64,000 bases of DNA from IMG/VR virus record IMGVR_UViG_3300028886_001504. One strand, given 5' to 3'. The number at the start of each line of letters is the position of its first letter. Position 1 is the stretch's first letter. The notes under the pieces are model-generated. The model had not been told where the DNA came from, made no database searches, and worked only from the letters and a program-made list of their open reading frames with translations. This DNA is from a virus. This document shows positions 1-64,000 of this stretch, in pieces. A program made the translations under genes and the position numbers.

Positions 1-616
1 CTAACAGGTATCCGTTGGTTACAATGTTTGATGAGAAATTGATTTTTGCTTTTCTAAGTTCAGAACAGATTAAATCAATGATTTTTAAATTGTATAGAGG
101 TTCACCGCCAAACCATCTTAAAAACACATTATGTGCTGGGTCGTGTCTTTCAATGATAAACTTTACAATTTTTAAAGCTGTTTCTTCCGTCATGTCAATG
201 TGCCTGATGTTTCTCTCATAACAGTAAAAACATCTGGCATTACAATCTGTTGTTGGAAGAATAGTATATGTGGTTATTTTAGAAGTTCTAATATCATCTT
301 TCATAGTGGAAAGATAATAGTTCTTAACCTTTTTAGCGGCTTCAAATTCATTAAAGTTTTCTGTCACTAAGAAATAGTTCCCAAATAGATACTTAAAGCC
401 CTCTGATGCTTCATTTTCTTTTTTAGTAACCACTTCAAAGTCATGGTCAGTTAAAAATACCAATGATTTTGTGAGTTCATTATAAATTACTTTGCCACCG
501 TCAACATCAACGATAACACATAGTTTACTATATTTTACTTTTTTGGTATTAGTTCTTTTTTGAATACCCCCAAGTACGTTGATAATCTCGTTTGGTGATT
601 TTATGTATATATTCAT
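1..616 (-). CDS. radical SAM domain protein (N-terminal part; gene continues past window start)
   Basis: Minus-strand reading from ATG at 616 gives MNIYIKSPNEI... with CNARCFYC (CxxxCxxC) cluster; absent from ORF track because it runs off the edge. Confidence 0.55.
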   Translation of the reverse strand, partial: MNIYIKSPNEIINVLGGIQKRTNTKKVKYSKLCVIVDVDGGKVIYNELTKSLVFLTDHDFEVVTKKENEASEGFKYLFGNYFLVTENFNEFEAAKKVKNYYLSTMKDDIRTSKITTYTILPTTDCNARCFYCYERNIRHIDMTEETALKIVKFIIERHDPAHNVFLRWFGGEPLYNLKIIDLICSELRKAKINFSSNIVTNGYLL

Positions 617-675
617 TCTTCAATATTTTTGTTAAAAATACTGATTTTATACGAAGAAACCAAATAAAAAAAGAA

Positions 676-700
676 AAACCTCCACGAATGGAGGTTTTTT
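676..700. terminator. hairpin terminator (cctccacgaatggagg) flanked by A/T runs
   Basis: Inverted repeat seen directly, 3' of minus gene 723..1106. Confidence 0.5.
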
Positions 701-722
701 CATGTGCATCAATGAACAAGCA

Positions 723-1106
723 TTAGAAGTTCTTCTTAAGATACTTGTTATTGTGTTCTACGCAGTCATATGCCTTCTCAATGAAGTTGTTGAGAATGGT
801 AAGCCTCAGGAAAGAGCGCTCCATGTCATTGGCAAGGTGGTTCGCGCAGCGCGAATAGGCACGGCTTTCTGCCTTTGCCCGCGCAACTTTCTTACCGACC
901 TCTGCGTTGAACTTATCGCCAGCACCACACTTTGCAATGGCAGTAACAGAAGAATACTTCTCTGGTGCGATGAAGAGTTCACCATCTGCATCATACGGAA
1001 CCTGGAGGTGGTACGATACACGGCACTTGACAGTACCTTCCTTTTCGTTGACATAGTAGTTCGGGCGACCGAAAGTGAGTTTGATTTCGTTTCTTGAAAG
1101 TCTCAT
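723..1106 (-). CDS. hypothetical protein
   Basis: 127 aa ORF, TAA stop, followed by terminator hairpin. Confidence 0.5.
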   Translation of the reverse strand: MRLSRNEIKLTFGRPNYYVNEKEGTVKCRVSYHLQVPYDADGELFIAPEKYSSVTAIAKCGAGDKFNAEVGKKVARAKAESRAYSRCANHLANDMERSFLRLTILNNFIEKAYDCVEHNNKYLKKNF

Positions 1107-1133
1107 TTTTTTGTTTTTTTAAGGGTTAATATT

Positions 1134-1550
1134 TTAGTTGAAATTTATTTGTCCGTTTGCAAAATAGCCATAAGTGCCAGTTACATACACAGGAGTATAA
1201 TGGTAGTACCAATCGGTGATGTTGTTGCTTTCTACAGGCTTAACACCAGGCGCTGTTGCCAAAGTGATGTGTTTAGTTTGGTTATCTGATACTAAGTTCC
1301 GTACTAACACAGCCACCGCCTTATCCGATACACCAACACCAATGATTTCCAAGACAACTTTTTTACCTATAAGGTGTTTAAAGCGCTCAAAATTTTCATC
1401 TTGTGTTTCCACATTACCATTGTAACATGTCGTTCCGTGATGTGCAAAAATCGTCCAATCTTTTGGTATGAGATATTTATATCTGTCCAGAAGTTTGGCT
1501 TTAGATTCTTCATCTAAGAAACAACCGATATAGTTCCATTTCTTAACCAT
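1134..1550 (-). CDS. putative 2H phosphoesterase (LigT-like)
   Basis: Two H-x-T motifs (HGT, HIT); track start is TTG, first ATG at 1550; sigma-A -7 motif at 1569-1576. Confidence 0.4.
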   Translation of the reverse strand: MVKKWNYIGCFLDEESKAKLLDRYKYLIPKDWTIFAHHGTTCYNGNVETQDENFERFKHLIGKKVVLEIIGVGVSDKAVAVLVRNLVSDNQTKHITLATAPGVKPVESNNITDWYYHYTPVYVTGTYGYFANGQINFN

Positions 1551-1568
1551 TGTTCTTGTTATTTTTTG

Positions 1569-1576
1569 CAAAGATA
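1569..1576 (-). promoter_or_regulatory. Bacteroidota-type -7 element (TAtcTTTG on minus strand)
   Basis: CAAAGATA immediately upstream of minus-strand gene start. Confidence 0.45.
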
Positions 1577-1609
1577 ATACTTTTTTCTATAATAACAAAC
1601 TTTTTGTGA

Positions 1610-1897
1610 CTATTTTTGAACATATGGTGTGCCATCTTCGTTCACCAACATTACAACGCCAGTCTCACCAACAACCAAATACAAAACACCTGTGGCGTTG
1701 TGGCGATATATACCATGACTAATGAATATAGGTGCAACTTTTGTAAATGACTCTTTTTTAGGGGCAGGTTCGTGTTTCTCTTTTTCGTGTACTGGCTTTG
1801 TTTTTGTAGAATAGCCACTGTAATCCGCTGGAGCACAGCAAGATGTTAGAAACATACAGGCAATAAACGCAAGGATAATGATAATTTTTCTTTTCAT
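1610..1897 (-). CDS. putative lipoprotein
   Basis: N-terminal signal MKRKIIIILAFIACMFLTSCC. Confidence 0.45.
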   Translation of the reverse strand: MKRKIIIILAFIACMFLTSCCAPADYSGYSTKTKPVHEKEKHEPAPKKESFTKVAPIFISHGIYRHNATGVLYLVVGETGVVMLVNEDGTPYVQK

Positions 1898-1901
1898 AAT
1901 A

Positions 1902-2159
1902 TTAATATTTTGGCTTCTCTTTTTTCTTCACACATTGGTAAACATACCACAAATATTCGGTGGACAGTTTTCTAAGTTTTTCGCCTTTCCACTGCCATCC
2001 AGTAATACCCCACTGTGTTCCTGTAAAGTCACCCATACCTTTGTTAATGAAAAACTGTGCAATTTCAAAAGATGGGTCAACACCAAACACAAGGTTTACA
2101 ACATCTTCATGTGTCAATTCAACCGTAATGTTTTTTTCTTTGTTAGTTTTTGTTTCCAT
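1902..2159 (-). CDS. hypothetical protein
   Basis: 85 aa ORF in co-directional array. Confidence 0.4.
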   Translation of the reverse strand: METKTNKEKNITVELTHEDVVNLVFGVDPSFEIAQFFINKGMGDFTGTQWGITGWQWKGEKLRKLSTEYLWYVYQCVKKKEKPKY

Positions 2160-2183
2160 ACCGTTAGGTTTTTGCTAACTGTA

Positions 2184-2579
2184 CTATTCTGGATAATAAC
2201 ACGTGGTCTTAGGATAACCGCTTTCTTCAATTTCTTTTGCTTGCTGGGAAAGATAATAGGCCATAATCTTGAGACGCTCCGCAGAATCCCTAAGATGTGC
2301 TACCCAATCTTTCTTTTCTTCTTCTGTTTCAAAGGCGATGGGGTCACCCAAACAGCCACAAGACCATACACTATTTTTTCGTGGATGGTAAATGTCTGGA
2401 AAGAGTTCAGTTGTTTCTGGTCCGTCCTCTTCATCCTTACCGAAGCATTGGACAATAACGTTCATTTCTCCACCTGGGTAAACCATGTTGTCTGGATTAA
2501 CACCAATAGCAATAAGTTCTTCTTTCGTAAGCATATTATTAGCCAAGTTTAAAAATTTTTGTAATGTCCGTTTTCCCAA
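2184..2579 (-). CDS. hypothetical protein
   Basis: 131 aa ORF, TAG stop. Confidence 0.45.
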   Translation of the reverse strand: MGKRTLQKFLNLANNMLTKEELIAIGVNPDNMVYPGGEMNVIVQCFGKDEEDGPETTELFPDIYHPRKNSVWSCGCLGDPIAFETEEEKKDWVAHLRDSAERLKIMAYYLSQQAKEIEESGYPKTTCYYPE

Positions 2580-2850
2580 GAATCTGCAAGATTCCTCAGC
2601 ACATCAGCAACATCTTTGCTTCTGTCATCTGCCATATAAAACCCCAAATTCATAAGGTTGGACTTAATTCTGGTTCTTAGATTAATTTTCTCGTTAATAT
2701 CCATAATTTTTAGTTTACTGTTAACCTAACAAGAATAATGCCAAACTACTTTTTATACAGAGTAATTTTGTTTGTTTTCAGTATTTTTTTACTTTCTTCT
2801 TGGCTGTAGTTTAACACATCCGTAAGAAATTTTTGGAACGTAATTTTAGG

Positions 2851-2885
2851 ATGGGTTTGTTTATATTCTCTAAACCCATCCCTGA
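2851..2885. terminator. hairpin ggatgggtttg...caaacccatcc
   Basis: Inverted repeat 3' of minus gene 2913..3278. Confidence 0.45.
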
Positions 2886-2912
2886 GTTGCATATGTGTTT
2901 CAAATAAACTTT

Positions 2913-3278
2913 TCATTCTTTGTTATTTTTACAGAACTTTTTCAAATCATTTGCAACATTTTCAAAATAACTTGACATGTCGAACAAATCGCTTTTCATG
3001 TCTTCAAGGTCATCAATACAGTTCTGAACCTTATCTTTTAACTGGCGTATAGTGGCGGTAGCTACATATTTATCTTCACCGAGTAAGAATTTCATAGCCT
3101 CTGTCATGTTGTCAGGAACATTAACAATCTGATATGCCCAGCCACTGTTTTTGCTATTTGATTCTAAAACAGCGTCCTCTATTTGTGTCAACGTCTTACC
3201 TTTTTCCAGGTAATAATCAACAGAGTAAACATGCACCACTTCGCCTGTGTTTGTACTAGTTGTAATTACTATTTTCAT
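2913..3278 (-). CDS. hypothetical protein
   Basis: 121 aa ORF. Confidence 0.45.
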   Translation of the reverse strand: MKIVITTSTNTGEVVHVYSVDYYLEKGKTLTQIEDAVLESNSKNSGWAYQIVNVPDNMTEAMKFLLGEDKYVATATIRQLKDKVQNCIDDLEDMKSDLFDMSSYFENVANDLKKFCKNNKE

Positions 3279-3481
3279 TTTATAATGATTTTTGTGATGT
3301 TACTAAACATAAGAGAATATGGTATTTCTATTTTTTTGCCATGGCTTTCCAGTATGCCAACGTTTTCGTTTGCGCTTTTTTTAACATCATAAACCTCGCC
3401 TTTTACTGGCATAACGTCCTTAAAAGACTCCATGTTGTTCATGATGTAATCGACAATCTTTTCTGTAACCCTTATTTTCAT
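3275..3481 (-). CDS. hypothetical protein
   Basis: 68 aa ORF, 4-nt overlap with the upstream gene. Confidence 0.4.
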   Translation of the reverse strand: MKIRVTEKIVDYIMNNMESFKDVMPVKGEVYDVKKSANENVGILESHGKKIEIPYSLMFSNITKIIIK

Positions 3482-3657
3482 TGCTCTTCATAAATTATGG
3501 CATAACATTCACCAATCATAGGAATGTATGTGCGTTTGACTTCCGTTACCTGTGGATAGACGGTATATCCACCGCGTTTTTTCTTTTTGGCAACAACAAT
3601 CTTGATGCCATCGGTGTTAGCCACCTGTTCTGTTAATTCTTTTGCTGTCATCATAAC

Positions 3658-3933
3658 TTAAAATTGTTTGTAAAGTCTTTTAAATTTCTTAGCCTTTTTG
3701 CACCATACAAGATAACTACCTTTCCTTACATTGCTTAACAGTCTAATTATCTTTACACGATGAAAATCCTCGCAAGACCCACAGACGGGGCACTCTACAA
3801 AATAAAGCCATTTAGAACATTTTCTTAACATGGTTTGTAAACTATAATACTTGTTATTTGAATAACTGGCATTTGAGAACCATGTATCCTTTAAGCCCAG
3901 GATTTTTGCATATTGGCCATTCATATTCACCAA
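3658..3933 (-). CDS. hypothetical Cys-rich protein
   Basis: CPVCGSC motif. Confidence 0.35.
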   Translation of the reverse strand: MVNMNGQYAKILGLKDTWFSNASYSNNKYYSLQTMLRKCSKWLYFVECPVCGSCEDFHRVKIIRLLSNVRKGSYLVWCKKAKKFKRLYKQF

Positions 3934-4252
3934 AAAGTTCTGCGTCTTTTTCTGACTTCATCGTACACTTAATCATTCCACAAACATCACGGCGTGATTC
4001 AATGAACCAGATTGGATATACAACTTCGCTTAATTTTTTTTCGTCGATTATGGTCTTGTCATATCCCCAAACTTCGTGTTCCTTCATTTCATATGTAAAA
4101 GATGGCTCAATCCAAACACCTTCCTTATTTTCGCCTTTTTCCAATAATTCTTTAACATATTTTTCGGCTTTATTTCTGTCAATAAAAGCAGCAACAGCCT
4201 CAGGAAATTTTTTTCTTCCTTCTTTTCGTATTTTAAGAACAATACTAATCAT
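3854..4252 (-). CDS. hypothetical protein
   Basis: Track ORF 3854..4315 trimmed to the internal Met after the upstream stop. Confidence 0.35.
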   Translation of the reverse strand: MISIVLKIRKEGRKKFPEAVAAFIDRNKAEKYVKELLEKGENKEGVWIEPSFTYEMKEHEVWGYDKTIIDEKKLSEVVYPIWFIESRRDVCGMIKCTMKSEKDAELFGEYEWPICKNPGLKGYMVLKCQLFK

Positions 4253-4262
4253 ACTTGTTTTT

Positions 4263-5267
4263 CTAAAATTTAACGTTTTTAAGGGTGTTTTTGGCATTTT
4301 CTGTGTACCCGTCAACTAACGATACAATGTTGTACATATCGTTGTTAAACACAGCGTCACACAGGATTATGGGGTTATGTGATACCGTGATGATTTGTAC
4401 ACCAAGTTTTTCAACAATCATAGGCAGTTCCTCAACGTAAAGCCGATAAACTGACATAATGTCAAGTGACTTGTCAACTTCATCAAAAACAAAAGTAACG
4501 GGTGACTTTTTGGCATATTTCTCAAAGGACTCCAGATATTCGGCCTGAGCGTTATAACAGTTGGCCCAAGTTGAATTACCTTTTCTGCCAGCCTTTAAAT
4601 CATTGGCGATAATATCTTCAATGGAGCGATGTTCAGCACCATTGTTAATCATCTTTGTCAAAAGATAGTTGGTCTTTTGTCCTTCTGACATTATGTTTTT
4701 CCCAACACGGTACAAAATTTCTTCGGTAAAAGAACCAAACACAGAGCCGACAAGACCACCAACCGTACCACTGTTTTGTGCATAAGTTTCAGCGAATCTA
4801 TCAACATAGACGGGTGCGCCATCCCAAACAACATTGCAGGAGTTTTGTTTCAACTTCTCTACGGCTTTCAAAACGTGGGTTACGGAGATTTGCTCACCCC
4901 ATCCATGTGGAATCTGTATCGGTGTTTGTAATTTGGTGAATCCGTCTGTGATAAGGGCCGTACCAGCGATAGCTTTAATGATTGTTGATTTACCACAAGC
5001 ATTTGGGCCAAACAGGACATTAATCTTTTTGTCACAAAAATTGAAAGTTTTTGCGACTAAAGTCTCTGCTAAAAACGGATTCTCATAATCGTCTTTATGT
5101 TTCTCCCAAATTGCATGTTCTTTTTTATAGTCGGCCTTTGCCTTTGCAAACTCTTTGGGAGACATATTACTATATTCCCTATAACATCTGCTTGGGGCTA
5201 CAGGCTCCTCAATTTTCTTGTAAACATAGCCATTCCCTTCTTTGGGAAAACTTACAGAACTAATCAT
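4263..5267 (-). CDS. P-loop ATPase, ABC/SMC-like
   Basis: Walker A GPNACGKST, Walker B-like FDEVDKSLD, H-loop ITVSHN. Confidence 0.55.
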   Translation of the reverse strand: MISSVSFPKEGNGYVYKKIEEPVAPSRCYREYSNMSPKEFAKAKADYKKEHAIWEKHKDDYENPFLAETLVAKTFNFCDKKINVLFGPNACGKSTIIKAIAGTALITDGFTKLQTPIQIPHGWGEQISVTHVLKAVEKLKQNSCNVVWDGAPVYVDRFAETYAQNSGTVGGLVGSVFGSFTEEILYRVGKNIMSEGQKTNYLLTKMINNGAEHRSIEDIIANDLKAGRKGNSTWANCYNAQAEYLESFEKYAKKSPVTFVFDEVDKSLDIMSVYRLYVEELPMIVEKLGVQIITVSHNPIILCDAVFNNDMYNIVSLVDGYTENAKNTLKNVKF

Positions 5268-5808
5268 TGGTCCTTCCTCTTAGTTTATCAAATACACTAC
5301 CAACGTATGTTACTGGCGCAACATCGGAAACAATACGAAGCATATCTTGTGGATTGCTAAGGTTGAGTTGTGGATAGCCGTCATTATATTTTACATGTTC
5401 TTTACGGATGATGATGAACGCTGCAATGTCCTTGCACCACACAACAACACCAAGTTCTTTGGTAGCATCTATCTCCACCACATCGCCTTGAAACAATGGG
5501 TGTTTATACTTGTAACCCTTAATTGGAACAAGAACGCCAGCACAAAATTGAAGGGTTCTACCGTCAACCTCGATTTGTTCAAGTTCATTCTCCATGTTCC
5601 AATCGGAGAAGCCATCACGAAAAACATAGTGTTTAGTCAGAGCATTATACTCTTCTTCAAGTCTTTTCCTATCTTCCTCTTTGTTAGGCCAAATAGGAGA
5701 CGGAGTTACGGTAAGATGTTTTACATAATACCCTTCAACCCAGTTATGATTTTTTGTTGGGTCGGTATCTTTACGTAGTGCTTTACATTTAAACGTAATT
5801 TCAAACAT
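5260..5808 (-). CDS. hypothetical protein
   Basis: 182 aa ORF. Confidence 0.45.
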   Translation of the reverse strand: MFEITFKCKALRKDTDPTKNHNWVEGYYVKHLTVTPSPIWPNKEEDRKRLEEEYNALTKHYVFRDGFSDWNMENELEQIEVDGRTLQFCAGVLVPIKGYKYKHPLFQGDVVEIDATKELGVVVWCKDIAAFIIIRKEHVKYNDGYPQLNLSNPQDMLRIVSDVAPVTYVGSVFDKLRGRTND

Positions 5809-5922
5809 GGTTTCTGTTTTTTAAGTGTGTTTGCATTACACCGTGCAAGTATCGTGCCAGAATGAACATGGCAGTTCTCAACATTATAATCATTTCTTGC
5901 GCTATTTTAGTTATCAATCCAC

Positions 5923-5948
5923 CTTTTTGGTTTTTCAAACTATTTATA
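5923..5948 (+). promoter_or_regulatory. promoter-like 26-mer CTTTTTGGTTTTTCAAACTATTTATA
   Basis: Identical 26-mer at 12506-12531 upstream of tnpB; core AAACTATTTATA recurs upstream of every + strand gene. Confidence 0.5.
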
Positions 5949-5983
5949 TACAAAGATATGAAATTTTTTAAAAACAACAAAAA

Positions 5984-7192
5984 ATGAATGACGTAACATG
6001 TAAAAAACTGTTTAACACCGAAGATGGTAAGCAAAAACGAATGGTTAGTATTTTAAAAATTTTTAGAGAAAACAAGAATGTGGAAGAATATGTAAAAAAC
6101 AGATATTCGGACTCCACATCAATTAAAGAAAGTGTTTATCGTATATTAAATAATATTGAAATTAGGCCACAGTGTAGGTGCGGAAAAGTATTAGAGTTTG
6201 ATTATCCTCTAAACACTTTCCATAAATATTGCTGTTCAAAATGCCAAAATTCAGACCCAGAAAAGATTAAAAAAGACAAAAAAACTAAACTGGATAAATA
6301 TGGGTCAGAAAATTACAACAATTTTGAAAAAATGAAAGAAACTTGCTATGAACGCTATGGAACAACATCTTTCACTAAGACGAATGAGTTTATAGAAAAA
6401 ACAAAAAAGACTAATTTTGAAAAGTATGGTGTAGATTGGTGATTACAGACTGATACTTGTAAAGATGAAACGAAAAAAGTAAAAAAAGAAAAGTACGGTG
6501 ACGAGAACTATAATAATCGAAATAAGGCGAAAAATACATCACTAGAAAGATATGGGGTTGAAAACACTATGCAATGGGAGGGTTCAAAGCAAAAAGAAAA
6601 AGAAACTTGCCTAAAAAGATACGGTGTTACTTCTTATGCTAAGACAGATGAGTTTAAGAAAAAACTAAAAGCCACTTATCTTAAAAAATGAGGGGTTGAC
6701 AATTGCACAAAAAGCGAAGAATGAAAAAACAAATGATATTCAAATGAAGAGTGAGTAAAAGAAAAAGTAGATAAAATCTACAACACTATGTTAAAAAACT
6801 GTAGTTTTTCACATTCTAAACCAGAGCAAGTTATCTTCAATTTCTTAAAAAATGAGTATCCTGATACAATTTATCAATACAAAGAAAAAAGATACCCCTT
6901 CAAATGTGATTTTTATATCCCTTCAAAAGATTTATTTATTGAATACAACGGCTATTGGGCACATGGCGGACACTTTTTTAACGAGAATGATGAAAAAGAT
7001 GTAGAAAAACTGAAATCATGAAAAGAGAAAAGTAAAAAATCTAAACAATACGAAAATGCAATAAAGACATGGACAATAAAAGACCCTTTGAAACTTAAAA
7101 CTTTTCAAGAAAACAATCTTAAACACATAATACTGTGATATGACAGTTTTAAAAATTTAGAGCAGATAAAAGAAATGGTGGACGAATTTTAG
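5984..7192 (+). CDS. homing-endonuclease-like protein: Zn finger, four ~35-aa repeats (ETC..RYG), C-terminal DUF559/Vsr-like nuclease; 7 in-frame TGA read as sense
   Basis: One frame from 5984 to TAG at 7190-7192 with TGA at 6440, 6689, 6722, 6734, 6752, 7019, 7136 and no TAA/TAG; C-terminal CDFYIPSKDLFIEYNGYWAH matches the DUF559 pattern. Confidence 0.6.
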
Positions 7193-7200
7193 TCCACCAT
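7173..7200. terminator. bidirectional hairpin aatggtggac...gtccaccatt
   Basis: Inverted repeat between convergent genes. Confidence 0.5.
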
Positions 7201-7205
7201 TCTTT

Positions 7206-8357
7206 TTATTTAGCATATGCTTGCTTCCCATTATTTGCAAGAATTGACAGTTCTGTATTTTCTTTTAGTTCTTCAATAGTATTGCTATTAGTATATGTCA
7301 TACAACTTCTGAGATAAGAATCCATATTTGTTATCCAGTGTTTTAGAGAATACTTTACTTTAACTGGTTTACAAATTCCTTCACTAACTTTAGAGCCATC
7401 ACCACCTATTAGTTTTTGAGAATACCTATGTGACATACCCCTATACATCCTATACGGTATTAATAGTTTTCTTGTTTTACCCAGAAAGTTTAAATCTTCT
7501 TCTGTGTATTTCTTATAATTTTCATATTGTTCTCTTGTCAAATATGAACCGTTGGAGAAATCTTCTTCCGTTTCTGCATAGCCTATCTCTCCACATGCTT
7601 CTTCACATTCGGCAAACAATTTGCCAATCATAACAAAATCACCACCTAGTGCAAGACTTTTCTGTATTTTATCATACCAGTCAATTCCACCATCAACAAT
7701 TATTTTAGTATATTTTTTTCCATTAGGATGTGCATCAATCCATTTGCTTCTTTCGATATTAATATCATCAATTAATGTTGCAGCGCCTGTGTATACTCCA
7801 ACAGCACATGCCGTCGTACACCGACTTCCAGAACCAATACAGAGCCTCATATACGAGATACCCGCATCACAATAAAACGAATATGCTAATTCATTGTTTA
7901 CATTTCCTGTCATTAAAACAATCCTTTCTCCGTATTTGTTTTTGATTTTTTTACAAATCTCATATAAAGAGTTTAATGTTCCATGTGCCATATCAATACA
8001 AATGTATTGAACCTTGTCAGATAAATCAAACATTTCTTTTTCAAAAATGTCATACACTTCTTTTTCTGAAAAACTAACAAATGTTTCTTCTGATAATTTT
8101 AATCTATCTTCCATTGTGCACCTTTGCATAATTGACCTAGGAATTACAGGCGTTATTTTATTTTCGATGAAAACTTTATAATTTTTTTCATCAATAACGC
8201 TTTCCATTGGCGAAGCAAAGATAGGATACATTTCTCTTCCACAAACAGTTACAAAAGGATTGATATCACCCCTATGTTCTGTATAACAAATTGGTGACTG
8301 TCTAATCCCTACATCATCAAGACCGTAGGTAATTTTTGTGAGTTTACTTTTATTCAT
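7206..8357 (-). CDS. IMPDH/GMP reductase family protein (GuaC-like)
   Basis: Catalytic loop CIGSGSRCTT; phosphate-binding VDGGI...GGDFVMIG; start set at MNKSKL after the upstream stop. Confidence 0.7.
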   Translation of the reverse strand: MNKSKLTKITYGLDDVGIRQSPICYTEHRGDINPFVTVCGREMYPIFASPMESVIDEKNYKVFIENKITPVIPRSIMQRCTMEDRLKLSEETFVSFSEKEVYDIFEKEMFDLSDKVQYICIDMAHGTLNSLYEICKKIKNKYGERIVLMTGNVNNELAYSFYCDAGISYMRLCIGSGSRCTTACAVGVYTGAATLIDDINIERSKWIDAHPNGKKYTKIIVDGGIDWYDKIQKSLALGGDFVMIGKLFAECEEACGEIGYAETEEDFSNGSYLTREQYENYKKYTEEDLNFLGKTRKLLIPYRMYRGMSHRYSQKLIGGDGSKVSEGICKPVKVKYSLKHWITNMDSYLRSCMTYTNSNTIEELKENTELSILANNGKQAYAK

Positions 8358-8370
8358 GTTACGTCTTCCA

Positions 8371-8613
8371 TTACTGTTGTGCATTAGGGTCACATAATTT
8401 TGCTTCAAACAATTTCTTTCCTTCAACAATTACTTCCATGCCATCTGTTTTGTTTTCAATACAATAGTTTTGGAAATAGAAAGAAAACAATGCAACAATT
8501 TCGTTTGGTGTAATTTCGCGTGAATCTTTGCTTAGTTTGTCACTATTTTGAAGTTTCTTAGATAAGAAAAGTTTGTTACCGTCTGATTTAAACGTATAAT
8601 CATTTGCTGCCAT
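8371..8613 (-). CDS. hypothetical protein
   Basis: 80 aa ORF. Confidence 0.4.
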   Translation of the reverse strand: MAANDYTFKSDGNKLFLSKKLQNSDKLSKDSREITPNEIVALFSFYFQNYCIENKTDGMEVIVEGKKLFEAKLCDPNAQQ

Positions 8614-8634
8614 AATAATATATTTTTAGTTTTG

Positions 8635-9393
8635 TTATTTTACACATTCATAGATTGTTAATAAAGTGTTATCGTCAAGTGGTTCGATAAATCTATCAAA
8701 GAACTGGCTTACCCAGATAAATTGGTTAACATTCGGTTCAAGTTCCTTCCAGCCCTCTTTTTCTGACAAAAAGGCATACCCCCAAAAAGCAGTGTTAGAA
8801 ATGACATATGTCTTTTTGTCACCATATTTCTCGAAGTAGGTTGTTCTGTTTTTCATGTTTTCATAAACAATCTTGTCTTCTTCGGTCTTTGGTTCTTTTC
8901 CTTCCATTACCATTTCCCAGGCGGTTTTATATACCGCTTGATTATTAAGATGTATAGAGTCCCAATCAATGTCTTTCTTTCTTGCTTGAAATGTCTCTTC
9001 ACCGTTCAAGGTCTTAAACGGCACAGAGAAAAACTTACCCATTGCATATGCCCTCCACTTACCATTTGGGTTCTCTGTAGTATATGCATCACCTGTATCT
9101 GGGTCGTGTTCATATGCAGATGTCATTGTAAGGAAGAAATCATCTGGTGTCATTTCTTTAATGTCTTTCAGTTCTTCTTTCAACGTTGCTACGTATGCAG
9201 CAGGTAACCCAGCCTTTTCTATCAAGCTCTGATATAATTCTATTTGTCTTTCTTGCAGTTTTTTTGCATCGTTAAACTTGAACAGTATGTGCTTATTGCC
9301 ATTACCGTTTGATACACCATAAGGCTCCATTAATTTTTCTGGGTTCTCCCCAGCAACAATGCACACAAAATGTGCAAAATCATCAGCGTTCAT
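8635..9393 (-). CDS. hypothetical protein
   Basis: 252 aa ORF. Confidence 0.45.
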   Translation of the reverse strand: MNADDFAHFVCIVAGENPEKLMEPYGVSNGNGNKHILFKFNDAKKLQERQIELYQSLIEKAGLPAAYVATLKEELKDIKEMTPDDFFLTMTSAYEHDPDTGDAYTTENPNGKWRAYAMGKFFSVPFKTLNGEETFQARKKDIDWDSIHLNNQAVYKTAWEMVMEGKEPKTEEDKIVYENMKNRTTYFEKYGDKKTYVISNTAFWGYAFLSEKEGWKELEPNVNQFIWVSQFFDRFIEPLDDNTLLTIYECVK

Positions 9394-9659
9394 TAATTCT
9401 TTGTTTTTGGCAAATTATTATTGTGTAGATTTTTATAGATACTTAACGTCTTCACTAGCGCATATGTCTTGCTCTGCTCTTCTCCAAGACGCTTTCTATT
9501 CAACCCATATATCAATAGATAAATTTCTTTATATGTCATCTTTGTTTCTTTTTTTCCAAGAAACCAACAACATATTTTATAGAGCCAGTTATTTTTAACT
9601 ACCCTAGTTACTTTATCATCCATCCAAGATAAGTCTATTTTCTCTTTCGGTGTTTCCAT
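9393..9659 (-). CDS. hypothetical protein
   Basis: 88 aa ORF. Confidence 0.35.
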   Translation of the reverse strand: METPKEKIDLSWMDDKVTRVVKNNWLYKICCWFLGKKETKMTYKEIYLLIYGLNRKRLGEEQSKTYALVKTLSIYKNLHNNNLPKTKN

Positions 9660-9660
9660 A

Positions 9661-9891
9661 TTACAACATGATTACACCACCCCAAGACAATCCCATTATA
9701 ACAGACAGAATCAGTCGAAATTTGGCAAAAAATGTCGTGGCATTATTGATATCTTTTTCTTTGTCAAGCACTTGGAAATTGTTTTTCCAAGAGTTCGTGG
9801 CGTTTATATCGGTTACGATATTGCTTATGTACAAACATGTGGTAAATATTGCTACCACACAACAAATGTATTTTAATATTACCTGAATCAT
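9661..9891 (-). CDS. small membrane protein
   Basis: Hydrophobic 76 aa ORF. Confidence 0.35.
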   Translation of the reverse strand: MIQVILKYICCVVAIFTTCLYISNIVTDINATNSWKNNFQVLDKEKDINNATTFFAKFRLILSVIMGLSWGGVIML

Positions 9892-9938
9892 GTTTCAAAT
9901 ATATGTTTTATTTTTGTAATAAACAAAAAAAGAAGGTT

Positions 9939-10229
9939 TTAATAGACCCTCCTAAAAGTTTTTCTGTGTTTTGCGCAGTCTACGATATATTCTCTTCGTA
10001 GACGTATGCATTCTGCTATTGCGCCAGATTGGTCGTTGCCAAACGGCTTTGTTTCTTTTGCATAGTCTCCTGAGTTTCCACCAAATGATGCTACATCAAT
10101 AGCGAGGAAAAAACCACCATCGCCTTTCCATACTTGGTACATGCTTTTTGCTTGCTTTCTAAACTCCCTTAAGTAATAGGTGTTAAGGTGGTCATGTGTC
10201 AGTACACGTTTAATTTTCTTTTTTTCCAT
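9939..10229 (-). CDS. hypothetical protein
   Basis: 96 aa ORF. Confidence 0.35.
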   Translation of the reverse strand: MEKKKIKRVLTHDHLNTYYLREFRKQAKSMYQVWKGDGGFFLAIDVASFGGNSGDYAKETKPFGNDQSGAIAECIRLRREYIVDCAKHRKTFRRVY

Positions 10230-11079
10230 TTTCTGTATTAGTTGTCATAAGTTTAAAAAATTCTTCTTTCTCTAACGGAGTAGCATCAGTGGCTACCCAA
10301 GCATTACGTTTCACCATAATCGTAGCACCATCTGGATATTTCTTGTTTGGCTTGATTGTTACTTCGTGCTCCTGTTCCACACGATGTATGATACGGCCAT
10401 ACTTCAAGCCATTTTTATAGCAATTCCAATCAATACCTTTTTCTTCTTTCATTTTAGCAATTTGTTCATCGGTATTAAGGTTAAGTAATTCCTTGTGTGA
10501 AAGGTATGTCTGTGCAGCCTGTTGCTTAGAGTTTTTGATGCAATCCAGCTGGCGGTATTTAAACCATGCAAAAGCATCATTGTCAGAAGGAACATTCCAG
10601 CATTTGCAATCAAATTGTGCTAATTTCTGGTTCTCAATAAGATTCGTTGCCTCATTTATTTTATAAATCGTATCTATGCAATCAATTTTGAAAGTGTCGT
10701 AATCCCTACTTTTTATCTCATAAAGGATTGCAAGCTGGTTAAACTTGGCTGTAGCCAAAGATGCAATGATACTCAAAATTTTGCACATTCTGTTACTAAA
10801 GAACGGTGTGGCTTCGCCCTCATCTTTGAGAAGAAAACTGATTTCATCAGATTGCACAAACGCAATTTTAACTCCCTGTACATTTTCACACACATACTTT
10901 GCTGTTTCATTCATCATATTCACAAAGTCCATATCGAATGGCTTTCCGAAATGGTTTTTAATGAGTTTGCTAAAAGCGCGTCCATCACACATTACCAAAA
11001 CATTGGTGTTTGGTAGAAGTCTGTAATCTGTGAGTCCTCTGTAATACTCACCCTTTTCTTTTAGGTTTTGGAAAATCAT
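10210..11079 (-). CDS. tRNA-His guanylyltransferase-like (Thg1-like) 3'-5' nucleotidyltransferase
   Basis: MCDGRAFSKL...KPFD...AFVQSDEISFLLK matches the Thg1 catalytic core. Confidence 0.7.
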   Translation of the reverse strand: MIFQNLKEKGEYYRGLTDYRLLPNTNVLVMCDGRAFSKLIKNHFGKPFDMDFVNMMNETAKYVCENVQGVKIAFVQSDEISFLLKDEGEATPFFSNRMCKILSIIASLATAKFNQLAILYEIKSRDYDTFKIDCIDTIYKINEATNLIENQKLAQFDCKCWNVPSDNDAFAWFKYRQLDCIKNSKQQAAQTYLSHKELLNLNTDEQIAKMKEEKGIDWNCYKNGLKYGRIIHRVEQEHEVTIKPNKKYPDGATIMVKRNAWVATDATPLEKEEFFKLMTTNTENGKKEN

Positions 11080-11417
11080 AATCTTTCTATAATTTGTTGC
11101 AAATATACAACTATTTTCTTTACTAACAAACTTTTTTTCACTATTTTCATATTATGAAATACGAATCGCCTAAAATAATCAAAGAATACCCCATTAAAAT
11201 AGAAGATTCACTACTTTCTGGGTCTGTTGTCTCAGAAAATAGTGAAGTTACGTCTACAGGACAAGAAGTTGAAACCTATACTATTGATACCTTCGATGCT
11301 GATGGTAATAGTCTCTGGTATTAATCATGTTCATTGTCGGGATTATAGGGGCAAGTTCGTGGGTTATAGTCATAACCCTCTTGTGGCATTGGGCAATGAT
11401 AGTTATGCCAACAATCT

Positions 11418-11981
11418 TCACAGCCAGGATAGTTTTTCGACATAGTTGACACCAAATAATAAAACAAGATAAGTAGATAGATAAGCAGCCATTTCAAGAT
11501 AATAGAAATAAGACTCCTTCACGGTTCTGGTTCCTATTGCTATGACAAATGCCAACGTAAAAACTGGGATAAGTACCGCCCACATTTTAACAATAAAAAA
11601 TAACCATATCAACACACACAAAACAGCACCCCATGCGCCAATCTGGTGTATGATGTTAAGTTTCTTGCTTTCCGTATAGTTTGGGGTGAAACCCACCAAA
11701 AAAAGATGAAGTGGTGCAAAAAAACATAAGAACTGCAACGGACTATCTTTTGCTGATGTCAACATTGGTACTAACAACAATGCGGCGCTAACAATCGTCA
11801 CGAGTGACCACAAATTAATGTTTTTTAACTGTGGATGTTCTTTTGTATAACCATCCCACTTCATTCCATAAGCGGAGTAACAACTTAACACCCCATATTT
11901 TTTAATACAGATGTAGTTGAATACTGCCAGCATTATCAATGACAGAATGGTGCATATGTAAGAAGTAATAACAACAGCCAT
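11418..11981 (-). CDS. multi-pass membrane protein
   Basis: Several hydrophobic helices; ends at TGA followed 5 codons later by TAA. Confidence 0.45.
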   Translation of the reverse strand: MAVVITSYICTILSLIMLAVFNYICIKKYGVLSCYSAYGMKWDGYTKEHPQLKNINLWSLVTIVSAALLLVPMLTSAKDSPLQFLCFFAPLHLFLVGFTPNYTESKKLNIIHQIGAWGAVLCVLIWLFFIVKMWAVLIPVFTLAFVIAIGTRTVKESYFYYLEMAAYLSTYLVLLFGVNYVEKLSWL

Positions 11982-12153
11982 AACTAATCGTAATCCTCCT
12001 CTTCAAGTATTAAACACCTATAGAACTCAGGTTTATATACCTGCTTTTCAAGGAAAGCAAGTTTGTCCCATGGCGTTAGTTCATCAAATAGTTTCTCTAC
12101 GTCTGAGATTTCAACAATTTTAATACCATTAATTTCTTTCATAACTTTATATA

Positions 12154-12384
12154 TTAATCAATAATCGTCAGATAAACGCCATGTTGGTAATACAATGTAT
12201 CCGATAAATCATCCTCATTTTTGCAGATATATTTCTCCAAATACTTATTAAGGTTCGCTCTATGGATTATCATTCTACCATTAGGTATGTCAATGATGTC
12301 ATCATCAGAAACAATCTTATTTCTGAAATCAATCTCTTTTGCAAGCGTCTTAAAATCCTCAAGTGTTAGTTTCCGTGTTTTCAT
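12154..12384 (-). CDS. hypothetical protein
   Basis: 76 aa ORF. Confidence 0.4.
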   Translation of the reverse strand: MKTRKLTLEDFKTLAKEIDFRNKIVSDDDIIDIPNGRMIIHRANLNKYLEKYICKNEDDLSDTLYYQHGVYLTIID

Positions 12385-12505
12385 GATAATACTGCAAGGA
12401 AACCCACTACTTTAGTGGTGGGAGGAATTGCAGTTAATCCTTTTTTCTGTTAAACTCTTTATTTTTCACAACAAAAATACTATATTTTTTTTTGAAAAAC
12501 AAAAA

Positions 12506-12531
12506 CTTTTTGGTTTTTCAAACTATTTATA
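12506..12531 (+). promoter_or_regulatory. promoter-like 26-mer identical to 5923-5948
   Basis: Exact repeat; 18 nt upstream of the tnpB ATG. Confidence 0.5.
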
Positions 12532-12548
12532 GTGAACACAAGTGAAAA

Positions 12549-13757
12549 ATGAATGTAATTACCTATAATGTAGAACTTAACCCAACACCAGAAACTTTCA
12601 ACTACTGGAAGAAAATGCTGGTGTTGTATGCACAGGCATATAATGACTGTGCAAACTACATTGTGGATAAAAAACTTCCTCTTTCCATTAAAACCGTTCA
12701 CAACAAAGTCTACGATAGGCTTCGGAAAGCCTACCAAGAACTCCCTTCACAAGCCGTTATCAGACTTTACAAGGATGTTATTCCTGCGTTCAAGTCTATA
12801 CGCTCGAACAAACAAAAAGACACTGAAACGCCACAGAAGAAAAATCTGTCAATGAGGCTTGACAAACGCCTCTACACAAGAGTGGATAGCGATGGTATTG
12901 TAATCACCTCAGAGGTAGCTAGAAAACGTGTTAAAATACCATTTGTCTTGTATGATAAAGTAACAGAACTTCTAAGCAAATACGAAGTATCTGACCCAAC
13001 GATTTTCATTCGTGATAACAGGTTATACCTGTCAATACCGTTTTCAATCCCAACCATTGTCACCGACAATGACAATGCTGTTGGCATTGACCTTGGCATT
13101 AAACGGTTGTTCGTTACCTCAGAAGGTGTGGCATTTAAAGACAAAGCATATCTTCGTGAGCGAAGGAAGGTGCGGCACAATAAACGCAAACTACAAGAAA
13201 AATCAAATAAAAGTCGCACGGCAAAAAAACACCTTAAGAAAATCAAAAGAAGGGAAGTCAACCTCTCAAAAGATATGTTGCATAGAGCAACTAACGCAGT
13301 TCTCGAATCAACATCAGCATCAGTTCTTGTAGTCGAAGACCTATCGAAGATAAAAACCAAAACCTCCAAAACCAAAGAAGGGTTTAAGAGAACAAAACAC
13401 AATAATTCTTTCTCTCAAGTTCCCGTTAGGGAATTCAGAGACATGTTGGCTTACAAGGCACAGTTACACGGAAAACGTGTTGAAACAGTTTCTCCAACTT
13501 ACACCAGTCAAATGGATTGCCGTACTTCAAATAGAGACGGCAACAGAAAAGGTTGCCGATACTATTGCTCAGACGGAATCGTCTTTGACGCAGATTGGAA
13601 CGCAGCAGCCAATATCGCTATTAGAGCGAACCACCCGTTATCGAATATACTGCCATTGGATGGCACACTTAAATTCCTGAACGGCAGGGCACAGTCAATT
13701 GCCCATACGACGAAGGACACACCCTTTCGTCAAGCCCACGAATTAATTCGTGGGTAG
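12549..13757 (+). CDS. tnpB: TnpB (IS605 OrfB-family RNA-guided nuclease)
   Basis: RuvC-like GIDLGIKRLFV; C-terminal Zn finger CRTSNRDGNRKGCRYYC with DADWNAAANIA. Confidence 0.85.
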   Translation: MNVITYNVELNPTPETFNYWKKMLVLYAQAYNDCANYIVDKKLPLSIKTVHNKVYDRLRKAYQELPSQAVIRLYKDVIPAFKSIRSNKQKDTETPQKKNLSMRLDKRLYTRVDSDGIVITSEVARKRVKIPFVLYDKVTELLSKYEVSDPTIFIRDNRLYLSIPFSIPTIVTDNDNAVGIDLGIKRLFVTSEGVAFKDKAYLRERRKVRHNKRKLQEKSNKSRTAKKHLKKIKRREVNLSKDMLHRATNAVLESTSASVLVVEDLSKIKTKTSKTKEGFKRTKHNNSFSQVPVREFRDMLAYKAQLHGKRVETVSPTYTSQMDCRTSNRDGNRKGCRYYCSDGIVFDADWNAAANIAIRANHPLSNILPLDGTLKFLNGRAQSIAHTTKDTPFRQAHELIRG

Positions 13758-13761
13758 TTGA

Positions 13762-14394
13762 CTATAGTTCGGTTTTAATGTCAACTCTTTTCATTAGTTT
13801 CTTAAACAGATTAATGGTAGTGTCAATATCAAAATCAGCGCTGTGCAGTTCACCTTCATTAATGGATAAGCACCCAAGCAGCATTGCAACAGTGCCAAGT
13901 TTGAAATTATCTGGTTTGATGCCCATAGGAGGAAGCACCAGCATAGCAAGCTGACGCACATCCATAGTTACAACCTTATTGAAGAAATTTGACTTATAAA
14001 ACCCTTGTTTATATCTCTCTGGATTAGGGCTAATCTCGTGATAACGAGCAAAAAAATTGTATAGGAAATCATCATCAAACTTGGCGTTGTTGTATCCAAC
14101 TGTAATGAACTTCTCATACAAGTCACGATTGAACGGGTCAACATACTTTAATAACATTGTACAAAGTTCCTTATAGACCTCCTCCCCAGAAGGATATGCC
14201 ATAATTTGTTCCTCCGTTACGTGACTGACTTCAAGAGCCTTCTCGTCAATCAAAGCACCGTCAAACGGCTTAATATGATAGTTGAAGGTTTCTTTTAATT
14301 TACCATCAACGAAAATTTTTCCACTAAACTGATGAATGGCGTTCTTATTAACATCCGTTCCAGTTGTTTCTAAATCGTAAAAAAATAGTTTCAT
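13762..14394 (-). CDS. DnaQ-like 3'-5' exonuclease (DEDD)
   Basis: Exo I FYDLETTG, Exo II FDDDFL, Exo III HSADFD. Confidence 0.75.
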   Translation of the reverse strand: MKLFFYDLETTGTDVNKNAIHQFSGKIFVDGKLKETFNYHIKPFDGALIDEKALEVSHVTEEQIMAYPSGEEVYKELCTMLLKYVDPFNRDLYEKFITVGYNNAKFDDDFLYNFFARYHEISPNPERYKQGFYKSNFFNKVVTMDVRQLAMLVLPPMGIKPDNFKLGTVAMLLGCLSINEGELHSADFDIDTTINLFKKLMKRVDIKTEL

Positions 14395-14762
14395 GCTTTA
14401 AAGTGTTCTTTAAATTTATCTTGTGACCAATATTTTATGTCTTCAATGCGTTTTTCAATGTCTGCCATCAAATGCTCTTTATTTTTGAAAACGCCCTTGC
14501 TTCTTAACCAAAAATTATAAACTGGTGTGGTGTCAAGAGTGTCTGCTAATACTTCCCAACCTATGTCAGAGACGCAATAACGTCTGTCAAATGCTCTTGC
14601 CAATATTGCAAGACTTACAAAGTCCTTACATCTAAAGAAAATGTGATAAGGCTCCTTATAATGCCCACAGCAACTCTCAAATGTTTCAACCCCTGGTAGC
14701 TCATTCAACGCATCACAAAACGCAATGCACTCCTCATCCATGTATTCATCGTATTTATTCAT
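14391..14762 (-). CDS. hypothetical protein
   Basis: 123 aa; TGA stop overlaps the downstream ATG (ATGA). Confidence 0.4.
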   Translation of the reverse strand: MNKYDEYMDEECIAFCDALNELPGVETFESCCGHYKEPYHIFFRCKDFVSLAILARAFDRRYCVSDIGWEVLADTLDTTPVYNFWLRSKGVFKNKEHLMADIEKRIEDIKYWSQDKFKEHFKA

Positions 14763-15249
14763 TTTCGCTTAAAATTGTTCTTGTTATAACGTTTGCTATG
14801 CTTGTTGTCCATTCATCTCTTAAAGACAGAGAATAATCGTCCCAGTAACTAATAAAAAATTCCACGTATTTTTTTGGCGATTTTAATTCACATTTATCTA
14901 ACGGCAATTTTGTAAAAACTCTCTTAAGAACACCAAACAATGGAACAATCATATTTTCCCTTGTTATTTTTTTTGCCATGGGTGTTTCATCTGGTAATTT
15001 CCGAAGGAAAACGTAAAGCTTATTATATGCTTTACACATAGCAATCCTCTTCTCATGGCTCATATCAACATCAATATAATATCCCACTAACCAGTCTATC
15101 AAACCATCAGGTGTTGTGTGCCAAGAAACTTCCTTTTCCATACTATTATCCATAAATTTTCTTCCTTGCCTCAATAAGAAGATTATTAATTGCCTCATAA
15201 TCAGAGTGCTCTGGAAGCGTTGAGTTTTCAATTGCAATCTCCATTTCAT
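14755..15249 (-). CDS. hypothetical protein
   Basis: 164 aa ORF. Confidence 0.4.
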   Translation of the reverse strand: MKWRLQLKTQRFQSTLIMRQLIIFLLRQGRKFMDNSMEKEVSWHTTPDGLIDWLVGYYIDVDMSHEKRIAMCKAYNKLYVFLRKLPDETPMAKKITRENMIVPLFGVLKRVFTKLPLDKCELKSPKKYVEFFISYWDDYSLSLRDEWTTSIANVITRTILSENE

Positions 15250-16348
15250 GCTTTTCCTTTTCCAATTGCTCCATTACCTCATCATATTCAAATTTATGAT
15301 TACGGATGTCAAGGAGATATTGACGGTCTTCGTCCCTAACAACATTAAAACCTTTTCCTTGTGCAAGTTCTTTTGCCATTCTAACAAGACGCATGCAATG
15401 CATAACATTCTTAGAGTCATAGTTCTTGTTCAAGTTAGACTCATATCTTACAGGGTTGCGTTTTTCCTCCCACTCTTTGTATTCTTTATAATCTCTACAA
15501 TGGCAAGTATACGCATCCTTGTTGTATGTCATAAAACAAATAGGCATCTCCCCCTTTGGAATGGAACTTAAACGAACATCATTCGACTTCTCCATTTCAT
15601 CGGGATGCACAATACCGCCGTACCCAAAGAACTCTTTGTTTTTAATTCTTTCATTTGCGTCATCTCTAATTTCATCAACATCATCTGGGTCAAATATATT
15701 GGCAAGCATGAGAAATCTATCAACAGAAGGAACGTTCTCAAACTTGAAGTATGCTGCCCAATCATAATAAACGCCAAACACATCACGCATGTTAGGAATG
15801 TTTACAAGACCACAGTATTTTTGGTCAAGCCCTCTTTCCTTAAGAAACTCTTTGATGGGTTGAGAACCTTGGTTCTTAAAGGTATAACAGAAATCAAGTA
15901 TATCTTTTCTTTCCGTAATTGGATTGACGATTTTCTTGTTAAGACCACGTGCCTTTCCAATTTGGCTTACCGCATAACCGTAGAATGTTTTGAAACATTC
16001 CTTGGAAACAAACATATCTTTATTGTCAATAATGTGCTGTATAGCGGGATGCACTTCACCAATAATACAGTCTTTGGGGGCAAACAAACTTTCCAGCGCC
16101 GTTGGGTTCGCTTTTAAAAGAAGTTCAATCCATCTTCCAAACTCATAAAACACCGTATCGTTTTTCTCATCTGCAATTTGTTCCTGATAACTTGACCTAA
16201 GTCCGAAAAGCATTTCTTTTGGACAAATAAACACTCCACCCACGTCTATATCACTTGTTTCAACGTTCAAATGGTACATGTGAGAGCCACGCATATATTC
16301 ATATGCAATCCATCCGTTTTTTCGTAGTTCTTCAATTGTCATATTCAT
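15146..16348 (-). CDS. Pol-beta superfamily nucleotidyltransferase
   Basis: GS-x10-DxD motif (GSHMYHLNVETSDID). Confidence 0.5.
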   Translation of the reverse strand: MNMTIEELRKNGWIAYEYMRGSHMYHLNVETSDIDVGGVFICPKEMLFGLRSSYQEQIADEKNDTVFYEFGRWIELLLKANPTALESLFAPKDCIIGEVHPAIQHIIDNKDMFVSKECFKTFYGYAVSQIGKARGLNKKIVNPITERKDILDFCYTFKNQGSQPIKEFLKERGLDQKYCGLVNIPNMRDVFGVYYDWAAYFKFENVPSVDRFLMLANIFDPDDVDEIRDDANERIKNKEFFGYGGIVHPDEMEKSNDVRLSSIPKGEMPICFMTYNKDAYTCHCRDYKEYKEWEEKRNPVRYESNLNKNYDSKNVMHCMRLVRMAKELAQGKGFNVVRDEDRQYLLDIRNHKFEYDEVMEQLEKEKHEMEIAIENSTLPEHSDYEAINNLLIEARKKIYG

Positions 16349-16426
16349 AGATTTTACAAAAACAAAAATAGGTATTATTTAGTTAATTTCCAAATAATAC
16401 CCATCAAAAGTTGTACCAAAAATAAA

Positions 16427-16885
16427 CTATCCTTGTGTGTTTCCAATAAATTCACCAACAATAATATCATTGGCTTCTTTACCATCATACTGTCCAGCGT
16501 ATTTTTGACTTAGAACTTTCATAATTATACCCCTACCATTAATGGATGTAATGCCATTCTCCTTAATAATTTCTTGGATGATGTGACTGAGTTCCTTGCT
16601 GTCAAACTTCTTTGGCACATACTCTTCCAGATACTTCAACTCTGCTGCTTCTTTATCTGCCAACTCTTTTCTCCCAGCGCCATTATAGATATCAATTGAC
16701 TCTTGACGCTGTTTGATTTGTTTATTGATAATTTTGATAACATCAGCATCTGTCAGTTCATGGAACTTACCGTTTGTTTTCTCTGTTTGGATGGCTGCTT
16801 TGATGCTCCTAATTGCAGCCACTTTGTCTTCGTTGTGCTCTTTCAAAGCACTGACTAATTCTTTTTGTAGTTTTTCTTCCAACAT
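16427..16885 (-). CDS. GatB/YqeY domain protein
   Basis: Full-length similarity to the YqeY pattern (..IDIYNGAGRKELADKEAAELKYLEEYVP..). Confidence 0.65.
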   Translation of the reverse strand: MLEEKLQKELVSALKEHNEDKVAAIRSIKAAIQTEKTNGKFHELTDADVIKIINKQIKQRQESIDIYNGAGRKELADKEAAELKYLEEYVPKKFDSKELSHIIQEIIKENGITSINGRGIIMKVLSQKYAGQYDGKEANDIIVGEFIGNTQG

Positions 16886-16898
16886 GTTACTTTGTTTT

Positions 16899-17678
16899 TT
16901 AATCTGTGTATGTTACAACTCTTATATTATCGTCACTAAAGAAATCACCAGTAAGGCTCTCTGCAAATTGTTCGACTGTTTGAATAAACGCATAAAGATT
17001 CATAACATCATACAATTCATCCTCGAACATATAGTCAATGTCTTCTTCATAACATGCACACTCCGAATCATTATCTTCTTCTTTTTCTTGTGTCTTAGGA
17101 AGTTTATCATGTAAAGACGGAAGTGTGTGTTTTTTGACAAGCAAATTAACCTTTTTGTCTATGTTATTCAATTTATCCATGACAATACAGTTCTCAAATT
17201 TTTTATCAAAAAGCCTCAATAGTCGCTTTTTCCACATTTCAAATGATTTATTGTATGCTTCCCATAATTCGGCTATTGTGGCATATGACTCATTATACCA
17301 CCATTTACCACCCCAAGTTTTTTCTTTACCATATTTTTCTTTGTAATCCCTATTCTCTTTGTCAATAATTGCGTATTGTTCATTAAACCAAGCCTTTACG
17401 CCATCACTAACATCTGTTGGTAATCCTCTTTTTGCAAGAGGACTGTTAATCATCATGTTGTTAAACAAGTCCCTTACAGACCCCTGTTTCCAAAACTTAA
17501 TGAAACGGTCATAACCAACATGATTCTCATCCAACACATATGGCTTTGCTTTTGTAGTCTCAACCTTTCCATCCACGATTACGGTTGTTTCTCTATCTTT
17601 AAATGGATAAAGCGCATACAAAAGTTCCCATTTGCCTTTCTTTTGTACTTCTATGAAAAAACAAGATGTTGTGCTCAT
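16899..17678 (-). CDS. hypothetical protein
   Basis: 259 aa ORF. Confidence 0.45.
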   Translation of the reverse strand: MSTTSCFFIEVQKKGKWELLYALYPFKDRETTVIVDGKVETTKAKPYVLDENHVGYDRFIKFWKQGSVRDLFNNMMINSPLAKRGLPTDVSDGVKAWFNEQYAIIDKENRDYKEKYGKEKTWGGKWWYNESYATIAELWEAYNKSFEMWKKRLLRLFDKKFENCIVMDKLNNIDKKVNLLVKKHTLPSLHDKLPKTQEKEEDNDSECACYEEDIDYMFEDELYDVMNLYAFIQTVEQFAESLTGDFFSDDNIRVVTYTD

Positions 17679-18955
17679 TTTTTGTAGTGTTTTATTATTA
17701 TTTTAATACAATCTTCTCTGGTGAGCCGTGGCCTTCTGTAGACTTTTTCAAGTAGAAAATTTTGCACATTTTTTATTTCTGGCCCTGCTTCAATGTTAAG
17801 GGCTGTCATTATGTCATTACCATCAACTGGTAGTTTATATCTGAACAAAGAACTATCGTTATTAAAATGTTTCTTTGCTGTCGCTATCAGCCTATTATAA
17901 GTGATTTTGTCAAATGTTATACCATAATAAGCCTCAGCCACATTCATAAACATGACAAAACATTTACATTTATACTCCAATCTTCTAACATTCCTTGATA
18001 ACAAAATGTTCTTTTCCTTTAACAGTTCCCTAACCGTATCAAGTATGAAAACGACTTCGTTCACTATCTCATTGGAAAGTTTCAATCCTCTAAGTTCATT
18101 ATACACATTTTTCCAATCGTAGTGCATCATAACAGCCAACAAGGTGGTTTGTGTGGAACCCTCTTTCTTGCACAAATTCAATCCCTCAATAAGCGATTTT
18201 TGTTTAAAACCGTCAATATCGTCAAGACCGTTGAAAATATATTTCATTGCACCAATTAGCATTAAAATCTCAATGGCTTCTGAAACATGCTCAGAATTGA
18301 GGATTTTCAACAATTCATCAGCAATTCTTTCTCTACTTATAATTGAAAGTCTATGTGCATTCTTACACATACCCTCATAGGTTTTTGTTTCGATAACAGA
18401 ATCATAACGAGAAAAGAATCTGACAGCCCTCATAATTCTTAATGGGTCATCGCTGAATATGATGTCTGGTTCACCACAACACTTCAGCACATTGTTGTTT
18501 AGGTCTTCAATGCTTGTACCGTTGAAATCACACACTTTGTTTGTCGATATGTTACGATAAATTGCATTGTAGGTGAAATCCCTTCTGGTACAGTCATCCA
18601 TAATAGTACCAAAGGCGGTTTCTGGATTACGTGATTCCATATCGTGGTACGCTTCTTTCCTTGTCTGTACGGCTTCCAATTCGATATCTGGAAAGTTTTT
18701 CAAACGAAACATCGTAGTACCGAAATGTTCATAGACAACAACAGTACCAACAGTGCGTCCGTTAGATTCAAGCCATTTGGAAAACTTGATACCGCCGTCT
18801 AAAATGTCTACCACCAAATCAATATCCTTAATCTCTCTACCAGCAATAAAATCCCTCTCACATCCACCGACAGAGTAGACGTGGCCTTCAAACTCTGAAC
18901 CTTTGATAAGGCTCCTGATTTCCGCTAATACCTCTTGATATCTCTTTATTTCCAT
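17675..18955 (-). CDS. CCA-adding enzyme / poly(A) polymerase-family tRNA nucleotidyltransferase
   Basis: Head-domain motif GGCERDFIAGREIKDIDLVV. Confidence 0.75.
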   Translation of the reverse strand: MEIKRYQEVLAEIRSLIKGSEFEGHVYSVGGCERDFIAGREIKDIDLVVDILDGGIKFSKWLESNGRTVGTVVVYEHFGTTMFRLKNFPDIELEAVQTRKEAYHDMESRNPETAFGTIMDDCTRRDFTYNAIYRNISTNKVCDFNGTSIEDLNNNVLKCCGEPDIIFSDDPLRIMRAVRFFSRYDSVIETKTYEGMCKNAHRLSIISRERIADELLKILNSEHVSEAIEILMLIGAMKYIFNGLDDIDGFKQKSLIEGLNLCKKEGSTQTTLLAVMMHYDWKNVYNELRGLKLSNEIVNEVVFILDTVRELLKEKNILLSRNVRRLEYKCKCFVMFMNVAEAYYGITFDKITYNRLIATAKKHFNNDSSLFRYKLPVDGNDIMTALNIEAGPEIKNVQNFLLEKVYRRPRLTREDCIKIIIKHYKK

Positions 18956-20067
18956 TAGTTTATATCCATTGTAAATGTTTCAAACTCCATATAGTCTGGC
19001 CACTCAAAGCCCATAATCATGTTTTTAAAAACATCTTCGCCTATTTGACCTTCTCTTCTTTCAATGTTTTTATCCAGCGTATCTGCCTGAACATAAACAT
19101 AGTGAAATACATACCCTTTCGAAGCCAAACGCTGGTGATAATCATCACGGTACTTTTTCTTTAGGTTGATGTTGTTAATGATGATTGTTTGCTCGTTTTT
19201 TGCGGCCTCTGCCATCCTGTTATTGAAAATTTTGGTAACTCTATCCTCGTCATATGCTTTTGCTACAATCTTTTCTCCCTCTTTGCAGAGTCCAAGTTCC
19301 ACGCGGATGTCATCACGACACAACACAACAGCGTTTTTCCAATTTTCATCTACCATACGCTTTATTTTAATGTATGTGTCTTTGCCACTACCAGGAAGGC
19401 CAATCATGCAAATGCAAGTAGGCGCTCCTTTGCGCTTATTCCATATGTAATCACCATCAACAGGAATAAGACTCTTTTCGTCATAACAACCCATATCCAG
19501 TGCAATATCTCTAATTGTCTGGAGTTTCATATAGTCTATGGATTTATCTTGAAGTTGTTCGCTACCCATAATATCGGCTTCTTTAAGCGCAATCAACACT
19601 TTAAGATAGCATCGTTTAGATAAACGAACAATCTTTTCAAGTTGTTCTTTTCCTTCGAAAACCCTAAGAGGGTCCATGTGCCAACGTACCAAGGCACAAA
19701 CCTCTTCACGAAAATTAACAGGAGCGTCCCATAAAAGGTATCTTGTGATTTTTTCTCCCTCCACTTCATGGTTATATGCATGCCAGTTACCTTTCTTAAA
19801 CTCTGTGGTAACTCCCTTACCAATATCGTGGAACAATGCAGAGGTGATAAGAAGCGATTTCTCCAATTCCGTGAAGTTATGAGCGTTTTCTTCTATAAGT
19901 TTCACGGCAGCGTTGACAACGCGCTCAGTATGTACCGCAGCGTTACCTTCTTTATGCCACACAGGATTCTGTTCGCAAGTTTTCAATCTACTAAACTCAT
20001 GAACTTTCCAAACATTCTTCCAATTGACTTCGTAGGTATCGAAGTTTATTAATTTTTCCAACTTCAT
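18955..20067 (-). CDS. HD phosphohydrolase fused to P-loop polynucleotide-kinase-like domain
   Basis: HD motif LFHDIGK; Walker A GLPGSGKDT. Confidence 0.55.
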   Translation of the reverse strand: MKLEKLINFDTYEVNWKNVWKVHEFSRLKTCEQNPVWHKEGNAAVHTERVVNAAVKLIEENAHNFTELEKSLLITSALFHDIGKGVTTEFKKGNWHAYNHEVEGEKITRYLLWDAPVNFREEVCALVRWHMDPLRVFEGKEQLEKIVRLSKRCYLKVLIALKEADIMGSEQLQDKSIDYMKLQTIRDIALDMGCYDEKSLIPVDGDYIWNKRKGAPTCICMIGLPGSGKDTYIKIKRMVDENWKNAVVLCRDDIRVELGLCKEGEKIVAKAYDEDRVTKIFNNRMAEAAKNEQTIIINNINLKKKYRDDYHQRLASKGYVFHYVYVQADTLDKNIERREGQIGEDVFKNMIMGFEWPDYMEFETFTMDIN

Positions 20068-20173
20068 TTTAAAAACTCCTTTTCAAGTTCCTTAATATTT
20101 CTTTCTTTTTCAAGACGCTCCAAACACTCAACCACGTATTCTTCATCAGTCTTTTTTTTCTTTTTCTTTGCCA

Positions 20174-20683
20174 TTACAATCCGAATTTATTCAACAAGGG
20201 TTCCATAAAGTTTCTGAGTGGTGTTTCTCCACCAAGTTTGTCTATCTGCTTTTCCATTGTTTCTCTGGCGTTCAATTGTGATTTGGTTTTGGTATATCTA
20301 CTACATTCCCAATCAACAATCATGCCAACCCAATCAACACCATCCCAATGATGGTCAATTGCCCACTCAAGATGATGTTTTGCATGGTGTCTATGAAACT
20401 TTTGTACCTTTTCATACGGCATTACTAATTTCATCCAAGGCTTGTACCAATCATGAAAAACATATTTAAAACGCCATACACCTAAATCCAAAGCCACATA
20501 TTGAAACGCTTTCCAATGGTTCCACCAGTAAACAAATGTGCTTCTTTGTGATTTATCGAACTTAGTAAGGTTATTCAGTTTTTCTTGATGATTCCCTCTT
20601 CTCATGTCATTACAGTATGAGTTTATCATCTTGTTTTGCATCGTCATAATCGTGACCATCGGCTGATTTTGGGCTACGTACAC
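20174..20683 (-). CDS. hypothetical His/Trp-rich protein
   Basis: 169 aa ORF. Confidence 0.4.
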   Translation of the reverse strand: MYVAQNQPMVTIMTMQNKMINSYCNDMRRGNHQEKLNNLTKFDKSQRSTFVYWWNHWKAFQYVALDLGVWRFKYVFHDWYKPWMKLVMPYEKVQKFHRHHAKHHLEWAIDHHWDGVDWVGMIVDWECSRYTKTKSQLNARETMEKQIDKLGGETPLRNFMEPLLNKFGL

Positions 20684-20861
20684 TTTCGTCTGCTACAATC
20701 TCAACGGAACTAAAATTCCGCTCCCAATAATATCCATACCCATCTCCATAACCTAGGCCATCAAGCCATTCCTTGAACTTATTCCAAGCTTCTGTTGGGT
20801 CTTTGGCAATCACATAAGCCCTAAATCCTCTGGATTTGACTAAATAAAGTTTTTCTTCCAT
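20610..20861 (-). CDS. hypothetical protein
   Basis: 83 aa ORF; -7 motif at 20891-20898. Confidence 0.35.
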   Translation of the reverse strand: MEEKLYLVKSRGFRAYVIAKDPTEAWNKFKEWLDGLGYGDGYGYYWERNFSSVEIVADESVRSPKSADGHDYDDAKQDDKLIL

Positions 20862-20890
20862 GTCTAATCTTTTTTATCTGTTTTATGTTA

Positions 20891-20898
20891 CAAAGATA
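20891..20898 (-). promoter_or_regulatory. Bacteroidota-type -7 element
   Basis: CAAAGATA upstream of minus gene start 20861. Confidence 0.45.
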
Positions 20899-20953
20899 TG
20901 TTAAAAAAAGTTAATCTCAAAATATTTATTAAGAAATAAGTAGCAATAAAAAG

Positions 20954-21310
20954 TTGATGGAAAACATGGAGATTACCACAAAACACAAAAATACAGCCTT
21001 TGGTGATGTGTGGTATGTGAACTCAACTGACGGCTCATTTAGATTTGCCATATATCGTTACGATGATGATTTTGATACGGTTTACCTGTCAAATGTCTTC
21101 GTTAGTGAGGAAAACCGTGGGAAAGGATATGGCAACTGTATTTTGGATGCAACCGACAATGTGGCGAAGGAAATGGGTGCTAAAACGATAGGTCTGAAAG
21201 TGAAGAAGGGTTCATTTGCTCATCAGTGGTATAGTAGGCACGGTTATTCATATTTAACCGATGATGAAGAAAACCCACAGTTCGTGTGGATGACAAAAAG
21301 TGTTGAATAA
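20954..21310 (+). CDS. GNAT N-acetyltransferase
   Basis: NRGKGYGNCIL acetyl-CoA motif; TAA stop followed by hairpin. Confidence 0.6.
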   Translation: MMENMEITTKHKNTAFGDVWYVNSTDGSFRFAIYRYDDDFDTVYLSNVFVSEENRGKGYGNCILDATDNVAKEMGAKTIGLKVKKGSFAHQWYSRHGYSYLTDDEENPQFVWMTKSVE

Positions 21311-21317
21311 TATAGTT

Positions 21318-21345
21318 CCCAAAAAAACGTGCCAGCAAATTACTC
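21318..21345. terminator. bidirectional hairpin gtgccagca...gctggcac
   Basis: Inverted repeat between convergent genes. Confidence 0.5.
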
Positions 21346-21378
21346 TGCTGGCACATCAAAAAGGAGGATGTACAAAGA

Positions 21379-22833
21379 CTATGCTAAGTCTTCTATGTTT
21401 TCCTCCCCAGCATCCAATTCTGGTTGCTCGACTTTACCTAGGAAGGCAAAAGTTTTTAGTTTCACGGCATGAGGTATCATGTCTTCTTTTTTGAGGACTA
21501 GTCCTTCATGTGGTACTTTGTTCTGACATTCTGGGCTATCTTTTTCCATGTTGAACTTGACTTCGTTTGCGAGCTTTTCAATGAAATTCTCACACCAGTT
21601 TTCGTCTTGTTCAATGTCAGGGTACAAATCTTTTGCATATCCGTAGTAATACTCGATTACTGGGAACAAACCATGTTCTTTGCACCATTGCTGGACTTCC
21701 CTTGCAGAGAACTCGTGTACAACACCATCTGGGTTAGTGAGGGTGATACGGTATACAGCAATCTTGTAGTGTTTGTTGTAAGTGTATTCCTCACCAGGTT
21801 TAGGCAGCACACAGCCATAGTCATAGTTTTTCTGGATACCTTTACCATTTGGTAGATAACCGACTATTTCTGCGTAAATGGTCATTCCTTTAATGAGGTA
21901 AGGTTTGATGTACTCGAAAGCAATCTTCCAAACATCACCACCGCCTTCACCATAGAAACCAGCACCAGCAGTTTTGTTAACGTCTTTGTTTTTGACAACA
22001 CTTCGTGAAGCATATAGATACTCGTATCTGTTAAACTCTTCACCAGTTAGCCATTTAGCAATCTTCTCTTTGAAAGAAAGAGGGTGTTTGCAAAGAACAT
22101 AAGCAAAAATTGCTGATGTACCATGCCACTTAGAGGTTATTGATATACAGTCATCAGGCTGTATAAACATTGGAATCTTTTTCACAAGCAAAGTATCATA
22201 GTGGAAGCGGAACTGGTTGTCAATCAAGCGACTGAAATTTTTCAACTTCTTGTTACGCTTTTTCTCGTTCCTAGTGGAACCGCCACCACCACCTCCTTGC
22301 TGTGACTGGACAACATATTTCTTGTTAATCCAGAAACTCTTGCCATTATGTTCTACTTCATCGAACTCTGTTCCAACGGCACAATCATCTTCGGTGAAAT
22401 TCACGTTGGTTGAAGATACGATGAAGTTCAACAGAATTTGGAGAGGAAGCAAGAAACCTTCGGACACTTGGCCTTTCAGTTTGATTGCTTTCACTCTACC
22501 GTTGTCTTCGAACATACCAGTTTTTGTGGTATCAACATTCATTTCAGCCTTCCTATACAGGTTAGCATACGACAAGAATTGAGGGTTAATGCAGCATGAC
22601 GTTGGGAAGTAAACGAACTTGCCTGGTTGCTCATCAATTCCGACAATGATGTTGAAACCGTCAACATGTGCAACCTTTAATCTCGTTACCTCAGGATTGA
22701 TGTGTGGAGTAAACTCTTTGAGTTCCACAACTTTAGCCAAGTAGTTAACATTGGCTTTCTTACTGATGTTTAGTTTCATTTGTTTTAGTTTTTGTAATTT
22801 AATTAATTTTGTTGCACCACCACTTGCATTCAT
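21379..22833 (-). CDS. RNA ligase, Rnl2-like, with N-terminal extension and Gly6 linker
   Basis: Motif I KWHGTS (cf. KIHGTN of T4 Rnl2). Confidence 0.5.
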   Translation of the reverse strand: MNASGGATKLIKLQKLKQMKLNISKKANVNYLAKVVELKEFTPHINPEVTRLKVAHVDGFNIIVGIDEQPGKFVYFPTSCCINPQFLSYANLYRKAEMNVDTTKTGMFEDNGRVKAIKLKGQVSEGFLLPLQILLNFIVSSTNVNFTEDDCAVGTEFDEVEHNGKSFWINKKYVVQSQQGGGGGGSTRNEKKRNKKLKNFSRLIDNQFRFHYDTLLVKKIPMFIQPDDCISITSKWHGTSAIFAYVLCKHPLSFKEKIAKWLTGEEFNRYEYLYASRSVVKNKDVNKTAGAGFYGEGGGDVWKIAFEYIKPYLIKGMTIYAEIVGYLPNGKGIQKNYDYGCVLPKPGEEYTYNKHYKIAVYRITLTNPDGVVHEFSAREVQQWCKEHGLFPVIEYYYGYAKDLYPDIEQDENWCENFIEKLANEVKFNMEKDSPECQNKVPHEGLVLKKEDMIPHAVKLKTFAFLGKVEQPELDAGEENIEDLA

Positions 22834-22898
22834 CTATGCAAGAAATCTTCGAAAAGTTAAGCTAAAAAGTTTTATTCACCAAATTTTTTCACAATTTT

Positions 22899-23414
22899 TT
22901 ACTGCCATGGTTTTCTTACATAATACCCATAATGTTTATCGCCACGAAGCAATATCAACAATGGATACCTTTCAAGAACCAACTCATGGGTTAAATCATC
23001 CTGTATATGTTTTTCATACACATTTTCGTTACCATCTTGTACCCATTTATATGGAACTGCAACTAACATGTTTTTACACCTTCCCTCGGCATACTTAAGC
23101 ACTTTCTGTGCATCCTCAACCGTAAGATGTTCAATAATATCGCCAAATATAATCAAGTCATAATGGTCATATTCGAAATCAACGATATTCCTACATGACA
23201 CAGACCTATACTTCTTAAGCAATTCATAGTCGGTTATGTTAGGCTGATAGATTTCAACGGCATCCATCTTCTTATATTTACCTTCCAGTAAATCGTAGTA
23301 AGTACCTCTACCTGCTCCAACATCAAGTATTGTTGAATCCTTGTCGAAGTTGTCATAAATCCATTTTTTCACGTCTTGTTTAAACGTGCCTATAGATGCT
23401 GCCTTCGTGTCCAT
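22899..23414 (-). CDS. SAM-dependent methyltransferase
   Basis: Motif I ILDVGAGRG. Confidence 0.55.
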   Translation of the reverse strand: MDTKAASIGTFKQDVKKWIYDNFDKDSTILDVGAGRGTYYDLLEGKYKKMDAVEIYQPNITDYELLKKYRSVSCRNIVDFEYDHYDLIIFGDIIEHLTVEDAQKVLKYAEGRCKNMLVAVPYKWVQDGNENVYEKHIQDDLTHELVLERYPLLILLRGDKHYGYYVRKPWQ

Positions 23415-23633
23415 TTAAATGTCCTCCAAAAATAATCTACCGTTTTTAATCAAATCGCATTTTACGATTTCAACAACCCTATCCTCTTTATGCAAACTAA
23501 CAAGCATGTCCATAACAGCTTCTTTTGTGAAAGAGGCATCCATAATAAAGTTCTTCTTTATGTTGCAATCAGATGGATTATCATAATCATTCCACCCAGC
23601 ATACATTTCTACGTGCCAAATATTGTATTTCAT
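23415..23633 (-). CDS. hypothetical protein
   Basis: 72 aa ORF. Confidence 0.35.
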   Translation of the reverse strand: MKYNIWHVEMYAGWNDYDNPSDCNIKKNFIMDASFTKEAVMDMLVSLHKEDRVVEIVKCDLIKNGRLFLEDI

Positions 23634-23636
23634 AAC

Positions 23637-24179
23637 TTAAATAAATTTCTCGTTTCTTGAATGATTTCTCCACCAAGGTGGGGTATTATTCTTTATATCT
23701 TCACTATTGACCATATATCCTCTTAATTCATAATCATCATCCATGATATCCTTAACAAAAGGAATGAGTTCGGATTCGTTTACGGGTCGGTCAATGATGT
23801 CCATCAAATCAGAATAACTGTATCCTGTGAAGTTGTGTACATTGACATAATATCTCGTCATATTCAACATTTTCTGATTTGGCCAGAAATGATTTTGTCG
23901 AGTACACACATCCATATGTATAAGTCTAACAATAGGTTTGCCTAGATTCTCACCAGAAACCTTACAATACCCTCCGAAGTATGTTGTAGAACTATCACCC
24001 TCAAAAGGGTTAGTTGTATGATATGATGGTAATTCTTTCAATTTGAATATTGTTCCTTTTGATTCTTTCAACCAAGATGTATATTTGTCTTTATAGACAT
24101 TATACTTGTCTATAAATTCTTGGTATGCTTGTTTTAGTTCTTCTGGCATATTACTCAAGTTTTTTACATTCTTCTTCAC
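23637..24179 (-). CDS. hypothetical protein
   Basis: 180 aa ORF. Confidence 0.4.
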   Translation of the reverse strand: MKKNVKNLSNMPEELKQAYQEFIDKYNVYKDKYTSWLKESKGTIFKLKELPSYHTTNPFEGDSSTTYFGGYCKVSGENLGKPIVRLIHMDVCTRQNHFWPNQKMLNMTRYYVNVHNFTGYSYSDLMDIIDRPVNESELIPFVKDIMDDDYELRGYMVNSEDIKNNTPPWWRNHSRNEKFI

Positions 24180-24831
24180 TATACATACTATGGAGTTTTT
24201 CGAGCCACCATTTGGTCTTAACTTTAACAGACGGACGGCGCTGGCCTTTCATTAATGTTGACCTTTTGAACACCACCCCCTCCTTAACATTAGGCAACTC
24301 AGCATCAGGGGATGTCCAATCATTATTTTGTATGATTGAAACAATTTCAGCGTCAAGCGTTCCTTTACAGATTAGTTCTGGTGTTTCTATATCATCACAT
24401 AAACAGAAAAGCGAATAATAATCTGCTGGTTCCATATATCCTTTCTTCTTAAGAAACACATCAATAAGTGCGAGGTGCATTTCATCACCTTCCTGATGTT
24501 TACCAGCAAAAGAGTTTTCACCATACCATTCGAAAACAAAGGTAATTTCCTCAACGCCTGTAAAAACATCATTCTTACCAGAATGTGCCTTAACTATGTC
24601 AGCAAGCGTCTTTGGATAATTGCTATTGTTAAACCACATTACAACAGGACCAAACTGTTCACTGTTTTCATCAACAGTAACAGTCCTACTCCCAAATGGA
24701 CCCCAAGTCTTCTTCTTACAGTTGTATGATGCAACAAAGTTCTGGCCGTCAAGTTTGTTGAACCCCCAAACCATTTCACCTTTCAGTGTTCCATCATCTT
24801 GTATTCGTGGTATGCTATCGTAATGTTTCAT
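24151..24831 (-). CDS. ligase-like nucleotidyltransferase (KxDG motif)
   Basis: FNKLDGQNF resembles ligase motif I. Confidence 0.4.
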   Translation of the reverse strand: MKHYDSIPRIQDDGTLKGEMVWGFNKLDGQNFVASYNCKKKTWGPFGSRTVTVDENSEQFGPVVMWFNNSNYPKTLADIVKAHSGKNDVFTGVEEITFVFEWYGENSFAGKHQEGDEMHLALIDVFLKKKGYMEPADYYSLFCLCDDIETPELICKGTLDAEIVSIIQNNDWTSPDAELPNVKEGVVFKRSTLMKGQRRPSVKVKTKWWLEKLHSMYSEEECKKLE

Positions 24832-25086
24832 TTATTCAAACTCAATAATGGTTTCTTTTCCAGACAAATCAATTTTCTTAACTGTCATATTATCATATTT
24901 TCCTCCTACACAAATAGGGTCTGCACCATCCCAATCAATCATCTTGGGATTCAAATGGTCACCAGTAATGTAAATTGGCCAATTGTAAGTTTCACTGGTT
25001 TTGAGGGCGTATTTCTTCTCTTCGACTTCTTCAAGCCAAAAGTTATGACCGCTTCTGTTATTCAGTTTTATTTTCTTCATCTTCAA
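24832..25086 (-). CDS. hypothetical protein
   Basis: 84 aa ORF. Confidence 0.35.
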   Translation of the reverse strand: MKMKKIKLNNRSGHNFWLEEVEEKKYALKTSETYNWPIYITGDHLNPKMIDWDGADPICVGGKYDNMTVKKIDLSGKETIIEFE

Positions 25087-25381
25087 ACATTTTAAGAATT
25101 TGCTCCTTTGTTCTTACACCTACAACACGTTCTGTATTTCCGTTATTGTTGATAATCATAACTGGAATATTCCTAATGCCAAGTGTGTTGACAAGTTCCT
25201 CGTCACAATCATCAACGTCAATCTCCCTAAGTCTGATGTTAGGGTTGGTAAGTGCTACAGCTACTAGTGTGTTCTGTAATACCCTACACGGACCACACCA
25301 TTCAGCCCCAATTTTAATTAGGCTAATTGGGTTACTAGCAACGAAATCGTTGTATTCTTCGACTGTTTTAAGTTTGTTCAT
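25058..25381 (-). CDS. thioredoxin
   Basis: WCGPC active site. Confidence 0.8.
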   Translation of the reverse strand: MNKLKTVEEYNDFVASNPISLIKIGAEWCGPCRVLQNTLVAVALTNPNIRLREIDVDDCDEELVNTLGIRNIPVMIINNNGNTERVVGVRTKEQILKMFEDEENKTE

Positions 25382-25382
25382 A

Positions 25383-26390
25383 TTAAAATCCGATACCTTT
25401 CTTATTTAAACTAGTTTTATTTCTCAATCTTCCACCACTTCTGTTAACCATCTTGTCAACGGTACTAAAAGCCTCTTCCTCTGTATGTCCAAAAACAAAG
25501 TGTAGCAGAATAAGTTCGTTAATGTGGTCAATCGTGTAACCATCGGTTCTTTCAACCCAGTGATTGATGTCGATTTTTTCAAGGTCTTCTGGAAGAACAC
25601 TATATTCAATAAACATCTTACGACTTTCCTTATTAGGAAGAGGGAATTCAACAACCCTATCGAAACGTGAAGGACGATTTACATAGCGCTCTTCAAGATA
25701 TTCAATATGATTGGTTGTGGCAATGGTTACCATGTTTCCAAGTTTAAAATTACCGTCAAGGATGTTAAGCAATAGTGTGTTGAATGAACTTGATGCCTGT
25801 GTGAAAGTATCAATGTCTTCAATAATTGCAATAATCTTCCTATCTGGTTCAATTTTCTTTATCCGTTTAACAGCATCTGGTAGCATCTCGATTTCCTGTT
25901 CGGTTGACAATGAAAAAACAATACCATCGTATAGGTCAATCAGTTCCTTACACATAAGGTTAATCAGTGAAGTTTTACCAGTACCAGGTGCTGAATAAAG
26001 AAGGTAGTTTCTTCTAAATACCCTGTTATATTTCTTGTATGTATCTTCAAGCGTCCAGAACTTTGAAATATCATTCAAAACCAAATCACTTGCCTCGTTT
26101 GGAAGTCGATAAAGTTTGTTAAGTTCAATTTCCTCTTTAACGAAATACATACCGATACTATTTGAGGTATGGATAGAATAATATCCTTTATCCAGCCTCT
26201 CAAATGTATTGGAAACAGCAATGATTTTACCATCAACATCTGACCATTGTGTGACACTTGACTTCTGTGTCTTTGGTGACAAAATATCATCAACACTCAC
26301 ATCTTCGTTACCCACAACTGGATGTTGTTCTTCACATTTTTCGATAAAACCGCGTCCTATCGCGTTATCATACGCTTTTAATTCACTCAT
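25383..26390 (-). CDS. AAA+ ATPase
   Basis: Walker A APGTGKTS; Walker B IIAIIEDID. Confidence 0.7.
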   Translation of the reverse strand: MSELKAYDNAIGRGFIEKCEEQHPVVGNEDVSVDDILSPKTQKSSVTQWSDVDGKIIAVSNTFERLDKGYYSIHTSNSIGMYFVKEEIELNKLYRLPNEASDLVLNDISKFWTLEDTYKKYNRVFRRNYLLYSAPGTGKTSLINLMCKELIDLYDGIVFSLSTEQEIEMLPDAVKRIKKIEPDRKIIAIIEDIDTFTQASSSFNTLLLNILDGNFKLGNMVTIATTNHIEYLEERYVNRPSRFDRVVEFPLPNKESRKMFIEYSVLPEDLEKIDINHWVERTDGYTIDHINELILLHFVFGHTEEEAFSTVDKMVNRSGGRLRNKTSLNKKGIGF

Positions 26391-26402
26391 ATTCTTTTAT
26401 TT

Positions 26403-27110
26403 TTAAGCTCTATATCCTTGTTTTTGCATTAATAATTCATTATATTCCAGAAACGTTTTACATCCAGCAGCGTCACGTATATCTGTAAAATACTTATATA
26501 ACTTATCAAGTGGTATCAGTCCTAAATTAGCGAGATTACCATCAAAACCAACATCCAACCTAAGTTCTTTTGTAAGTTTATTGACTACATCTATGCTACC
26601 GTGGCAATGTCCGTGTATCATGCAAGTTCCGTTTGTCCTTCTATTCCAAGTCAACATAGGGAAATGACACATCTCGACACAGAAGGTTTCATTTGGGTCA
26701 ATAAACGGATATTGGTTGTTGGTAAACTTTGCCTCCTTAATTTGGCCATACCACTCAAAATAGTGTTCCAATCCATGTAAGCTCTTATCATGGTTACCCT
26801 CAATAAAATATTTCCTACCATGTAATCTTGATAGAACTTTTTGTGTACGTTCTTTATTTCCAAGACAAAAGTCACCAAGGATGTACACAAAATCTTCACG
26901 GCGCACAGTGTCATTCCACAATTTAATCAGCCATTCATCGTGCTTTTCTATTGCTGCATTCTTATCTGCTTGTAGTTCTTCCAAAGTAATACCTGCTGCT
27001 TCCCTTCGTGCTGGGTGAAAATATAAAATGGAAGTATGGCTAAAATGTAAATCTGATGTGAAATACACTTTTAACCTTGTTCCATTTTGTTCTTTTTTAA
27101 TTTCTTCCAT
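26403..27110 (-). CDS. calcineurin-like metallophosphoesterase
   Basis: DLHFSH, GDFCLG, GNHD, GHCH motifs. Confidence 0.7.
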   Translation of the reverse strand: MEEIKKEQNGTRLKVYFTSDLHFSHTSILYFHPARREAAGITLEELQADKNAAIEKHDEWLIKLWNDTVRREDFVYILGDFCLGNKERTQKVLSRLHGRKYFIEGNHDKSLHGLEHYFEWYGQIKEAKFTNNQYPFIDPNETFCVEMCHFPMLTWNRRTNGTCMIHGHCHGSIDVVNKLTKELRLDVGFDGNLANLGLIPLDKLYKYFTDIRDAAGCKTFLEYNELLMQKQGYRA

Positions 27111-27150
27111 AACAAATCAAAGATAGGTAATAATTTTGAAAAAACAAAAT

Positions 27151-27510
27151 TTAACTTTCACGCACCCATTTCTTCTCTTGTTTTTCTTTTTCAAGTTCTT
27201 CCAAATCTTCTTTCAAGCGTCTTTTAAAACTATCTTCTCCGTCATCACCAGATAACAGCCAATCGGCACGTTGAGCATATATTTGTGCTTCTCGGAGTTT
27301 CCAATATGCTTCCTTGAATTTCTCGATAGTATCGTCTTCATAGCAATAATGGTATTTTGCCCAGGGATATAATTTGCCATTTTCGTCATAATCCCATTTT
27401 TCATGTTCTGAGGAATCAACTTCAACTTTATTTTTGACAATTACCTCTTCAATGCTATCATATATTTCACCAATCCGATACTGTAAATAATCAAAATGCC
27501 CACCACTCAT
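27151..27510 (-). CDS. hypothetical acidic protein
   Basis: 119 aa ORF. Confidence 0.4.
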   Translation of the reverse strand: MSGGHFDYLQYRIGEIYDSIEEVIVKNKVEVDSSEHEKWDYDENGKLYPWAKYHYCYEDDTIEKFKEAYWKLREAQIYAQRADWLLSGDDGEDSFKRRLKEDLEELEKEKQEKKWVRES

Positions 27511-27511
27511 A

Positions 27512-27997
27512 TTATTTCCTTTTTATGACATAACCCATTTGTGCAATAAAGGCTTTGATTGTTGAAATTTGTCCTTTTGAGAACCGTTCCTCAGGTATTC
27601 CCATAATAGTAACACCACTGGTTACTTCACCTTTCATCCTTTTTTTAAGGTTATTTATTTTATTTTCCATGTTAACGAAAGTTTCTTTTTCTATGGTGAA
27701 GTTTGGAGTATTTGCACCTTTGTATAAGTTTGACAGCATACCGAAACTTTTAACAAGTTTCTTGGCATCATTGTAACTAATAACTGTTATGTCTCCTGTT
27801 TTATGATTGTGCACTACATATTGGTTATCATCCTTGGTTTTAATAATTGATATATCACCACTTGAATTAATACCAATATGGTCAGAAATTCTTAAAACGT
27901 TTCCATTAAAATGATAGTAATTACTCCTTGTGGAACGAATAATATCACGCTCCTTGTCTACTACCAGACTACTGATGTATTTGTCAAGTTTGTGCAT
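27512..27997 (-). CDS. hypothetical protein
   Basis: 161 aa ORF. Confidence 0.4.
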   Translation of the reverse strand: MHKLDKYISSLVVDKERDIIRSTRSNYYHFNGNVLRISDHIGINSSGDISIIKTKDDNQYVVHNHKTGDITVISYNDAKKLVKSFGMLSNLYKGANTPNFTIEKETFVNMENKINNLKKRMKGEVTSGVTIMGIPEERFSKGQISTIKAFIAQMGYVIKRK

Positions 27998-27998
27998 A

Positions 27999-29018
27999 TT
28001 AAATTATTGCTTCTGCTGTTTTTCTATGTTTCTTTGAGTTTTCCAACACTCCTTGTTTATTGTGATTGGCATAACAATACTTACAAAAATGTAAACACGT
28101 GCTATAACTTCCTATGTCCTTACTAATCATACATCCACATAACGCTCTCTGCCCCTTGTCTTTAACATTTTTTCTTGTCTCTGGTATCACAAAATCACCC
28201 TCTGGAAGTTTGCCAGTTCTGCAAAAATACACTAATTCTTTGTCTTCTGCAAATATTTTTTCAATATATTCTGGGTCAATACATTTATTGTGGAAAATTC
28301 CGTACTCTTCCAAATCAATCTTTTCTGCACAGGTGGCAATATCTAAATCCCATTTATATATATCCTTTAAGTAAATCCTCATGTTTTGGAGTTCCTTAGC
28401 CATTGCAATCATACTATCTTCATCCCACTCAACAACATCAACCCCATACTCTTTCATGTTATGGCTAACACTTTTATAAGAGCCAATGTCGGCGAAACTA
28501 ACAACAAGTTTGTTTGTATAACCATGTAATTCCTTCGCTATTCCGAAAATTTTCGCAATGAGTTTTCTTGGTGTCAACTCTCTTGTGAGAACCAACGGGT
28601 CAAAACGCCAAATAACCTTATCCTTACCTACCCTGTCTGATAGTTTCTTGAACGTGGAAATTCTCATATCCAGCAAAGGAACGTTTGGCTCAAATCTCTC
28701 ATCCTCATAATCGTTTAGCGTATATTGGAACATATACTTCTTACCCATAGTATCAAGCAAATCAAGATACGGAAGCAACGGTTGAGGATTCTTAGTCCAG
28801 AACACAAACAGCTTCGTGTTTTTGAACGATATATAGGATGTCGGTGATTCTTTTATATATGGGTTCTTCCACCCACAATAACCAGATGCCAATCTAATAC
28901 CAAACCAATCGGAATAGAAAGCAGGTATATCAGTTGCTCTGCTGGCAGATATGATAACTGGCGAAGTACCCTCTACAGTTTCGCCATTATTCCTTGTTAT
29001 TAGTACTTTGTTTTCCAT
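27999..29018 (-). CDS. hypothetical protein with C-terminal Cys cluster
   Basis: CGCM...CLHFCKYC. Confidence 0.4.
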   Translation of the reverse strand: MENKVLITRNNGETVEGTSPVIISASRATDIPAFYSDWFGIRLASGYCGWKNPYIKESPTSYISFKNTKLFVFWTKNPQPLLPYLDLLDTMGKKYMFQYTLNDYEDERFEPNVPLLDMRISTFKKLSDRVGKDKVIWRFDPLVLTRELTPRKLIAKIFGIAKELHGYTNKLVVSFADIGSYKSVSHNMKEYGVDVVEWDEDSMIAMAKELQNMRIYLKDIYKWDLDIATCAEKIDLEEYGIFHNKCIDPEYIEKIFAEDKELVYFCRTGKLPEGDFVIPETRKNVKDKGQRALCGCMISKDIGSYSTCLHFCKYCYANHNKQGVLENSKKHRKTAEAII

Positions 29019-29787
29019 TTTGTATTTTCTGTATATCTTCTATTGTTAAACCAAACTCCATCAATTTTTCTCTTAATTTTATGTTTACTCGAATTATATT
29101 ACGATTGTCTTCATATAATCTATTAATCTCTTTCTCTTTTTGTTTGAGTTGACTGTCTAAAAAATTTACTAATTCATTTGCTTCTGCTATTGTGTACTTG
29201 TATTTAATACCTGTTGTCTCGTCTGTTTTTGCCTCAGTAATGAGACCTTTCATCCTTTCTATTTCTTGTTTATATTTGTTTTCGGCTTTGTCTTTCCACT
29301 GAATGTAGTTATAATAAAATTTATCTTTTAGATTCAACTTATCCTCATCAATCTTATTTCCATGTAGTTTTGGTGCGGTTACTTCGATGTGAACATAAGG
29401 CCATATCTTATCTATGTATATCAGCCCAGCATAAGAAGGAATCTCTTCTGGCTTGACTAACCCCCTTGGAACTGCATAATAGAAATAGTTTGGTTTATCT
29501 GGTTGCTCCTTCTCATAACTTTTCAATTCATATTTGTTTTCTAATATTTGATGCTTTTCTGTTTTCTTCTTATCATTGAAAAAATCAGACCTTGAAATCT
29601 TTATTTCGACTTCATATGAATAACCAGACTTTGTTACATGCAAATAATCACTCTCCCAACGATAAACAAATAAATTCTCTATTTGATATTTTGCCCCATT
29701 AGGTGTCATAAAATGACAGCGGAGGTATTTTTGTATTTCGCTTTCTGTATATTCTTGTTTTTCCCCTGTCTTACCTATTGTACCCAT
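28987..29787 (-). CDS. hypothetical protein
   Basis: 266 aa; -7 motif at 29804-29811. Confidence 0.4.
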   Translation of the reverse strand: MGTIGKTGEKQEYTESEIQKYLRCHFMTPNGAKYQIENLFVYRWESDYLHVTKSGYSYEVEIKISRSDFFNDKKKTEKHQILENKYELKSYEKEQPDKPNYFYYAVPRGLVKPEEIPSYAGLIYIDKIWPYVHIEVTAPKLHGNKIDEDKLNLKDKFYYNYIQWKDKAENKYKQEIERMKGLITEAKTDETTGIKYKYTIAEANELVNFLDSQLKQKEKEINRLYEDNRNIIRVNIKLREKLMEFGLTIEDIQKIQNGKQSTNNKE

Positions 29788-29803
29788 TTTAAAGATTTTA
29801 TGT

Positions 29804-29811
29804 CAAAGATA
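29804..29811 (-). promoter_or_regulatory. Bacteroidota-type -7 element
   Basis: CAAAGATA 17 nt upstream of minus start 29787. Confidence 0.45.
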
Positions 29812-29832
29812 TGCTTTTTTTTCAAGTTTAAC

Positions 29833-29844
29833 AAACTATTTATA
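29833..29844 (+). promoter_or_regulatory. AAACTATTTATA promoter-like motif
   Basis: 20 nt upstream of + gene 29864. Confidence 0.45.
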
Positions 29845-29863
29845 TTATAAAATATCTATTATT

Positions 29864-30358
29864 ATGTTTATTACCGAAAACGACATTAAAAGAATGGTTA
29901 GAGAATGTGCCAAGAAAGTTCTTAACGAATTTTACGGCACTTTTGATGATACAAGAGATGCACCATGGAACCGTACTGATGATTCAAGGACCAGTAAAGA
30001 ATCAACCGAATGGAACGAATTTTATTGTGATTTAACTGATTTAATTAATCAGAATCCACAATACGCAGAAATGCTCCAACCTTTACAAGAAACCCCAGGC
30101 GATTGGACTTCTTGTAATGTGGGTAAAGTCACATTATGGTATGATGTAACTGATTCTGATTTTGAACAAGACGAAGATGGATATGTTTTTGCAAACAATA
30201 GCGAAATAGACACAGATAGCGTAGAAATAGAACTATCGAAAGACAATCAATATCGCTCAACATTTCCTCCAGAACTAATTCAACTGCTCGAAAACGAAGT
30301 ACAAACCGAATTTTCTGAAAACAGAGATTGATTAATAAGTCTATTAAACGATAATTAA
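29864..30358 (+). CDS. small acidic protein, paralog A (N-terminus ITENDI..V.E..KK); 1 in-frame TGA
   Basis: Track ORF ends at TGA 30329-30331; reading through gives 9 more codons to a TAA that sits directly before a terminator hairpin. Confidence 0.45.
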
Positions 30359-30360
30359 CA

Positions 30361-30392
30361 AAAAAGGGAAGTCCAAACGGGCTTCCCTTAAT
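30361..30392. terminator. bidirectional hairpin gggaag...cttccc
   Basis: Inverted repeat plus T-run. Confidence 0.5.
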
Positions 30393-30408
30393 TTTCTAAC
30401 TTTTGCCA

Positions 30409-32055
30409 CTATCGTGACAGAAGTGTAAGAACCTCCTGATTCAGAGCAGAATCAACCATTTCCTGCATAGTCATGTTTCTGACTTCACCAGTCTTCTCAT
30501 CGACTACCTTAGCATCACCTCCCAAAAGAAGGGTCACTATCGCAGGGTCGAAACCACTGAACATGTATGTGCCAGGGCAATCCATGTTGGAAGGGTAATC
30601 CTTGGTGTTGCGGTTTACGCAATACCACCATACCATCTTCCAGTTCTTAAGGAAGTCCTTAGAGAACCCAGCGTTTCTCAGTTTTGAAACCACAGCCTCG
30701 TAGTTGGTCTGCACCTCACTCTGGCTTGGTGCGGGGCTATTCCAAGAATAACCACCAGCAGGGTTGAACTGCATATCTGAGACTACTACAATCGTCTGAG
30801 GGAAATCAGATTCAGGAATCTCAGGGTGGTTCCTCTTAATATTGATAATCTCGTCAATGACGGACTGGAAGTTCGTGCCACCGCTGCCAACGTTAGGCAT
30901 GCTACCGTACCACTTCTCAGTGAAAGACTCGCCAGACAACTTGTGGAGCCATGCGCGATTGTCAAAGCCCATAACATAGTTGTGGAAAGCACCCTCGTTG
31001 AGCGTTGCAAAGTAGATTGCAAGAGACTTGGCGAGTTCAACCGCACGAAGGTCAACACCGTCAACGTTGCTGTTCATAGAGCCAGACGTGTCAAGAGCAA
31101 CCCAAACATTACCCTTAATACCTCCCTGGTCCTGCTTTGCAGTCTTGATGAGGTTGGCAAACTGCTTGTCAATCGTAAGTTGTGTAGTCTTAGGAAGACT
31201 TGCGATGCCGTAGTAGTTACGGAGTTTACGAGCGAACTCATAAACATAGCCGTTGAACTTAGCAACTGGCTGGGTTTCAAGCCACTTCTCGTAAGAATCT
31301 TCAAGTCCGTGATTCTTGAGGAACTTACCGCTTACCAGATTAAGCAGTGCCTTGCCAGGGATGGTGGCCCAGTTAATCCTAGAGTAGAGGCCAGAACACA
31401 TGTAGGTCTGGAACTTGTGAGCAACACCGCTAGCCTTGAAGGTACGGTAATCTCTGTAAGACCAACCAGCGAACTTGGCGAAATCCTTAGCCAACTCATT
31501 AGTAGACTTAGCCCAAGTGGTTTCACACTTGTTGTTCGAGCGAATGCGAGGCATATACTTCTTAACAAGGTCCTTGTTGTCGGCATCGTTGATACCTTCG
31601 GCCATAACCTTGAAGTATTCAGCCTTGTTAGGCTTCTCACTCATAGAGAGCAGCACCCAAAGGTCCTTCCAAGAACCAACGATTGGAACGAGCCAAAGGT
31701 TCTTGTAATAGATGTCAGGGTGGAACTTCTCGAACCACAAAAGACGCTTGAACGCCTCGTCACGAGCGCCCTGTCCTTTCTGCACCTTTTCGGTCTTCTT
31801 ACCATCCATCAACTTCGTCTGACGGGTAATCATACGAAGATAGAATGGGAACTTGAGGGCTGCATCAGGGTTCTCGTTGTAAAGAGCCGCCTGGTCTGCG
31901 AACACTGCGTTGATGTCACGACCTCTGTTAGTACCAGCCTTACCGAACTGGTCAAGCAGAGTAGTACCGATAGATGCATAAGACTTAGCACCGTTCTCCG
32001 TGTAGGAAGACCCACTCCCGCGAGTCATTTCCTTCAAAAAAAGATTCTCACTCAT
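30409..32055 (-). CDS. vWA-domain protein with TROVE/Ro60-like N-terminal region
   Basis: MIDAS motif VALDTSGSM; -7 motif at 32118-32125 lies inside the track ORF, so the start is reset to MSENLFL. Confidence 0.5.
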   Translation of the reverse strand: MSENLFLKEMTRGSGSSYTENGAKSYASIGTTLLDQFGKAGTNRGRDINAVFADQAALYNENPDAALKFPFYLRMITRQTKLMDGKKTEKVQKGQGARDEAFKRLLWFEKFHPDIYYKNLWLVPIVGSWKDLWVLLSMSEKPNKAEYFKVMAEGINDADNKDLVKKYMPRIRSNNKCETTWAKSTNELAKDFAKFAGWSYRDYRTFKASGVAHKFQTYMCSGLYSRINWATIPGKALLNLVSGKFLKNHGLEDSYEKWLETQPVAKFNGYVYEFARKLRNYYGIASLPKTTQLTIDKQFANLIKTAKQDQGGIKGNVWVALDTSGSMNSNVDGVDLRAVELAKSLAIYFATLNEGAFHNYVMGFDNRAWLHKLSGESFTEKWYGSMPNVGSGGTNFQSVIDEIINIKRNHPEIPESDFPQTIVVVSDMQFNPAGGYSWNSPAPSQSEVQTNYEAVVSKLRNAGFSKDFLKNWKMVWWYCVNRNTKDYPSNMDCPGTYMFSGFDPAIVTLLLGGDAKVVDEKTGEVRNMTMQEMVDSALNQEVLTLLSR

Positions 32056-32117
32056 GTCAGAAAATGTTTTTTGTTTGTTATTTGCTGTTAATTTTCTTTG
32101 GTTGTCAAAACCAAGCG

Positions 32118-32125
32118 CAAAGATA
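32118..32125 (-). promoter_or_regulatory. Bacteroidota-type -7 element
   Basis: CAAAGATA. Confidence 0.4.
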
Positions 32126-32136
32126 TGCACTATTTT

Positions 32137-32388
32137 TTAATTCTCCAAATTTTTTTTAACATTTTTTTCGTTTTCCTTTTTTTCTATCTCTTTTAAGGCG
32201 TTGTTTTTATTTTCAACCAGCAATAATGTCCAAAAGATAACACCAAGTAAGTTTAACGCTGCCATTCCAGTTTCTCCGTTGTTAAAGCAACTGAACATCA
32301 CGTCAGAACTACACCAAATCATAAAACCATCAATCAAGGTTAATAAAAAATAAAACAGTTTCATATTATAATACGTTTTGTTTAACAA
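32137..32388 (-). CDS. small membrane protein
   Basis: 83 aa hydrophobic ORF. Confidence 0.35.
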   Translation of the reverse strand: MLNKTYYNMKLFYFLLTLIDGFMIWCSSDVMFSCFNNGETGMAALNLLGVIFWTLLLVENKNNALKEIEKKENEKNVKKNLEN

Positions 32389-32776
32389 TAAAGCGATTCA
32401 TAACAAAAATTTCTTTGTTTGTTTCTGTGACAGCTTCCACACCATAAAGAACCTTGTTAAAAGGCCAACCGTGTACAGTTGTTTTGCACCTCTCAAACAA
32501 GTCCTCACGATTTGTACCGTAATATTCGAATTTTACATTGGTTTCTAATGTTTTTTGACCTTCTACAAGTTTGTCAATGTACGAAACGGCAAAATCATAT
32601 GAATGAAACGTTTCAATGTTGTACTCAGCGTCTGTTTTGCTTTCAACAATATTTCCGTTTTCTTTCCTAACGGCATACTGTTCCCATTTGATGATGACTA
32701 AATAAATTTCTTTTTCCATATTTTTATGTTTTACCAAACAAATAGCAAAGACCATGCCAAACTGATTATGTGGCAC
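32366..32776 (-). CDS. hypothetical protein
   Basis: 136 aa ORF. Confidence 0.4.
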   Translation of the reverse strand: MPHNQFGMVFAICLVKHKNMEKEIYLVIIKWEQYAVRKENGNIVESKTDAEYNIETFHSYDFAVSYIDKLVEGQKTLETNVKFEYYGTNREDLFERCKTTVHGWPFNKVLYGVEAVTETNKEIFVMNRFIVKQNVL

Positions 32777-32821
32777 AAAGTCATTTGACGTTGCAAATAT
32801 ATAAAAGTTTTTTAATTTGAA

Positions 32822-32833
32822 AAACTATTTATA
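32822..32833 (+). promoter_or_regulatory. AAACTATTTATA promoter-like motif
   Basis: 19 nt upstream of + gene 32852. Confidence 0.45.
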
Positions 32834-32851
32834 AAGAAACATTAAAAGATT

Positions 32852-33439
32852 ATGAGTAAACAAGTTAATATAACCGAAAATGACATCATAAAATTAGTTA
32901 CAGAATCTGTCAAAAAACTCATCAAAGAAGACATATATAATGCCTGGAAGCCTATGGAATGTGATGATGAAAATTATTCAGAAATTACAGAAACTAAGCA
33001 ATTAAGAAATATCATCAGAAGGATGGTTAAAGAGGCTTTTGACATGAGTTACGGCGCACCTACTGGAATCGAACAACCAAAGCCAGCAGGTGGTGTTAAT
33101 ACTAATACCAATGAAAAACTTGACAGCGCACATGACATAAGAAAAAAAATCAGACAGTGGGCAAAAGCACATGAAAAAGGGCTTGGAAAAGAAAAGAGTG
33201 GTGGCAGAATGAATAAATCAAAACGTTCACTCGTTATTACATGACTCAAAAGGAATGATGTAAACTGCGCTGAAATTATGAGAAAACTTTGGCATCCAGC
33301 AAAAGAGGATGAGGATAGTGCAAGAAGTTATTTCTACAAATGTAGGGATGGTAAACTAAACGATTCTGGTGTACCATACAGATTCACGGATGAGGAAATC
33401 AATGCGCTATATAGAATTAAATCAGAAGCATCAGCATAA
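32852..33439 (+). CDS. small protein, paralog B (shares N-terminus with 29864 gene); 1 in-frame TGA
   Basis: Track ORF ends at TGA 33242-33244; same frame continues 64 codons to TAA 33437-33439, which abuts a terminator. Confidence 0.5.
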
Positions 33440-33440
33440 T

Positions 33441-33466
33441 AAAAGGGGAGTGAAAACGCTCCCCAT
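33441..33466. terminator. bidirectional hairpin ggggag...ctcccc
   Basis: Inverted repeat plus T-run. Confidence 0.5.
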
Positions 33467-33468
33467 TT

Positions 33469-34368
33469 TTAATCAAAATCAATCGTTAATTTGTGAATTT
33501 TCCCGTCAAGTTTTTCGATTGTTATGCCTCTATACCAATATAGAGGAGGTATCTCTCCTATCAACTCTTTAAGGATTTCATTCATTTTTGGAATAACAAT
33601 TTCAGCCATCCGTGTGCCATTTAATGAATAATATAACTTTTTAACTTCATATTTATCATCTGTTATTGGCTGTTCTTTGGCCTCTTCTATAACAACGTCT
33701 TCTGCTTCTGTAAAGAAGTTTTGTGCACATTCAGCACAAGATACTGACAAACAATCTTCTTCAGCGCAAGATACGGATAAACAATTTTCTTCTGGGTCAT
33801 TAATACAAGCGTCTGTGTATGGCTCGATTTCATTAAGTTCTTCGTCATCGTCATATTCAACACATGATTTGTCAGGAATAACTTCTTGTGCACTCTCTGC
33901 TTTACATGTCCCTTCTATATATGAAATTTCAATACCTACACAGAAATTCTTGCTGTCAACTTGTTTAAAAACATATGCCTCCTGGTTTTCTTCGTTGAAG
34001 GTATTGATAAAAACAGCCCTATTATCATGAGTTGTAAATGAAATATTTTCTATGATGTCACCTTTGACTTTCTCTTCCCATTTCTTGGATAGGTCTTCTT
34101 TATGGTTTACCTTATAGTAAACTGATTCGAAAATACCACAACTTTTTCCAACATTAATGAAACCTGCTTCTTGAAACTCTGGTGTTTCTAATGTGCCACC
34201 ATATTCAATGCCAACGTGCGTTCTTCCCATATTGTTTACATACCAATAGCAATGGTAAGCGCCCTTATAAATGGGACATATTTCTATTGTGGAATCTGGG
34301 GATAATGCATCGCCAACAATTACCGAACCATTGTTAAGTTCAATTGTCCCTATGTATATTTTTTCCAT
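33469..34368 (-). CDS. hypothetical acidic protein with internal tandem repeat
   Basis: 299 aa; 30-nt duplication encoding CLSVSCAEE. Confidence 0.45.
   Translation of the reverse strand: MEKIYIGTIELNNGSVIVGDALSPDSTIEICPIYKGAYHCYWYVNNMGRTHVGIEYGGTLETPEFQEAGFINVGKSCGIFESVYYKVNHKEDLSKKWEEKVKGDIIENISFTTHDNRAVFINTFNEENQEAYVFKQVDSKNFCVGIEISYIEGTCKAESAQEVIPDKSCVEYDDDEELNEIEPYTDACINDPEENCLSVSCAEEDCLSVSCAECAQNFFTEAEDVVIEEAKEQPITDDKYEVKKLYYSLNGTRMAEIVIPKMNEILKELIGEIPPLYWYRGITIEKLDGKIHKLTIDFD
33731..33790. repeat. 2 x 30-nt tandem repeat inside CDS
   Basis: tcagcacaagatactgacaaacaatcttct / tcagcgcaagatacggataaacaattttct. Confidence 0.6.
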
Positions 34369-34392
34369 CTACATATTATTGTTAACGCCTTA

Positions 34393-34599
34393 TTAAAAAT
34401 TAACTGGTCTAAGATATCTCCACCCTTTTTTAATTTCCATATCAAGTAACTTTGCGAAGTCTTCTTGAAAATCTCTATCAAGCATGCCACCGTCCATATA
34501 GAACACACCATTGCTATAGTACAAGTCTAATCCTGCGGCGATTTTCTCGCCATTTCTCCCAACAGGGATGTCTTTAACGATTCTGTATTTACCTTCCAT
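34393..34599 (-). CDS. hypothetical protein
   Basis: 68 aa ORF. Confidence 0.35.
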   Translation of the reverse strand: MEGKYRIVKDIPVGRNGEKIAAGLDLYYSNGVFYMDGGMLDRDFQEDFAKLLDMEIKKGWRYLRPVNF

Positions 34600-34686
34600 A
34601 GTATATTGTTTTTTGAATTTATAAATCTGTATTTTATATATGTAATTATACTGTTCTTTATTAAAGATAATGTTTTAATTATTTAA

Positions 34687-35547
34687 TTAAAGAATTTCTC
34701 TTAATTTTTTCGTCTCATTATTAACAGAAATTACTTCATAACCATCATCTTTGAGCCAAATAATTCTTCGTCCCAAAACTTTATAACCAAGGTCTTCAAG
34801 CGGGATTTGATAACAAGATAATTGAATTGTATATGCAGACAAGTTTTCCTCAAAATACTCTTGAAATGGTGGGAACATCATTTTCTTGGTTGCCCTCGAA
34901 AATTCCTTATAGAGATTCCCGTTTGTTTTCCAGTCACCAAGCACTAAGCCACTTTTACTGTCATCATTTGGATTCTTGTAATACATCAACAAGTCCATTG
35001 TGCCTCCAAAATCTTCCTTGAACTTTGGTTTATCTGGATTGATACCGCTGTAAAGTTTGGTTTCTGGTAAAACAACCCACATGTCTTGAGGAAAGTTCTG
35101 CCAAAACTTCAAAGCTGATTCTTCTTTTGGTCTTGTAGGAATCAGCCAGTTTTTGTCTTTGATATATTTGTATTTGTTGTCTTCTGTTATGTTTTCTGGG
35201 TGCATCATATGAATCCACGCCAAAGATTCTGCATAACTGTGCACCTGTGTTCCAGTAACAGTGGCTTTTAAATTAGTGAACTTCCATTGGTCCATCCAAT
35301 ACTCTGGCGTATTTCCATTTTTCTCTGCATACGCAGTGGCTTTTGCAACAGTATCGAACTCACTTTCAAATCTTGAAACGATTGTTGAAACTGGCGTTAG
35401 TTCTCTGCCATGCAAAAAATACTTGTGACCCTCATCCACAAACTCAAGGTCACCAAATGCATCAAGAATATGCTTTCTTATCTCTGTTACCTCTTTTGGC
35501 TCACCTGGAACAACTATTTCATATTTACTTTGGTCTCTTAATGGCAT
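34687..35547 (-). CDS. hypothetical protein, possible PD-(D/E)XK nuclease
   Basis: Weak D...D-x-K pattern (VLGDWK). Confidence 0.3.
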   Translation of the reverse strand: MPLRDQSKYEIVVPGEPKEVTEIRKHILDAFGDLEFVDEGHKYFLHGRELTPVSTIVSRFESEFDTVAKATAYAEKNGNTPEYWMDQWKFTNLKATVTGTQVHSYAESLAWIHMMHPENITEDNKYKYIKDKNWLIPTRPKEESALKFWQNFPQDMWVVLPETKLYSGINPDKPKFKEDFGGTMDLLMYYKNPNDDSKSGLVLGDWKTNGNLYKEFSRATKKMMFPPFQEYFEENLSAYTIQLSCYQIPLEDLGYKVLGRRIIWLKDDGYEVISVNNETKKLREIL

Positions 35548-35548
35548 G

Positions 35549-36013
35549 CTATTTCATTTTTATAACACCGTTATTATTCATCAAATCCAAAACATCCACT
35601 ACACTGTTTACAAAATCGCCACAGAATCTTTCTGGTGCAATGTCTCTACAAAGCGTCATGGTTGCCTTGAACGACTTAATCTGCTGTTCTGTCCAAGTAC
35701 CTGTTGTTTCTGGCAAGGTGTTTCGAATTACACAGAACACAACACGGTTAACGGTAGTTCCGTATAACTGGGCTTGCCAGCAAGAATTAACAATCTCTGC
35801 AATACTGTACACACCCTGCATTTCAGGAGTAATAACATAAAGGTGTACGTTACATTTTTTGTTTTTTTCCTCTTCCTCAATCGCTTGACATTCTGGTGTC
35901 CAATCTTCAACAACTGGATTAAACCATTCACATTCATAATGTTTCAGACCTTCAATAAGTTCGTCTCTCCAAGTAGTTTCGCAACAAGTGCCACCTAAAA
36001 AAATTCTGTTCAT
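35549..36013 (-). CDS. nucleoside 2-deoxyribosyltransferase-like fold protein
   Basis: IFLGG...W......NP pattern. Confidence 0.4.
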   Translation of the reverse strand: MNRIFLGGTCCETTWRDELIEGLKHYECEWFNPVVEDWTPECQAIEEEEKNKKCNVHLYVITPEMQGVYSIAEIVNSCWQAQLYGTTVNRVVFCVIRNTLPETTGTWTEQQIKSFKATMTLCRDIAPERFCGDFVNSVVDVLDLMNNNGVIKMK

Positions 36014-36024
36014 TGTATAAGTTT

Positions 36025-36399
36025 TTAATTATTGTTTTCTTTATATTCTTTTAAACGCTCTTTTATTAGCATTCTTTGTAGTTTCTTGGCAATAATATCA
36101 CCGTGACAAGGCAATGGTTTACAACAGCATTCAAGATAAATCGTTTCACCATTTTTATACTTATCATATATCTCATCAACAACTTCTTTGAACTTAATAT
36201 TACCAGAATACATCGTATCAAAATAATCAGAATATTTTTCGATTGATTCCTCTCTTGTTTTGCACTGATACAATGCTCTGGTTCTTCCTACTTCTAAATG
36301 CGTATAGGGGTTAGATAATATACTGGGACGCATAATGTTGTAGTTGTTTGGACTATCACTATGTGTCTCTGTATTCGTGTTATAAACAATTATTGCCAT
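36025..36399 (-). CDS. small Cys/His-motif protein (C-C..C-H), possibly DUF4326-like
   Basis: LECCCKPLPCHGD. Confidence 0.3.
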   Translation of the reverse strand: MAIIVYNTNTETHSDSPNNYNIMRPSILSNPYTHLEVGRTRALYQCKTREESIEKYSDYFDTMYSGNIKFKEVVDEIYDKYKNGETIYLECCCKPLPCHGDIIAKKLQRMLIKERLKEYKENNN

Positions 36400-37154
36400 A
36401 AACTGTCATCTGGTATAAATGTCGGTACTTTTATAATATCAAGTTTAAACAAGTTCTTCTTGTGCATACTATCAATTTTTTCCTTGACGGACTTATCTTT
36501 ACAGAGTCCAGTTCTAATATAGTGGTCAAGCGTGTCGTAGGTAAAGCCAAACTTCTGTTCATCACTCATACTTGCTGGCAGTCCGTCATCGGGTGTCTTA
36601 TCAACCCATATACTTGGAAGTCCCAACACTCTACCCACCTCTTTGACCTCTGTGACTGTGAGTTTAGCTAACGGCGCAAAGCTTCCAACAGAATCACCAA
36701 ATAGTGTACTGTAACCAACCCAATCTTCTGAAAGATTACAGTTGCAGGAAACCCTACCGTTAAATGTTTGTGCAATGGCGTACAACATAGTCATCCTAAT
36801 CCGTGGTGGAATATTTTGAATGGATTGTACACTCCAAGAAAAATGGTGTGGAACTTTGGAGAATTCTCCACAGATTTCACCAATAGGAGCCACAATAAAC
36901 GTAATACCAAGATGCTCTGCAATTTTATCAGCATCATTAAGTCCTTGATTACTGGCGGGCATTGCTACACCTATAACCCTATCAGCACCAAGAGCTTTTA
37001 CGCATAAAGCAGCAACGATGGTACTGTCTTTGCCACCGCTAAGGCCAACAACGGCGTTACAATTTTTGCCGTTTACTTCAAACCATTCTTTAATCCAGTT
37101 AACACACTGGTCAGTAATTTCTTTGTACATGTTCATATTCAATACATTTTTCAA
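36390..37154 (-). CDS. nadE: NAD+ synthetase (NH3-dependent)
   Basis: PP-loop GLSGGKDST. Confidence 0.75.
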   Translation of the reverse strand: MKNVLNMNMYKEITDQCVNWIKEWFEVNGKNCNAVVGLSGGKDSTIVAALCVKALGADRVIGVAMPASNQGLNDADKIAEHLGITFIVAPIGEICGEFSKVPHHFSWSVQSIQNIPPRIRMTMLYAIAQTFNGRVSCNCNLSEDWVGYSTLFGDSVGSFAPLAKLTVTEVKEVGRVLGLPSIWVDKTPDDGLPASMSDEQKFGFTYDTLDHYIRTGLCKDKSVKEKIDSMHKKNLFKLDIIKVPTFIPDDSLWQ

Positions 37155-37962
37155 AGTCTTCTAATTTAACACTACATGAACCCCAACTACCGTTAACACT
37201 GACAACGACCATTGGAGTAACGCAGTTAACATACCAGTTTGTAATATTAACTGACATACCAACGAACCCAAACACTCTTTGATTATGGTAGATTGATGAA
37301 TCAATATAAGGTATTGGTTGCTTTAGTTTAAAACTCTTATTTGATGGAAACTTATTTTTTCCCAATTCAATAACTTTTTCTGCTTCATCGTAAGCAGTCA
37401 CAAAATCATGCAGACTCTTAAACCTAAGAATTTGTTCACAACTAGAACTACGAAGAATGCTTCCAAGTTCCTTATCCTTATTATAAGGAGCATCAATTAA
37501 AATGCCGTACTTGACACTGTTACCCTTGAAGTTCCAATCATTGTCATCAATCAGATAATCGCCTTCAACAAGCGTTTTATCCTTCATAAAGCAAATACCG
37601 TCTGGTTCAATACCAAATTTCTCCAACCATTCAAGAGTGTGTTTCTTGTTGGCATATGTCTTTTGATATGTCAATATGATGACTTTACCATACTTTTTCA
37701 GTGTGTCAACATCCTCCTTGACATACGGGAAAGGCTGCGTGTCCAAGAACATTTCTTTTCCGTGTTCTTGAAAAAACCAATATGACGGTGTTTGTCCAGT
37801 CAACCTTTCAATTTCTGGAAAAGAAATTTCAGTTTTGTAGTCTATAACATCCTCTATCTTTTTCTGATTGTCAGGGAAATGTTTGTTGTAAACCTCAATC
37901 ATTTTAGATAAAGTTTGCCTTAGAACTTCATCACAATCAATTAAGAACACTTTTTCTTTCAT
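37111..37962 (-). CDS. HAD-like hydrolase
   Basis: Motif I FLIDCDEVL. Confidence 0.4.
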   Translation of the reverse strand: MKEKVFLIDCDEVLRQTLSKMIEVYNKHFPDNQKKIEDVIDYKTEISFPEIERLTGQTPSYWFFQEHGKEMFLDTQPFPYVKEDVDTLKKYGKVIILTYQKTYANKKHTLEWLEKFGIEPDGICFMKDKTLVEGDYLIDDNDWNFKGNSVKYGILIDAPYNKDKELGSILRSSSCEQILRFKSLHDFVTAYDEAEKVIELGKNKFPSNKSFKLKQPIPYIDSSIYHNQRVFGFVGMSVNITNWYVNCVTPMVVVSVNGSWGSCSVKLEDFEKCIEYEHVQRNY

Positions 37963-38471
37963 CGTATTTTATTCTTTTTTGTTAAAGGAATCAGTACTAA
38001 TGGACTAAATGGCAGAGTATCTATATGTTTCTCCGCTTCTTCGCTTGTCATATTTTTTTCTTTCATAAGGAAGTCATATATTTTTTCATCGTATATAACT
38101 CTATAATCGTGTGATATGCCAATGATTGCAAACTTATACTCTGGTAGTTTAAGTTCATCAGCATCCAACCCAAGAAGGCTGAGAAAATATTCATCATCCA
38201 TGTCTGGAATCTCCATAAGTACGGTTGGCCCATTTGGAAAGTATGGTATTGCTCTTATTGTGTTATATTCAATAAACTCAATAGCTTCTTCATACGTCAT
38301 GTCATCTGTGTCCATAAGACACTCAGCCATTTTCTCGTAATCATATATGACCCTCCCCTCATTTGACATTCCTATAATAGCGGAATCATAATTCGGATTT
38401 TCGAAAATAGTCACCCCTTCGTAGCCACTCTCGACTATTAAGTCTCTATTTGGTCTGTTTTCAGCTTCCAT
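37959..38471 (-). CDS. hypothetical protein
   Basis: 170 aa ORF. Confidence 0.4.
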   Translation of the reverse strand: MEAENRPNRDLIVESGYEGVTIFENPNYDSAIIGMSNEGRVIYDYEKMAECLMDTDDMTYEEAIEFIEYNTIRAIPYFPNGPTVLMEIPDMDDEYFLSLLGLDADELKLPEYKFAIIGISHDYRVIYDEKIYDFLMKEKNMTSEEAEKHIDTLPFSPLVLIPLTKKNKIR

Positions 38472-38935
38472 ACTTCTATCATAATGTTTGTATTATTAAA
38501 AATTGTTATTATAAGTGTTATGACCACTTCCCATAATGCTCCACCCCTAACAGAAGACATTCCATAAGGAAAAGCAATAGAATTGATATTCTTATCACGA
38601 CAATAATCTTTCAATTTCTTCAAACAAGTGTCAAGTGCATCATAACTTGTATATCTTTCACCATCATACCCGTATTTGTCCTGCGCAAATAGGTTGACTA
38701 CCCTTTGTTTGTCGTTTACCTTTACTGGTTGTACGATACCCAACAAATCGTGCGTAGAATACCCTTCCTTTGTTTTCTGGTCACAAAACGCCTTGTATTT
38801 TTCACAAACGACTGGCCATTTATCTTTAACCGCCTTAGCCACTCCTGAACCAAAAGCACCTTGACAATTAACTTGATGGCAAATCAAATCAGCCTTGCTG
38901 TCAAGCAAATTTCCGTCTATGTGTTTAATAGTCAT
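38438..38935 (-). CDS. macro domain protein (ADP-ribose binding/processing)
   Basis: GNLLDSKADLICHQVNCQGAFGSGVAKAV. Confidence 0.65.
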   Translation of the reverse strand: MTIKHIDGNLLDSKADLICHQVNCQGAFGSGVAKAVKDKWPVVCEKYKAFCDQKTKEGYSTHDLLGIVQPVKVNDKQRVVNLFAQDKYGYDGERYTSYDALDTCLKKLKDYCRDKNINSIAFPYGMSSVRGGALWEVVITLIITIFNNTNIMIEVWKLKTDQIET

Positions 38936-38936
38936 A

Positions 38937-40502
38937 CTAAAACTTGTTATCGTTTAACCTTTGCCTAATATCGTTAAGCGTTTCTTCTTTAACCAGTTTA
39001 CCATTTTTGAAAACTGGCTCCATCAATGTGTCTTGAATAGATTCATCCCAAGTAAGGCCATCAACATATGTTACCTTTTTGTTCCACTTATCGCGCCAGA
39101 TAACGGAACAGCAACCCTTCTGTGATTTCTTAAAGTTACCACCGCCAGCATCGCGGTCAGTCTTAGGGTCTTTGAATACAGGAAGTTTTTCGACCTTTCC
39201 ATCTTCTGAGGTAAACTCGGCATAGACGGCTTTAATAGCCATGGAAAGTGTGTCCCTGGTAAAAGGCTTCAGTTCGCCTTCTTCCTCAATACAATGCATA
39301 GAGAAAGAACCAACACCAAGGCTTACATTCTGTGCTGCGAAACCATTATCCATCAAAATTTGATAGATTTGTTCTGCCCTCTGAACTGTGATTGAGTCAC
39401 CATAAAGCGCTTTTACATGAGGGTTAAGTACCTTATAGCCTTTACTATTGGTAGTACCACCAAAGATTTTCCAAAGTTCAAAAACGGTTTCTGTGACAAC
39501 TTTCACACAGTCACCACTATCACCACGAACAAGGAAACAACCATTGTGATTTAGAATCTCTTCCTTAAGTGTAGGGAGAATGTTCTTTACAACATTCCAG
39601 TAATCATAACTATCACACACACAAGAGAAAGATGTGTTTGGATAATATTCTGTGAGAAGTTTTTTCAAGAAAATCCTTTCTCTATAAGGGTCAATGTCTG
39701 TATATTCGTAGTCGGGATTTTCTGCAATATCATATGCAGAATTACTACACATAACAAAATGTTCTGTGGAAGCAGCACCAAATCCAACTGGTTCTTTCTC
39801 ACAATCACAATTGTACATTTGCTCAAGATAAGGAATTACTGGAACGGTTGCTGTGTTCAAGAAAGACAAACACCAAGCAGAACCTGCTTTCAACGCAGCA
39901 TCAAGTCCTTGGTCACCTCTGAAATCAAAGTTTCCCAAGGCTCTATTTCTTGGAACATTATCGTCACAAGTTTTTCCGTAGTAATAGTTTACAATCTCAC
40001 GATATGTATGGCCAACGGTTGCACAAACCATTGGATACCACAATTCTGCTGAAATAAGTGATTCCAAAGCCTGACCAAGCCATGCAAAATCAGGATGGGT
40101 ATTTGTAATACCAAAGATAGGACAATGAATTGGAACAATCATACCCTCTGGCAACGACCAAACTTCAATTGGAAGATAACCAAGTTTATGAAGATTCCTT
40201 ACCTTCTCGAAATCACAAATACCCTTTCCCAATGTAAGTTCAATGTAATGCTTATACTCCTCAACAACTTCATCTTCTGGTCTGTTGAAGAAATTATCAT
40301 TAAAATAATCAATGAGATAGGTTTTACAAAATGCTTGCAAACCGAAGTTTACAACACCATTCCACCTCTTGATGCGTGACATTCGTGCTGTAAAGTAACT
40401 AACAGATTTAGTCATACCTTTTGGAAGCAACTCGCAATGAATCGCTTTGTAGAAATCTTTGAGAAGTAAAGCGTTAGTTTTCATGTTAGTCGTTATTTTC
40501 AA
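38937..40502 (-). CDS. nadV: nicotinamide phosphoribosyltransferase
   Basis: 521 aa; VRGDSGD motif; NAMPT-like throughout. Confidence 0.8.
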   Translation of the reverse strand: MKITTNMKTNALLLKDFYKAIHCELLPKGMTKSVSYFTARMSRIKRWNGVVNFGLQAFCKTYLIDYFNDNFFNRPEDEVVEEYKHYIELTLGKGICDFEKVRNLHKLGYLPIEVWSLPEGMIVPIHCPIFGITNTHPDFAWLGQALESLISAELWYPMVCATVGHTYREIVNYYYGKTCDDNVPRNRALGNFDFRGDQGLDAALKAGSAWCLSFLNTATVPVIPYLEQMYNCDCEKEPVGFGAASTEHFVMCSNSAYDIAENPDYEYTDIDPYRERIFLKKLLTEYYPNTSFSCVCDSYDYWNVVKNILPTLKEEILNHNGCFLVRGDSGDCVKVVTETVFELWKIFGGTTNSKGYKVLNPHVKALYGDSITVQRAEQIYQILMDNGFAAQNVSLGVGSFSMHCIEEEGELKPFTRDTLSMAIKAVYAEFTSEDGKVEKLPVFKDPKTDRDAGGGNFKKSQKGCCSVIWRDKWNKKVTYVDGLTWDESIQDTLMEPVFKNGKLVKEETLNDIRQRLNDNKF

Positions 40503-41178
40503 TTTTTACACCAGATTCGTTTTCGTATTTTGTGTTCATTGCTGACAAGTCACCAGTAAGTGTAGCAGCAAATGCCATTGTTTTTACATCAGAATCACCA
40601 ACAGTGCAACGATATGAACACAAAGAAGAGTTTACTAAGTCATAAGATTCACCGATATTTGAACGGCTTGAATAGCCTCTGTTAACAAAACCGTAATCCT
40701 TTGCTGCCGTAGCATCAGTAATATCGGTTCCAAGATACAAAAATGTCCAAGAATACTTTTCTTCTTGATGTTTAATCATTTCACGTACCTTGTCAATTGT
40801 GTAATCTTTTGAATGGTTTTCACAGCCATCAGTCATGATAACAACAAGATTCTTTTCTGGGCGTTCTTCTTCCTTCATGTTACGAAGCCATTCACCAACC
40901 TTATCAATTGCATATCCAATACCATCGTTCATTGCGGTAAGGCCATCAGGAGAATAGTTGTTTTTGTCAAGATATTCTACCTCATTTACATCCTTACCAA
41001 TGAACACCTCTTTTACGTTGGTTGCAAACTTAAACAACGAAATAGCGCAAGAACCGTCTTTAACGGCTTTCTGCTCATCAATAACTTTTTTAAAACCACC
41101 GATAACATCTGACTGTGATGGAAACATACTGCCAGATTCATCTACAACAAATACGACATGTACAAAATTTTCTTTCAT
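40486..41178 (-). CDS. vWA domain protein
   Basis: MIDAS VVDESGSM. Confidence 0.65.
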   Translation of the reverse strand: MKENFVHVVFVVDESGSMFPSQSDVIGGFKKVIDEQKAVKDGSCAISLFKFATNVKEVFIGKDVNEVEYLDKNNYSPDGLTAMNDGIGYAIDKVGEWLRNMKEEERPEKNLVVIMTDGCENHSKDYTIDKVREMIKHQEEKYSWTFLYLGTDITDATAAKDYGFVNRGYSSRSNIGESYDLVNSSLCSYRCTVGDSDVKTMAFAATLTGDLSAMNTKYENESGVKIENND

Positions 41179-41210
41179 TTTAATCTCTTTTTACTCTTTT
41201 ATTTTCCATA

Positions 41211-41218
41211 CAAAGATA
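41211..41218 (-). promoter_or_regulatory. Bacteroidota-type -7 element
   Basis: CAAAGATA upstream of minus start 41178. Confidence 0.45.
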
Positions 41219-41243
41219 TACATTTTCGCGGAAAAAACCAAAA

Positions 41244-41507
41244 TTATTTATCTTTCTTCAAAAACTTTTCTGCCACCCACATAGCCACATAACAGCCTAC
41301 GAAATTGGTTGTTGCTTGTACGAGGATTGCTGTCTTTAAATCCACTTCTGAAATGAATTTGATAACAATGGCAGAGAATGTATAACAAATACAGTTTGTC
41401 AGAGAAGCCGTGAACTTGGTTGATTTAATAACCAAAATGCTTCTGAAAATGTGAAGGAACACATTAACAAAAGCAATAATGATATAAACAATTAAACTAA
41501 GCGACAT
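41244..41507 (-). CDS. small membrane protein
   Basis: 87 aa, hydrophobic. Confidence 0.4.
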   Translation of the reverse strand: MSLSLIVYIIIAFVNVFLHIFRSILVIKSTKFTASLTNCICYTFSAIVIKFISEVDLKTAILVQATTNFVGCYVAMWVAEKFLKKDK

Positions 41508-41518
41508 TTGTTTAGATT

Positions 41519-42403
41519 TTAATTAGGCCACATTTTAACAACTTGAATATAAGGATGATTACCACTATAGATTGAATCTGTTGTGGTTAAACTCTCTACA
41601 GTTCTATCATTAAGACATTTAATGAAAGTACCTTTTTCTTCATCAAGAACACTGTTTTCTGTATGTGTGGCATAGGCGTAAATTTTCTTAAAACCAAGTT
41701 CCTTCAACTTCAATGCTGAATAATACATTGTTCCACCATAAGAAATAATATCATCAACCATAAGAACAGAATGACCTTTGACTTCTTCTTTCGAAACTTT
41801 GTTTCCGTTTTCATCATGTACATTCAACCCAAGAATTTTTCCTGTTTCCCAATCACGCTCTTTCACACCATATATTTTTTTAGCAAGAGAAAAATAATCC
41901 TTGTAACGCTTCATCGCTCCCTCATCAGGAAAATAAATGTACTGACCATTCTCCTTAGCCTTCATGTCCCACGCTTTCAACTTTATAGACATATCAACAA
42001 CCCGCAAATTATTGAACAACGCACAAGCAACATTAGAATGAGGGTCTGCTACATATACATTGTCAAAATTCAAAGAATTGATTATTTCCGCAAAATACTT
42101 AAGCGTAAAAACATCTTCTCCGCTCTTAACCCTATCCTGTCTTGCATTTGGACAATAAAGCATGGATAAATTGATAGGGTTCTTTTTAGTGAACGTATTT
42201 TGTATATGCCTTGTTAAAAAATAGATGGTTACAAGTTCTTCATCGTTTTCATAGACCCACCTAATGTCAAACTGAAAATATTTATCAGTGTCAGTATAAG
42301 ATTTTCCAAAAGGAAAAAGTACTCTATCCCTATTGAATTTTAGTAACTGACTCCCATCAGGAAAATGCTCGATGGGAAACTTAACACCATTTAGATAAAT
42401 CAT
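41519..42403 (-). CDS. prs: ribose-phosphate pyrophosphokinase-like (PRPP synthetase)
   Basis: PRPP-binding VLMVDDIISYGGT; N-terminal FPDGSQLLKF. Confidence 0.6.
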   Translation of the reverse strand: MIYLNGVKFPIEHFPDGSQLLKFNRDRVLFPFGKSYTDTDKYFQFDIRWVYENDEELVTIYFLTRHIQNTFTKKNPINLSMLYCPNARQDRVKSGEDVFTLKYFAEIINSLNFDNVYVADPHSNVACALFNNLRVVDMSIKLKAWDMKAKENGQYIYFPDEGAMKRYKDYFSLAKKIYGVKERDWETGKILGLNVHDENGNKVSKEEVKGHSVLMVDDIISYGGTMYYSALKLKELGFKKIYAYATHTENSVLDEEKGTFIKCLNDRTVESLTTTDSIYSGNHPYIQVVKMWPN

Positions 42404-42407
42404 AGTT

Positions 42408-42971
42408 CTATCTGTTTACGATATTAATCTGGCACATTTGCATAGTTTCCAAGGCTGCTTCGTGAGACTCTGGTGTGACACCAGCACAACAATCAGCATA
42501 CACATTGATAGTTGCAGTATCATAAAGTTTGGCTTTTGCTAAAAGAACGTTTGATACAACACAAATGTCTGTGCAGAAGCCAACAAAGTCCACGGTTACA
42601 TCATCATTACAAAATGAGTCCATAAACAACCTATCAGCCAAATCATATGAACCAAAAGTAGGCTTTTCAAGGTATTCAATATGCACACCCCTTGCTTTTG
42701 CGTTGTCAAGCGCTTCCTTAATTGAAGGTTCAACCAACCAGCCATTGGTGTATTTTACACAGTGAGTAACAGGAAGTTTCTTACCCTCATTGGTTTCGAG
42801 ATAATCCGTGTCATGAGTGTCCAAGGTAACATAAATAGCCTTACCTTCGAACTCATTAATCTTCTTTACGATATTAGGAACGGCCTTGATAGCCTCCTCG
42901 TTTCGCAATGCCCCCGTGATAAAATCGTTTTGCGTATCAATTACGCAGAGAATTACTTTTTTCATTTCCAT
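42408..42971 (-). CDS. pncA: isochorismatase-family hydrolase, nicotinamidase-like
   Basis: CVIDTQNDF motif. Confidence 0.6.
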   Translation of the reverse strand: MEMKKVILCVIDTQNDFITGALRNEEAIKAVPNIVKKINEFEGKAIYVTLDTHDTDYLETNEGKKLPVTHCVKYTNGWLVEPSIKEALDNAKARGVHIEYLEKPTFGSYDLADRLFMDSFCNDDVTVDFVGFCTDICVVSNVLLAKAKLYDTATINVYADCCAGVTPESHEAALETMQMCQINIVNR

Positions 42972-42992
42972 GTTATTTTGTTTTTAACGCCA

Positions 42993-43000
42993 CAAAGATA
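42993..43000 (-). promoter_or_regulatory. Bacteroidota-type -7 element
   Basis: CAAAGATA upstream of 42971. Confidence 0.45.
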
Positions 43001-43021
43001 ATAATAATTTCTTTAATCTCC

Positions 43022-43033
43022 AAACTATTTATT
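43022..43033 (+). promoter_or_regulatory. orphan AAACTATTTATT motif with no downstream + ORF
   Basis: Followed ~15 nt later by a terminator hairpin. Confidence 0.35.
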
Positions 43034-43048
43034 GAAAATAATTAAAAA

Positions 43049-43078
43049 AGCCATAAGAGAAATCCTATGGCTTATTTG
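43049..43078. terminator. bidirectional hairpin agccata...tatggct
   Basis: U-runs on both strands. Confidence 0.5.
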
Positions 43079-43168
43079 TTTAACAATATCCTTACTGTTT
43101 TTTTAACCATCCGCTTTATGTCGGATTCTGTTTTTTGATATTAACAACTTTTAAGCATCTACAACTGT

Positions 43169-44047
43169 TCAGCCAGATGGAATACCGTCTGCACCTGTTG
43201 TCCAACCTGACATATTTGAACTTTTAACAAAAGTTCCTGTGTTTCCTACACCTTCTACCCATTCAGTTGTACTGGATGGAAAGTATCTGGTTGCGAGGCA
43301 TTTGATGTAATTTAAACTAGCGCAATCACAAAACATTTGATAATAACAAGAACTCAATATGGTTGTTGCGGGTAATTCAGGTGCTTTTGTTAATGATGTA
43401 CAACTTCTAAACATATATTGATAGCAAGCTTGTTCTAAAGTAGTTGCGGGTAATTCAGGTGCATTAACGAGGCTAGTGCAATTATAAAACATCCCATAAT
43501 AACAGCAATAAGTTAAAGTAGTGGCTGGCATAATTAATTTACTAGCATCTGTTAACCCAGTACAATAAATAAATAACCCATTAAAATTATACATATCTTG
43601 TAGTGTTGTAGCGGTAGCAAAACCAGCGCTACTAATCATACTCATTATGTTACCTTTTACTTTAAATTGACATGTTGTACCGTAAAAACTGTTAGACTGA
43701 CTTTCTCTATTGTCGCCATATGTTGTATTATCCCCCCTAAACTGAACAGTATCACCCGAAACAACGCTTATAGATACGCCTTCTGTATTAGCTGTTATAC
43801 TTGTCCATTCTCCGTTATTCTTCTTGTATTCAATTGTTTTTGGTGTACAATTTTGTGCTATTCATATAATATTACCATCGCCAGTTACTTCAAATGTAAG
43901 TGGTGTGCACAGAAGTTTTTCATAACCTGATTTGTTATAATCAACCCCTTTCCCTTCGGTATAAGAGACTCAAGGTTCTAAATAACTATTATCTCTTGCC
44001 TCCGTATAAGCAGATTGTGATTCAAAGTAATGCGTGTATTTTCCCAT
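43169..44047 (-). CDS. BspA-type leucine-rich-repeat protein; 2 in-frame TGA
   Basis: Track ORF 43169..43645 continues upstream in frame to ATG 44045-44047 across TGA at 43862-43864 and 43970-43972; repeats ..ATTL..CY.YMF..CTSL..APELP. Confidence 0.5.
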
Positions 44048-44058
44048 AACTATAATTT

Positions 44059-44071
44059 TCTCTATAAATAG
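44059..44071 (-). promoter_or_regulatory. AACTATTTATAGA promoter-like motif (minus orientation)
   Basis: Reverse complement of ctctataaatagtt, 12 nt upstream of ATG 44047. Confidence 0.4.
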
Positions 44072-44089
44072 TTGATACGCTACAAAACA

Positions 44090-44791
44090 CTAGAATTTAA
44101 TCATGAAGGTTCCACCGTGTATATGGTTTTTGTTTGTGTAATCATACTGGTATAAGTATGAGAATCCGTATTTATCTTCGAAGAACATACCAACCTGACC
44201 GACAACAGATGGCATTGTTGTAATACCAGCACTTACAAACGGACTAAATTTCTTTAGCATCATATTATCATACTCTATCTGTTTAATTACAGGTACAAAT
44301 GTATAGTCAAGATGCCTCAGTTGGTTGTTTGAGATAATTATGTCAACATCACAACGGCCAAGTGTATCTTCATTAAATAATGTTTGGTAATATTCTCTTT
44401 CTTTAACCCAGTCTTTTGCTATTGCGGTAAATATTTTCAATGAGTCATCCTTTGTAGTTGGGTTAATATAAATCAAACTATCTTTTGTTGGAAAAAGTTC
44501 ATCAAAGAGACCATTTGCGACACAATATTTAATTAAATCACCAGTATCAACCTCTGCTGGTATTCTAACCTCTACAGGATATGGTACAGGAACTTCTTGT
44601 TTGACAGTATCCCCAGGAATGTAGATTGGTGGTTTTTCACCAGGCATTTTAATGGTTTTCCTTCCAATGAAGAAACCAACGCCTAATAGTAATATTGCTA
44701 AAGCGATAATCCCGCCTATTTTTCAATTGTTTCTTTGTGTGGTGTTGACATTTATTACTGTTGCGCCACTATTTGTCATATCATTTTCCAT
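44090..44791 (-). CDS. N-terminally membrane-anchored protein; 1 in-frame TGA
   Basis: Track ORF 44090..44647 extends in frame to ATG 44789-44791 through TGA 44723-44725, adding a TM helix IGGIIALAILLLGVGFFIG. Confidence 0.45.
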
Positions 44792-44829
44792 AACTAATCT
44801 TTTTTAAATAAATACTTTACAAAAAGAAA

Positions 44830-44852
44830 GCCGTAATCACTTACGGCTCTCT
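44830..44852. terminator. hairpin agccgtaa...ttacggct
   Basis: 3' of dnaK. Confidence 0.45.
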
Positions 44853-44869
44853 TCGAAAAATGTCAGTTA

Positions 44870-46759
44870 TTACTGTTTTGGTACACCACTAAACGGGTCA
44901 AAATTACCACCAGCAAAAGGATTGAAATCTGTTCCACCGCTGGTTTGTCCAGTGTTTCCAGCAGAATAAAGTCTACTTGAAATAGGTGTCCACTTATCTG
45001 TATTCTCTTTGATAAGTTCCTTGATTCTTTCAATGTTCTTTTCTTTTACTGCATCAGCCAGTTTCTCATTAATTTCCTTGATACTGTTTTTCTCATCTTC
45101 CGTGAGTTTTTCATCAAGGTCTTTAAGCATCTTTTCATTGGAGAAAACCGTTGCATCACCTGCATTCAAGACATCTACTTCTTCTTTTGCTTTCTTATCA
45201 TTTTCCGCGTTTTCCTCTGCCTCTTTCTTCATCCTTTCAATCTCTGCATCAGAAAGGCCAGAAGACGCTTCAATTCGAATATCTTGCGATTTACCAGTTG
45301 CCTTATCAACAGCAGATACTTTCAAGATACCGTTAGCATCAATATCAAAAGTAACCTCAATCTGCGGAACACCTCTTGGTGCTGGCATGATTCCATCAAG
45401 ATGGAAGATACCAATCTGTTTGTTGTCCTTTGCCATAGGTCTTTCACCTTGCAGCACTTTGATTTCAACACCTGGTTGGTTATCAACTGCCGTTGTGAAA
45501 ATCTGGCTTTTCTTCACAGGAATAGTGGTGTTAGCCTCAATCAATTTGGTGAATACGGCTCCATTAGTTTCAATACCAAGTGAAAGTGGTGTTACATCAA
45601 GCAACAGAACGTCAGTGACATCACCAGCAAGGACACCGCCTTGTATTGCAGCACCCATAGCAACTGCCTCATCGGGATTTACACCCTTGTTAGGCTCCTT
45701 ACCAAAAATTTGTTTTACCGTCTCTTGTATTTTTGGTATTCTTGTGGAACCACCAACAAGAATTACTTCATCAATTTCGTTAGTTGTTAAATCTGCGTCT
45801 TTAATTGCTTTTTCACAAGGTTCAATTGTGCGTTTAATGATATCTTCGCACATTGTTTCGAACTTTGCCCTTGTTAAAGACATTACTAAATGTTTTGGAA
45901 CACCGTCAAGTGCTGTGATATAAGGAAGATTGATTTCAACGGATGAGTTGGAAGACAATTCAATCTTTGCTTTTTCAGCCGATTCCTTCAATCTCTGGAG
46001 AGCCATAGGGTCTTTTCTCAGGTCAATGTTTGCATTGTCTTTTGCAAACTCGTCTGCCATCCAGTCAATGATTTTCTGGTCAAAATCATCACCGCCAAGA
46101 TGCGTGTCACCATTAGTTGAAAGCACTTCGAACACACCGTCACCAAGTTCGAGGATGGAAATGTCAAACGTGCCTTGTCCTAAGTCAAAAACCGCAATTT
46201 TACTGTTTTCTTTCTGTTTATCAAGACCATAAGCCAAAGCAGCAGCCGTTGGTTCATTAATAATACGTTTCACATCAAACCCAGCAATTGTACCAGCCTC
46301 TTTTGTTGCTTGCCTTTGACTATCAGAGAAATATGCAGGTACTGTGATAACAGCCTCTTTTACTTCTTCACCAAGATAATCCTCTGCACACTTCTTAAGA
46401 TATTGAAGAATACTTGCTGAAATCTCTTGTGGTGTGTACAATTTACCTTCAATATCAACACAAGGTACATTGTTACTGTTTTTCTTAACATCAAAACTTG
46501 AACGTTTGATTTCTTCTGTTACTTGTTCATATGTCTCACCCATAAATCTCTTGATGGAAGAAACAGTGTTTTTCGCATTTGTAATTGCTTGCCTTTTAGC
46601 AGCATCACCAACCTTTTTATCTTTCCCATTGAAACCAACGACAGAAGGTGTTGTTCTCCCCCCCTCTGAGTTTACAATGATAACGGGTTTACCACCTTCC
46701 ATAACAGCTACTGCTGAACGGCCCGTGCCAAGGTCAATGCCAATAATTTTTTTACTCAT
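44870..46759 (-). CDS. dnaK: molecular chaperone DnaK (Hsp70)
   Basis: [22 protein letters not shown], full 629 aa Hsp70. Confidence 0.95.
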
Positions 46760-46807
46760 AGTATTATGTCTTTTAGTTCGTTAAATATAGTTATTTTTTT
46801 CGTAATC

Positions 46808-46898
46808 ACAAAATTATCGAATAAAAGTTAGATAATCGTCAAATATCTAATAAAAACCTGATAATCGTTAATTATCAGTTTTTTGTTTGATAATTATC
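46808..46898. promoter_or_regulatory. dnaK upstream region: -7-like TAATTTTG (as CAAAATTA) plus array of GATAAT/ATTATC boxes including palindrome GATAATTATC
   Basis: Boxes at 46814-19, 46831-38, 46860-67, 46871-79, 46889-98. Confidence 0.35.
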
Positions 46899-47386
46899 TT
46901 GTTTGCATTGCGTCTTATCAAACTGGTGTTCACTTTAGTGAGGATATCCTTCCTACCTTTTCTCTGATAATATCTATACCAAGACTCGCTACGGTCATGT
47001 GTAATTGTCTTATCAACAATTGCATCCTCTATCACCTTTGCAAGCGTTTTTCTTTGTATCATTAACCAATCGTTTTCGCCCTCAAATACAATATAATCGG
47101 CTTTACCATACAGCCAGCCATCTTTTCCGTTAACGTTTTTAAGTTCAATCCACTGTATATCAGGGTTCGGTTTACTATCAGTTCTTTTATCTTTTTTCAT
47201 GCCTTTGACATCTATTGTCACAGGCTTTTTACCATCTTCATAATACCAGATGATGTCAATGTGGTCATTTATATCTGTTTTAGGGTCTGACGGCTCTGCA
47301 AAACCACCAAGCGTGTTACATAATGTTTGTGCAAATTCACCTTCTTTCTTTTTACCTTCTTCAAGGAAGGGTTTAATATCGAACAT
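46868..47386 (-). CDS. hypothetical protein, possible PD-(D/E)XK fold
   Basis: DHIDIIW...IDVKG. Confidence 0.3.
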   Translation of the reverse strand: MFDIKPFLEEGKKKEGEFAQTLCNTLGGFAEPSDPKTDINDHIDIIWYYEDGKKPVTIDVKGMKKDKRTDSKPNPDIQWIELKNVNGKDGWLYGKADYIVFEGENDWLMIQRKTLAKVIEDAIVDKTITHDRSESWYRYYQRKGRKDILTKVNTSLIRRNANKIIIKQKTDN

Positions 47387-47387
47387 T

Positions 47388-48323
47388 TCATTTTATTTTT
47401 TTCTTACTTATTAAATTAAGCAGGTATTTTCCATAAGCATTTTTCTTCATTGTTTCACCTGCTTTAAAAATATCTTCTTTGGAAATCCATTTATTGAGAT
47501 ATGCAATTTCTTCCAAACAAGCAACTTGTAGCCCTTGTCGAACTTCAATTGTTTTCACATAATTTGAAGCGTCCAGCAAACTTTCAAACGTCCCTGTATC
47601 AAGCCAAGCATAACCTCTATCCAAAAGAATCAAATCTAACATCGTACCGCCATCATTTGCAATGGTTGTATTATAATACTTGTTGAGTTCTGTGATTTCA
47701 AGTTCACCTCTTTCTGACGGTTTGATTGACTTTGCAATCTTTGAAACACCTTTAGGGTAAAAGTACAACCCAGTAACAGCAATATTCGATTTAGGTTCTT
47801 GTGGTTTTTCTTCCAAAGATATGACGGAATACAAGGTATTACCTTTGCCAGTGTTTTTTGTTACCTCAGCAACCCCATACCTTTCTGGGTCTGACACCTC
47901 ATACCCAAAAACAACTGCTCTTGGATTTGCTTCGTCCTCAACAATTGATTTAGCAAATAGCAATTTTTTACTAAGCCCTGGCCCATGGAAGATATTATCA
48001 CCAAGCACCATACAAACAGGGTCATCACCTATAAACTCTTCACCAATAATAAACGCTTGCGCCAGTCCTTCTGGTTTTGGTTGCACAGCATATGTTAAAT
48101 TGATTCCAAACTGAGAGCCATCACCAAGTAAACGGCTGAAAGATTCTGAATCCTCTGGTGTAGTAATAATAAGAATATCCCTAATACCAGCCAACATTAA
48201 GACTGATAAAGGATAGTAAATCATCGGTTTGTCATATACTGGTAAGAGTTGCTTTGAAACACCTTTTGTAATGGGCCACAGTCTGCTTCCACTACCGCCA
48301 GCCAATATAATTCCTTTAGTCAT
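47388..48323 (-). CDS. rfbA: glucose-1-phosphate thymidylyltransferase
   Basis: [11 protein letters not shown]; length and pattern of RmlA. Confidence 0.85.
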
Positions 48324-48459
48324 TTTCTTCTTCTTTTTTAGGATAATATTCTATTCTGACTTCTTCATCAAAGTCAATATCATCTACATGGTCCTCAATC
48401 CATTTAAGAAACTCTCGTTTTGTTGAGAAATCTCTATATAATCCCACTTCTTTCATATT

Positions 48460-48497
48460 TTGCTAAATATACACTATTTTTCTTGATTTAGCAAATT
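48460..48497. terminator. inverted repeat ttgctaaat...atttagcaa
   Basis: 9-bp arms 3' of the rfbD-like gene. Confidence 0.4.
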
Positions 48498-48500
48498 ATA

Positions 48501-49472
48501 TTATTTATCTTTTTCCCAATACCTGATAGCAAATACACACTCTTCGAGAGCTTCAAGCCAATGTCTTACATAAGGTTTTCCAATGTTGGACACGTACATT
48601 TTTGTTAAATTAAGTACACTATATTCTGGTCTTATTACATTGTCAAAACTCTTTGTTGTCGGAGTAATCATATTAACTTTATCTGACGCTAACAGATTTC
48701 TGATTAGTTCAACCGCGCTTGCCAAATCATACCAGGATGCAGTGCCAAAGTTGGCAAAATTAATGATATTTCCTTCCCCGAAATCACAATTCCTGTTATC
48801 TATGACATCAACAACATATTTTGCTAAATCAACCCCATAAGTAGGCGAACCAACTTGATTGTAAACCACAGAACAAGGCTTGCCATTTTCGATTGCATTG
48901 TATATTGTCTTCACAAAGTTCTTACCAAATTGTGAAAACAACCAAGATACAACAATAACTACGAATCGCGGTTGAATCTTGAATATTTCTCTAACACCGC
49001 GAAGTTTCGAAAGCCCGTAATGGTTGATATATTCCCCTTTGTCTGAATAGAAGACAGTATCTTCTGGCTCCAAAAAATCATATTCTTTTTCTGTAATTGG
49101 TACTGGCTCCCTTTTCATTATGCCATTGAACAAATAACTCTCATACATATAATCTGTGGCAAAATGGATAAGGAAAATATCAAATTTCTTGCAAATTTCA
49201 GCCAGATAGCCAACGCCAATGTGGTTGATTAAATCGGCCTTTTCATACTCTTCATACACTTCTTCTGCTTTTGCTACATTTGTGTATGCTGCACAGTTTA
49301 TGATAACTTTAATGCCCTTGTTCTTTTTCAAATACTTGGACATCATTTTCTTATCACAAATATCAAACTCTTCGTGTGTGGCAAACACATAATTTGTCTT
49401 TTCCTGTGTAATAGAACGAAAACATTGTCCAAGTTGTCCACTTGAGCCAACCACTAACACTTTGTCTGCCAT
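48501..49472 (-). CDS. rfbD: dTDP-4-dehydrorhamnose reductase-like NAD(P)-dependent oxidoreductase
   Basis: Rossmann VLVVGSSGQLG. Confidence 0.55.
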   Translation of the reverse strand: MADKVLVVGSSGQLGQCFRSITQEKTNYVFATHEEFDICDKKMMSKYLKKNKGIKVIINCAAYTNVAKAEEVYEEYEKADLINHIGVGYLAEICKKFDIFLIHFATDYMYESYLFNGIMKREPVPITEKEYDFLEPEDTVFYSDKGEYINHYGLSKLRGVREIFKIQPRFVVIVVSWLFSQFGKNFVKTIYNAIENGKPCSVVYNQVGSPTYGVDLAKYVVDVIDNRNCDFGEGNIINFANFGTASWYDLASAVELIRNLLASDKVNMITPTTKSFDNVIRPEYSVLNLTKMYVSNIGKPYVRHWLEALEECVFAIRYWEKDK

Positions 49473-49945
49473 ATCTCATCAACCACTTTTTTAATCTCAT
49501 TACAAATATCTTTAACGTCTGTTGAATTAACCAACGGTATGAGATATTTCTCACAAGTCATTTTTACATTTGTATATCTATAAAATTTATCATTACAGAA
49601 CACAATCATTCTGCCAGAAGGACCATATAAGCCAAGTTCGAGAAGCGATATTGGAGACTTGGAACCTTCTTTGATTACCATTACAATCAAATCAGACTCA
49701 TCCAGTCTATCCTCTTCCCACTTAATTTGTTTTTCAACAGCATCTGAGCCAGCATTTGCGTCCCAATTCTTCCTTCTTGGATTAAACGCTATAAGAAAAC
49801 GATTTTTGAGTTCGTCATCCATCATATGGATTAATTTTTCTTGCCAATCTTCCGAATCACCATTATCAATGGTTCCAGCAAGAAACACTTTAAAATCATC
49901 GGGATAATACGTTCCCTTTTTATCGGGTCTTATTTCTACTACCAT
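49454..49945 (-). CDS. nucleoside 2-deoxyribosyltransferase-like fold protein
   Basis: VFLAG...NP...SDLIV pattern. Confidence 0.4.
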   Translation of the reverse strand: MVVEIRPDKKGTYYPDDFKVFLAGTIDNGDSEDWQEKLIHMMDDELKNRFLIAFNPRRKNWDANAGSDAVEKQIKWEEDRLDESDLIVMVIKEGSKSPISLLELGLYGPSGRMIVFCNDKFYRYTNVKMTCEKYLIPLVNSTDVKDICNEIKKVVDEIWQTKC

Positions 49946-50486
49946 AATCTTTTAATGTTTGTCTATTTATATCTTTTTTTGAAAGATAGGGCAAAAACCT
50001 ATCTGGTATTGGCCATTTCACATCAATATCTTGGTCAAACCATGCAATACCGTCTTCAAGTTCTGGATAATAGAAATCATCACACTTGTATTGAAACACA
50101 GCATGGTCACTCATAACATAAAAACCATGTGCAAAGCCTTTTGGAATAAAGAACTGTTTGTGATTCTCTGCACTTAAGACAACTGAAACATACTTACCAT
50201 ATGTTTTACTGTTAGGGCGCAAATCAACTGCCACATCAAAAACTTCACCAACAACACATCTTACAAGTTTTGCTTGTGCATGTGGTTCTCTTTGAAAATG
50301 CAATCCTCTTAATACTCCTTGTATTGAGAAACTTTCATTGTCCTGTACTGGATTAAAATCAATGTCAGTTTCCATAAGGAATTCTGCTCTATTGAAAGAT
50401 TCACAAAAATATCCTCTCTCGTCACCATGTAATACTGGGTTAATAATATATACCCCTTCTATTGCAGTTTTCTCGTACTTACTCAT
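49920..50486 (-). CDS. rfbC: dTDP-4-dehydrorhamnose 3,5-epimerase
   Basis: RGLHFQ, cupin RmlC pattern. Confidence 0.8.
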   Translation of the reverse strand: MSKYEKTAIEGVYIINPVLHGDERGYFCESFNRAEFLMETDIDFNPVQDNESFSIQGVLRGLHFQREPHAQAKLVRCVVGEVFDVAVDLRPNSKTYGKYVSVVLSAENHKQFFIPKGFAHGFYVMSDHAVFQYKCDDFYYPELEDGIAWFDQDIDVKWPIPDRFLPYLSKKDINRQTLKDYGSRNKTR

Positions 50487-50487
50487 G

Positions 50488-50994
50488 TTACATTCTATTT
50501 AGATATCCAGAAAAATCTGGTTTTTTCATTATATAATTCTCATCTTTTAGTAATGGTGAACTGATAATCATGTCCGCTGTTGTTCTGTTGGTGGCAAACG
50601 CAATATTATACAACGAACTTAAACGAACTAATGCCGACACATCATTTTGATGGCCTTGAATGATGAGATTATCACAAAAGAAAATGAGCGCATCAATCTT
50701 TCCTTCTGCAATCATCGCTGAAATCTGTGCGTCACCACCACAAGGGCCAGAAAGCAAACACGTAACATTCTCTTTAAATGGAAACTCATAGACATTCACA
50801 GCCGTATAGTCACCATTTTCACTGTCTTTTATAAAGGAATCAGATAATATCTTAATCTGTTTGATTAGTTTTCCAGTTGTTCCTGTCGCAAACAAATTGT
50901 GCTTGGATAACTCTTTTACATTAAAGGTTACCCACTCTATCATTTCCTTCTTCCTGCTGTCGTGCGCCACCAGTGCTATGTTCATCTTTTTCAT
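50488..50994 (-). CDS. mgsA: methylglyoxal synthase-like (MGS-like domain)
   Basis: ALVAHDSRK...LFATGTTG. Confidence 0.65.
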   Translation of the reverse strand: MKKMNIALVAHDSRKKEMIEWVTFNVKELSKHNLFATGTTGKLIKQIKILSDSFIKDSENGDYTAVNVYEFPFKENVTCLLSGPCGGDAQISAMIAEGKIDALIFFCDNLIIQGHQNDVSALVRLSSLYNIAFATNRTTADMIISSPLLKDENYIMKKPDFSGYLNRM

Positions 50995-51271
50995 TTTTTG
51001 CCTCCGTTTCTATACCTAAAAATTTCCAAACCATTTTGTTCACCATACCCCACATGTTCATTCTTTCTTTATCTACTTCAATTTCTGTAATAAAGTTGTC
51101 AACAAGTTCTTTAGAGAGATATTTTTCCCAATAACTCCTTGCACTTTCATCCGTTCTAATAAACGCGAAATCTTCTTTGTAGAACAAACAGTCGCTAACT
51201 TTGTACATTGTCTGTTTCAACGTTTCACTAAACCCATGCTGGGAATACACCAAATAGTATTTTTTAGCCAT
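50921..51271 (-). CDS. hypothetical protein
   Basis: 116 aa; TAATG overlap with ligA. Confidence 0.4.
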   Translation of the reverse strand: MAKKYYLVYSQHGFSETLKQTMYKVSDCLFYKEDFAFIRTDESARSYWEKYLSKELVDNFITEIEVDKERMNMWGMVNKMVWKFLGIETEAKNEKDEHSTGGARQQEEGNDRVGNL

Positions 51272-53295
51272 TATAACCCATATTTTTCATAAAACTTATT
51301 TTCTTCAATGATTTCAATACCAAGTTCTTGTGCCTTTGCCACCTTAGACCCACCTGGTTTTTCACCGATAATCAAATAATTGGTTTTCTTTGACACGGAA
51401 TGTCCACATTTAGCACCATTGTCTGTCAAGAATTCTTCAACAGCGTCACCCTTGAATCTACAAGAAGAACCACTAAAACAAACATTAATACCACTCAAAA
51501 CTTGTCCCTTTTTTTCTTCTTGTTGCTCCAATGATGTGGCCCAGCCATTAAACTCTATATCATCTAAGATATGGGGATTCTCTGACAGCCATTTATAAAT
51601 GTTGTTGGCAGTGATTTCTGCAATACCATCAATCGTCATTAAATCTTCTACGGTACATTCTCTTAACAATTGTAACGTAGGATACTTGGCTGCAAGAGTA
51701 CGTGCCATGACTTTGCCAACGCCAGGAATTGATAGTGAAGATAATAACCTATCATATGTCGTTTCTTCTCTAGAAGTGACAAGATTTTTCAATATGTTGG
51801 TAACGGATTTTTCGGCATAACCATCACCTAATCTATCACCTAAAATGTGTAACCAATCTTTGACAATACGCGGTAAACGTGTTGCATCACTAGCCGACTT
51901 AGCCCAGATTAACAGGTCATTAACACTTGTCACCAAACCAACATTATATAAATCATCTACAACGGATTCACCGATGCTCCTTACATCCGCACAATCTTTT
52001 GAACAGAACTGTAATATCTTTCCTTTTTCAATTGCTGTACATTTATCGTTTACACATTTCAACAAAGCACCAACCTTTACCAGCCTCTCACCACAAACAG
52101 GACAAACTTCTGGGATTTTAACGTCCGTATCACCACGTTCAGAAACTCCAAGGACATATGGTATAACACCACCGCTTCTAGTAATTTTAAGCGTGTCACC
52201 AATATGTATGTTTAGTGATTTAATGAAATCGACATTGTTTAACGTGACATTACTGATGACAACACCGCCACATTCAACAGGCTCAAGTTTACCGACAGGC
52301 GTTACAACACCAGTTCTGCCAACTTGCCATTCAATATCGTTCAGTTTAGTAGTAGTAACAAAATCTTCGTTCCATTTTCTGGCAATACCCCATTCAATGG
52401 CCCGTGTATCTTTCGTACCAATTTTGTCTTGCAATTCAATATAATCAACCTTAATTACAACACCGTCATAATCAAAGTCAAAATTTGACTTATCAAGAAA
52501 ATCCTTAAAATCGGCAAGTTTTTTTGCTTCATCACCGTCAATGACGGCAGAGAAAGACGTATCCGCTTCAATGACAAAACCAAGTCTCCTCAGATAACAT
52601 ATCTTTTCCCACATACAGGAAAACTCACGATAATCTGAGAAACAGTCCCAAGCCCTAAAAATTAAACCACGCTCTGCTGTAACACGAGAATCAAGTTGTT
52701 TTATGCTACCAGAACAAGCGTTCCTTGTATTGGAGAATGGTTGCTCTCCATTTGCCATTCTTTCCTCGTTAATTTGCTTTAATTTGGATTTTGGTAGCAA
52801 CACCTCACCCCTGACATAAAATGTCTTAAAATCGCCTAAAAACGCCTTTAAATCAAGGGGAATACTTTTAATGGTTCTGACGTTGTTTGTAATGTCATCA
52901 CCAATGTTTTTATCGCCCCTTGTCAGTGCCTGTGTGAGAATACCGTTTTCATATTTAAGTTCACAAGAAATGCCATCATACTTCACAGAATAATTGAGAA
53001 CATCTGCACCAAGCTTAACCATCTTATCAACCCATTTATCAATATCCTCTTGGTTGTATGCGTTTTCAATGGTAAGCATTGGTTTAGGGTGTTTACCCTT
53101 CTTAAAGCCTTTCTGAATGTCAGAACCTACCCTTTGGGTTGGTGAGTTTGGATAAACAACACCACTTTCTTTCTCCATCTTCTGGAGTTCTTTGAGAGCA
53201 AGGTCAAACTCCGTATCACTATATTCTGTGGTTTGCCCAGCATAATACAGTTCAGATGCTTTAGCTAATGAGTTAGTTAAATCTAATTGATTCAT
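51271..53295 (-). CDS. ligA: NAD-dependent DNA ligase
   Basis: 674 aa; adenylation KYDGIS; Zn finger CPVCGERL; HhH; C-terminal BRCT region. Confidence 0.9.
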   Translation of the reverse strand: MNQLDLTNSLAKASELYYAGQTTEYSDTEFDLALKELQKMEKESGVVYPNSPTQRVGSDIQKGFKKGKHPKPMLTIENAYNQEDIDKWVDKMVKLGADVLNYSVKYDGISCELKYENGILTQALTRGDKNIGDDITNNVRTIKSIPLDLKAFLGDFKTFYVRGEVLLPKSKLKQINEERMANGEQPFSNTRNACSGSIKQLDSRVTAERGLIFRAWDCFSDYREFSCMWEKICYLRRLGFVIEADTSFSAVIDGDEAKKLADFKDFLDKSNFDFDYDGVVIKVDYIELQDKIGTKDTRAIEWGIARKWNEDFVTTTKLNDIEWQVGRTGVVTPVGKLEPVECGGVVISNVTLNNVDFIKSLNIHIGDTLKITRSGGVIPYVLGVSERGDTDVKIPEVCPVCGERLVKVGALLKCVNDKCTAIEKGKILQFCSKDCADVRSIGESVVDDLYNVGLVTSVNDLLIWAKSASDATRLPRIVKDWLHILGDRLGDGYAEKSVTNILKNLVTSREETTYDRLLSSLSIPGVGKVMARTLAAKYPTLQLLRECTVEDLMTIDGIAEITANNIYKWLSENPHILDDIEFNGWATSLEQQEEKKGQVLSGINVCFSGSSCRFKGDAVEEFLTDNGAKCGHSVSKKTNYLIIGEKPGGSKVAKAQELGIEIIEENKFYEKYGL

Positions 53296-53297
53296 TG

Positions 53298-54062
53298 TTA
53301 ATATTTTACTTTAACATCACACAAAACGTTTTCGTTGGACACAACATTTTTATTATCATCCAACACAATTTTCAACACATATCCAACTGGATTATACCTT
53401 TCGTTTACATAAGAGGTGTTTACGATATATGTCCCATCATACTCTTTGAAATCCCTACATGAACTATGGATGTGTCCGTGTACATTGATTTTAGGGTGTT
53501 TCTCTCTAATACATTCATCAAGCACAACGTTACCAGCATCAACACCTTCACTCCATCCCTCACGGATTACACCAGTTTCATACATTCCTGGACTATCGTG
53601 CGACAACAGAATGTCAACACCCTCTGGGCATGCAGCGAACTTCTTGCGTAATGTATCGTTGGACACCATAAACGCCCAACTACCGAAAATCTTGCAATAA
53701 GGTGTACCAAAAATCTTTAATTTCTGTAAACCATTATCGGTAAGATACTCATAATCACAAGTCTCATTTTTAAGTACAGTTAATCTACTGTGTGTTTTTT
53801 TCCTCACAGCCTTCACCTCTTCTTTCGTGATTCTCTCACCAACAAAATCATGATTTCCGAAAATCATGACAACCTGGCTAAACTCATCCTTAAAACTTAG
53901 ACTATTAATCCAAGACGCAAACTCATTTTTAAACCAATCCAATTGGTATGTGTAGTATTGGTCATGCACAGGACACACATCACCACATATGAGAAGAAGT
54001 TCAATTGGCTCCTTAATATCTGGTAAATTACCATGTAAATCGCTTGTTACTAAAATATTCAT
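53298..54062 (-). CDS. metallophosphoesterase
   Basis: DLHGN, GDVCP, GNHD, GHIH. Confidence 0.7.
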   Translation of the reverse strand: MNILVTSDLHGNLPDIKEPIELLLICGDVCPVHDQYYTYQLDWFKNEFASWINSLSFKDEFSQVVMIFGNHDFVGERITKEEVKAVRKKTHSRLTVLKNETCDYEYLTDNGLQKLKIFGTPYCKIFGSWAFMVSNDTLRKKFAACPEGVDILLSHDSPGMYETGVIREGWSEGVDAGNVVLDECIREKHPKINVHGHIHSSCRDFKEYDGTYIVNTSYVNERYNPVGYVLKIVLDDNKNVVSNENVLCDVKVKY

Positions 54063-55033
54063 TGTTCTAATTTTAAAGGTTTTATAAACTTTGCAAGTTG
54101 GTCTTCGTGCCAGAACAAAAGGTCATTATCAACTATCTCCATCCCTTTCCACAATTTATAAACTTGCGGAAAATAGATAGATGAAACGGACTTTAATGTT
54201 TGCTCACCAGTAATAAGATTCGTTCTTATATATGCTGGTATTGAAGTACCATTTACATTAATCACTGGTAACTTCTTGATATCATAAAGTTCACACCTTA
54301 CATGATAACCAAACATATCTTGAATCACACCTTCAAGATTGTCAATATCTTCTTTGGTAACATTACCTTTTACCTCCCAAATAAACTCGTCTGTTTTGAA
54401 AGAGAAAGGTTCACATATACCTTTTTCTGACGCAATAATGGTATTATATTGATTGTGTATCGTCAAATACTTGAAGATGAAAGCAATAATATATTTCTCT
54501 ACTGTCGTGGTCCTCTTAGGATTAAGTTTACCAAAAATAACCTGACGTGTGTATTTGGATTTCTTAAAATAAAAAGACGTGTCGAACTTGTTAATGAAAT
54601 CCTCATAACTGTTATCAAACAAAACACCAGCAGTGTTTAATGCTTGAAAATTAGCTTTCTTCAAATCGAGAGAAAGATATTTGTGACCCTCATATACTTC
54701 TGTATAACTTGTGCGGTCAGGTATACTTAAAGCACGAACTTCCATATCAATAGCAAACGTGTTCATATCGCAACTGTTGAAATTCTTATATGCTGGGCTT
54801 TCAAGTACTGACATGATAATCTTATCCCTAACCTCTGCATAATGTTGTAGCCACAACTCAAAGTTACCATTATACCCTTCGTTGATTTCTTTATTCAATG
54901 CCTCCCACTCCTTCTCAGGCCAAAAATCTTTGTAGAGATTATGATAATACTCAAACATCTCCTCATTAAAAATGTTAATGGGAAGGTTAAAATCTTTTGA
55001 AAACCTTTGATTTAATCTTTCTTTTGCGGTCAT
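54059..55033 (-). CDS. hypothetical protein
   Basis: 324 aa ORF. Confidence 0.45.
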   Translation of the reverse strand: MTAKERLNQRFSKDFNLPINIFNEEMFEYYHNLYKDFWPEKEWEALNKEINEGYNGNFELWLQHYAEVRDKIIMSVLESPAYKNFNSCDMNTFAIDMEVRALSIPDRTSYTEVYEGHKYLSLDLKKANFQALNTAGVLFDNSYEDFINKFDTSFYFKKSKYTRQVIFGKLNPKRTTTVEKYIIAFIFKYLTIHNQYNTIIASEKGICEPFSFKTDEFIWEVKGNVTKEDIDNLEGVIQDMFGYHVRCELYDIKKLPVINVNGTSIPAYIRTNLITGEQTLKSVSSIYFPQVYKLWKGMEIVDNDLLFWHEDQLAKFIKPLKLEQ

Positions 55034-55037
55034 ATTA

Positions 55038-55223
55038 TCACTTGTTTATGAACAAAAAGAAAATAATAAGAAATATTATACCAAGTCCAACACTAATCCA
55101 AAGTGGTGACAATACCCACCACCAACTCCAGTCAATTACTTTAAGGAGTTTCAAGACAATAAACACAACAAGTAGAATAGTTGAAATACTAGTCCCACCA
55201 GAAACAGTCGTTTTTTCACTCAT
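55038..55223 (-). CDS. small membrane protein
   Basis: 61 aa hydrophobic. Confidence 0.35.
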   Translation of the reverse strand: MSEKTTVSGGTSISTILLVVFIVLKLLKVIDWSWWWVLSPLWISVGLGIIFLIIFFLFINK

Positions 55224-55686
55224 CTTTTTTAAGTTTTAATATAGTTTTTATTTTCTCAATATCTTCTATTGTAATTCCAGTTTCCCTATCTGTCTTAATA
55301 AAGTTATCGGCTTGTCCTAATAACATGTCACTATCATCATCTACAATCACATATTCATAGTGTGAATCTGCATAACATGGGCCAAACTTCGTACCCATAC
55401 CATGAAATGTGTCTCGTAACCACTTTTCAATCTCATTACCCCTACATATCCAATCTTGATAAAAATGTTCGGTATATCCAACGATTGGTAAAGTTAATCC
55501 ACACCCACGAAGAGATTTCTCAGTTCTTCCGTTATCATAACCCCACGAAGAGGATATTACTACCTCTACACCTTCCAACTCATTCAATAAAGCGACACAC
55601 GCTGGGTCTATGAACCCTTTACCTGTCTTTAAGAATTCATATCCAGCAAGTACACCATCAATATCCAAAAAAATAATACGCTTCAT
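55216..55686 (-). CDS. HAD-like phosphatase
   Basis: Motif I FLDIDGVL; -7 motif at 55695-55702. Confidence 0.55.
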   Translation of the reverse strand: MKRIIFLDIDGVLAGYEFLKTGKGFIDPACVALLNELEGVEVVISSSWGYDNGRTEKSLRGCGLTLPIVGYTEHFYQDWICRGNEIEKWLRDTFHGMGTKFGPCYADSHYEYVIVDDDSDMLLGQADNFIKTDRETGITIEDIEKIKTILKLKKDE

Positions 55687-55694
55687 ATCTGCAA

Positions 55695-55702
55695 CAAAGA
55701 TA
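55695..55702 (-). promoter_or_regulatory. Bacteroidota-type -7 element
   Basis: CAAAGATA 9 nt upstream of 55686. Confidence 0.45.
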
Positions 55703-55746
55703 TTGTTTTTTTAGAAAACAAACAAAAAAAACCGCAGACTTTTTGT

Positions 55747-56442
55747 CTACGGTTTATCTTTGGTTTCACCAGTGTTTCTATATACATTAAATTGCGGAAA
55801 CTGCATAAAGTCGTTTTCTTCGTCTTCTATTTTATCATCGGTTTGTTTTTCACCTAAAACAAGATGTTTATACGTCCTTTCGAGTCACTTCTTGAAATCA
55901 TCAACTGACATTTCATGTTTAGCATAGTTACATTTAGCACAACAAGGCACTACGTTGTCTAATGTGTAGCCTTTACTAGAATCCACTCTATCTATACCAT
56001 TGTGTGCTCATGGTTTTTGTGTTTTTTGCATATATTGTAATTCATACTCTCTAACTTCTGGTGATGCACCACAATAATAACAATCTTGTTCCATTATCTC
56101 TATAAACTCTTCAAATGTTAAATCAAAGTCTAGTCCTCTTTTTGACGCACCTGCTCTATAATCCTTTAATAGTCTATTTTTCAATCCAGAATGTACAATA
56201 CCCTGACTTTTCCTCAAAGCTGTTTCTGTTGATGTTTTCTTGTTTGTACACGAATGACATCCGAAACGGTTGACTAATGTTTTTTCTTTCGCATGAAATT
56301 CATTACCACAATCACATCTACATTCCCACAGTCAAACGTTTTTACCTTTTACTGTTGATTTTCTACAATAATTCTTAATGAGGATAAATCTATCATTAAT
56401 CCTATCCCCTTCCTTGTAATTTGTTTTGTGTTTTGGTCCCAT
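55747..56442 (-). CDS. HNH homing endonuclease; 3 in-frame TGA
   Basis: ATG 56440-56442 to TAG 55747-55749 in one frame with three TGA; Zn finger WECRCDCG; HNH core HNGIDRVDSSKGY...NVVPCCAKCNYAKH; track fragment 56008..56217 is in the same frame. Confidence 0.6.
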
Positions 56443-56482
56443 AATTACTCTTCCTTTTCTATTAGCACTCTTTTACATAAAA

Positions 56483-56515
56483 AGTCCTGAATTAGAAAAA
56501 ATCTAACCCAGGACT
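56483..56515. terminator. hairpin agtcctg...caggact
   Basis: 3' of the band-7 gene. Confidence 0.45.
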
Positions 56516-56537
56516 AACATTTTTTGAGTAAAAACAA

Positions 56538-57776
56538 CTATTTTTCGTTCATTTTATTAATAACGTCCATAGCCATATTGATGCCAACAAAATCCATAGC
56601 GTTGTTTCCACTACCATTACCAGTCATCATGACTTTTGGAACCCACGAAACGGTTGACTTTGACAAAGCTTCTGCAATACCAACCTTGGTTTTATACTCC
56701 CATTCAAGTTTCTCTTGCGGTGTAGCTCCCGCAGCGACTTTAAGTTTGTTAGCCTCTGCTTCTGCCTGACCTTCTGCAATAATCTTTTTCTTGTCAAATT
56801 CAGCCTTTTCTGCTGCAAGTCGCGCAACCTCACGTTCCTGTTCAGCCTTGGTAACCTCGGTAGCCTTGATACGCTCCTGCTCCCATTTTGCCTTTGCTGC
56901 TGCTGCCTTACCTTCTGCCTCGGCCTTAATAGCATCCTGCTGTGCAGCGAGTGCTTCTGCTTTCTTGGTCTGAATAGACATGTTGGCTTGCTGCTGGGTC
57001 TGAATCTGCTGGTTCACCTTTTCATCATAACTGATTTCCGAAATGGAAACCTGGTCAATTTCTACACCATATGCGGAAAAAGGAGACTTCTCAGAGCGAA
57101 CATAACCATTAGGTGCATCTTCATCTGGAACAAGTGAAGCAACTTTCACCTTCTTGGTTTCACCAGTAAATGAGTCAATTGTTTCAACCTCACGGCTGGT
57201 AGTTTTATAAATACCATTCGTCAACTGGTCAGTAATATAAGCAACCATATCGTTTTTCTTTTCCGCATAAGATTCGAATGCCGACATGAGTGGTCCAGAT
57301 GCATAAATAACTTTAGTGACGTTCTGTGATACAAGGTCATTCATCAGCCTATCCATACCAGTATATGCAGTCTGAATAAGTTTAAGGTGTTCCACATCAG
57401 TAGGCAACTTTACACGAAGTGAACCATAAATGTAACCAACGGAAGCATCGTTAAAAATAACTTTAATTGGCGTACCATGTGATTCACCCTGAATATCCTT
57501 ACCACCAAACCAGTATTGCTGGGTCTTGTAGTAAGAGGTTGTCCTACCAAACCACTGCCATTTGAAGCCAGGGTCTGTCCAGTAAACCATTTTACCAGAG
57601 AACGGGAACTGGTTTACGACAATCTGTTCGTTCTTGACATCCTCACCAAACTTTCCGATGCAGCAAAGGCAAAGGAAAACGAGAACACCAAAGATAATAG
57701 CGGTTACCTTCTTTTTAGAAAGGCGAAATCCCTTAGTAGTAGACTGGGACTGAGAATAGTTTTTGTTGTTGTACAT
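56538..57776 (-). CDS. SPFH/band 7 family membrane protein
   Basis: N-terminal TM, SPFH core, Ala/Glu/Lys coiled coil. Confidence 0.65.
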   Translation of the reverse strand: MYNNKNYSQSQSTTKGFRLSKKKVTAIIFGVLVFLCLCCIGKFGEDVKNEQIVVNQFPFSGKMVYWTDPGFKWQWFGRTTSYYKTQQYWFGGKDIQGESHGTPIKVIFNDASVGYIYGSLRVKLPTDVEHLKLIQTAYTGMDRLMNDLVSQNVTKVIYASGPLMSAFESYAEKKNDMVAYITDQLTNGIYKTTSREVETIDSFTGETKKVKVASLVPDEDAPNGYVRSEKSPFSAYGVEIDQVSISEISYDEKVNQQIQTQQQANMSIQTKKAEALAAQQDAIKAEAEGKAAAAKAKWEQERIKATEVTKAEQEREVARLAAEKAEFDKKKIIAEGQAEAEANKLKVAAGATPQEKLEWEYKTKVGIAEALSKSTVSWVPKVMMTGNGSGNNAMDFVGINMAMDVINKMNEK

Positions 57777-57804
57777 AAAATTTTAGTTTTTAAAGGTTAA
57801 TATA

Positions 57805-58086
57805 TTATTCGTTATTTTCTTCGTTTGTTTTCTTCTTTCTGGGCTTCTTAACCGTTTTTTCCACGGTTTCAGTTAATACCTGTGGTTCTGGTTCATTTTC
57901 ATGCTTTACCTCTTCCACGGGTTTCGCTTTCTTGAAGAGATAATAGAATGGGATGAACATCTGTGGAATTTGAACCTCCACACCTTCATCGGTGAACCGA
58001 ATTACTTCAAAGATTTGCAAGAAGCAAAAGATGTAGTAAATAAAAACGCTTAAAAGCAGTAGTACAATAAAAATTCTGTAAATCAT
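57805..58086 (-). CDS. small membrane protein
   Basis: 93 aa, N-terminal TM. Confidence 0.35.
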   Translation of the reverse strand: MIYRIFIVLLLLSVFIYYIFCFLQIFEVIRFTDEGVEVQIPQMFIPFYYLFKKAKPVEEVKHENEPEPQVLTETVEKTVKKPRKKKTNEENNE

Positions 58087-58367
58087 TTTTTTAAAGGTTT
58101 TAAAGTTGTTGTATCTTTTTTTGTTTTATTGTTTACGTTGACAATTACTTCAAAGGCTGGTAACTCCTTATTCTCGTTAATAACAGTGTTTAGACTGTCA
58201 ACTTTGACTTGTAATTCGGCTATTTGTTTGTCAAAATATACTTCATATTCTCTTTGCTTATCTTTCACCACTATTGCACTAACAATAATTGATATCAGCA
58301 AAGATGATAAAATTGTGATGAGGATAATAACCCAACTAACATTATTCTCTGTGGTATCCATTTTCAA
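58083..58367 (-). CDS. small membrane protein
   Basis: 94 aa, TM then coiled coil. Confidence 0.35.
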   Translation of the reverse strand: MKMDTTENNVSWVIILITILSSLLISIIVSAIVVKDKQREYEVYFDKQIAELQVKVDSLNTVINENKELPAFEVIVNVNNKTKKDTTTLKPLKK

Positions 58368-58743
58368 AGTCCTCTTCCATTAAAAGATTTCTGAATAACC
58401 CAATAAAAAATTGTTTTATTTTCTCCGCAAAGTTAACGATTTTTTCCTTACCTCCAAGTTTTTTTTCAACTTTTTTTGTTTTTTCTTGTGTTTTCACTTC
58501 TATCGTTGTAGGCTGCAACGTTGTTCCAACTGGAGCGCTTGATTTTTTTACCCAATGTCCTTCGACAATAGTATCAACCCTCTCCAATTCTTCATCGTCC
58601 CAAGTATCCCAACCATTTAAGTTCATTAAGTCAACGTAACGACTCAAAAACGGACTATTACCATTGTACTGGTAATAATAATACTTTCTTAATTTGCTGT
58701 CCATTATCGAAAATAATTTTGAACCAAAACAATAGGCGTACAT
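58342..58743 (-). CDS. hypothetical protein
   Basis: 133 aa ORF. Confidence 0.35.
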   Translation of the reverse strand: MYAYCFGSKLFSIMDSKLRKYYYYQYNGNSPFLSRYVDLMNLNGWDTWDDEELERVDTIVEGHWVKKSSAPVGTTLQPTTIEVKTQEKTKKVEKKLGGKEKIVNFAEKIKQFFIGLFRNLLMEEDFENGYHRE

Positions 58744-59819
58744 CTGTCACCAGAACCACTGGTTAAATCCATCAACGATGCTAAAAGATTAACATACCTT
58801 CTTGGTGTAGTCCCTTGACTTACCATATTCCCCTTAAGGCTCATGCCATTTTTTAAAGAAATTTCGCGTTCAATAGCTTTTTGAAGTTCCTCACCTGAAA
58901 GGTCTTTATATTGGTCATCAGCAAGCGCCTTAACCTTGACTTCGTTTGGTGTACTGTCAAGAAGTTCTTCATCGGTGTAACCAGGACTTGAAACAGGGTC
59001 TGCCATTTCCCAGATGCCAGCATCCAAATCCTTGTAACTGCCGTCACCATATGCCATAACCACTAAGTCTTTCCCACATACACCTTTAATAAGGTATTTA
59101 ACATCAACACATACGTCCTTTGCTATTTTTCTGGTAGGGAACAGTTTTAGTTTTTCTTCCGTGGCTTTATTTGTACCAAGCAAACCAAAATCTGGATTCT
59201 TGTCTTTACAAATATCCGCTAACGTGATAAACGTTTTCCCATCAAGTCTCCCAAGCGGAGGATTATATTGATTACTCCAATTTTTATAATCATGAAGCCC
59301 ACAATAAATCGCACATTTATGAAAATACCAAGTATCTTCATTGTTGAGAATTTCGCACTCACATCCTTCATCCTTACAAATTTGGCTATAATACTCTTTG
59401 ATGTTAACTCCAGTAAACGGATTAACGTCACAGGGATTTCCAACTTCATCGTACTTAGGCATTACAATAGTGACTTTCTTTGTCGCTCTAGCAACACCTT
59501 TAAGAATCATACTGAACCTATTACGAGAATAGATAGGATTGATTAACGTGATTTCTTCTGAGTTACCAGAAAGCCTCTTAACATCCTCCGCAATTTCATC
59601 AACGGTTACATATAAGTTTGCAGCCCTTGCAATCACCGATTCAGTAATACCAATAACATCCTTATCCGACAAGTCATCACCGTTATTCGTTACAGATAAA
59701 ATACTGTCTGCAACAATCTTTGCCAAATTATCTCCTGAACGTATAATCGGGCATTTTACACCCCTTGCTGTTAAAGTTTTCTCTGCCATATTATTTTGAC
59801 TCCTTTTTCTTTTTAACAA
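58704..59819 (-). CDS. hypothetical protein
   Basis: 371 aa ORF. Confidence 0.45.
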   Translation of the reverse strand: MLKRKRSQNNMAEKTLTARGVKCPIIRSGDNLAKIVADSILSVTNNGDDLSDKDVIGITESVIARAANLYVTVDEIAEDVKRLSGNSEEITLINPIYSRNRFSMILKGVARATKKVTIVMPKYDEVGNPCDVNPFTGVNIKEYYSQICKDEGCECEILNNEDTWYFHKCAIYCGLHDYKNWSNQYNPPLGRLDGKTFITLADICKDKNPDFGLLGTNKATEEKLKLFPTRKIAKDVCVDVKYLIKGVCGKDLVVMAYGDGSYKDLDAGIWEMADPVSSPGYTDEELLDSTPNEVKVKALADDQYKDLSGEELQKAIEREISLKNGMSLKGNMVSQGTTPRRYVNLLASLMDLTSGSGDRCTPIVLVQNYFR

Positions 59820-60900
59820 CCTTCTTACCTTTTACAGTCTTTACAGTCTTTTTCTCTCCAACATTGATTTCTTCATCAATTTTGAGTGTTTCTTTATCAA
59901 TACCAAGAGTGTCAACAAACTTTTCGAGCGTCAAATCACACGTCTCGTCAATCCAATCGGTTACATAATAAAGTTTGTTGGAACCAGCAATCACACCAAA
60001 CAAAATGGGGTCTTTCTTTTTGGCAATCTCCTTTTCCGTTGGCTTGTATGATTCTCCCTTCGGGTCGTAGTGCAAAATGACGTAATTGTCAAATACCCTC
60101 AAATCATTTGCTTTCTTGATTGTATCAATAACCTCCTGTGGTAAAGGTCTTGAGAAGTTCTTAATATATGTGAGTGCAAGCCCCTTCTCGGTTTTAAGTG
60201 CAAAATCAACAACTTGCTTCTCGGTTACAACATAATAATAACCCTCTGAATAAAGAAGTGATTCATATTTGTTGGCAATCATTTCCTTAAGCAAGGACTC
60301 AACCAACGCTGTTTGGCCTACATTATTTGCATTGTGAATTGCAATAAGATATTTACTGATACGATTTACATAAGATTGAGCAGACTCCTGACTGGTAAGT
60401 TTTACTTTAGTAAAGAACTCAACCGCATCAAACTCATATTTTTCCTTCTTTGTGAGAAACTTATCAAAAAGTTTCTTAAATAACGAAACCTTCTTCTTGT
60501 CCCCAGTTTCAACTCCACTGGAGGTAAAGACAAACGTATTGTTGTTGGTAAATCCATGCATACCGCCGTACCCACTGAGAACGTTGTTCAACTTATTGCT
60601 CTTGATTAAACAAGTAAGTTCATCAAGCGATGCAGCAGCAATCTTATCAAAATCTACCTTTCCGTCGACCACATAAGCGTCTGGTGTTCCATAAACAACA
60701 AACGGGGTTGGTTGTGTTGTATATATATTTGTGGTACTTGTACCAGCATCGGTGGTGCTTGGAAGGTTGATGCTTTGTCGCATAACGATTTTCGCTTGTT
60801 CTTCTTTAACCCCTCCAATGTTCTTCCATTTAGGGAGATTTTGGTCAATAACAACACCATTTTCAAAAATGGCAAGTCTCTTTTTGTCTGTTGTAAGCAT
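59791..60900 (-). CDS. hypothetical protein with Lys-rich C-terminus
   Basis: 369 aa; -7 motif 60925-60932. Confidence 0.45.
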   Translation of the reverse strand: MLTTDKKRLAIFENGVVIDQNLPKWKNIGGVKEEQAKIVMRQSINLPSTTDAGTSTTNIYTTQPTPFVVYGTPDAYVVDGKVDFDKIAAASLDELTCLIKSNKLNNVLSGYGGMHGFTNNNTFVFTSSGVETGDKKKVSLFKKLFDKFLTKKEKYEFDAVEFFTKVKLTSQESAQSYVNRISKYLIAIHNANNVGQTALVESLLKEMIANKYESLLYSEGYYYVVTEKQVVDFALKTEKGLALTYIKNFSRPLPQEVIDTIKKANDLRVFDNYVILHYDPKGESYKPTEKEIAKKKDPILFGVIAGSNKLYYVTDWIDETCDLTLEKFVDTLGIDKETLKIDEEINVGEKKTVKTVKGKKVVKKKKESK

Positions 60901-60924
60901 ATCTTTATTTTTTGTTCAGTGTTG

Positions 60925-60932
60925 CAAAGATA
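60925..60932 (-). promoter_or_regulatory. Bacteroidota-type -7 element (with CAAA -33-like ~22 nt further)
   Basis: CAAAGATA upstream of 60900. Confidence 0.45.
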
Positions 60933-60991
60933 TACACTTTTTTTTATAAAACAAAAAAAGTTGCAGATTTTTTTCTACAACTTTTAATTTG

Positions 60992-61076
60992 CGGAGGGTA
61001 CTGGATTCGAACCAGTGGACCCATACGGGTCGGCAGTTTAGCAAACTGCTGGTTTAAGCCACTCACCCAACCCTCC
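60992..61076 (-). tRNA. tRNA-Ser (anticodon GCU), type II with long variable arm
   Basis: Manual fold: acceptor GGAGGGT/ACCCTCC, anticodon stem GCAGT/ACTGC, loop TTGCTAA, T-loop GGTTCGAATCC. Confidence 0.65.
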
Positions 61077-61112
61077 AAAAGCACTGCATTTAAGGGAATG
61101 CAGGAAACCAAG

Positions 61113-61184
61113 AGTCAACGACTGGATTCGAACCAGCATAAAAAGGTTTTGCAGACCTTCCCCTAACCATTCGGGCACGTTGAC
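61113..61184 (-). tRNA. tRNA-Cys (anticodon GCA)
   Basis: Manual fold: acceptor GTCAACG/CGTTGAC, anticodon stem AAGGT/ACCTT, loop CTGCAAA. Confidence 0.5.
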
Positions 61185-61289
61185 GATGAAAACTCTTACA
61201 TTCCACTATCTCGCCCTATGCGTCTAGGGTCACACACCAGTTCGGGATGATTGATTTTTTTGCACACCAGTGTGAAGCATAGTCCGCGA

Positions 61290-61991
61290 TTACTTCTCCA
61301 GTTTATTGGGACTGGCGTTTCCTTTTGAGTTTGTTTTCCTTTTCGTTCTTGTCGATTTTCCAGTATTCAATGCTGAATAATTTACTGTCATAGCATGGTG
61401 ATTCGGGCATAAAACTTGAAGATTTTCTTCTTTACTATTGTTTGCATCACCATCAATGTGGTGTATTTCAACTATTGGTCTTCCACTCTTAGGATTTACT
61501 CAGTTACATCCACAAATTTCACAAGAACAATTTGTTTTTTCTAACATGTACCTTCTAACAAATTGTGATAGTTGTCCTACCCCTCTATTTCCACTACACT
61601 CTCCACTTTTTCATCTTAGAATATACTGTTTATATTCATACTCTCTTTGACAATGTGAACCACAAAATTTTGTGCTTTTTCTCAAATCCGTTATCTCTCC
61701 TCCACAATTCAAACACACTCTTTCATGTTTTTGTTTCCTCACCCTCTTCTTGTTATTATAAGATGCAGAACAGGAATGTGAGCAAAATAATTTCTGGTCC
61801 TTTTCAAGTTTTTTACCACAAACAATGCAATACTTAGTATTATTTAGTTTAATTGTTTCCAGTCAATCTTTTCAATCAACACCGTTTTCTTTTAAATAAA
61901 GTTTTACTTTTTCTCTGTTAGTGTAATTTGCTTTTCCATAAAGTTTTCTAGATACGTCATTTAACGACTTGCAGTCTTTCAATATTTCCAT
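61290..61991 (-). CDS. HNH homing endonuclease; 4 in-frame TGA
   Basis: ATG 61989-61991 to TAA 61290-61292 in one frame with four TGA and no TGG; Zn fingers CIVCGKKL...CSHSC; HNH core VEIHHIDGD...LQVLCPNHH. Confidence 0.6.
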
Positions 61992-62002
61992 ACTAGTATA
62001 AT

Positions 62003-62018
62003 GTTTATAAATAAATAG
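62003..62018 (-). promoter_or_regulatory. GACTATTTATTTATAA promoter-like motif (minus orientation)
   Basis: 12 nt upstream of the HNH ATG. Confidence 0.4.
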
Positions 62019-62065
62019 TCTCAAAAAGCCAAAATGTGTATTCGAAATTAAAGTTTTTAAATTAG

Positions 62066-62137
62066 AGCCTCCTGTCGGAGTTGAACCAACATTTCAAGAT
62101 TACAAATCATGCGTAATAACCGTTATACGAAGGAGGC
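62066..62137 (-). tRNA. tRNA-Thr (anticodon UGU), one U-U mismatch in the anticodon stem
   Basis: Manual fold: acceptor GCCTCCT/AGGAGGC, loop TTTGTAA, T-loop GGTTCAACTCC. Confidence 0.45.
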
Positions 62138-62247
62138 AATACTACGGAAAACTTTATTTTTTGTCCGCTATTTTTGGTGCAGATATTAATAAATACTTGC
62201 TGTTTGTTTTCCTACAGTAAACTTATGAAAAAAGAACTAATACTTTG

Positions 62248-62255
62248 CAAAGATA
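62248..62255 (-). promoter_or_regulatory. Bacteroidota-type -7 element upstream of tRNA cluster
   Basis: CAAAGATA. Confidence 0.4.
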
Positions 62256-62290
62256 TACACTTTTTTCTAAATAATCAAGTTTTTTTTGAA

Positions 62291-63520
62291 TTATTCTTCA
62301 AATGCTGCCAAACCGTCTGCTTCTTTTGATGCTTCTTGTCTTAGTATAACACCAAGTTCGTCAATGTTGATTGTTGCAGTATATTGTACTTTCTCCTTAT
62401 TGATTGTTCTTTCAAGTAAGAACAAAGGCTCGTTATTAACCCAGAAGAAAGAATCTTTTTGTTTTGTTCTGATATCAAGACCAGTTGCACAAAGATATGC
62501 TACATTGGAAAGTTTGAAAATTTTCTGTTTCATATTCTCTTCTTTCTTAAAATCATAGAACATCTTGAACTGTGCCAATTTATCAGGGTCATTCTGCAAT
62601 TCAACATCTTGTAATTTTGCAGCATATGAGTCAGAGACTTTGTAAAGCATTCTACCTAAAGAATCTGGAATTCTATCAATATCACCATCTTCTGTTACAC
62701 CATAGAAGATAGCTTCTTGGTCATCGACCCTTGAAAGCATGTTTCTGATGGAATATCCTGGTAATTCAACTTGTGTGGAAGGGTCTTCTGCATTTGTTCT
62801 GTATTTAATGTTTCTTGGTACATATTCACCAGTTTCATCGTCACCACTCCACTCGGTATCCGTTGCAATACCAAAATTTGCTGGTTCACCAATATACTTA
62901 TAGGTAGGACCATTTCTTTTAGGAGTATTGTGCCACACTTCATTACCGTCAGCATCTAAATCTTTATATTGAATACCCAATTCATCGTAATATTTGGGGT
63001 CAATCTTCGCAGTCATATCGTTATATGCTTGCGTGTTTCTTTCCTGTGCTTTTGCGTAGCCAGTTTGTCCTTGCCAATGAAGCCTATATTTGGTAAGTTT
63101 GATTACATATTTGTAGATTGCTTTGTTAAAAGCACGTTGTCCTTTATATAAACGGCCAGTTGGATTATCCCATTCGGTGTTTTTTGATTTGTCCATAAAA
63201 TCAACATATCTTTGTCGTGCTCTATCTGTCACATCTTCTGATACCATGGCATAGTCCATGTCATTCTCTACACCAAAATCACCAGCCATTGCACTCATTT
63301 TGTTATAGAGGTCTTCATTTGGATATTGACCAGGAATAGTATAAAGTTGAATATATCCTAATCTGACAAACTGTCCCTCTTGAATTTGTACTGTTGACAA
63401 GAAGTTTACCAAATCATTTGCCATAATCTGTTTTGATTCATTCAGTACTTGCCCCCATCCAGTTCTTGGGCTATTCATTCTCTCAATAAGAGATTTCATT
63501 TCGTTTAACTGTTGCTTCAT
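62291..63520 (-). CDS. hypothetical protein
   Basis: 409 aa ORF. Confidence 0.5.
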   Translation of the reverse strand: MKQQLNEMKSLIERMNSPRTGWGQVLNESKQIMANDLVNFLSTVQIQEGQFVRLGYIQLYTIPGQYPNEDLYNKMSAMAGDFGVENDMDYAMVSEDVTDRARQRYVDFMDKSKNTEWDNPTGRLYKGQRAFNKAIYKYVIKLTKYRLHWQGQTGYAKAQERNTQAYNDMTAKIDPKYYDELGIQYKDLDADGNEVWHNTPKRNGPTYKYIGEPANFGIATDTEWSGDDETGEYVPRNIKYRTNAEDPSTQVELPGYSIRNMLSRVDDQEAIFYGVTEDGDIDRIPDSLGRMLYKVSDSYAAKLQDVELQNDPDKLAQFKMFYDFKKEENMKQKIFKLSNVAYLCATGLDIRTKQKDSFFWVNNEPLFLLERTINKEKVQYTATINIDELGVILRQEASKEADGLAAFEE

Positions 63521-63551
63521 AATAGTATTTGTTTAAACAATAAATAGTTGA

Positions 63552-63800
63552 TTACTTTGTAAATACATCTTCGCCATATAAATCTTTAGTGATATCAACA
63601 CCGTCTGGGCCTTTTACGTGTATTACGTTATTCTCCATAATATAATATTGGTACATAAAGAAATCCAGTTTATCTTCTGGCTTGTAATCGGGAAAGTTCT
63701 CTTTAATCTCTTCTTCTGTGGCTCCAACTGCCATAAATTCACAATCTTCTGATGGGAGGATTCTGATGAGTTTCTTGTTTCCGTTTTCTGCTATAATCAT
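63552..63800 (-). CDS. hypothetical protein
   Basis: 82 aa ORF. Confidence 0.4.
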   Translation of the reverse strand: MIIAENGNKKLIRILPSEDCEFMAVGATEEEIKENFPDYKPEDKLDFFMYQYYIMENNVIHVKGPDGVDITKDLYGEDVFTK

Positions 63801-63852
63801 AGTTATTTGTGTTTAATTTTGTTCAAAAATACCAACAATTTACGAGAAAAAC

Positions 63853-63863
63853 AACTATTTATA
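63853..63863 (+). promoter_or_regulatory. AACTATTTATA promoter-like motif
   Basis: 10 nt upstream of the + ATG 63873. Confidence 0.4.
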
Positions 63864-63872
63864 TAAAAATAT

Positions 63873-64000
63873 ATGAAAATGAAACTGTTAGAGACATACA
63901 ATTTTAGCGTTACTCAGTTCCCTAAAAAGGATGGGACGATGGGGACGTTTGCTTATATTGACCCTAAAAAATCCACTGACGATACTATGCGCGTTAAAGA
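63873..64000 (+). CDS. hypothetical protein (5' part; continues past window end)
   Basis: MKMKLLETYNFSV... open to the edge. Confidence 0.35.
   Translation, partial: MKMKLLETYNFSVTQFPKKDGTMGTFAYIDPKKSTDDTMRVK

What the first reader, a model, noticed from the sequence alone, without database searches (positions are those of the whole stretch)
10210..27110. Unusually complete tRNA/RNA end-repair toolkit
Within ~17 kb: Thg1-like 3'-5' nucleotidyltransferase (5' end repair), CCA-adding enzyme (3' end repair), Rnl2-like RNA ligase, a second KxDG nucleotidyltransferase, HD+P-loop kinase, calcineurin-like phosphoesterase, SAM methyltransferase next to the ligase (Hen1-like arrangement), GatB/YqeY, a Pol-beta-type nucleotidyltransferase, and a 2H phosphoesterase at 1134-1550. 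Together they can heal and seal tRNAs cut by anticodon nucleases or other RNA-targeting defences (PrrC/RloC-type, toxin ribonucleases). A Thg1-like enzyme in a phage is itself rare.
Basis: partly seen in the sequence, partly recalled or inferred. Interest (0 to 1): 0.8.

Follow-up and report, generated by a model that had tools for sequence, protein, structure and literature searches.

The report
Megaphage tRNA/RNA end-repair gene island
A 384-kb rumen phage packs enzymes that trim, rebuild and rejoin broken tRNA/RNA ends into one 17-kb stretch; the genes are real and intact, but this kind of toolkit has already been described in jumbo phages.

Summary
The inventory is real. Profile, structure and motif checks confirm, all on the minus strand:
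- a bacterial-type Thg1-like 3'-5' polymerase
- RlaP
- YqeY
- a class II CCA-type nucleotidyltransferase
- an HD-Pnk-type end-healing enzyme
- a calcineurin-like phosphoesterase
- two ATP-dependent RNA ligases

- The 484-aa ligase is Rnl5 type (DraRnl/NgrRnl, N-terminal OB domain), not Rnl2.
- The 226-aa ligase is a nucleotidyltransferase domain only, marginally nearest Rnl2/REL1.
- The methyltransferase shows no Hen1 signal and is missing from a 95%-identical relative.
- The 2H call is weak.
- Thg1-like genes are not very rare in phages: 142 GenBank phage records and at least 573 IMG/VR contigs.

The window is 100% identical over 20.7 kb to a 384,030-bp metagenome contig whose closest named relatives are the Prevotella Lak megaphages.

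Sub-modules recur in other phages, and RNA ligase is the commonest Pfam family next to phage Thg1-like genes.

Most likely this is a counter-defence tRNA heal, rebuild and seal toolkit that may also mature the phage's own CCA-less tRNAs. Published comparative genomics already describes such toolkits (Iyer et al. 2021; Anantharaman et al. 2010), so this is a new, very complete member of a known kind.

The parts
26403..27110 (-). Calcineurin-like metallophosphoesterase (235 aa); candidate 2',3'-cyclic-phosphate/3'-phosphate end-healing enzyme
   Evidence: Metallophos 2.6e-7; phrog_547 8e-45. Motifs DxH20, GD79, GNHD105 and GHCH167 are present. Homologues sit next to Thg1-like genes in L002, L038, L087, L094 and L099. 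The RNA substrate is inferred.
25383..26390 (-). AAA ATPase (335 aa), co-transcribed; role in the toolkit unknown
   Evidence: PF00004 7e-14. Lies 12 nt from the neighbouring gene. No specific link to RNA repair was shown.
25058..25381 (-). Thioredoxin (107 aa); probably a bystander
   Evidence: PF00085 1.9e-15. A thioredoxin also lies upstream of RlaP and the small ligase in L024.
24151..24831 (-). Small ATP-dependent RNA-ligase-like protein (226 aa): a nucleotidyltransferase domain only
   Evidence: - Families: PF09414 7e-6; phrog_548 8e-17, covering profile positions 3-241 of 341.
- Motifs: K26LDG, E184GVVFK, K203VK.
- Structure: AF2 pLDDT 85; Foldseek top hits are REL1 1XDN and T4 Rnl2 2HVR/1S68 at about 1e-6, TM 0.6.
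- Homologues: 533, and all 120 listed are 224-227 aa.
- GenBank phages: only Lak, three >480-kb uncultured phages and XacN1.
22899..23414 (-). Small class I SAM methyltransferase (171 aa); target unknown and not Hen1-like by sequence
   Evidence: Methyltransf_23 5.6e-6, below the cut-off. No Hen1 match. Absent from L023.
21379..22833 (-). Rnl5-type (DraRnl/NgrRnl-like) RNA ligase (484 aa): N-terminal OB domain plus nucleotidyltransferase domain; predicted to seal nicks
   Evidence: - Families: phrog_968 1e-38; TIGR02306 RNA_lig_DRB0094 1.9e-10 on the OB domain.
- Structure: AF2 pLDDT 75; Foldseek top 13 hits are Naegleria RNA ligase at about 1e-11, against 1e-5 to 1e-4 for REL1, Rnl3 and Rnl2.
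- Motifs: K235WHG, E443GLVLK, K458LK.
18955..20067 (-). HD-Pnk-type bifunctional end-healing enzyme (370 aa): N-terminal HD phosphoesterase plus C-terminal 5'-OH polynucleotide kinase
   Evidence: - Domains: HD 2.7e-11 and AAA_33 4.7e-10.
- Kinase: best PDB match Pnkp1 4XRP 3.5e-6; phrog_505 polynucleotide kinase 9e-21.
- Motifs: H79D80 and P-loop GLPGSGKDT.
- The architecture is that of Runella HD-Pnk (PMC6097658).
17675..18955 (-). Class II tRNA nucleotidyltransferase (CCA-adding type, 426 aa)
   Evidence: PolyA_pol 2.5e-17, PolyA_pol_RNAbd 1.4e-14 and tRNA_NucTran2_2 1.5e-5. NF009814 CCA tRNA nucleotidyltransferase 8e-43; phrog_2244 8e-50. Motifs GGxxRD, DxD, RRD and DDPLR are present.
16899..17678 (-). 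Unknown 259-aa protein, translationally coupled between YqeY and the CCA enzyme
   Evidence: Its start overlaps the CCA gene's stop. No Pfam or PHROG match. Only 5 homologous clusters in 5.8 billion proteins.
16427..16885 (-). YqeY/GatB-tail-like protein (152 aa); candidate tRNA-binding accessory factor
   Evidence: PF09424 1.8e-38; phrog_1460 4e-26. YqeY lies near Thg1-like genes in 6 of 80 other viral loci. The tRNA-binding role is inferred from the GatB tail domain.
15146..16348 (-). RlaP (RNA-ligase-associated Pol-beta nucleotidyltransferase, 400 aa); adds 1-2 nucleotides to damaged RNA 3'-OH ends
   Evidence: PF10127 3.3e-17; phrog_388 5e-50; GS...DID motif. The family's activity is shown in PMC12776372. 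In L024 it lies one gene from the small ligase.
13762..14394 (-). DEDD 3'-5' exonuclease (210 aa); whether it acts on RNA or DNA is unresolved
   Evidence: RNase_T 3e-11, but phrog_192 'DNA polymerase exonuclease subunit' 1.6e-28. NCBIfam hits are split between PolC/epsilon and RNase T.
10210..11079 (-). Thg1-like protein (bacterial TLP type, 289 aa); template-dependent 3'-5' polymerase that rebuilds tRNA 5' ends
   Evidence: PF04446 1.9e-27; phrog_4717 9e-51. PDB 4KGK BtTLP 2.4e-25, against 5e-9 to 9e-5 for the other solved Thg1/TLP structures. D32 and D78E79 are conserved.
1134..1571 (-). Weak 2H phosphoesterase candidate (145 aa), 9 kb outside the island
   Evidence: tRNA_lig_CPD 1.6e-4, 21.7 bits against a cut-off of 23. 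HGTT45 and HITL101 motifs are present. The only PHROG match is of unknown function.
30409..32130 (-). Ro-like/vWA 'RNA-binding protein' (573 aa), 3.3 kb beyond the island; possible RNA-repair scaffold
   Evidence: DUF7788 8e-20 and DUF2828 5.5e-5; phrog_850 'RNA-binding protein' 3e-58. Relatives are annotated 'Ro-like RNA binding protein' or 'vWFA' in 671 phage records.
60991..62137 (-). Three phage tRNA genes (Ser-GCT, Cys-GCA, Thr-TGT) without an encoded 3' CCA; likely substrates of the CCA enzyme
   Evidence: ARAGORN and Rfam. Reading the sequence shows cta, ctt and caa after the discriminator base, and perfect 7-bp acceptor stems.

Best explanation
The island is a phage-encoded tRNA/RNA end-repair toolkit that keeps translation running when host nucleases attack tRNAs.

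Proposed sequence of events:
1. A metal-independent ribonuclease leaves 2',3'-cyclic phosphate and 5'-OH ends.
2. The HD domain of HD-Pnk and/or the metallophosphoesterase (and perhaps the weak 2H protein) open and remove the 3' phosphate.
3. The P-loop kinase domain phosphorylates the 5'-OH.
4. If nucleotides were lost, RlaP adds one or two to the 3'-OH. The CCA enzyme rebuilds the 3' terminus. The Thg1-like protein rebuilds missing 5' nucleotides of a stem in the 3'-5' direction, using the opposite strand as template.
5. The Rnl5-type ligase seals the resulting 3'-OH/5'-PO4 nick in the structured, duplex-like tRNA.
6. The small domain-only ligase is a second sealing activity that probably needs a partner.
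7. YqeY and the nearby Ro-like protein would act as tRNA/RNA-binding helpers.

Shown here: family membership, intact catalytic motifs, co-orientation with tight packing, and recurrence of sub-modules in other phages.

Inferred: the substrates, the order of steps, and that the trigger is host defence.
For: - Family and motif evidence for each enzyme.
- The genes form two tight co-directional blocks, 27110 to 21379 and 20861 to 13762, with gaps or overlaps of a few bases.
- Recurrence in relatives:
  - L002 has Metallophos, a 139-aa ORF, Thg1, two small ORFs, HD-kinase and the OB-ligase within 5.5 kb.
  - L024 has RlaP, a 172-aa ORF, the small ligase, three small ORFs and Thg1 within 4 kb.
  - Lak-C1 has Thg1, the OB-ligase and Metallophos within 7.5 kb.
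- Eight of 18 ligase-seeded loci carry Thg1 within 10 kb.
- Among 141 immediate neighbours of Thg1-like genes in 47 non-redundant viral loci, RNA_ligase is the commonest Pfam family (8). PHA02142 OB (5), Metallophos (3), YqeY (2), RlaP (2), HD (2), PolyA_pol (1) and HAD_PNKP (1) are also present.
- The biochemistry of the families is known. RlaP adds 1-2 NMP to damaged RNA 3' ends (PMC12776372). Runella HD-Pnk is a 2',3'-phosphoesterase plus 5'-OH kinase (PMC6097658). TLPs repair 5'-truncated tRNAs (PMC3061083 and PMC4820378 abstracts).
- The same logic is published for jumbo phages (PMC7824862).
Against: - There is no experimental data for any of these proteins.
- The host and its nucleases are unknown.
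- The metallophosphoesterase, DEDD exonuclease, methyltransferase, AAA ATPase, thioredoxin and GNAT have no demonstrated RNA link. The DEDD exonuclease matches DNA-polymerase proofreading subunits better.
- The Runella ligase linked to HD-Pnk did not ligate standard substrates (PMC6097658).
- The island is interrupted by a TnpB gene and about 9 ORFs of unknown function. The methyltransferase is dispensable in a near-identical relative.
- All three phage tRNA genes lack CCA, so the CCA enzyme has an obvious housekeeping role.
Confidence: 0.62

Rival explanations
1. Housekeeping rather than counter-defence. The enzymes mature and quality-control the megaphage's own large tRNA set: CCA addition to CCA-less tRNA genes, 5'-end proofreading or G-1 addition by the Thg1-like protein, and 3' trimming by the DEDD exonuclease. 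This could include tRNAs needed to read in-frame TGA codons.
For: - All three tRNA genes in the window lack an encoded CCA.
- Huge phages encode many tRNAs and CCA-adding enzymes as part of a translation takeover (PMC7162821).
- CCA and YqeY are the commonest toolkit proteins within 10 kb of Thg1-like genes in other phages.
- Several genes in the window carry in-frame TGA codons that read as Trp.
Against: - HD-Pnk, a 3'-phosphoesterase and two ATP-dependent ligases have no role in normal bacterial tRNA maturation.
- The three tRNAs have perfect acceptor stems and need no 5' editing.
- RNA ligase is the top neighbour of phage Thg1-like genes.
- No tRNA-His or suppressor tRNA could be examined, because the rest of the contig was not retrievable.
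Confidence: 0.2
2. A loose collection of nucleic-acid end-processing genes in an auxiliary-gene region, some acting on DNA. Examples would be healing and sealing of nicked or ribonucleotide-containing phage DNA, and replication proofreading. On this view the genes do not form one pathway.
For: - The Runella enzyme with the same HD-Pnk architecture is described as a DNA/RNA end-healing enzyme (title cited in PMC6097658).
- The DEDD exonuclease best matches DNA polymerase exonuclease subunits.
- SSB is the third commonest neighbour of phage Thg1-like genes.
- The island contains unrelated genes: thioredoxin, AAA ATPase, GNAT and TnpB.
- Gene order is shuffled between relatives.
Against: - Thg1-like, CCA-type, RlaP and YqeY proteins are RNA- or tRNA-specific families.
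- The same partners recur next to Thg1-like genes in distant phages.
- A separate NAD-dependent DNA ligase is encoded at 51271-53295.
Confidence: 0.1

Closest known systems
Jumbo-phage RNA repair complements described by Iyer, Anantharaman, Krishnan, Burroughs and Aravind 2021 (PMC7824862, section 3.4.9)
   Same: The same parts list: ATP-dependent RNA ligases, a polynucleotide kinase, phosphoesterases including 2H, RlaP, a CCA-adding enzyme, sporadic Thg1, a Rot/TROVE protein and phage tRNAs. The same proposed counter-defence role. Lak-B8, a relative of this phage, was in their set.
   Different: - That paper names RtcB, Rnl1 and Rnl2 as the ligases and HAD (PKN-HAD) as the main phosphatase. 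Here the ligases are Rnl5 type plus a domain-only ligase, and healing is by HD-Pnk plus a calcineurin-type esterase.
- YqeY is not mentioned there (0 occurrences).
- Here nearly all parts sit in one 17-kb island.
Bacteriophage T4 Pnkp + Rnl1 (+ Rnl2, NrdC.11 RlaP) against the PrrC anticodon nuclease
   Same: Heal-and-seal logic: remove the 2',3'-cyclic phosphate, phosphorylate the 5'-OH and ligate. T4 also encodes an RlaP homologue (PMC12776372).
   Different: - T4 uses a kinase-HAD Pnkp and Rnl1. No similarity to a T4-type Pnkp phosphatase was found here; the phosphoesterases are HD and calcineurin type.
- There is no Rnl1-type ligase here.
- T4 has no Thg1-like protein or CCA enzyme (own knowledge).
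Runella slithyformis HD-Pnk / ligase / Tpt1 / MTase-HIT cluster (Munir and Shuman 2017; PMC6097658)
   Same: The same HD-then-kinase fusion, genetically linked to an ATP-dependent ligase. A methyltransferase is in the neighbourhood.
   Different: No Tpt1 or HIT domain was found here. The ligase type was not compared directly. The Runella cluster is bacterial and has no Thg1-like, CCA or RlaP genes.
Bacterial Pnkp-Hen1 and Pnkp1-Rnl-Hen1 repair complexes (PMC4411300)
   Same: The kinase domain is most similar to Pnkp1 (4XRP). There is a calcineurin-type esterase, a stand-alone ligase and an adjacent methyltransferase.
   Different: The methyltransferase has no detectable Hen1 similarity and no ligase-activating N-terminal half. 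The kinase is fused to HD rather than to the metallophosphoesterase.
Bacterial Thg1-like / polynucleotide kinase / Macro / RNA ligase neighbourhoods (Anantharaman, Iyer and Aravind 2010, PMC2904730)
   Same: Thg1-like genes are linked to a polynucleotide kinase and an RNA ligase. A tRNA repair role was proposed, and a phage copy (201phi2-1) had already been noted.
   Different: The setting here is a phage. The kinase is the HD-Pnk fusion. No Macro domain was seen in the island.

Membership tests
Thg1 / Thg1-like protein (TLP) | Thg1 catalytic domain above the curated threshold | tested here: met
   PF04446 96.2 bits against a cut-off of 29.2; phrog_4717 9e-51.
Thg1 / Thg1-like protein (TLP) | Palm-domain catalytic carboxylates (Asp of the DG motif, Asp-Glu of the SDE motif) | tested here: met
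   D32 and D78E79 align with BtTLP and are invariant in 6 phage homologues.
Thg1 / Thg1-like protein (TLP) | Bacterial TLP clade rather than eukaryotic tRNA-His-specific Thg1 | tested here: met
   4KGK (B. thuringiensis TLP) 2.4e-25, against 5e-9 to 9e-5 for the other solved Thg1/TLP entries.
Thg1 / Thg1-like protein (TLP) | Template-dependent 3'-5' nucleotide addition to 5'-truncated tRNA | not testable with these tools
   Needs an enzyme assay.
Rnl5 (DraRnl/NgrRnl) RNA ligase, tested on the 484-aa protein | N-terminal OB domain followed by a nucleotidyltransferase domain, with no C-terminal appended domain | tested here: met
   PHA02142 OB at residues 47-131 and RNA_ligase at 232-453. TIGR02306 DRB0094 1.9e-10 on residues 36-134. 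Foldseek top 13 hits are NgrRnl at about 1e-11 over the full length.
Rnl5 (DraRnl/NgrRnl) RNA ligase, tested on the 484-aa protein | Covalent nucleotidyltransferase motifs I, IV and V with the lysine nucleophile | tested here: met
   K235WHG, E443GLVLK and K458LK, invariant in 27 homologues.
Rnl5 (DraRnl/NgrRnl) RNA ligase, tested on the 484-aa protein | Scores above the curated family thresholds | tested here: inconclusive
   Pfam RNA_ligase 22.4 and PHA02142 22.1 bits, both below 27. TIGR02306 40 bits, below 151. The protein is about 140 aa longer than NgrRnl and has a low-confidence Gly-rich linker.
Rnl5 (DraRnl/NgrRnl) RNA ligase, tested on the 484-aa protein | Seals 3'-OH/5'-PO4 nicks in duplex RNA | not testable with these tools
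   Needs an enzyme assay.
Rnl2 (T4 Rnl2 / REL1), tested on the 226-aa protein | Nucleotidyltransferase domain with motifs I, III, IV and V | tested here: met
   K26LDG, E184GVVFK and K203VK. Foldseek hits REL1, T4 Rnl2 and 1S68 at about 1e-6, TM 0.6.
Rnl2 (T4 Rnl2 / REL1), tested on the 226-aa protein | Family-specific C-terminal domain needed for nick recognition | tested here: not met
   The protein ends 21 residues after motif V. All 120 listed homologues (of 533) are 224-227 aa. phrog_548 is matched only over positions 3-241 of 341.
Rnl2 (T4 Rnl2 / REL1), tested on the 226-aa protein | Clearly closer to Rnl2 than to other RNA ligase families | tested here: inconclusive
   Rnl2/REL1 at 1.1-1.6e-6, against Rnl1 at 4.5e-6 and Rnl5 at 5.7e-6. 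No PDB hit by sequence or by profile.
HD-Pnk (Runella type) | N-terminal HD phosphoesterase fused to a C-terminal P-loop polynucleotide kinase | tested here: met
   HD at residues 46-165 and AAA_33 at 219-355. Pnkp1 4XRP 3.5e-6; phrog_505 PNK 9e-21. HD dyad and Walker A motif present.
HD-Pnk (Runella type) | Genetic linkage to an ATP-dependent ligase | tested here: met
   Directly upstream of the OB-ligase in L002. In the window it lies 1.3 kb from the ligase.
HD-Pnk (Runella type) | Direct sequence similarity to Runella HD-Pnk, and its activities | not tested
The activities need assays.
Class II CCA-adding enzyme | Head, neck/RNA-binding and tRNA_NucTran2 domains with motifs A, B and D | tested here: met
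   (GGxxRD, D44xD46, RRD124, DDPLR169).
Class II CCA-adding enzyme | Discrimination from poly(A) polymerase and from A-adding or CC-adding enzymes | tested here: inconclusive
   The best NCBIfam model is CCA tRNA nucleotidyltransferase (8e-43), but it scores below its cut-off, and PcnB follows at 1e-35.
RlaP | PF10127 domain above threshold with the Pol-beta GS...DxD motif | tested here: met
   63.4 bits against a cut-off of 23. G20S...D37ID39.
RlaP | Association with RNA ligase genes | tested here: met
   One gene from the small ligase in L024. Inside the island in the window.
Hen1 RNA 3'-terminal 2'-O-methyltransferase | Sequence similarity to the Hen1 methyltransferase domain | tested here: not met
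   No Hen1 chain among PDB hits at E<=1. No Hen1 model among NCBIfam hits at E<=1.
Hen1 RNA 3'-terminal 2'-O-methyltransferase | N-terminal ligase-activating half | tested here: not met
   The protein is 171 aa, which is the methyltransferase core only.
Hen1 RNA 3'-terminal 2'-O-methyltransferase | Conserved partnership with the ligase | tested here: not met
   L023, 94-96% identical in DNA, has the small ligase and the OB-ligase but no methyltransferase gene between them.
2H phosphoesterase | Two H-x-T/S-x motifs and a profile match | tested here: inconclusive
   HGTT45 and HITL101 are present. tRNA_lig_CPD scores 21.7 bits, below the cut-off of 23, and covers only one motif region.

The most novel reading that the evidence does not exclude
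The recurrent core of Thg1-like polymerase, Rnl5-type nick-sealing ligase, HD-Pnk and metallophosphoesterase may be a dedicated reverse gap-filling pathway for RNA stems.

Proposed steps:
1. A nuclease removes nucleotides from one strand of a tRNA stem.
2. The ends are healed.
3. The Thg1-like enzyme refills the gap in the 3'-5' direction, using the opposite strand as template.
4. The Rnl5-type ligase, which prefers nicks in duplex RNA, closes the final nick.

This would be an RNA analogue of short-patch excision repair running backwards. The megaphage-restricted domain-only ligase could be a second, partner-dependent sealing enzyme in the same pathway.
Probability: 0.2. Interest if true: 0.7.

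Novelty: new member of a known kind. Interest (0 to 1): 0.4.

Why it matters
This is a compact, intact and nearly complete natural set of RNA end-repair enzymes from an uncultured 384-kb rumen megaphage.

- **Material for biochemistry.** It gives ready candidates for reconstituting tRNA repair. These include three activities that have not been studied in phages: a Thg1-like protein, HD-Pnk and an Rnl5-type ligase.
- **A testable coupling.** The link between Thg1-like genes and RNA ligases, quantified here across viral contigs, makes a coupled 5'-rebuild-and-seal reaction directly testable.
- **What it says about the hosts.** It suggests that gut and rumen Bacteroidota-type hosts deploy several kinds of tRNA-cleaving defences.
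- **No new principle.** The concept is already in the comparative-genomics literature.

Tried and rejected
- **DNA similarity.** Megablast of the 16.9-kb region against GenBank phages found nothing.
- **PDB sequence searches of the ligases.** phmmer with both ligases, and profile searches with alignments A1 and A3, gave no meaningful hits. Classification needed AlphaFold plus Foldseek.
- **Hen1 hypothesis.** Tested and rejected.
- **Split Rnl2 idea.** I considered that the 170-180-aa ORF downstream of the small ligase (23637-24179) is a split Rnl2 C-domain. It has no family hit and is not conserved in L024, where a 98-aa ORF follows the ligase. The idea is unsupported.
- **The 259-aa ORF.** It proved to be an ORFan with only 5 homologous clusters.
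- **Walking along the contig.** An attempt to walk beyond window end 64000, to look for tRNA-His or a suppressor tRNA, returned only 3-kb contigs.
- **Literature not reached.** Burroughs and Aravind 2016 (NAR) is not held in the library. A search for DUF2828/TROVE was uninformative.
- **Non-coding RNA.** Rfam at gathering thresholds found only the three tRNAs. No Y RNA lies near the Ro-like gene.
- **AAA and thioredoxin hits near Thg1-like genes in other loci.** I judged these to be generic similarity. The Pfam census shows FtsH-like AAA + M41 proteins there.

Full report
**1. What the sequence is**

The window has about 36% G+C and its genes lie almost all on the minus strand. The stretches upstream of the start codons printed mostly lack an obvious Shine-Dalgarno sequence.

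The window is 100% identical over 20,681 bp to part of a 384,030-bp metagenome contig, ENA ERZ27256887 k141_2852081. The same genes occur on other metagenome contigs. From my own knowledge of the accession names (SHIW14, AUXO01) I take some of these to be sheep-rumen samples; this was not verified.

Megablast against GenBank phages finds nothing. At protein level the best named relatives are the about 540-kb Prevotella Lak megaphages:
- Thg1-like protein, 50% identity
- small ligase, 58-60%
- large ligase, 52-54%

So this is a jumbo phage distantly related to Lak.

**2. Checking the inventory**

The key catalytic motifs of each are intact.

*Thg1-like protein (10210-11079).*
- It scores 96 bits on PF04446.
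- Its best solved relative is the Bacillus thuringiensis Thg1-like protein (4KGK, 2.4e-25). The other solved Thg1/TLP structures score only 5e-9 to 9e-5.
- It is therefore a bacterial-type TLP, the class known for template-dependent repair of 5'-truncated tRNAs (abstracts).

*RlaP and YqeY.* Both are clear matches.

*The 426-aa class II nucleotidyltransferase.*
- It has the head, RNA-binding and tRNA_NucTran2 domains, and motifs GGxxRD, DxD, RRD and DDPLR.
- Its best NCBIfam model is CCA tRNA nucleotidyltransferase.
- A poly(A) polymerase or a partial CCA activity cannot be excluded by profiles alone.

*The 370-aa HD + P-loop protein.*
- It has the architecture of Runella HD-Pnk.
- Its kinase domain is most similar to Pnkp1 of the Pnkp1-Rnl-Hen1 repair complex (4XRP).
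- This fusion is uncommon in deposited phages. Only 15 records have it, mostly Campylobacter phages, where it is annotated as poly(A) polymerase or AAA ATPase.

**3. The two ligases**

*The 484-aa protein.*
- It has an N-terminal OB domain that matches the DraRnl model TIGR02306 (1.9e-10).
- Its AlphaFold model (pLDDT 75) matches Naegleria gruberi RNA ligase at about 1e-11. That is five to seven orders of magnitude better than REL1, Rnl3, Rnl2 or Rnl1.
- It is an Rnl5-type ligase, not Rnl2-like, and its motif I is KWHG.
- The family is common in phages: 378 records, mostly mycobacteriophage 'RNA ligase'.

*The 226-aa protein.*
- It is a bare nucleotidyltransferase domain with motifs K26LDG, EGVVFK and KVK.
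- Its model (pLDDT 85) is marginally closest to REL1 and T4 Rnl2 (about 1e-6, TM 0.6), but Rnl1 and Rnl5 are close behind.
- It ends 21 residues after motif V. All 120 listed homologues (of 533) are 224-227 aa.
- Among deposited phages it occurs only in Lak, three uncultured phages of more than 480 kb, and XacN1.
- From established work on T4 Rnl2, the isolated N-terminal domain cannot carry out nick adenylylation. This is my own knowledge. I therefore infer that the protein needs a partner.

**4. Claims that do not hold**

- *Hen1-like arrangement.* The 171-aa methyltransferase matches only generic class I models, all below threshold. It shows no Hen1 similarity in the PDB or in NCBIfam. It is absent from L023, a relative 94-96% identical in DNA. 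The resemblance to Hen1 is positional only.
- *2H protein.* The candidate at 1134-1571 is sub-threshold, although two HxT motifs are visible.
- *Rarity of Thg1 in phages.* Thg1-like genes are sporadic rather than very rare. There are 142 GenBank phage records and at least 573 IMG/VR contigs.

**5. Is the clustering meaningful?**

Within the window, nine of the 11 RNA-end genes lie among 24 of 84 ORFs. A post-hoc test gives P about 1e-4.

More telling, sub-modules recur in diverged phages with the gene order shuffled:
- L002 has Metallophos, Thg1, HD-kinase and the OB-ligase in 5.5 kb.
- L024, a 272-kb contig, has RlaP, the small ligase and Thg1 in 4 kb.
- Lak-C1 has Thg1, the OB-ligase and Metallophos in 7.5 kb.
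- Eight of 18 ligase-seeded loci carry Thg1 within 10 kb.

I also took an unbiased Pfam census of the two genes on each side of Thg1-like genes. It covered 47 non-redundant viral loci and 141 proteins. RNA_ligase was the most frequent family (8), and five of those carried the Rnl5-type OB domain. Metallophos, YqeY, RlaP, HD, PolyA_pol and HAD_PNKP were also present.

**6. Mechanism**

The best-supported reading is a tRNA/RNA heal, rebuild and seal toolkit:
- *Healing.* The HD domain and the metallophosphoesterase (perhaps with the 2H protein) clear 2',3'-cyclic or 3' phosphates. The kinase domain phosphorylates the 5'-OH.
- *Rebuilding.* RlaP restores one or two 3' nucleotides (activity shown for the family). 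The CCA enzyme restores the 3' terminus. The TLP restores 5' nucleotides.
- *Sealing.* The Rnl5-type ligase seals nicks in the folded tRNA.
- *Helpers.* YqeY and the Ro-like protein at 30409-32130 are plausible RNA-binding helpers.

Family membership, motif integrity and gene linkage are shown here. The substrates, the order of steps and the defensive trigger are inferred.

The main rival is housekeeping for the phage's own tRNAs. It has real support for the CCA enzyme, because all three tRNA genes in the window lack an encoded CCA. It does not explain the kinase, the phosphoesterases or the ligases.

**7. Comparison with the literature**

- Iyer et al. 2021 (PMC7824862) describe exactly this parts list in jumbo phages, including RlaP, CCA-adding enzymes and sporadic Thg1. 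Their data set included Lak-B8.
- Anantharaman et al. 2010 (PMC2904730) reported Thg1 / polynucleotide kinase / RNA ligase neighbourhoods and a phage Thg1.
- Al-Shayeb et al. 2020 (PMC7162821) noted genes for ligating tRNAs cleaved by host defences in huge phages.

The finding is therefore a new and unusually compact member of a known kind.

What differs in detail:
- healing is by HD-Pnk plus a calcineurin-type esterase, not a T4-type kinase-HAD Pnkp
- an Rnl5-type ligase and a domain-only ligase take the place of Rnl1 and Rnl2
- YqeY is included

**8. Verdict**

Interest is moderate at 0.4.

The most novel reading still open is a coupled pathway in which the TLP fills a gap in an RNA stem in the reverse direction and the Rnl5-type ligase seals the nick. 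I give that a probability of about 0.2.

Noticed in passing
window 61290-62099 (-), 55747-56472 (-), 5972-7192 (+), 43151-44089 (-): Four ORFs are unbroken only if TGA is read as a sense codon.
- The first is an HNH endonuclease-like gene between tRNA-Thr and tRNA-Cys. It has 4 in-frame TGA codons and no TGG, in contexts such as GVDWKDWLE.
- The second is another HNH-like gene.
- The third is a DUF7487 protein. Its Pfam match (1.2e-24) covers profile positions 1-214 of 220, over a region that holds most of its 7 in-frame TGA codons.
- The fourth has a Cys- and Leu-rich repeat that looks BspA-like by eye; Pfam found no family.

The rest of the window reads cleanly in the standard code. This could be partial TGA-to-Trp recoding, or mobile genes imported from an element that uses code 4. 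No suppressor tRNA lies in the window.
   Followed up: partly
window 12549-13757 (+): A TnpB/IS605 OrfB (Cas12f-like) gene sits on the opposite strand inside the island, between the DEDD exonuclease and the small genes upstream of Thg1. It is present in all three independent contigs that carry this Thg1. Its omega RNA and element ends were not looked for.
   Followed up: partly
window 30409-32130 (-): A G+C-rich island (45% against about 36%) coincides with a 573-aa DUF2828/DUF7788 protein. Relatives are annotated 'Ro-like RNA binding protein' or 'vWFA' in 671 phage records. Rfam finds no Y RNA nearby.
   Followed up: partly
window 60991-62137 (-): The three tRNA genes (Ser-GCT, Cys-GCA, Thr-TGT) do not encode the 3' CCA. 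All have perfect 7-bp acceptor stems.
   Followed up: yes
window 36390-42403 (-); also L024 1-4748: An NAD+ salvage and nucleotide block: NAD synthase, NT5C, NAMPT/NAPRTase and a phosphoribosyltransferase. NAPRTase, NT5C and NAD synthase also lie upstream of the RlaP / small ligase / Thg1 cluster in the 272-kb relative.
   Followed up: no
window 20954-21310 (+): A small GNAT acetyltransferase on the opposite strand, between the HD-Pnk block and the Rnl5-type ligase (PF13508 4e-8). Its role is unknown.
   Followed up: no
window 56538-57776 (-): An SPFH/Band-7 protein (9.6e-11) lies 3 kb from the tRNA genes. From memory, Band-7 modules have been proposed as RNA-repair scaffolds; I could not check this here.
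   Followed up: no
L002 11546-12544; L023 4328-5401: In two relatives a LAGLIDADG homing-endonuclease gene lies immediately downstream of the Rnl5-type ligase. The window has none there.
   Followed up: no
window 27999-29018 (-): A strong DUF1848 match (2.9e-88) of unknown function, three genes upstream of the metallophosphoesterase.
   Followed up: no
window 44870-46759 (-); L002 3913-5754: A phage-encoded Hsp70/DnaK (2e-252). In relative L002 an Hsp70 gene lies directly upstream of the Metallophos-Thg1 module.
   Followed up: no

What the first reader, a model, noticed from the sequence alone, without database searches (positions are those of the whole stretch)
12385..13790. IS605-family tnpB element inside the phage genome, sharing an identical 26-nt promoter module and MN start with the recoded homing-endonuclease gene
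TnpB has intact RuvC and Zn-finger motifs. It is preceded by a 41-nt compound hairpin plus T-run (12392-12447) that could be the IS left-end structure or a + strand terminator insulating it. The 26-mer CTTTTTGGTTTTTCAAACTATTTATA occurs only here (12506-12531) and in front of the HEase-like gene (5923-5948), and both ORFs begin AAAAATGAATG. The tnpB stop is 4 nt from the convergent DnaQ-like gene stop, so any right-end/omega-RNA sequence must overlap that gene, or the element is domesticated.
Basis: partly seen in the sequence, partly recalled or inferred. Interest (0 to 1): 0.65.

Follow-up and report, generated by a model that had tools for sequence, protein, structure and literature searches.

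The report
Mobile TnpB element in jumbo phage
A 1.4-kb selfish DNA element encoding an RNA-guided nuclease (TnpB) sits exactly between two genes of a giant bacteriophage, and a related phage still has the uninterrupted site, so it is a real and recently mobile insertion, but of an already known kind.

Summary
Window 12385-13762 (1378 bp) is a complete, TnpB-only IS200/IS605-type element.

- **Boundaries.** A metagenome contig (L022) carries the empty site ...GTTTTCAT|TATAGTTCGG.... This fixes both ends to the base and shows there is no target duplication.
- **Insertion site.** The element split a TAATG stop/start overlap between the DnaQ-like gene and a 76-aa gene. Its last base rebuilds the DnaQ stop codon.
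- **Left end.** The upstream hairpin is the left-end structure. It is conserved with compensatory changes in relatives that sit in unrelated phage contexts.
- **Guide RNA.** The last ~130 nt of tnpB plus the right end form a five-helix omega-RNA scaffold: 92.8% of cells paired, and 22 of 33 pairs show compensatory change. The guide is the adjacent 3' end of the DnaQ-like gene. The empty allele carries TTCAT plus a 20/20 match to it.
- **Promoter.** The 26-mer contains AACTATTTATA, a motif that recurs upstream of genes in this phage. The IS family carries it in many phages.
- **Missing or degenerate parts.** No TnpA was found. The zinc finger is degenerate, not intact.

Most likely this is an RNA-guided homing element spreading among rumen/gut jumbo phages. 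It is a new member of a known kind, of moderate interest.

The parts
12380..12384 (+). Target/TAM pentanucleotide TTCAT immediately 5' of the left end. Its CAT is the ATG of the 76-aa gene on the minus strand.
   Evidence: The empty site in L022 shows TTTTCAT joined directly to TATAGTTCGG. TCAT was required by my end-finding rule, so its invariance is circular. Position -5 was not required, and it is T in 19 of 22 loci.
12385..13762 (+). The whole IS200/IS605-type, TnpB-only element (1378 bp), with no target duplication.
   Evidence: Comparison with the empty site fixes both ends. In all relatives, homology stops at ...GTGGGT(A/G)GTTGAC. L004 and L005 are 93.8% identical over the element only.
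12391..12434 (+). Left-end compound hairpin: outer stem, conserved GGAAAC/AGGAAT internal loop, and an inner stem-loop that resembles the right-end hairpin.
   Evidence: DNA fold z = -3.3. In 26 loci all 8 consensus pairs show compensatory changes. The omega-RNA model's right-end hairpin positions weakly match 12403-12422.
12442..12447 (+). T-run after the left-end hairpin. CCTTTT..GTTAAAC is conserved in the subfamily. It is a possible + strand terminator that insulates the element.
   Evidence: The terminator role is inferred by analogy with IS200, from my own knowledge.
12506..12531 (+). 26-mer promoter module. The core AACTATTTATA is at 12521-12531, 17 nt before the tnpB ATG.
   Evidence: The 26-mer is exact at 5923 and 12506 only. 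The core occurs exactly 6 times in the window, each 15-35 nt upstream of a same-strand ATG. (A)CTATTTATA lies upstream of tnpB in relatives from other phages.
12549..13757 (+). tnpB coding sequence, 402 aa. The RuvC D-E-D residues are intact and the zinc finger is degenerate.
   Evidence: It also matches PHROG 506.
13635..13755 (+). Omega-RNA scaffold of five helices, overlapping the 3' end of tnpB. The last helix, 13734-13755, is also the right-end hairpin.
   Evidence: 92.8% of cells are paired, against 31-46% when partners are slid, and 22 of 33 pairs show compensatory change. RNAalifold finds compensatory change in 21 of 29 pairs. The covariance model hits 13618-13762 at 146.7 bits, and loci not used to build it at 53-101 bits. 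The single-sequence fold has z = -5.1.
13756..13762 (+). Right-end terminus AGTTGAC. The final C supplies the G of the rebuilt TAG stop of the DnaQ-like gene.
13763..13782 (+). Predicted guide segment of the omega RNA. This is flanking DNA, antisense to the last codons of the DnaQ-like gene.
   Evidence: It is identical 20/20 in the empty allele L022, where TTCAT precedes it. It is unique in the window. A guide length of 16-20 nt is inferred from characterised TnpBs.
13762..14394 (-). DnaQ-like 3'-5' exonuclease gene (RNase_T family). It converges on tnpB and forms the right flank of the insertion.
12154..12384 (-). 76-aa gene forming the left flank. In the empty allele its ATG overlaps the DnaQ stop (TAATG).
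5923..5948 (+). Second copy of the 26-mer, 35 nt upstream of the DUF7487 endonuclease-like gene 5984-7192. That gene has 7 in-frame TGA codons.

Best explanation
Window 12385-13762 is a non-autonomous (TnpB-only) IS200/IS605-family insertion sequence. It belongs to a lineage that lives mainly in jumbo phages of rumen and gut Bacteroidales.

**Insertion (shown).** The element inserted 3' of a TTCAT motif, with no target duplication. The site is the TAATG stop/start overlap between the DnaQ-like gene and a 76-aa gene. The DnaQ reading frame is unchanged because the last base of the element rebuilds its stop codon.

**Proposed mechanism (inferred).**
1. tnpB is transcribed from an internal phage-type promoter whose core is AACTATTTATA.
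2. The 3' end of that transcript folds into a five-helix omega-RNA scaffold (13635-13755).
3. The transcript runs across the right end into the flank, which gives a guide of about 16-20 nt (13763-13782).
4. The TnpB-omega RNA complex cuts any co-resident phage genome that still has the empty site, that is TTCAT followed by the guide match.
5. The occupied allele is spared, because GTTGAC replaces the TAM there.
6. Repair from an element-bearing genome copies the element in. This is homing, or restoration of the element after excision.
7. Moves to new sites need a Y1 TnpA supplied in trans. That enzyme would recognise the similar left-end and right-end hairpins.

**What is shown and what is inferred.** Shown: the boundaries, the empty allele, the conserved ends, the RNA covariation, the intact catalytic residues, and near-identical copies at different sites. 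Inferred: expression, RNA processing, cleavage, homing, and the source of TnpA.
For: - **Empty allele.** L022 reads ...GTTTTCAT|TATAGTTCGGTTTTAATGTC.... Its right flank is 93.4% identical to the window over 988 nt and its left flank 70% over 237 nt.
- **Many contexts.** Relatives at 40-90% aa identity lie in dozens of unrelated contexts in 50-420 kb viral contigs. They have the same right end (...CAAGCCCAC..GTGGGTAGTTGAC) and the same left-end hairpin.
- **Recent movement.** L014 and L017 are 99.92% identical over 1248 nt but have different right flanks.
- **Omega RNA.** Covariation is strong, and the covariance model recovers loci that were not used to build it.
- **Left end.** All 8 consensus pairs of the left-end hairpin show compensatory changes.
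- **Protein.** D181, E263 and D349 are invariant. The sequence is similar to ISDra2 TnpB structures 8bf8/8exa/8h1j.
- **Promoter.** The motif recurs upstream of genes in the window and upstream of tnpB in relatives.
- **Precedent.** TAM-dependent, omega-RNA-guided homing has been shown for IS200/IS605 elements, and a TTCAT TAM is known for ISGst5 (bioRxiv 10.1101/2023.03.14.532601). Homing between co-infecting phages has been discussed as a possibility (PMC13565253).
Against: - **No TnpA.** No Y1 TnpA was found in the 64-kb window or in the flanks of about 60 family loci, although the same queries found TnpA next to distant relatives. How the element reaches new sites is therefore unexplained.
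- **Degenerate zinc finger.** The TNB zinc finger is degenerate, and activity of such a variant is untested.
- **No expression data.** No Rfam family matches.
- **Circular TAM consensus.** Apart from the window's empty site, the TAM consensus rests on an end-finding rule that required TCA(T/C).
- **Single empty allele.** Only one was found, and only 1259 nt of it are held.
Confidence: 0.8

Rival explanations
1. The element is a stranded relic. It is a real past insertion that can no longer move or home, because there is no TnpA and the zinc finger is degenerate, and it is now inherited only vertically with the phage.
For: No TnpA was found in the window or in family loci. The zinc finger is non-canonical. 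Some relatives (L006, L020) have lost the left-end hairpin.
Against: The ORF is intact and D-E-D is invariant across hundreds of relatives. Compensatory changes keep the omega-RNA helices and the left-end hairpin intact, which implies continuing selection. Near-identical copies sit at different sites. An empty allele still exists in a relative that is 93% identical over the right flank.
Confidence: 0.12
2. This is a domesticated TnpB. The gene has been taken over by the phage as a regulator (TldR-like) or as a weapon against hosts or competitors, and it no longer behaves as part of a transposon.
For: It has a phage-type promoter that is also found in front of other phage genes. It lacks TnpA. 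The family is found almost entirely in phage contigs.
Against: The catalytic residues are intact, whereas TldRs are nuclease-dead (the TldR property is from my own knowledge). Both transposon ends are conserved. The guide is simply the flanking DNA of each insertion, not a fixed target. The locus is polymorphic and the element sits at many different loci.
Confidence: 0.05
3. The conserved 3' helices are single-stranded DNA signals for the transposase, or are constrained by the protein code, and are not an omega RNA.
For: The last helix resembles the inner stem of the left-end hairpin, as expected for TnpA recognition hairpins. The region is partly coding.
Against: Four further helices, including a long-range one, covary over about 120 nt. 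That far exceeds a subterminal TnpA hairpin and matches the position and size of known omega RNAs. The structure ends exactly at the transposon boundary.
Confidence: 0.03

Closest known systems
ISDra2 TnpB / omega RNA (IS200/IS605; structures 8exa, 8h1j)
   Same: A RuvC nuclease of about 400 aa. The omega RNA overlaps the 3' end of tnpB and ends at the right end. The guide is flanking DNA. A 5-nt T-rich TAM (TTGAT in ISDra2, TTCAT here) equals the transposon target site. There are subterminal hairpins and no target duplication.
   Different: Similarity is weak (E about 4e-10, confined to the RuvC/TNB half). There is no adjacent tnpA. The zinc finger is degenerate. The element is phage-borne and has a phage-type promoter.
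IS1341-type (tnpB-only) elements and their 3' sense-overlapping RNAs (PMC4615843)
   Same: tnpB is the only gene, and a structured non-coding RNA overlaps its 3' end.
   Different: Those elements were described in archaeal and bacterial chromosomes.
Geobacillus ISGst elements: TnpB/IscB-driven homing (bioRxiv 10.1101/2023.03.14.532601)
   Same: The predicted logic is the same: nuclease plus guide cut the TAM-bearing empty site and recombination restores the element. A TTCAT TAM is reported there for ISGst5.
   Different: ISGst5 with TTCAT encodes IscB, not TnpB. Those elements have TnpA and sit in a bacterial chromosome. Nothing was tested experimentally here.
Free-standing homing endonuclease genes of T4-like phages (SegF, Mob)
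   Same: A selfish nuclease gene sits between conserved phage genes and is present or absent among related phages. It is expected to cut the allele that lacks it during co-infection.
   Different: Target recognition here would be RNA-guided, and the element has discrete transposon ends. The element is not a member of those protein families.

Membership tests
IS200/IS605 insertion sequences | Y1 (HUH) TnpA transposase encoded in the element | tested here: not met
It found nothing in the window or in about 60 family loci. The element is therefore a non-autonomous, tnpB-only form.
IS200/IS605 insertion sequences | Insertion 3' of a specific tetra- or pentanucleotide, with no target-site duplication and no terminal inverted repeats | tested here: met
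   The empty site in L022 joins TTTTCAT directly to TATAGTTCGG. TTCAT or TTCAC lies 5' of the left end in 31 loci, although TCA(T/C) was required by my search rule.
IS200/IS605 insertion sequences | Subterminal hairpins at the left and right ends, similar to each other | tested here: met
   The left-end hairpin shows covariation. The right-end hairpin, helix 5, is 95% paired. The right-end part of the RNA model matches the left-end inner stem. The L005 left-end inner stem has the same sequence as the L006 right-end hairpin.
TnpB-omega RNA (OMEGA) RNA-guided nucleases | TnpB with RuvC D, E, D catalytic residues | tested here: met
   D181, E263 and D349 are invariant in 14 family members. Pfam matches OrfB_IS605 and Cas12f1-like_TNB.
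TnpB-omega RNA (OMEGA) RNA-guided nucleases | Canonical CxxC...CxxC zinc finger in the TNB domain | tested here: not met
   The window protein has C-x11-C-x3-C. Only C336 and C340 are invariant, and the first Cys is C or S in relatives.
TnpB-omega RNA (OMEGA) RNA-guided nucleases | Structured RNA overlapping the 3' end of tnpB and ending at the transposon right end | tested here: met
   There are five helices, 92.8% of cells are paired, and 22 of 33 pairs show compensatory change. The covariance model recovers loci not used to build it at 53-101 bits, but scores no more than 16.7 bits in 410 kb of unrelated IS200/IS605 loci. No Rfam family matches.
TnpB-omega RNA (OMEGA) RNA-guided nucleases | The guide matches the empty site next to the TAM | tested here: met
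   L022 carries TTCAT followed by a 20/20 match to window 13763-13782.
TnpB-omega RNA (OMEGA) RNA-guided nucleases | Expression and processing of the RNA, and RNA-guided DNA cleavage | not testable with these tools
   No transcript or biochemical data are available.
TldR / domesticated nuclease-dead TnpB | Loss of RuvC catalytic residues and of transposon ends, with a fixed locus | tested here: not met
   The catalytic residues are intact, both ends are conserved, and the locus is polymorphic.

The most novel reading that the evidence does not exclude
This is a phage-adapted lineage of RNA-guided homing elements, with four proposed features:

- It has dispensed with a linked transposase.
- It carries the promoter class of its jumbo-phage hosts. 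In this window the same motif precedes genes with in-frame TGA codons.
- Its TAM, TTCAT, is the antisense of ATGAA. The element can therefore settle on start codons and stop/start overlaps of oppositely oriented phage genes without breaking them.
- It persists and spreads mainly by TnpB-driven homing during co-infection. Copies that have lost the left-end hairpin (L006, L020) would survive by homing alone.

On this reading it is the RNA-guided counterpart of the free-standing homing endonucleases of T4-like phages.
Probability: 0.3. Interest if true: 0.6.

Novelty: new member of a known kind. Interest (0 to 1): 0.4.

Why it matters
TnpB genes are often annotated in phages, but usually without defined ends, guide or target. 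Here every part can be read from sequence: both ends, the TAM, the omega-RNA scaffold, the 20-nt guide, and a natural empty-site allele that the guide matches perfectly.

- **A testable natural case.** The idea that transposon-encoded RNA-guided nucleases home between co-infecting phages has so far been discussed only as a possibility. This locus makes it directly testable.
- **A large unnamed family.** The search returned 709 proteins at E <= 1e-10, and none of the 120 best carries an NCBI or UniRef source. The family is a compact TnpB of about 400 aa with an inferred TTCAT or TTCAC TAM.
- **Gentle insertion.** The site shows how such an element can enter a tightly packed operon with little damage. 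It splits a TAATG overlap and rebuilds the stop codon.

Tried and rejected
- **Phage DNA search.** Megablast of 10000-16000 against GenBank phages found no match. A protein search found only TnpBs at about 25% identity.
- **Rfam.** Neither the gathering thresholds nor E <= 10 gave anything relevant.
- **Empty site.** The 25-mer was absent from IMG/VR. A degenerate pattern in the metagenome collection gave 9 hits, of which only L022 is homologous. L023, from the same metagenome as L002, is a chance match.
- **DnaQ-like gene.** It has only one distant relative in IMG/VR (44% identity), so it was not useful for finding empty sites.
- **TnpA.** There were no hits in the window or family loci. A TnpA scan of IMG/VR returned 80 loci, none on contigs known to carry this family. 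Only the best 80 of 427 were kept, so this is inconclusive. The omega-RNA model found nothing in those loci, so no autonomous partner was identified.
- **Sigma-70 scan.** It gave nothing informative for the tnpB promoter.
- **Endonuclease-like gene.** Relatives of the DUF7487 gene in IMG/VR are too distant to trace the origin of the 26-mer.
- **Jug phages.** The paper on 360-402 kb gut jumbo phages does not mention transposases, recoding or promoters. Whether this phage belongs to that group was not tested.
- **Shared homology beyond the 26-mer.** I considered whether the tnpB and endonuclease upstream regions share more than the 26-mer. They do not.
Full report
**Observation**

The ORF at 12549-13757 (+) encodes a 402-aa protein that matches Pfam OrfB_IS605 and Cas12f1-like_TNB and PHROG 506 'transposase'. 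By sequence it resembles the solved ISDra2 TnpB structures, with E about 4e-10.

The RuvC residues D181, E263 and D349 are invariant in an alignment of 14 family members. The zinc finger is not canonical: the window protein has C-x11-C-x3-C, and only two Cys are invariant in the family. 'Intact Zn finger' is therefore the one part of the observation that does not hold.

The 26-mer is exact at 5923 and 12506 and occurs nowhere else, even when 3 mismatches are allowed. The compound hairpin (12391-12434) and T-run (12442-12447) are present. The tnpB stop (13755-13757) and the stop of the convergent RNase_T/DnaQ-like gene (13762-13764) are 4 nt apart.

**Context**

The window is part of a 384-kb metagenome contig. 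Its genes are phage-like: NAD-dependent ligase, NAMPT, RNA ligase and a strong PHROG 22485 match. Genes are dense and 69 of 76 ORFs lie on the minus strand.

The TnpB belongs to a large family. The search returned 709 proteins at E <= 1e-10, and none of the 120 best carries an NCBI or UniRef source. In IMG/VR the family occurs in contigs of 50-420 kb. Among 185,579 species genomes, close relatives occur only in seven contigs of Prevotella/Bacteroidales MAGs from rumen, horse and deer. Deposited phage genomes hold nothing closer than about 25% identity.

**Boundaries**

Alignment of the 3' regions of relatives from unrelated gene contexts shows homology ending sharply after ...CAAGCCCAC(loop)GTGGGT(A/G)GTTGAC. 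In the window this is base 13762.

On the left, relatives share the compound hairpin, preceded by (T)TCAT. From this I predicted that the empty site would read GTTTTCAT|TATAGTTCGG.

A degenerate search of the metagenome collection found it in L022 (JAEEGL012800943.1). L022 is 93.4% identical to window 13763-14750 and 70% identical to 12152-12388. The two segments abut exactly as predicted.

The element is therefore 12385-13762 (1378 bp), with no target duplication. In the empty allele the DnaQ-like stop TAA overlaps the ATG of the 76-aa gene (TAATG). In the window the stop is TAG, made from the flanking TA plus the last base of the element. The exonuclease sequence is unchanged, but the 76-aa gene loses its translational coupling.

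**Mobility**

- L014 and L017 are 99.92% identical over 1248 nt, but their right flanks differ.
- L004 and L005 are 93.8% identical over the element only.
- Flanking genes differ between loci and include NrdD/DnaB, SNF2 helicase, T4-type portal and DNA polymerase B.
- tnpB usually points against its neighbours.
- In 10 of 20 determinable TTCAT loci, the CAT is the ATG of an antisense ORF of at least 76 aa. The background is 23% of TTCAT sites (P about 0.008).
- Antisense ORFs often end within the right end or just beyond it.

The simplest reading is inferred rather than shown. TTCAT is the antisense of ATGAA, so the insertions that do not disrupt genes are those at antisense gene starts.

One caveat applies. 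My end-finding rule required TCA(T/C), so only position -5 (T in 19 of 22 loci) and the window's empty site are independent evidence for the TAM. A sister subfamily uses TTCAC.

**Omega RNA**

In 21 loci, the 145 nt before the right end form five helices: a long-range stem that encloses a small hairpin, followed by three further hairpins.

| Measure | Result |
|---|---|
| Cells paired | 92.8%, against 31-46% when partners are slid |
| Pairs with compensatory change | 22 of 33 |
| Shuffles reaching the observed values | 0 of 500 |
| RNAalifold pairs with compensatory change | 21 of 29 |
| Single-sequence fold of the window | z = -5.1 |

A covariance model built from these loci finds one copy in the window (13618-13762, 146.7 bits). 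It scores 53-101 bits at the 3' end of tnpB in 23 loci that were not used to build it. It scores no more than 16.7 bits in 410 kb of unrelated loci, most of them carrying a TnpA. Rfam has no matching family.

The scaffold ends at the transposon boundary, so the guide is 13763-13782. This segment is antisense to the last DnaQ codons and is unique in the window. It is identical 20/20 in the empty allele, where TTCAT precedes it. In the occupied allele GTTGAC takes the place of the TAM.

This is the arrangement through which IS200/IS605 nucleases were shown to cut empty sites and restore the element (bioRxiv 10.1101/2023.03.14.532601). A recent review raises homing between co-infecting phages as a possibility (PMC13565253).

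**Left end**

Outer and inner stems of the hairpin covary: all 8 of 8 consensus pairs show compensatory changes in 26 loci. The internal loop GGAAAC/AGGAAT and the loop CTT(T/C)AG are conserved.

The inner stem resembles the right-end hairpin. The model's right-end positions weakly match 12403-12422, and the L005 left-end inner stem has the sequence of the L006 right-end hairpin. This is what TnpA recognition hairpins should look like.

The following CCTTTT...GTTAAAC is also conserved. It may terminate incoming + strand transcription, as described for IS200 (my own knowledge).

Two relatives, L006 and L020, lack the hairpin.

**Transposase**

They find nothing in the window or in about 60 family loci. 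A TnpA scan of IMG/VR and an omega-RNA search of those loci did not reveal an autonomous partner.

The element is therefore tnpB-only. The precise TAM-linked ends at many sites imply TnpA-type transposition, but the source of the enzyme is unknown.

**Promoter**

The core AACTATTTATA occurs exactly six times in the window, at 5938+, 12521+, 29834+, 32823+, 44063- and 63853+. With one mismatch allowed there are 11 hits, against 3.65 expected. Each copy lies 15-35 nt upstream of a same-strand ATG, with a T-tract further upstream.

(A)CTATTTATA also lies 12-40 nt upstream of tnpB in relatives from other phages. The promoter is therefore part of the element and belongs to a class used by the phage.

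Outside the 26-mer, the tnpB and endonuclease upstream regions are not homologous. The 26/26 identity is higher than the match to the promoter of the closest IS relative, L010. This suggests exchange or convergence within the genome, and it remains unexplained.

**Verdict**

This is a genuine, complete and recently mobile TnpB-only IS200/IS605 element with a well-supported omega RNA, TAM and guide, and a natural empty allele.

The kind is known, because TnpB is frequently annotated in phages (PMC12607003; PHROG 506). I therefore rate it a new member of a known kind.

What is of moderate interest is the phage-restricted family, the phage-type promoter, the insertion at an overlapping stop/start junction, and the directly testable prediction of homing.

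Noticed in passing
window 5984-7192 (+), 43151-44047 (-), 32852-33439 (+), 29864-30358 (+), 55747-56442 (-), 61290-61991 (-): Several genes read through in-frame TGA codons with no in-frame TAA or TAG. The DUF7487 endonuclease-like gene has 7, the gene at 44047 has 3, and the gene at 32852 gains 65 plausible residues (130 to 195 aa) ending in TAA TAA. Many minus-strand genes nevertheless use TGA as a true stop in ATGA overlaps. Four of the seven genes with the AACTATTTATA motif upstream have in-frame TGA, while tnpB has none. This suggests stage-specific TGA-to-Trp recoding linked to this promoter class. None of the three tRNAs in the window is a suppressor.
   Followed up: partly
window 5938, 12521, 29834, 32823, 63853 (+) and 44063 (-); one-mismatch copy at 63539 (-): AACTATTTATA, with a T-tract about 10-15 nt upstream, recurs 15-35 nt before start codons in an orientation-specific way. 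It is probably a phage promoter class. It does not match the sigma-70 consensus, nor, as far as I could see, the Bacteroidetes -7/-33 consensus.
   Followed up: partly
window 12506-12531 compared with L010:115-150: The tnpB promoter 26-mer is identical to the one upstream of the endonuclease-like gene in the same genome. It differs at several positions from the promoter of the closest IS relative (90% aa identity). This hints at promoter exchange or homogenisation within the genome.
   Followed up: partly
L022:37-273 versus L022:270-1257 (window 12152-12388 and 13763-14750): Identity between the empty allele and the window drops from 93.4% on the right of the insertion point to 70% on the left. 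This may be a recombination boundary exactly at the insertion site, or ordinary mosaicism.
   Followed up: no
L006:594-740 and L020:2890-3000: These relatives have an intact tnpB, promoter and right end but lack the left-end hairpin. In L020 the deletion looks precise and the TTCAT/start-codon junction is kept. Such copies could not be excised by TnpA and could persist only vertically or by homing.
   Followed up: partly
L038:2345-2365 and L038:3693-3705: The nine bases after the TTCAC at the left end (TAAATAACG) are repeated directly after the right end. This is unexpected for a family that makes no target duplication, and the left boundary in this locus may be misplaced.
   Followed up: no
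window 12404-13558, minus strand: There are four terminator-like hairpins on the strand antisense to the element, against 1.2 +/- 1.1 in shuffles. One of them is the left-end inner stem. They might attenuate read-through of the minus-strand operon across the insertion.
   Followed up: no
window 13619-13631 with 13767-13780: In the single-sequence fold, the predicted guide pairs with sequence just upstream of the scaffold. Guides differ between copies, so this is probably chance.
   Followed up: no

What the first reader, a model, noticed from the sequence alone, without database searches (positions are those of the whole stretch)
14391..14395. Core genes use TGA as a genuine stop (ATGA overlaps), so the recoding is gene-class specific rather than genome-wide code 4
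The 14391..14762 gene ends in TGA overlapping the ATG of the DnaQ-like gene (ATGA). The same arrangement occurs at 20067-20071, where a small upstream ORF ends on TGA overlapping the kinase gene ATG. The long core genes (dnaK, ligA, NAMPT and others) contain no internal TGA and encode Trp only as TGG. TGA is therefore both stop and sense in one genome, depending on the gene.
Basis: seen in the sequence. Interest (0 to 1): 0.55.

Follow-up and report, generated by a model that had tools for sequence, protein, structure and literature searches.

The report
TGA is both stop and tryptophan
In this stretch of a giant Lak-like gut phage, TGA ends about one in six ordinary genes but encodes tryptophan in a few self-contained accessory genes with their own promoter motif, a partial code change of a kind already described in other phages.

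Summary
ATGA at 14391-14394 (minus strand) joins gene 14391..14762 to the DnaQ-like gene 13762..14394. The second ATGA is at 20064-20067, not 20067-20071.

TGA is a real stop in backbone genes. Orthologues of the focal gene end at the same residue with TAA. Five other genes swap TGA with TAA/TAG at or near matching ends. 78 standard-compatible genes (17,783 codons, 276 TGG) have no internal TGA, and 13 (17%) end in TGA.

TGA is also tryptophan. Five window genes carry 18 in-frame TGAs and no in-frame TAA/TAG: three homing endonucleases, a BspA-like LRR protein, and gene 32852..33439. In four of them TGAs fall on conserved Trp columns; in HNH 55747..56442 the match is weak.

Four of the five sense genes follow the motif AACTATTTATA. 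Backbone operons follow Bacteroidetes-type TTTG/TAnnTTTG promoters. No suppressor tRNA appears in the 82 kb I could read of the 384-kb contig.

This matches partial stop-codon recoding (Borges et al.; Mgcod "dual-coded" genes). Two points differ: Lak phages use TAG→Gln, and TGA is not depleted as a stop here. Verdict: interpretation supported; a new member of a known kind.

The parts
14391..14394 (-). ATGA overlap: TGA stop of 14391..14762 and ATG start of 13762..14394
   Evidence: Orthologous stop is TAA in L010/L011.
14391..14762 (-). Focal 123-aa gene of unknown function, terminated by TGA
   Evidence: No Pfam or PHROG hit. Six homologues, all 116-133 aa. C-terminus conserved up to the TGA, not beyond it.
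13762..14394 (-). DnaQ-like/RNase_T exonuclease gene. Ends in TAG here and in TGA in relatives L006-L009.
20064..20174 (-). 36-aa Lys-rich ORF. TAATG overlap at its start, ATGA overlap (20064-20067) with the HD/kinase gene 18955..20067 at its end.
   Evidence: A 36-aa gene is called at the same place in L006.
17675..18955 (-). CCA-adding enzyme gene, TGA stop in an ATGA overlap with 16899..17678
   Evidence: Pfam PolyA_pol. The Lak-C1 homologue ends with TAA within 1 residue. L006/L007 keep TGA.
54059..55033 (-). 324-aa gene, TGA stop in an ATGA overlap with 53298..54062
   Evidence: The L002 orthologue ends ...PLKLIE-TAA where the window has ...PLKLEQ-TGA.
55216..55686 (-). 156-aa gene, TGA stop inside the 8-nt overlap ATGAGTGA with 55038..55223
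   Evidence: Same geometry (ATGTTTGA) and a TGA stop in L001.
2913..3278 (-). 121-aa gene ending in TGA. Orthologues end in TAA within 0-2 residues.
47388..48323 (-). RmlA-like nucleotidyltransferase gene ending in TGA. The L001 orthologue ends in TAG, with unaligned tails of 7 and 4 residues.
37959..38471 (-). 170-aa gene, TGA stop in an ATGA overlap with 37111..37962 (which also ends in TGA)
58083..58367 (-). 94-aa gene, TGA stop in an ATGA overlap with 57805..58086
5984..7192 (+). DUF7487 homing endonuclease. 7 in-frame TGA (6440, 6689, 6722, 6734, 6752, 7019, 7136) read as Trp. Ends in TAG.
   Evidence: Pfam and PHROG hits span the TGAs. 4 of 7 TGAs lie on invariant W columns of 18 homologues. 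Same-locus homologues in L015/L017 use TGG only.
32852..33439 (+). 195-aa gene with one in-frame TGA (33242-33244) read as Trp
   Evidence: The 64 aa after the TGA form a conserved C-terminal domain in 77 proteins. The TGA column is W in 8 of 10 homologues.
43151..44047 (-). BspA-like leucine-rich-repeat protein. 3 in-frame TGA (43970-72, 43862-64, 43169-71) read as Trp. Ends in TAA.
   Evidence: All three lie on invariant or >=90% W columns. The family C-terminus GWTVxDA lies after the last TGA. The gene is absent from the syntenic site of L001.
55747..56442 (-). HNH/endonuclease VII-like homing endonuclease with 3 in-frame TGA. The only TGA-sense gene without a clear AACTATTTATA motif.
   Evidence: PHROG hit across two of its three TGAs (residues 38-201; the TGA at codon 37 lies just outside). 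Weak support for W or an aromatic residue.
61290..61991 (-). HNH homing endonuclease between tRNA-Thr and tRNA-Cys with 4 in-frame TGA
   Evidence: PHROG hit. The TGA at codon 127 aligns with TGG-Trp in the L001/L002 homologues.
5938..5948 (+). AACTATTTATA promoter-like motif before the DUF7487 endonuclease
12521..12531 (+). AACTATTTATA motif before TnpB 12549..13757 (no TGA, 2 TGG)
29834..29844 (+). AACTATTTATA motif before 29864..30331. Its terminal TGA could be a stop or a sense codon; 8 more codons follow before TAA at 30358.
32823..32833 (+). AACTATTTATA motif before 32852..33439
44063..44073 (-). AACTATTTATA motif 15 nt before the LRR gene ATG
62010..62020 (-). GACTATTTATT variant of the motif, 18 nt before the HNH 61290..61991 ATG
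63539..63549 (-). AACTATTTATT variant before 62291..63520 (no TGA, 6 TGG)
60991..62137 (-). End of a tRNA array (Ser-GCT, Cys-GCA, Thr-TGT) that continues beyond the window. No suppressor tRNA here.

Best explanation
The window comes from a >=384-kb Lak-like megaphage that probably infects a standard-code Bacteroidetes host and uses TGA in two ways.

Backbone genes lie in long co-directional, translationally coupled operons. These sit behind host-type promoters (TTTG-N17-21-TAnnTTTG). In them TGA is an ordinary stop, used by about 17% of genes and most often in ATGA overlaps. These genes never use TGA internally.

A second set of genes are separate transcription units, mostly preceded by the phage motif AACTATTTATA 14-35 nt before the ATG. 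They include homing endonucleases, a BspA-like LRR protein and a few unknowns. In these genes TGA encodes tryptophan and termination is always by TAA or TAG.

Inferred, not shown: a TGA-reading suppressor tRNA(Trp, UCA), or an equivalent, is encoded elsewhere in the genome and becomes active after the host-promoter genes are expressed. TGA-bearing genes would then be translated only at that stage. Once suppression is on, TGA-terminated backbone genes would be read through for a few codons (median 5) to the next TAA/TAG, probably without harm.
For: TGA as a stop:
- Orthologous ends carry TAA/TAG where the window has TGA, or the reverse.
- The sequence after the TGA is not conserved as a reading frame (L006).
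- The 13 terminal TGAs sit 0-33 codons (12 of them <=10) from the next TAA/TAG. Joint probability under uniform placement is 6e-20.
- There are 8 ATGA overlaps.

TGA as Trp:
- LRR protein: 3 of 3 TGAs on W columns, and the conserved C-terminus lies after the last TGA.
- DUF7487 endonuclease: 4 of 7 on invariant W.
- Gene 32852: W in 8 of 10 homologues, and a conserved domain follows the TGA.
- HNH 61290: W against TGG in relatives.

Not pseudogenes:
- 24 in-frame TGAs in 8 genes of this genome, with no in-frame TAA/TAG and unbroken reading frames.
- TGG->TAG is as easy a mutation as TGG->TGA. For the 17 TGAs in four window genes, 0.5^17 = 8e-6.
- The same-locus endonucleases in L015/L017 use only TGG, so the TGAs arose as TGG->TGA changes.
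- The LRR gene and gene 32852 have genome-typical GC, 35.5%.

Class split:
- Motif genes with internal TGA versus other genes, Fisher p = 0.0015 (strict count) to 5e-6 (lenient count).
- The motif gives 11 hits against 3.65 expected.
- The same association holds in 18 kb outside the window.
- Host-type promoters: 17 hits against 0.9 expected, 11 of them 5-33 nt before backbone gene starts (one more 88 nt upstream).

Precedent: Borges et al. (10.1101/2021.08.26.457843) and the Mgcod preprint (10.1101/2022.06.29.495998).
Against: - No tRNA with a UCA anticodon, release factor or TrpRS was found in the window or in 18 kb of flanks. The remaining ~300 kb of the contig could not be read.
- Timing of expression is pure inference. 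No transcript or protein data exist.
- No structural or lysis genes lie in the window, so the 'late gene' label is untested.
- Two to four motif-driven genes have no TGA (TnpB, 62291..63520, and two in the flanks). One TGA-sense gene (HNH 55747) lacks a clear motif.
- Backup stops after TGA are not significantly closer than after TAA/TAG (p = 0.053).
- Close relatives seen here (L001, L002, L006-L009, L015-L017) show no in-frame TGA, so recoding rests on this one genome.
Confidence: 0.7

Rival explanations
1. Constitutive, partial suppression instead of a timed switch. A suppressor tRNA competes with RF2 throughout infection. Each TGA is read through at some fraction, so genes with 3-7 TGAs (selfish endonucleases, accessory genes) are made at very low levels. 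Backbone genes mostly terminate at TGA, with a minor extended isoform.
For: TGA is still a frequent stop (17%). Extensions are short (median 5 codons). The most TGA-rich genes are homing endonucleases, where low expression is tolerable. The Mgcod authors propose a 'soft switch'.
Against: The clean association with a distinct promoter motif, against host-type promoters, suggests separate transcriptional programmes. An LRR protein with Trp at three conserved core positions would be made very inefficiently. Nothing in the sequence measures suppression efficiency.
Confidence: 0.15
2. The phage uses the standard code throughout. The TGA-bearing genes are untranslatable imports from TGA-recoded phages, or decaying pseudogenes.
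For: All TGA-sense genes are accessory. The LRR gene is absent from the syntenic site in L001. The endonuclease is absent in L007-L009. These are mobile gene types. No suppressor tRNA was seen. Relatives carry no in-frame TGA.
Against: 24 TGAs and not one TAA/TAG in eight genes, which read through unbroken to TAA/TAG. Where homologues were aligned (four window genes), most TGAs sit on conserved Trp positions. The genes carry the phage's own promoter motif, which is also used in relatives, and genome-typical GC. Eight independent dead arrivals, all still intact, is improbable.
Confidence: 0.1
3. Genome-wide code 4, or a code-4 host. TGA is never a stop, and the ATGA 'stops' are Trp codons followed by short tails.
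For: Each TGA-terminated ORF does reach a TAA/TAG within 0-33 codons, so code 4 would not break any gene.
Against: Orthologues place TAA/TAG exactly at the TGA position. The tails are not conserved. There are zero TGAs among 276 Trp codons of the backbone, against 68% TGA in recoded genes. TGAs cluster at the extreme 3' ends (p = 6e-20).
Confidence: 0.03
4. TGA encodes glycine (code 25, as in phages of Absconditabacteria/Gracilibacteria) or selenocysteine in these genes.
For: Code 25 phages exist.
Against: The aligned residue is Trp or another aromatic, never Gly or Cys. Code 25 phages have TGA in about 90% of genes. The promoters here are Bacteroidetes-type.
Confidence: 0.01

Closest known systems
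Partially TGA-recoded ('code 4') gut phages, e.g. Agate, Jade and Sapphire clades (Borges et al. 2021 preprint / 2022)
   Same: - In-frame TGA = Trp in only a fraction of genes.
- Replication and metabolic genes are standard-code compatible.
- A homing endonuclease is among the families most biased to TGA.
- The predicted host uses the standard code.
- A suppressor tRNA is often not detectable (only 35% of code-4 genomes had one).
   Different: - Those authors argue that TGA is first lost as a stop (2.7% of stops in a standard-code relative). Here TGA ends 17% of backbone genes and is exchanged with TAA/TAG among relatives.
- Recoding here is sparse: 5 of about 85 genes in the window, and coding density rises only from 80% to 86%. 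That is below the +10% threshold used by a recent jumbo-phage survey (PMC13037316).
- No structural or lysis genes are visible here to compare.
- The link to a defined promoter motif is not described there.
'Dual-coded' blocks of multi-code phage genomes (Mgcod, Pfennig/Lomsadze/Borodovsky preprint 10.1101/2022.06.29.495998)
   Same: Early-type genes give nearly the same protein under either code. If they end on the reassigned codon, the alternative product is only a few residues longer (<30 nt). This is what is seen for 12 of 13 TGA-terminated genes here.
   Different: Mgcod describes large contiguous blocks, mostly in crAss-like phages and mostly for TAG. Here the TGA-sense genes are single insertions scattered through a standard-code backbone, not a block.
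Lak megaphages of Prevotella (Devoto 2019; Crisci 2021, PMC8346664)
   Same: - Closest phage-collection homologues of the CCA-adding enzyme (40% identity); the DnaK hits include 15 Prevotella (Lak) phage records.
- Very large contig (384 kb).
- Large tRNA array with tmRNA and intron-containing tRNAs.
- Bacteroidetes-type promoters.
   Different: All Lak lineages are reported to use TAG->Gln (code 15) with a CTA suppressor tRNA. Here TAG is a working stop (14 genes, swapped with TAA in orthologues), there is no in-frame TAG, and TGA is the reassigned codon. GC is 36%, against about 26% for Lak.
Genome-wide code 4 (Mycoplasmatota and their phages)
   Same: TGA read as Trp.
   Different: There TGA is never a stop and occurs in all gene classes. 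Here it is a conserved stop in most genes.

Membership tests
Partially stop-codon-recoded phage, TGA->Trp (Borges et al.) | In-frame TGA in otherwise intact genes, aligning with Trp in homologues | tested here: met
   LRR 3 of 3, DUF7487 4 of 7 invariant W, gene 32852 1 of 1, HNH 61290 1 clear. No in-frame TAA/TAG.
Partially stop-codon-recoded phage, TGA->Trp (Borges et al.) | Only a subset of genes is recoded; replication and metabolic (early-type) genes are compatible with the standard code | tested here: met
   78 genes, 276 TGG, 0 internal TGA, against 5 genes with 18 TGA.
Partially stop-codon-recoded phage, TGA->Trp (Borges et al.) | Phage-encoded suppressor tRNA for the reassigned codon | tested here: inconclusive
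   None in the window plus 18 kb of flanks, by ARAGORN, Rfam and a stem-loop scan. About 300 kb of the contig is unread. Several intron-containing tRNAs have uncertain anticodons.
Partially stop-codon-recoded phage, TGA->Trp (Borges et al.) | Structural and lysis (late) genes carry the recoded codon | not testable with these tools
   No structural or lysis gene lies in the window or the reachable flanks.
Partially stop-codon-recoded phage, TGA->Trp (Borges et al.) | The reassigned codon is rare as a genuine stop (proposed precondition) | tested here: not met
   13 of 78 genes (17%) end in TGA, with orthologue support for termination.
Dual-coded early genes (Mgcod) | Products under the two codes share the start, and their stops differ by <30 nt | tested here: met
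   11 of 13 TGA-terminated genes reach TAA/TAG within 8 sense codons; 58083..58367 (10 codons) is borderline and 2913..3278 (33 codons) fails.
Genome-wide code 4 | TGA never terminates translation | tested here: not met
   Orthologous TAA/TAG at the TGA position; non-conserved tails.
Lak megaphage coding (code 15, TAG->Gln) | In-frame TAG in many genes; TAG not used as a stop | tested here: not met
   Reading TAG as sense adds almost no coding (80.3 -> 81.7%). 14 genes end in TAG, swapped with TAA in orthologues.
Lak megaphage lineage | Shared gene content and tRNA features (large array, intron-containing tRNAs) | tested here: inconclusive
   CCA enzyme 40% identical to Lak. Intron-bearing tRNAs and tmRNA lie next to the window. 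No terminase or capsid phylogeny was possible.
Code 25 (TGA->Gly) | TGA aligns with Gly and occurs in most genes | tested here: not met
   Aligned residue is Trp or aromatic. TGA is internal in only about 6% of genes.

The most novel reading that the evidence does not exclude
This genome may be an early or 'ambiguous-intermediate' stage of a code change. TGA->Trp has taken hold only in autonomously transcribed selfish and accessory genes, while TGA still terminates one backbone gene in six.

If so, reassignment did not need prior loss of the stop codon. That contrasts with the depletion-first route proposed for recoded phages. It would also have arisen independently, with a different codon, in a relative of the TAG-recoded Lak megaphages. 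Homing endonucleases would be among the first beneficiaries.
Probability: 0.3. Interest if true: 0.6.

Novelty: new member of a known kind. Interest (0 to 1): 0.38.

Why it matters
- Annotation. This genome would be called 'standard code' by density-based pipelines. At least five genes in the window are then split or truncated; public gene calls fragment the endonuclease into three pieces.
- Biology. It is a clear case where the same codon is demonstrably a conserved stop and a conserved Trp codon in one genome. The split follows promoter type. That makes the 'code switch during infection' model directly testable, through promoter class, suppressor tRNA and readthrough tails.
- Evolution. Recoding can coexist with heavy use of the codon as a stop. 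A Lak-like lineage chose TGA rather than TAG.
- The general phenomenon is already in the literature, so the gain is incremental.

Tried and rejected
- Nucleotide searches of the phage collection around the finding found nothing. An exact 35-mer was not in IMG/VR.
- The search for related loci with the CCA enzyme, the HD-kinase and 37111..37962 found no relatives. Relatives came instead from 54059..55033 and from exact-protein look-ups of homologues.
- Backup-stop hypothesis (TAA/TAG unusually close after TGA): median 5 against 8 codons, one-sided p = 0.053. Not claimed.
- Nucleotide context of sense versus stop TGAs: no useful difference. A is the commonest following base in both.
- Suppressor tRNA: default ARAGORN, ARAGORN with introns, Rfam, and a scan for 5-bp stems around YTTCARN all failed to find a credible tRNA(UCA) in 82 kb. 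A database-wide pattern search for such a tRNA was judged too unspecific and was not run.
- HNH 55747: alignment with three distant phage homologues gives only weak support for W (one W, one aromatic column, one unconserved).
- 29864..30331: whether its TGA is a stop or a sense codon (8 further codons) could not be decided.
- Look-up of 1134..1571 failed because the public gene call uses a different start.
Full report
WHAT THE WINDOW IS
The window is 36% GC, and nearly all its genes lie on the minus strand. Identified genes:
- DnaK, NAD-dependent DNA ligase, NAMPT, NadE, RmlA/RmlD and an IMPDH-like enzyme.
- Thg1, a CCA-adding enzyme, an HD-kinase, two RNA ligases and RlaP.
- A TnpB, and three tRNAs.

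The best phage-collection matches are huge uncultured phages and Prevotella Lak megaphages: DnaK 62-64% to the huge uncultured phages, CCA enzyme 40% to Lak. An exact-protein look-up found the source: a 384,030-bp ENA metagenome contig. The window is record 94,148-158,147 on the reverse strand. About 18 kb beyond the two window ends became readable as L022 and L025.

THE OBSERVATION
On the minus strand, 14394..14391 is ATGA. TGA closes 14391..14762 and ATG opens the RNase_T/DnaQ-like gene 13762..14394. It joins a 36-aa ORF (20064..20174) to the HD-kinase gene. In total there are eight ATGA overlaps and one ATGAGTGA overlap.

A tiling of 78 standard-code ORFs covers most of the window (89% with ORFs of at least 60 aa). 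It holds 17,783 codons, 276 TGG and no internal TGA. Its stops are TAA 51, TAG 14 and TGA 13.

IS TGA REALLY A STOP THERE?
ATGA alone cannot tell. With TGA read as sense, the focal ORF would just run 7 codons further to a TAG. The test is comparative.
- **Focal gene.** It has six homologues, and I fetched their DNA. The window ends ...DKFKEHFKA-TGA. L010/L011 are 76% identical and sit in a different downstream context. They end ...DKFKEYFKA-TAA at the same residue. L006-L009 keep TGA in an ATGA overlap. In L006 (90% nucleotide identity) the TAG that would close the tail is TGG, so the tail is not a conserved frame.
- **Systematic comparison.**
  - 2913..3278 and 3478..3654: TGA here, TAA in L007/L008.
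  - 54059..55033: ...PLKLEQ-TGA here, ...PLKLIE-TAA in L002.
  - 47388..48323: TGA here, TAG in L001, though the ends differ by a few residues.
  - CCA enzyme: TGA here, TAA in Lak-C1 within one residue.
  - DnaQ-like gene: TAG here, TGA in four relatives.
  - 55216..55686: its TGA stop and 8-nt overlap are conserved in L001.
- **Position.** The 13 terminal TGAs lie 0-33 codons (12 of them <=10) before the next TAA/TAG. For uniformly placed Trp codons the joint probability is 6e-20.

TGA is therefore a working terminator in these genes. This also implies a host with RF2-type recognition of TGA.

IS TGA EVER SENSE?
Yes. Gaps in the standard-code map are filled by ORFs that are open if TGA is read through.
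- **BspA-like LRR protein, 43151..44047.** Its three TGAs fall on invariant or >=90% Trp columns of 14 homologues. The family's C-terminal GWTVxDA lies after the last TGA.
- **DUF7487 homing endonuclease, 5984..7192.** It has seven TGAs. Four are on invariant W and the others are on W or aromatic columns. Homologues sit at the same place, next to the IMPDH gene, in other megaphage contigs. They spell all 9-10 Trp codons as TGG, so the TGAs here arose as TGG->TGA changes.
- **Gene 32852..33439.** The 64 residues after its TGA are a conserved C-terminal domain in 77 proteins. The TGA column is W in 8 of 10 homologues.
- **HNH 61290..61991.** It has four TGAs, and codon 127 aligns with TGG-Trp in L001/L002.
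- **HNH 55747..56442.** It has three TGAs. A profile match spans two of them (the one at codon 37 lies just outside), but residue support is weak.
- **Outside the window, same genome.** A GIY-YIG endonuclease, a 530-aa HExxH protein and a 237-aa protein show the same pattern. This rests on ORF continuity only.

All eight genes end in TAA or TAG. They contain 24 in-frame TGAs and no in-frame TAA/TAG. In decaying pseudogenes, TGG->TAG would be as frequent as TGG->TGA. For the 17 TGAs in the four window genes first identified, 0.5^17 = 8e-6. Natural leakiness cannot carry a ribosome through 3-7 TGAs. Some dedicated decoder is therefore implied.

THE CLASS SPLIT
Four of the five window TGA-sense genes are preceded, 15-35 nt before the ATG, by AACTATTTATA or a one-base variant. 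So are TnpB, 29864..30331 and 62291..63520 (11 hits against 3.65 expected, 0 of 100 shuffles reaching 11). All three TGA-sense genes in the flanks are preceded by it too. The same motif precedes an LRR gene and an HNH gene in related phages that show no in-frame TGA in those genes.

Backbone operons instead start behind TTTG-N17-21-TAnnTTTG: 17 hits on the coding strand against 0.9 in shuffles, 11 of them 5-33 nt before a gene start (one more 88 nt upstream). From established knowledge (not tested here), this is the Bacteroidetes primary-sigma promoter consensus.

Motif genes are far more likely than other genes to carry internal TGA: Fisher p = 0.0015 by the strict count and 5e-6 by the lenient count. 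Exceptions are noted in the evidence against the best explanation.

MECHANISM
Shown:
- Dual use of TGA.
- The promoter association.
- The accessory or mobile nature of the TGA-sense genes. The LRR gene is absent at the syntenic site of L001 and the endonuclease is absent in L007-L009.

Inferred:
- Host RNA polymerase expresses the backbone under the standard code.
- A phage-directed programme then transcribes the motif genes while a TGA suppressor tRNA is present.
- Backbone genes that end in TGA then acquire short tails.

I found no suppressor in the window or its flanks. The tRNA array continues past the part I could read. It also contains several tRNAs with 20-104-nt insertions whose anticodons I could not assign.

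Rivals:
- A constant, partial suppression that throttles these genes. This is plausible and is a variant of the same idea.
- Untranslated imports or pseudogenes. This is unlikely for the reasons given above.
- Genome-wide code 4. The comparative evidence contradicts this.
- Gly or Sec decoding. The alignments contradict this.

COMPARISON WITH WHAT IS KNOWN
Partial recoding with standard-compatible early genes is published.
- Borges et al. report 26-71% of genes recoded in clades that infect standard-code hosts. They report recoding of late genes, and a group I intron endonuclease among the three Agate families most biased to TGA.
- The Mgcod authors describe 'dual-coded' early genes whose products under the two codes differ by <30 nt at the stop, and they suggest a 'soft switch'.

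The finding is thus a new instance, not a new principle. Three things differ:
1. Borges et al. propose that the codon is first lost as a stop (2.7% TGA stops in a standard-code relative). Here TGA is 17% of stops and is actively exchanged with TAA/TAG.
2. The nearest named relatives, the Lak phages, are reported to use TAG->Gln uniformly. Here TAG is a normal stop.
3. Recoding is so sparse (coding density 80% -> 86%) that a +10% density criterion, as used in a recent jumbo-phage survey, would miss it. Public gene calls do fragment these genes.

VERDICT
It is a new member of a known kind, of moderate interest. The main open point is the decoder and its timing. That needs the rest of the contig or experimental data.

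Noticed in passing
window 5938-5948, 12521-12531, 29834-29844, 32823-32833, 63853-63863 (+); 44063-44073, 62010-62020, 63539-63549 (-): An 11-nt motif, AACTATTTATA, lies 14-35 nt before the ATG of separately transcribed genes (endonucleases, TnpB, LRR, unknowns). It also lies before LRR and HNH genes in related megaphages. It is probably a phage-specific promoter. On divergent gene pairs, its reverse complement overlaps the -33 TTTG of the neighbouring host-type promoter.
   Followed up: partly
window, minus strand, e.g. 60925, 55695, 42993, 41211, 29804, 27118, 20891, 16363, 11100, 9896: Canonical Bacteroidetes-type promoters (TTTG-N17-21-TAnnTTTG) occur 17 times on the coding strand, against 0.9 expected. 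11 lie 5-33 nt before operon starts (one more 88 nt upstream). This points to a Bacteroidetes host.
   Followed up: partly
L025 1-10000 (9.8 kb beyond window position 64000): The tRNA array continues with at least 10 more tRNAs and a tmRNA (2459-2866). At least six further tRNAs have 20-104-nt insertions in the anticodon loop and were missed by default ARAGORN. Three insertions share GAAAC..ACAGCAA. One (5161-5317) contains a perfect acceptor/T-arm minihelix. Intron-bearing tRNAs are reported for Lak phages.
   Followed up: partly
window 12549-13757 (+): A TnpB (OrfB_IS605/Cas12f-like) gene is inserted between the DnaQ-like gene and 12154..12384. The insertion (about 12385-13771) is absent from the 90%-identical relative L006. 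Its 26 nt upstream are identical to those of the DUF7487 endonuclease (TTTTTGGTTTTTCAAACTATTTATA).
   Followed up: partly
window 5984-7192 (+) next to 7206-8429 (-): The DUF7487 homing endonuclease sits tail-to-tail against the IMPDH-like gene. It occupies the same position in at least two other megaphage lineages (L015/L016, L017/L018) and is absent in L007-L009. This looks like a site-specific homing locus.
   Followed up: partly
window 30409-32130 (-): A 573-aa DUF7788/DUF2828 gene lies in a 45% GC island, against a 36% genome mean. This suggests a recent horizontal acquisition. It begins with a called GTG, right after a host-type promoter at 32118.
   Followed up: no
window 29864-30358 (+), 32852-33439 (+); L022 14537-15250 (-): Three motif-driven genes share a short helix-like segment (ITENDI.K.V.E..KK.L). 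It is at the N-terminus in two of them and at the C-terminus in the third. This is an uncharacterised family with many metagenomic relatives.
   Followed up: partly
window 10210-24831 (-): A dense RNA repair and tRNA maintenance cluster: Thg1, RlaP, a YqeY-like protein, CCA-adding enzyme, HD-polynucleotide kinase and two RNA ligases. It is conserved in order in relatives L006-L009.
   Followed up: no
window 43023-43033 (+): A one-mismatch copy of the motif points into the 3' end of the LRR gene with no ORF behind it. It could be an antisense promoter, or just the -33 region of the promoter of 42408..42971.
   Followed up: no
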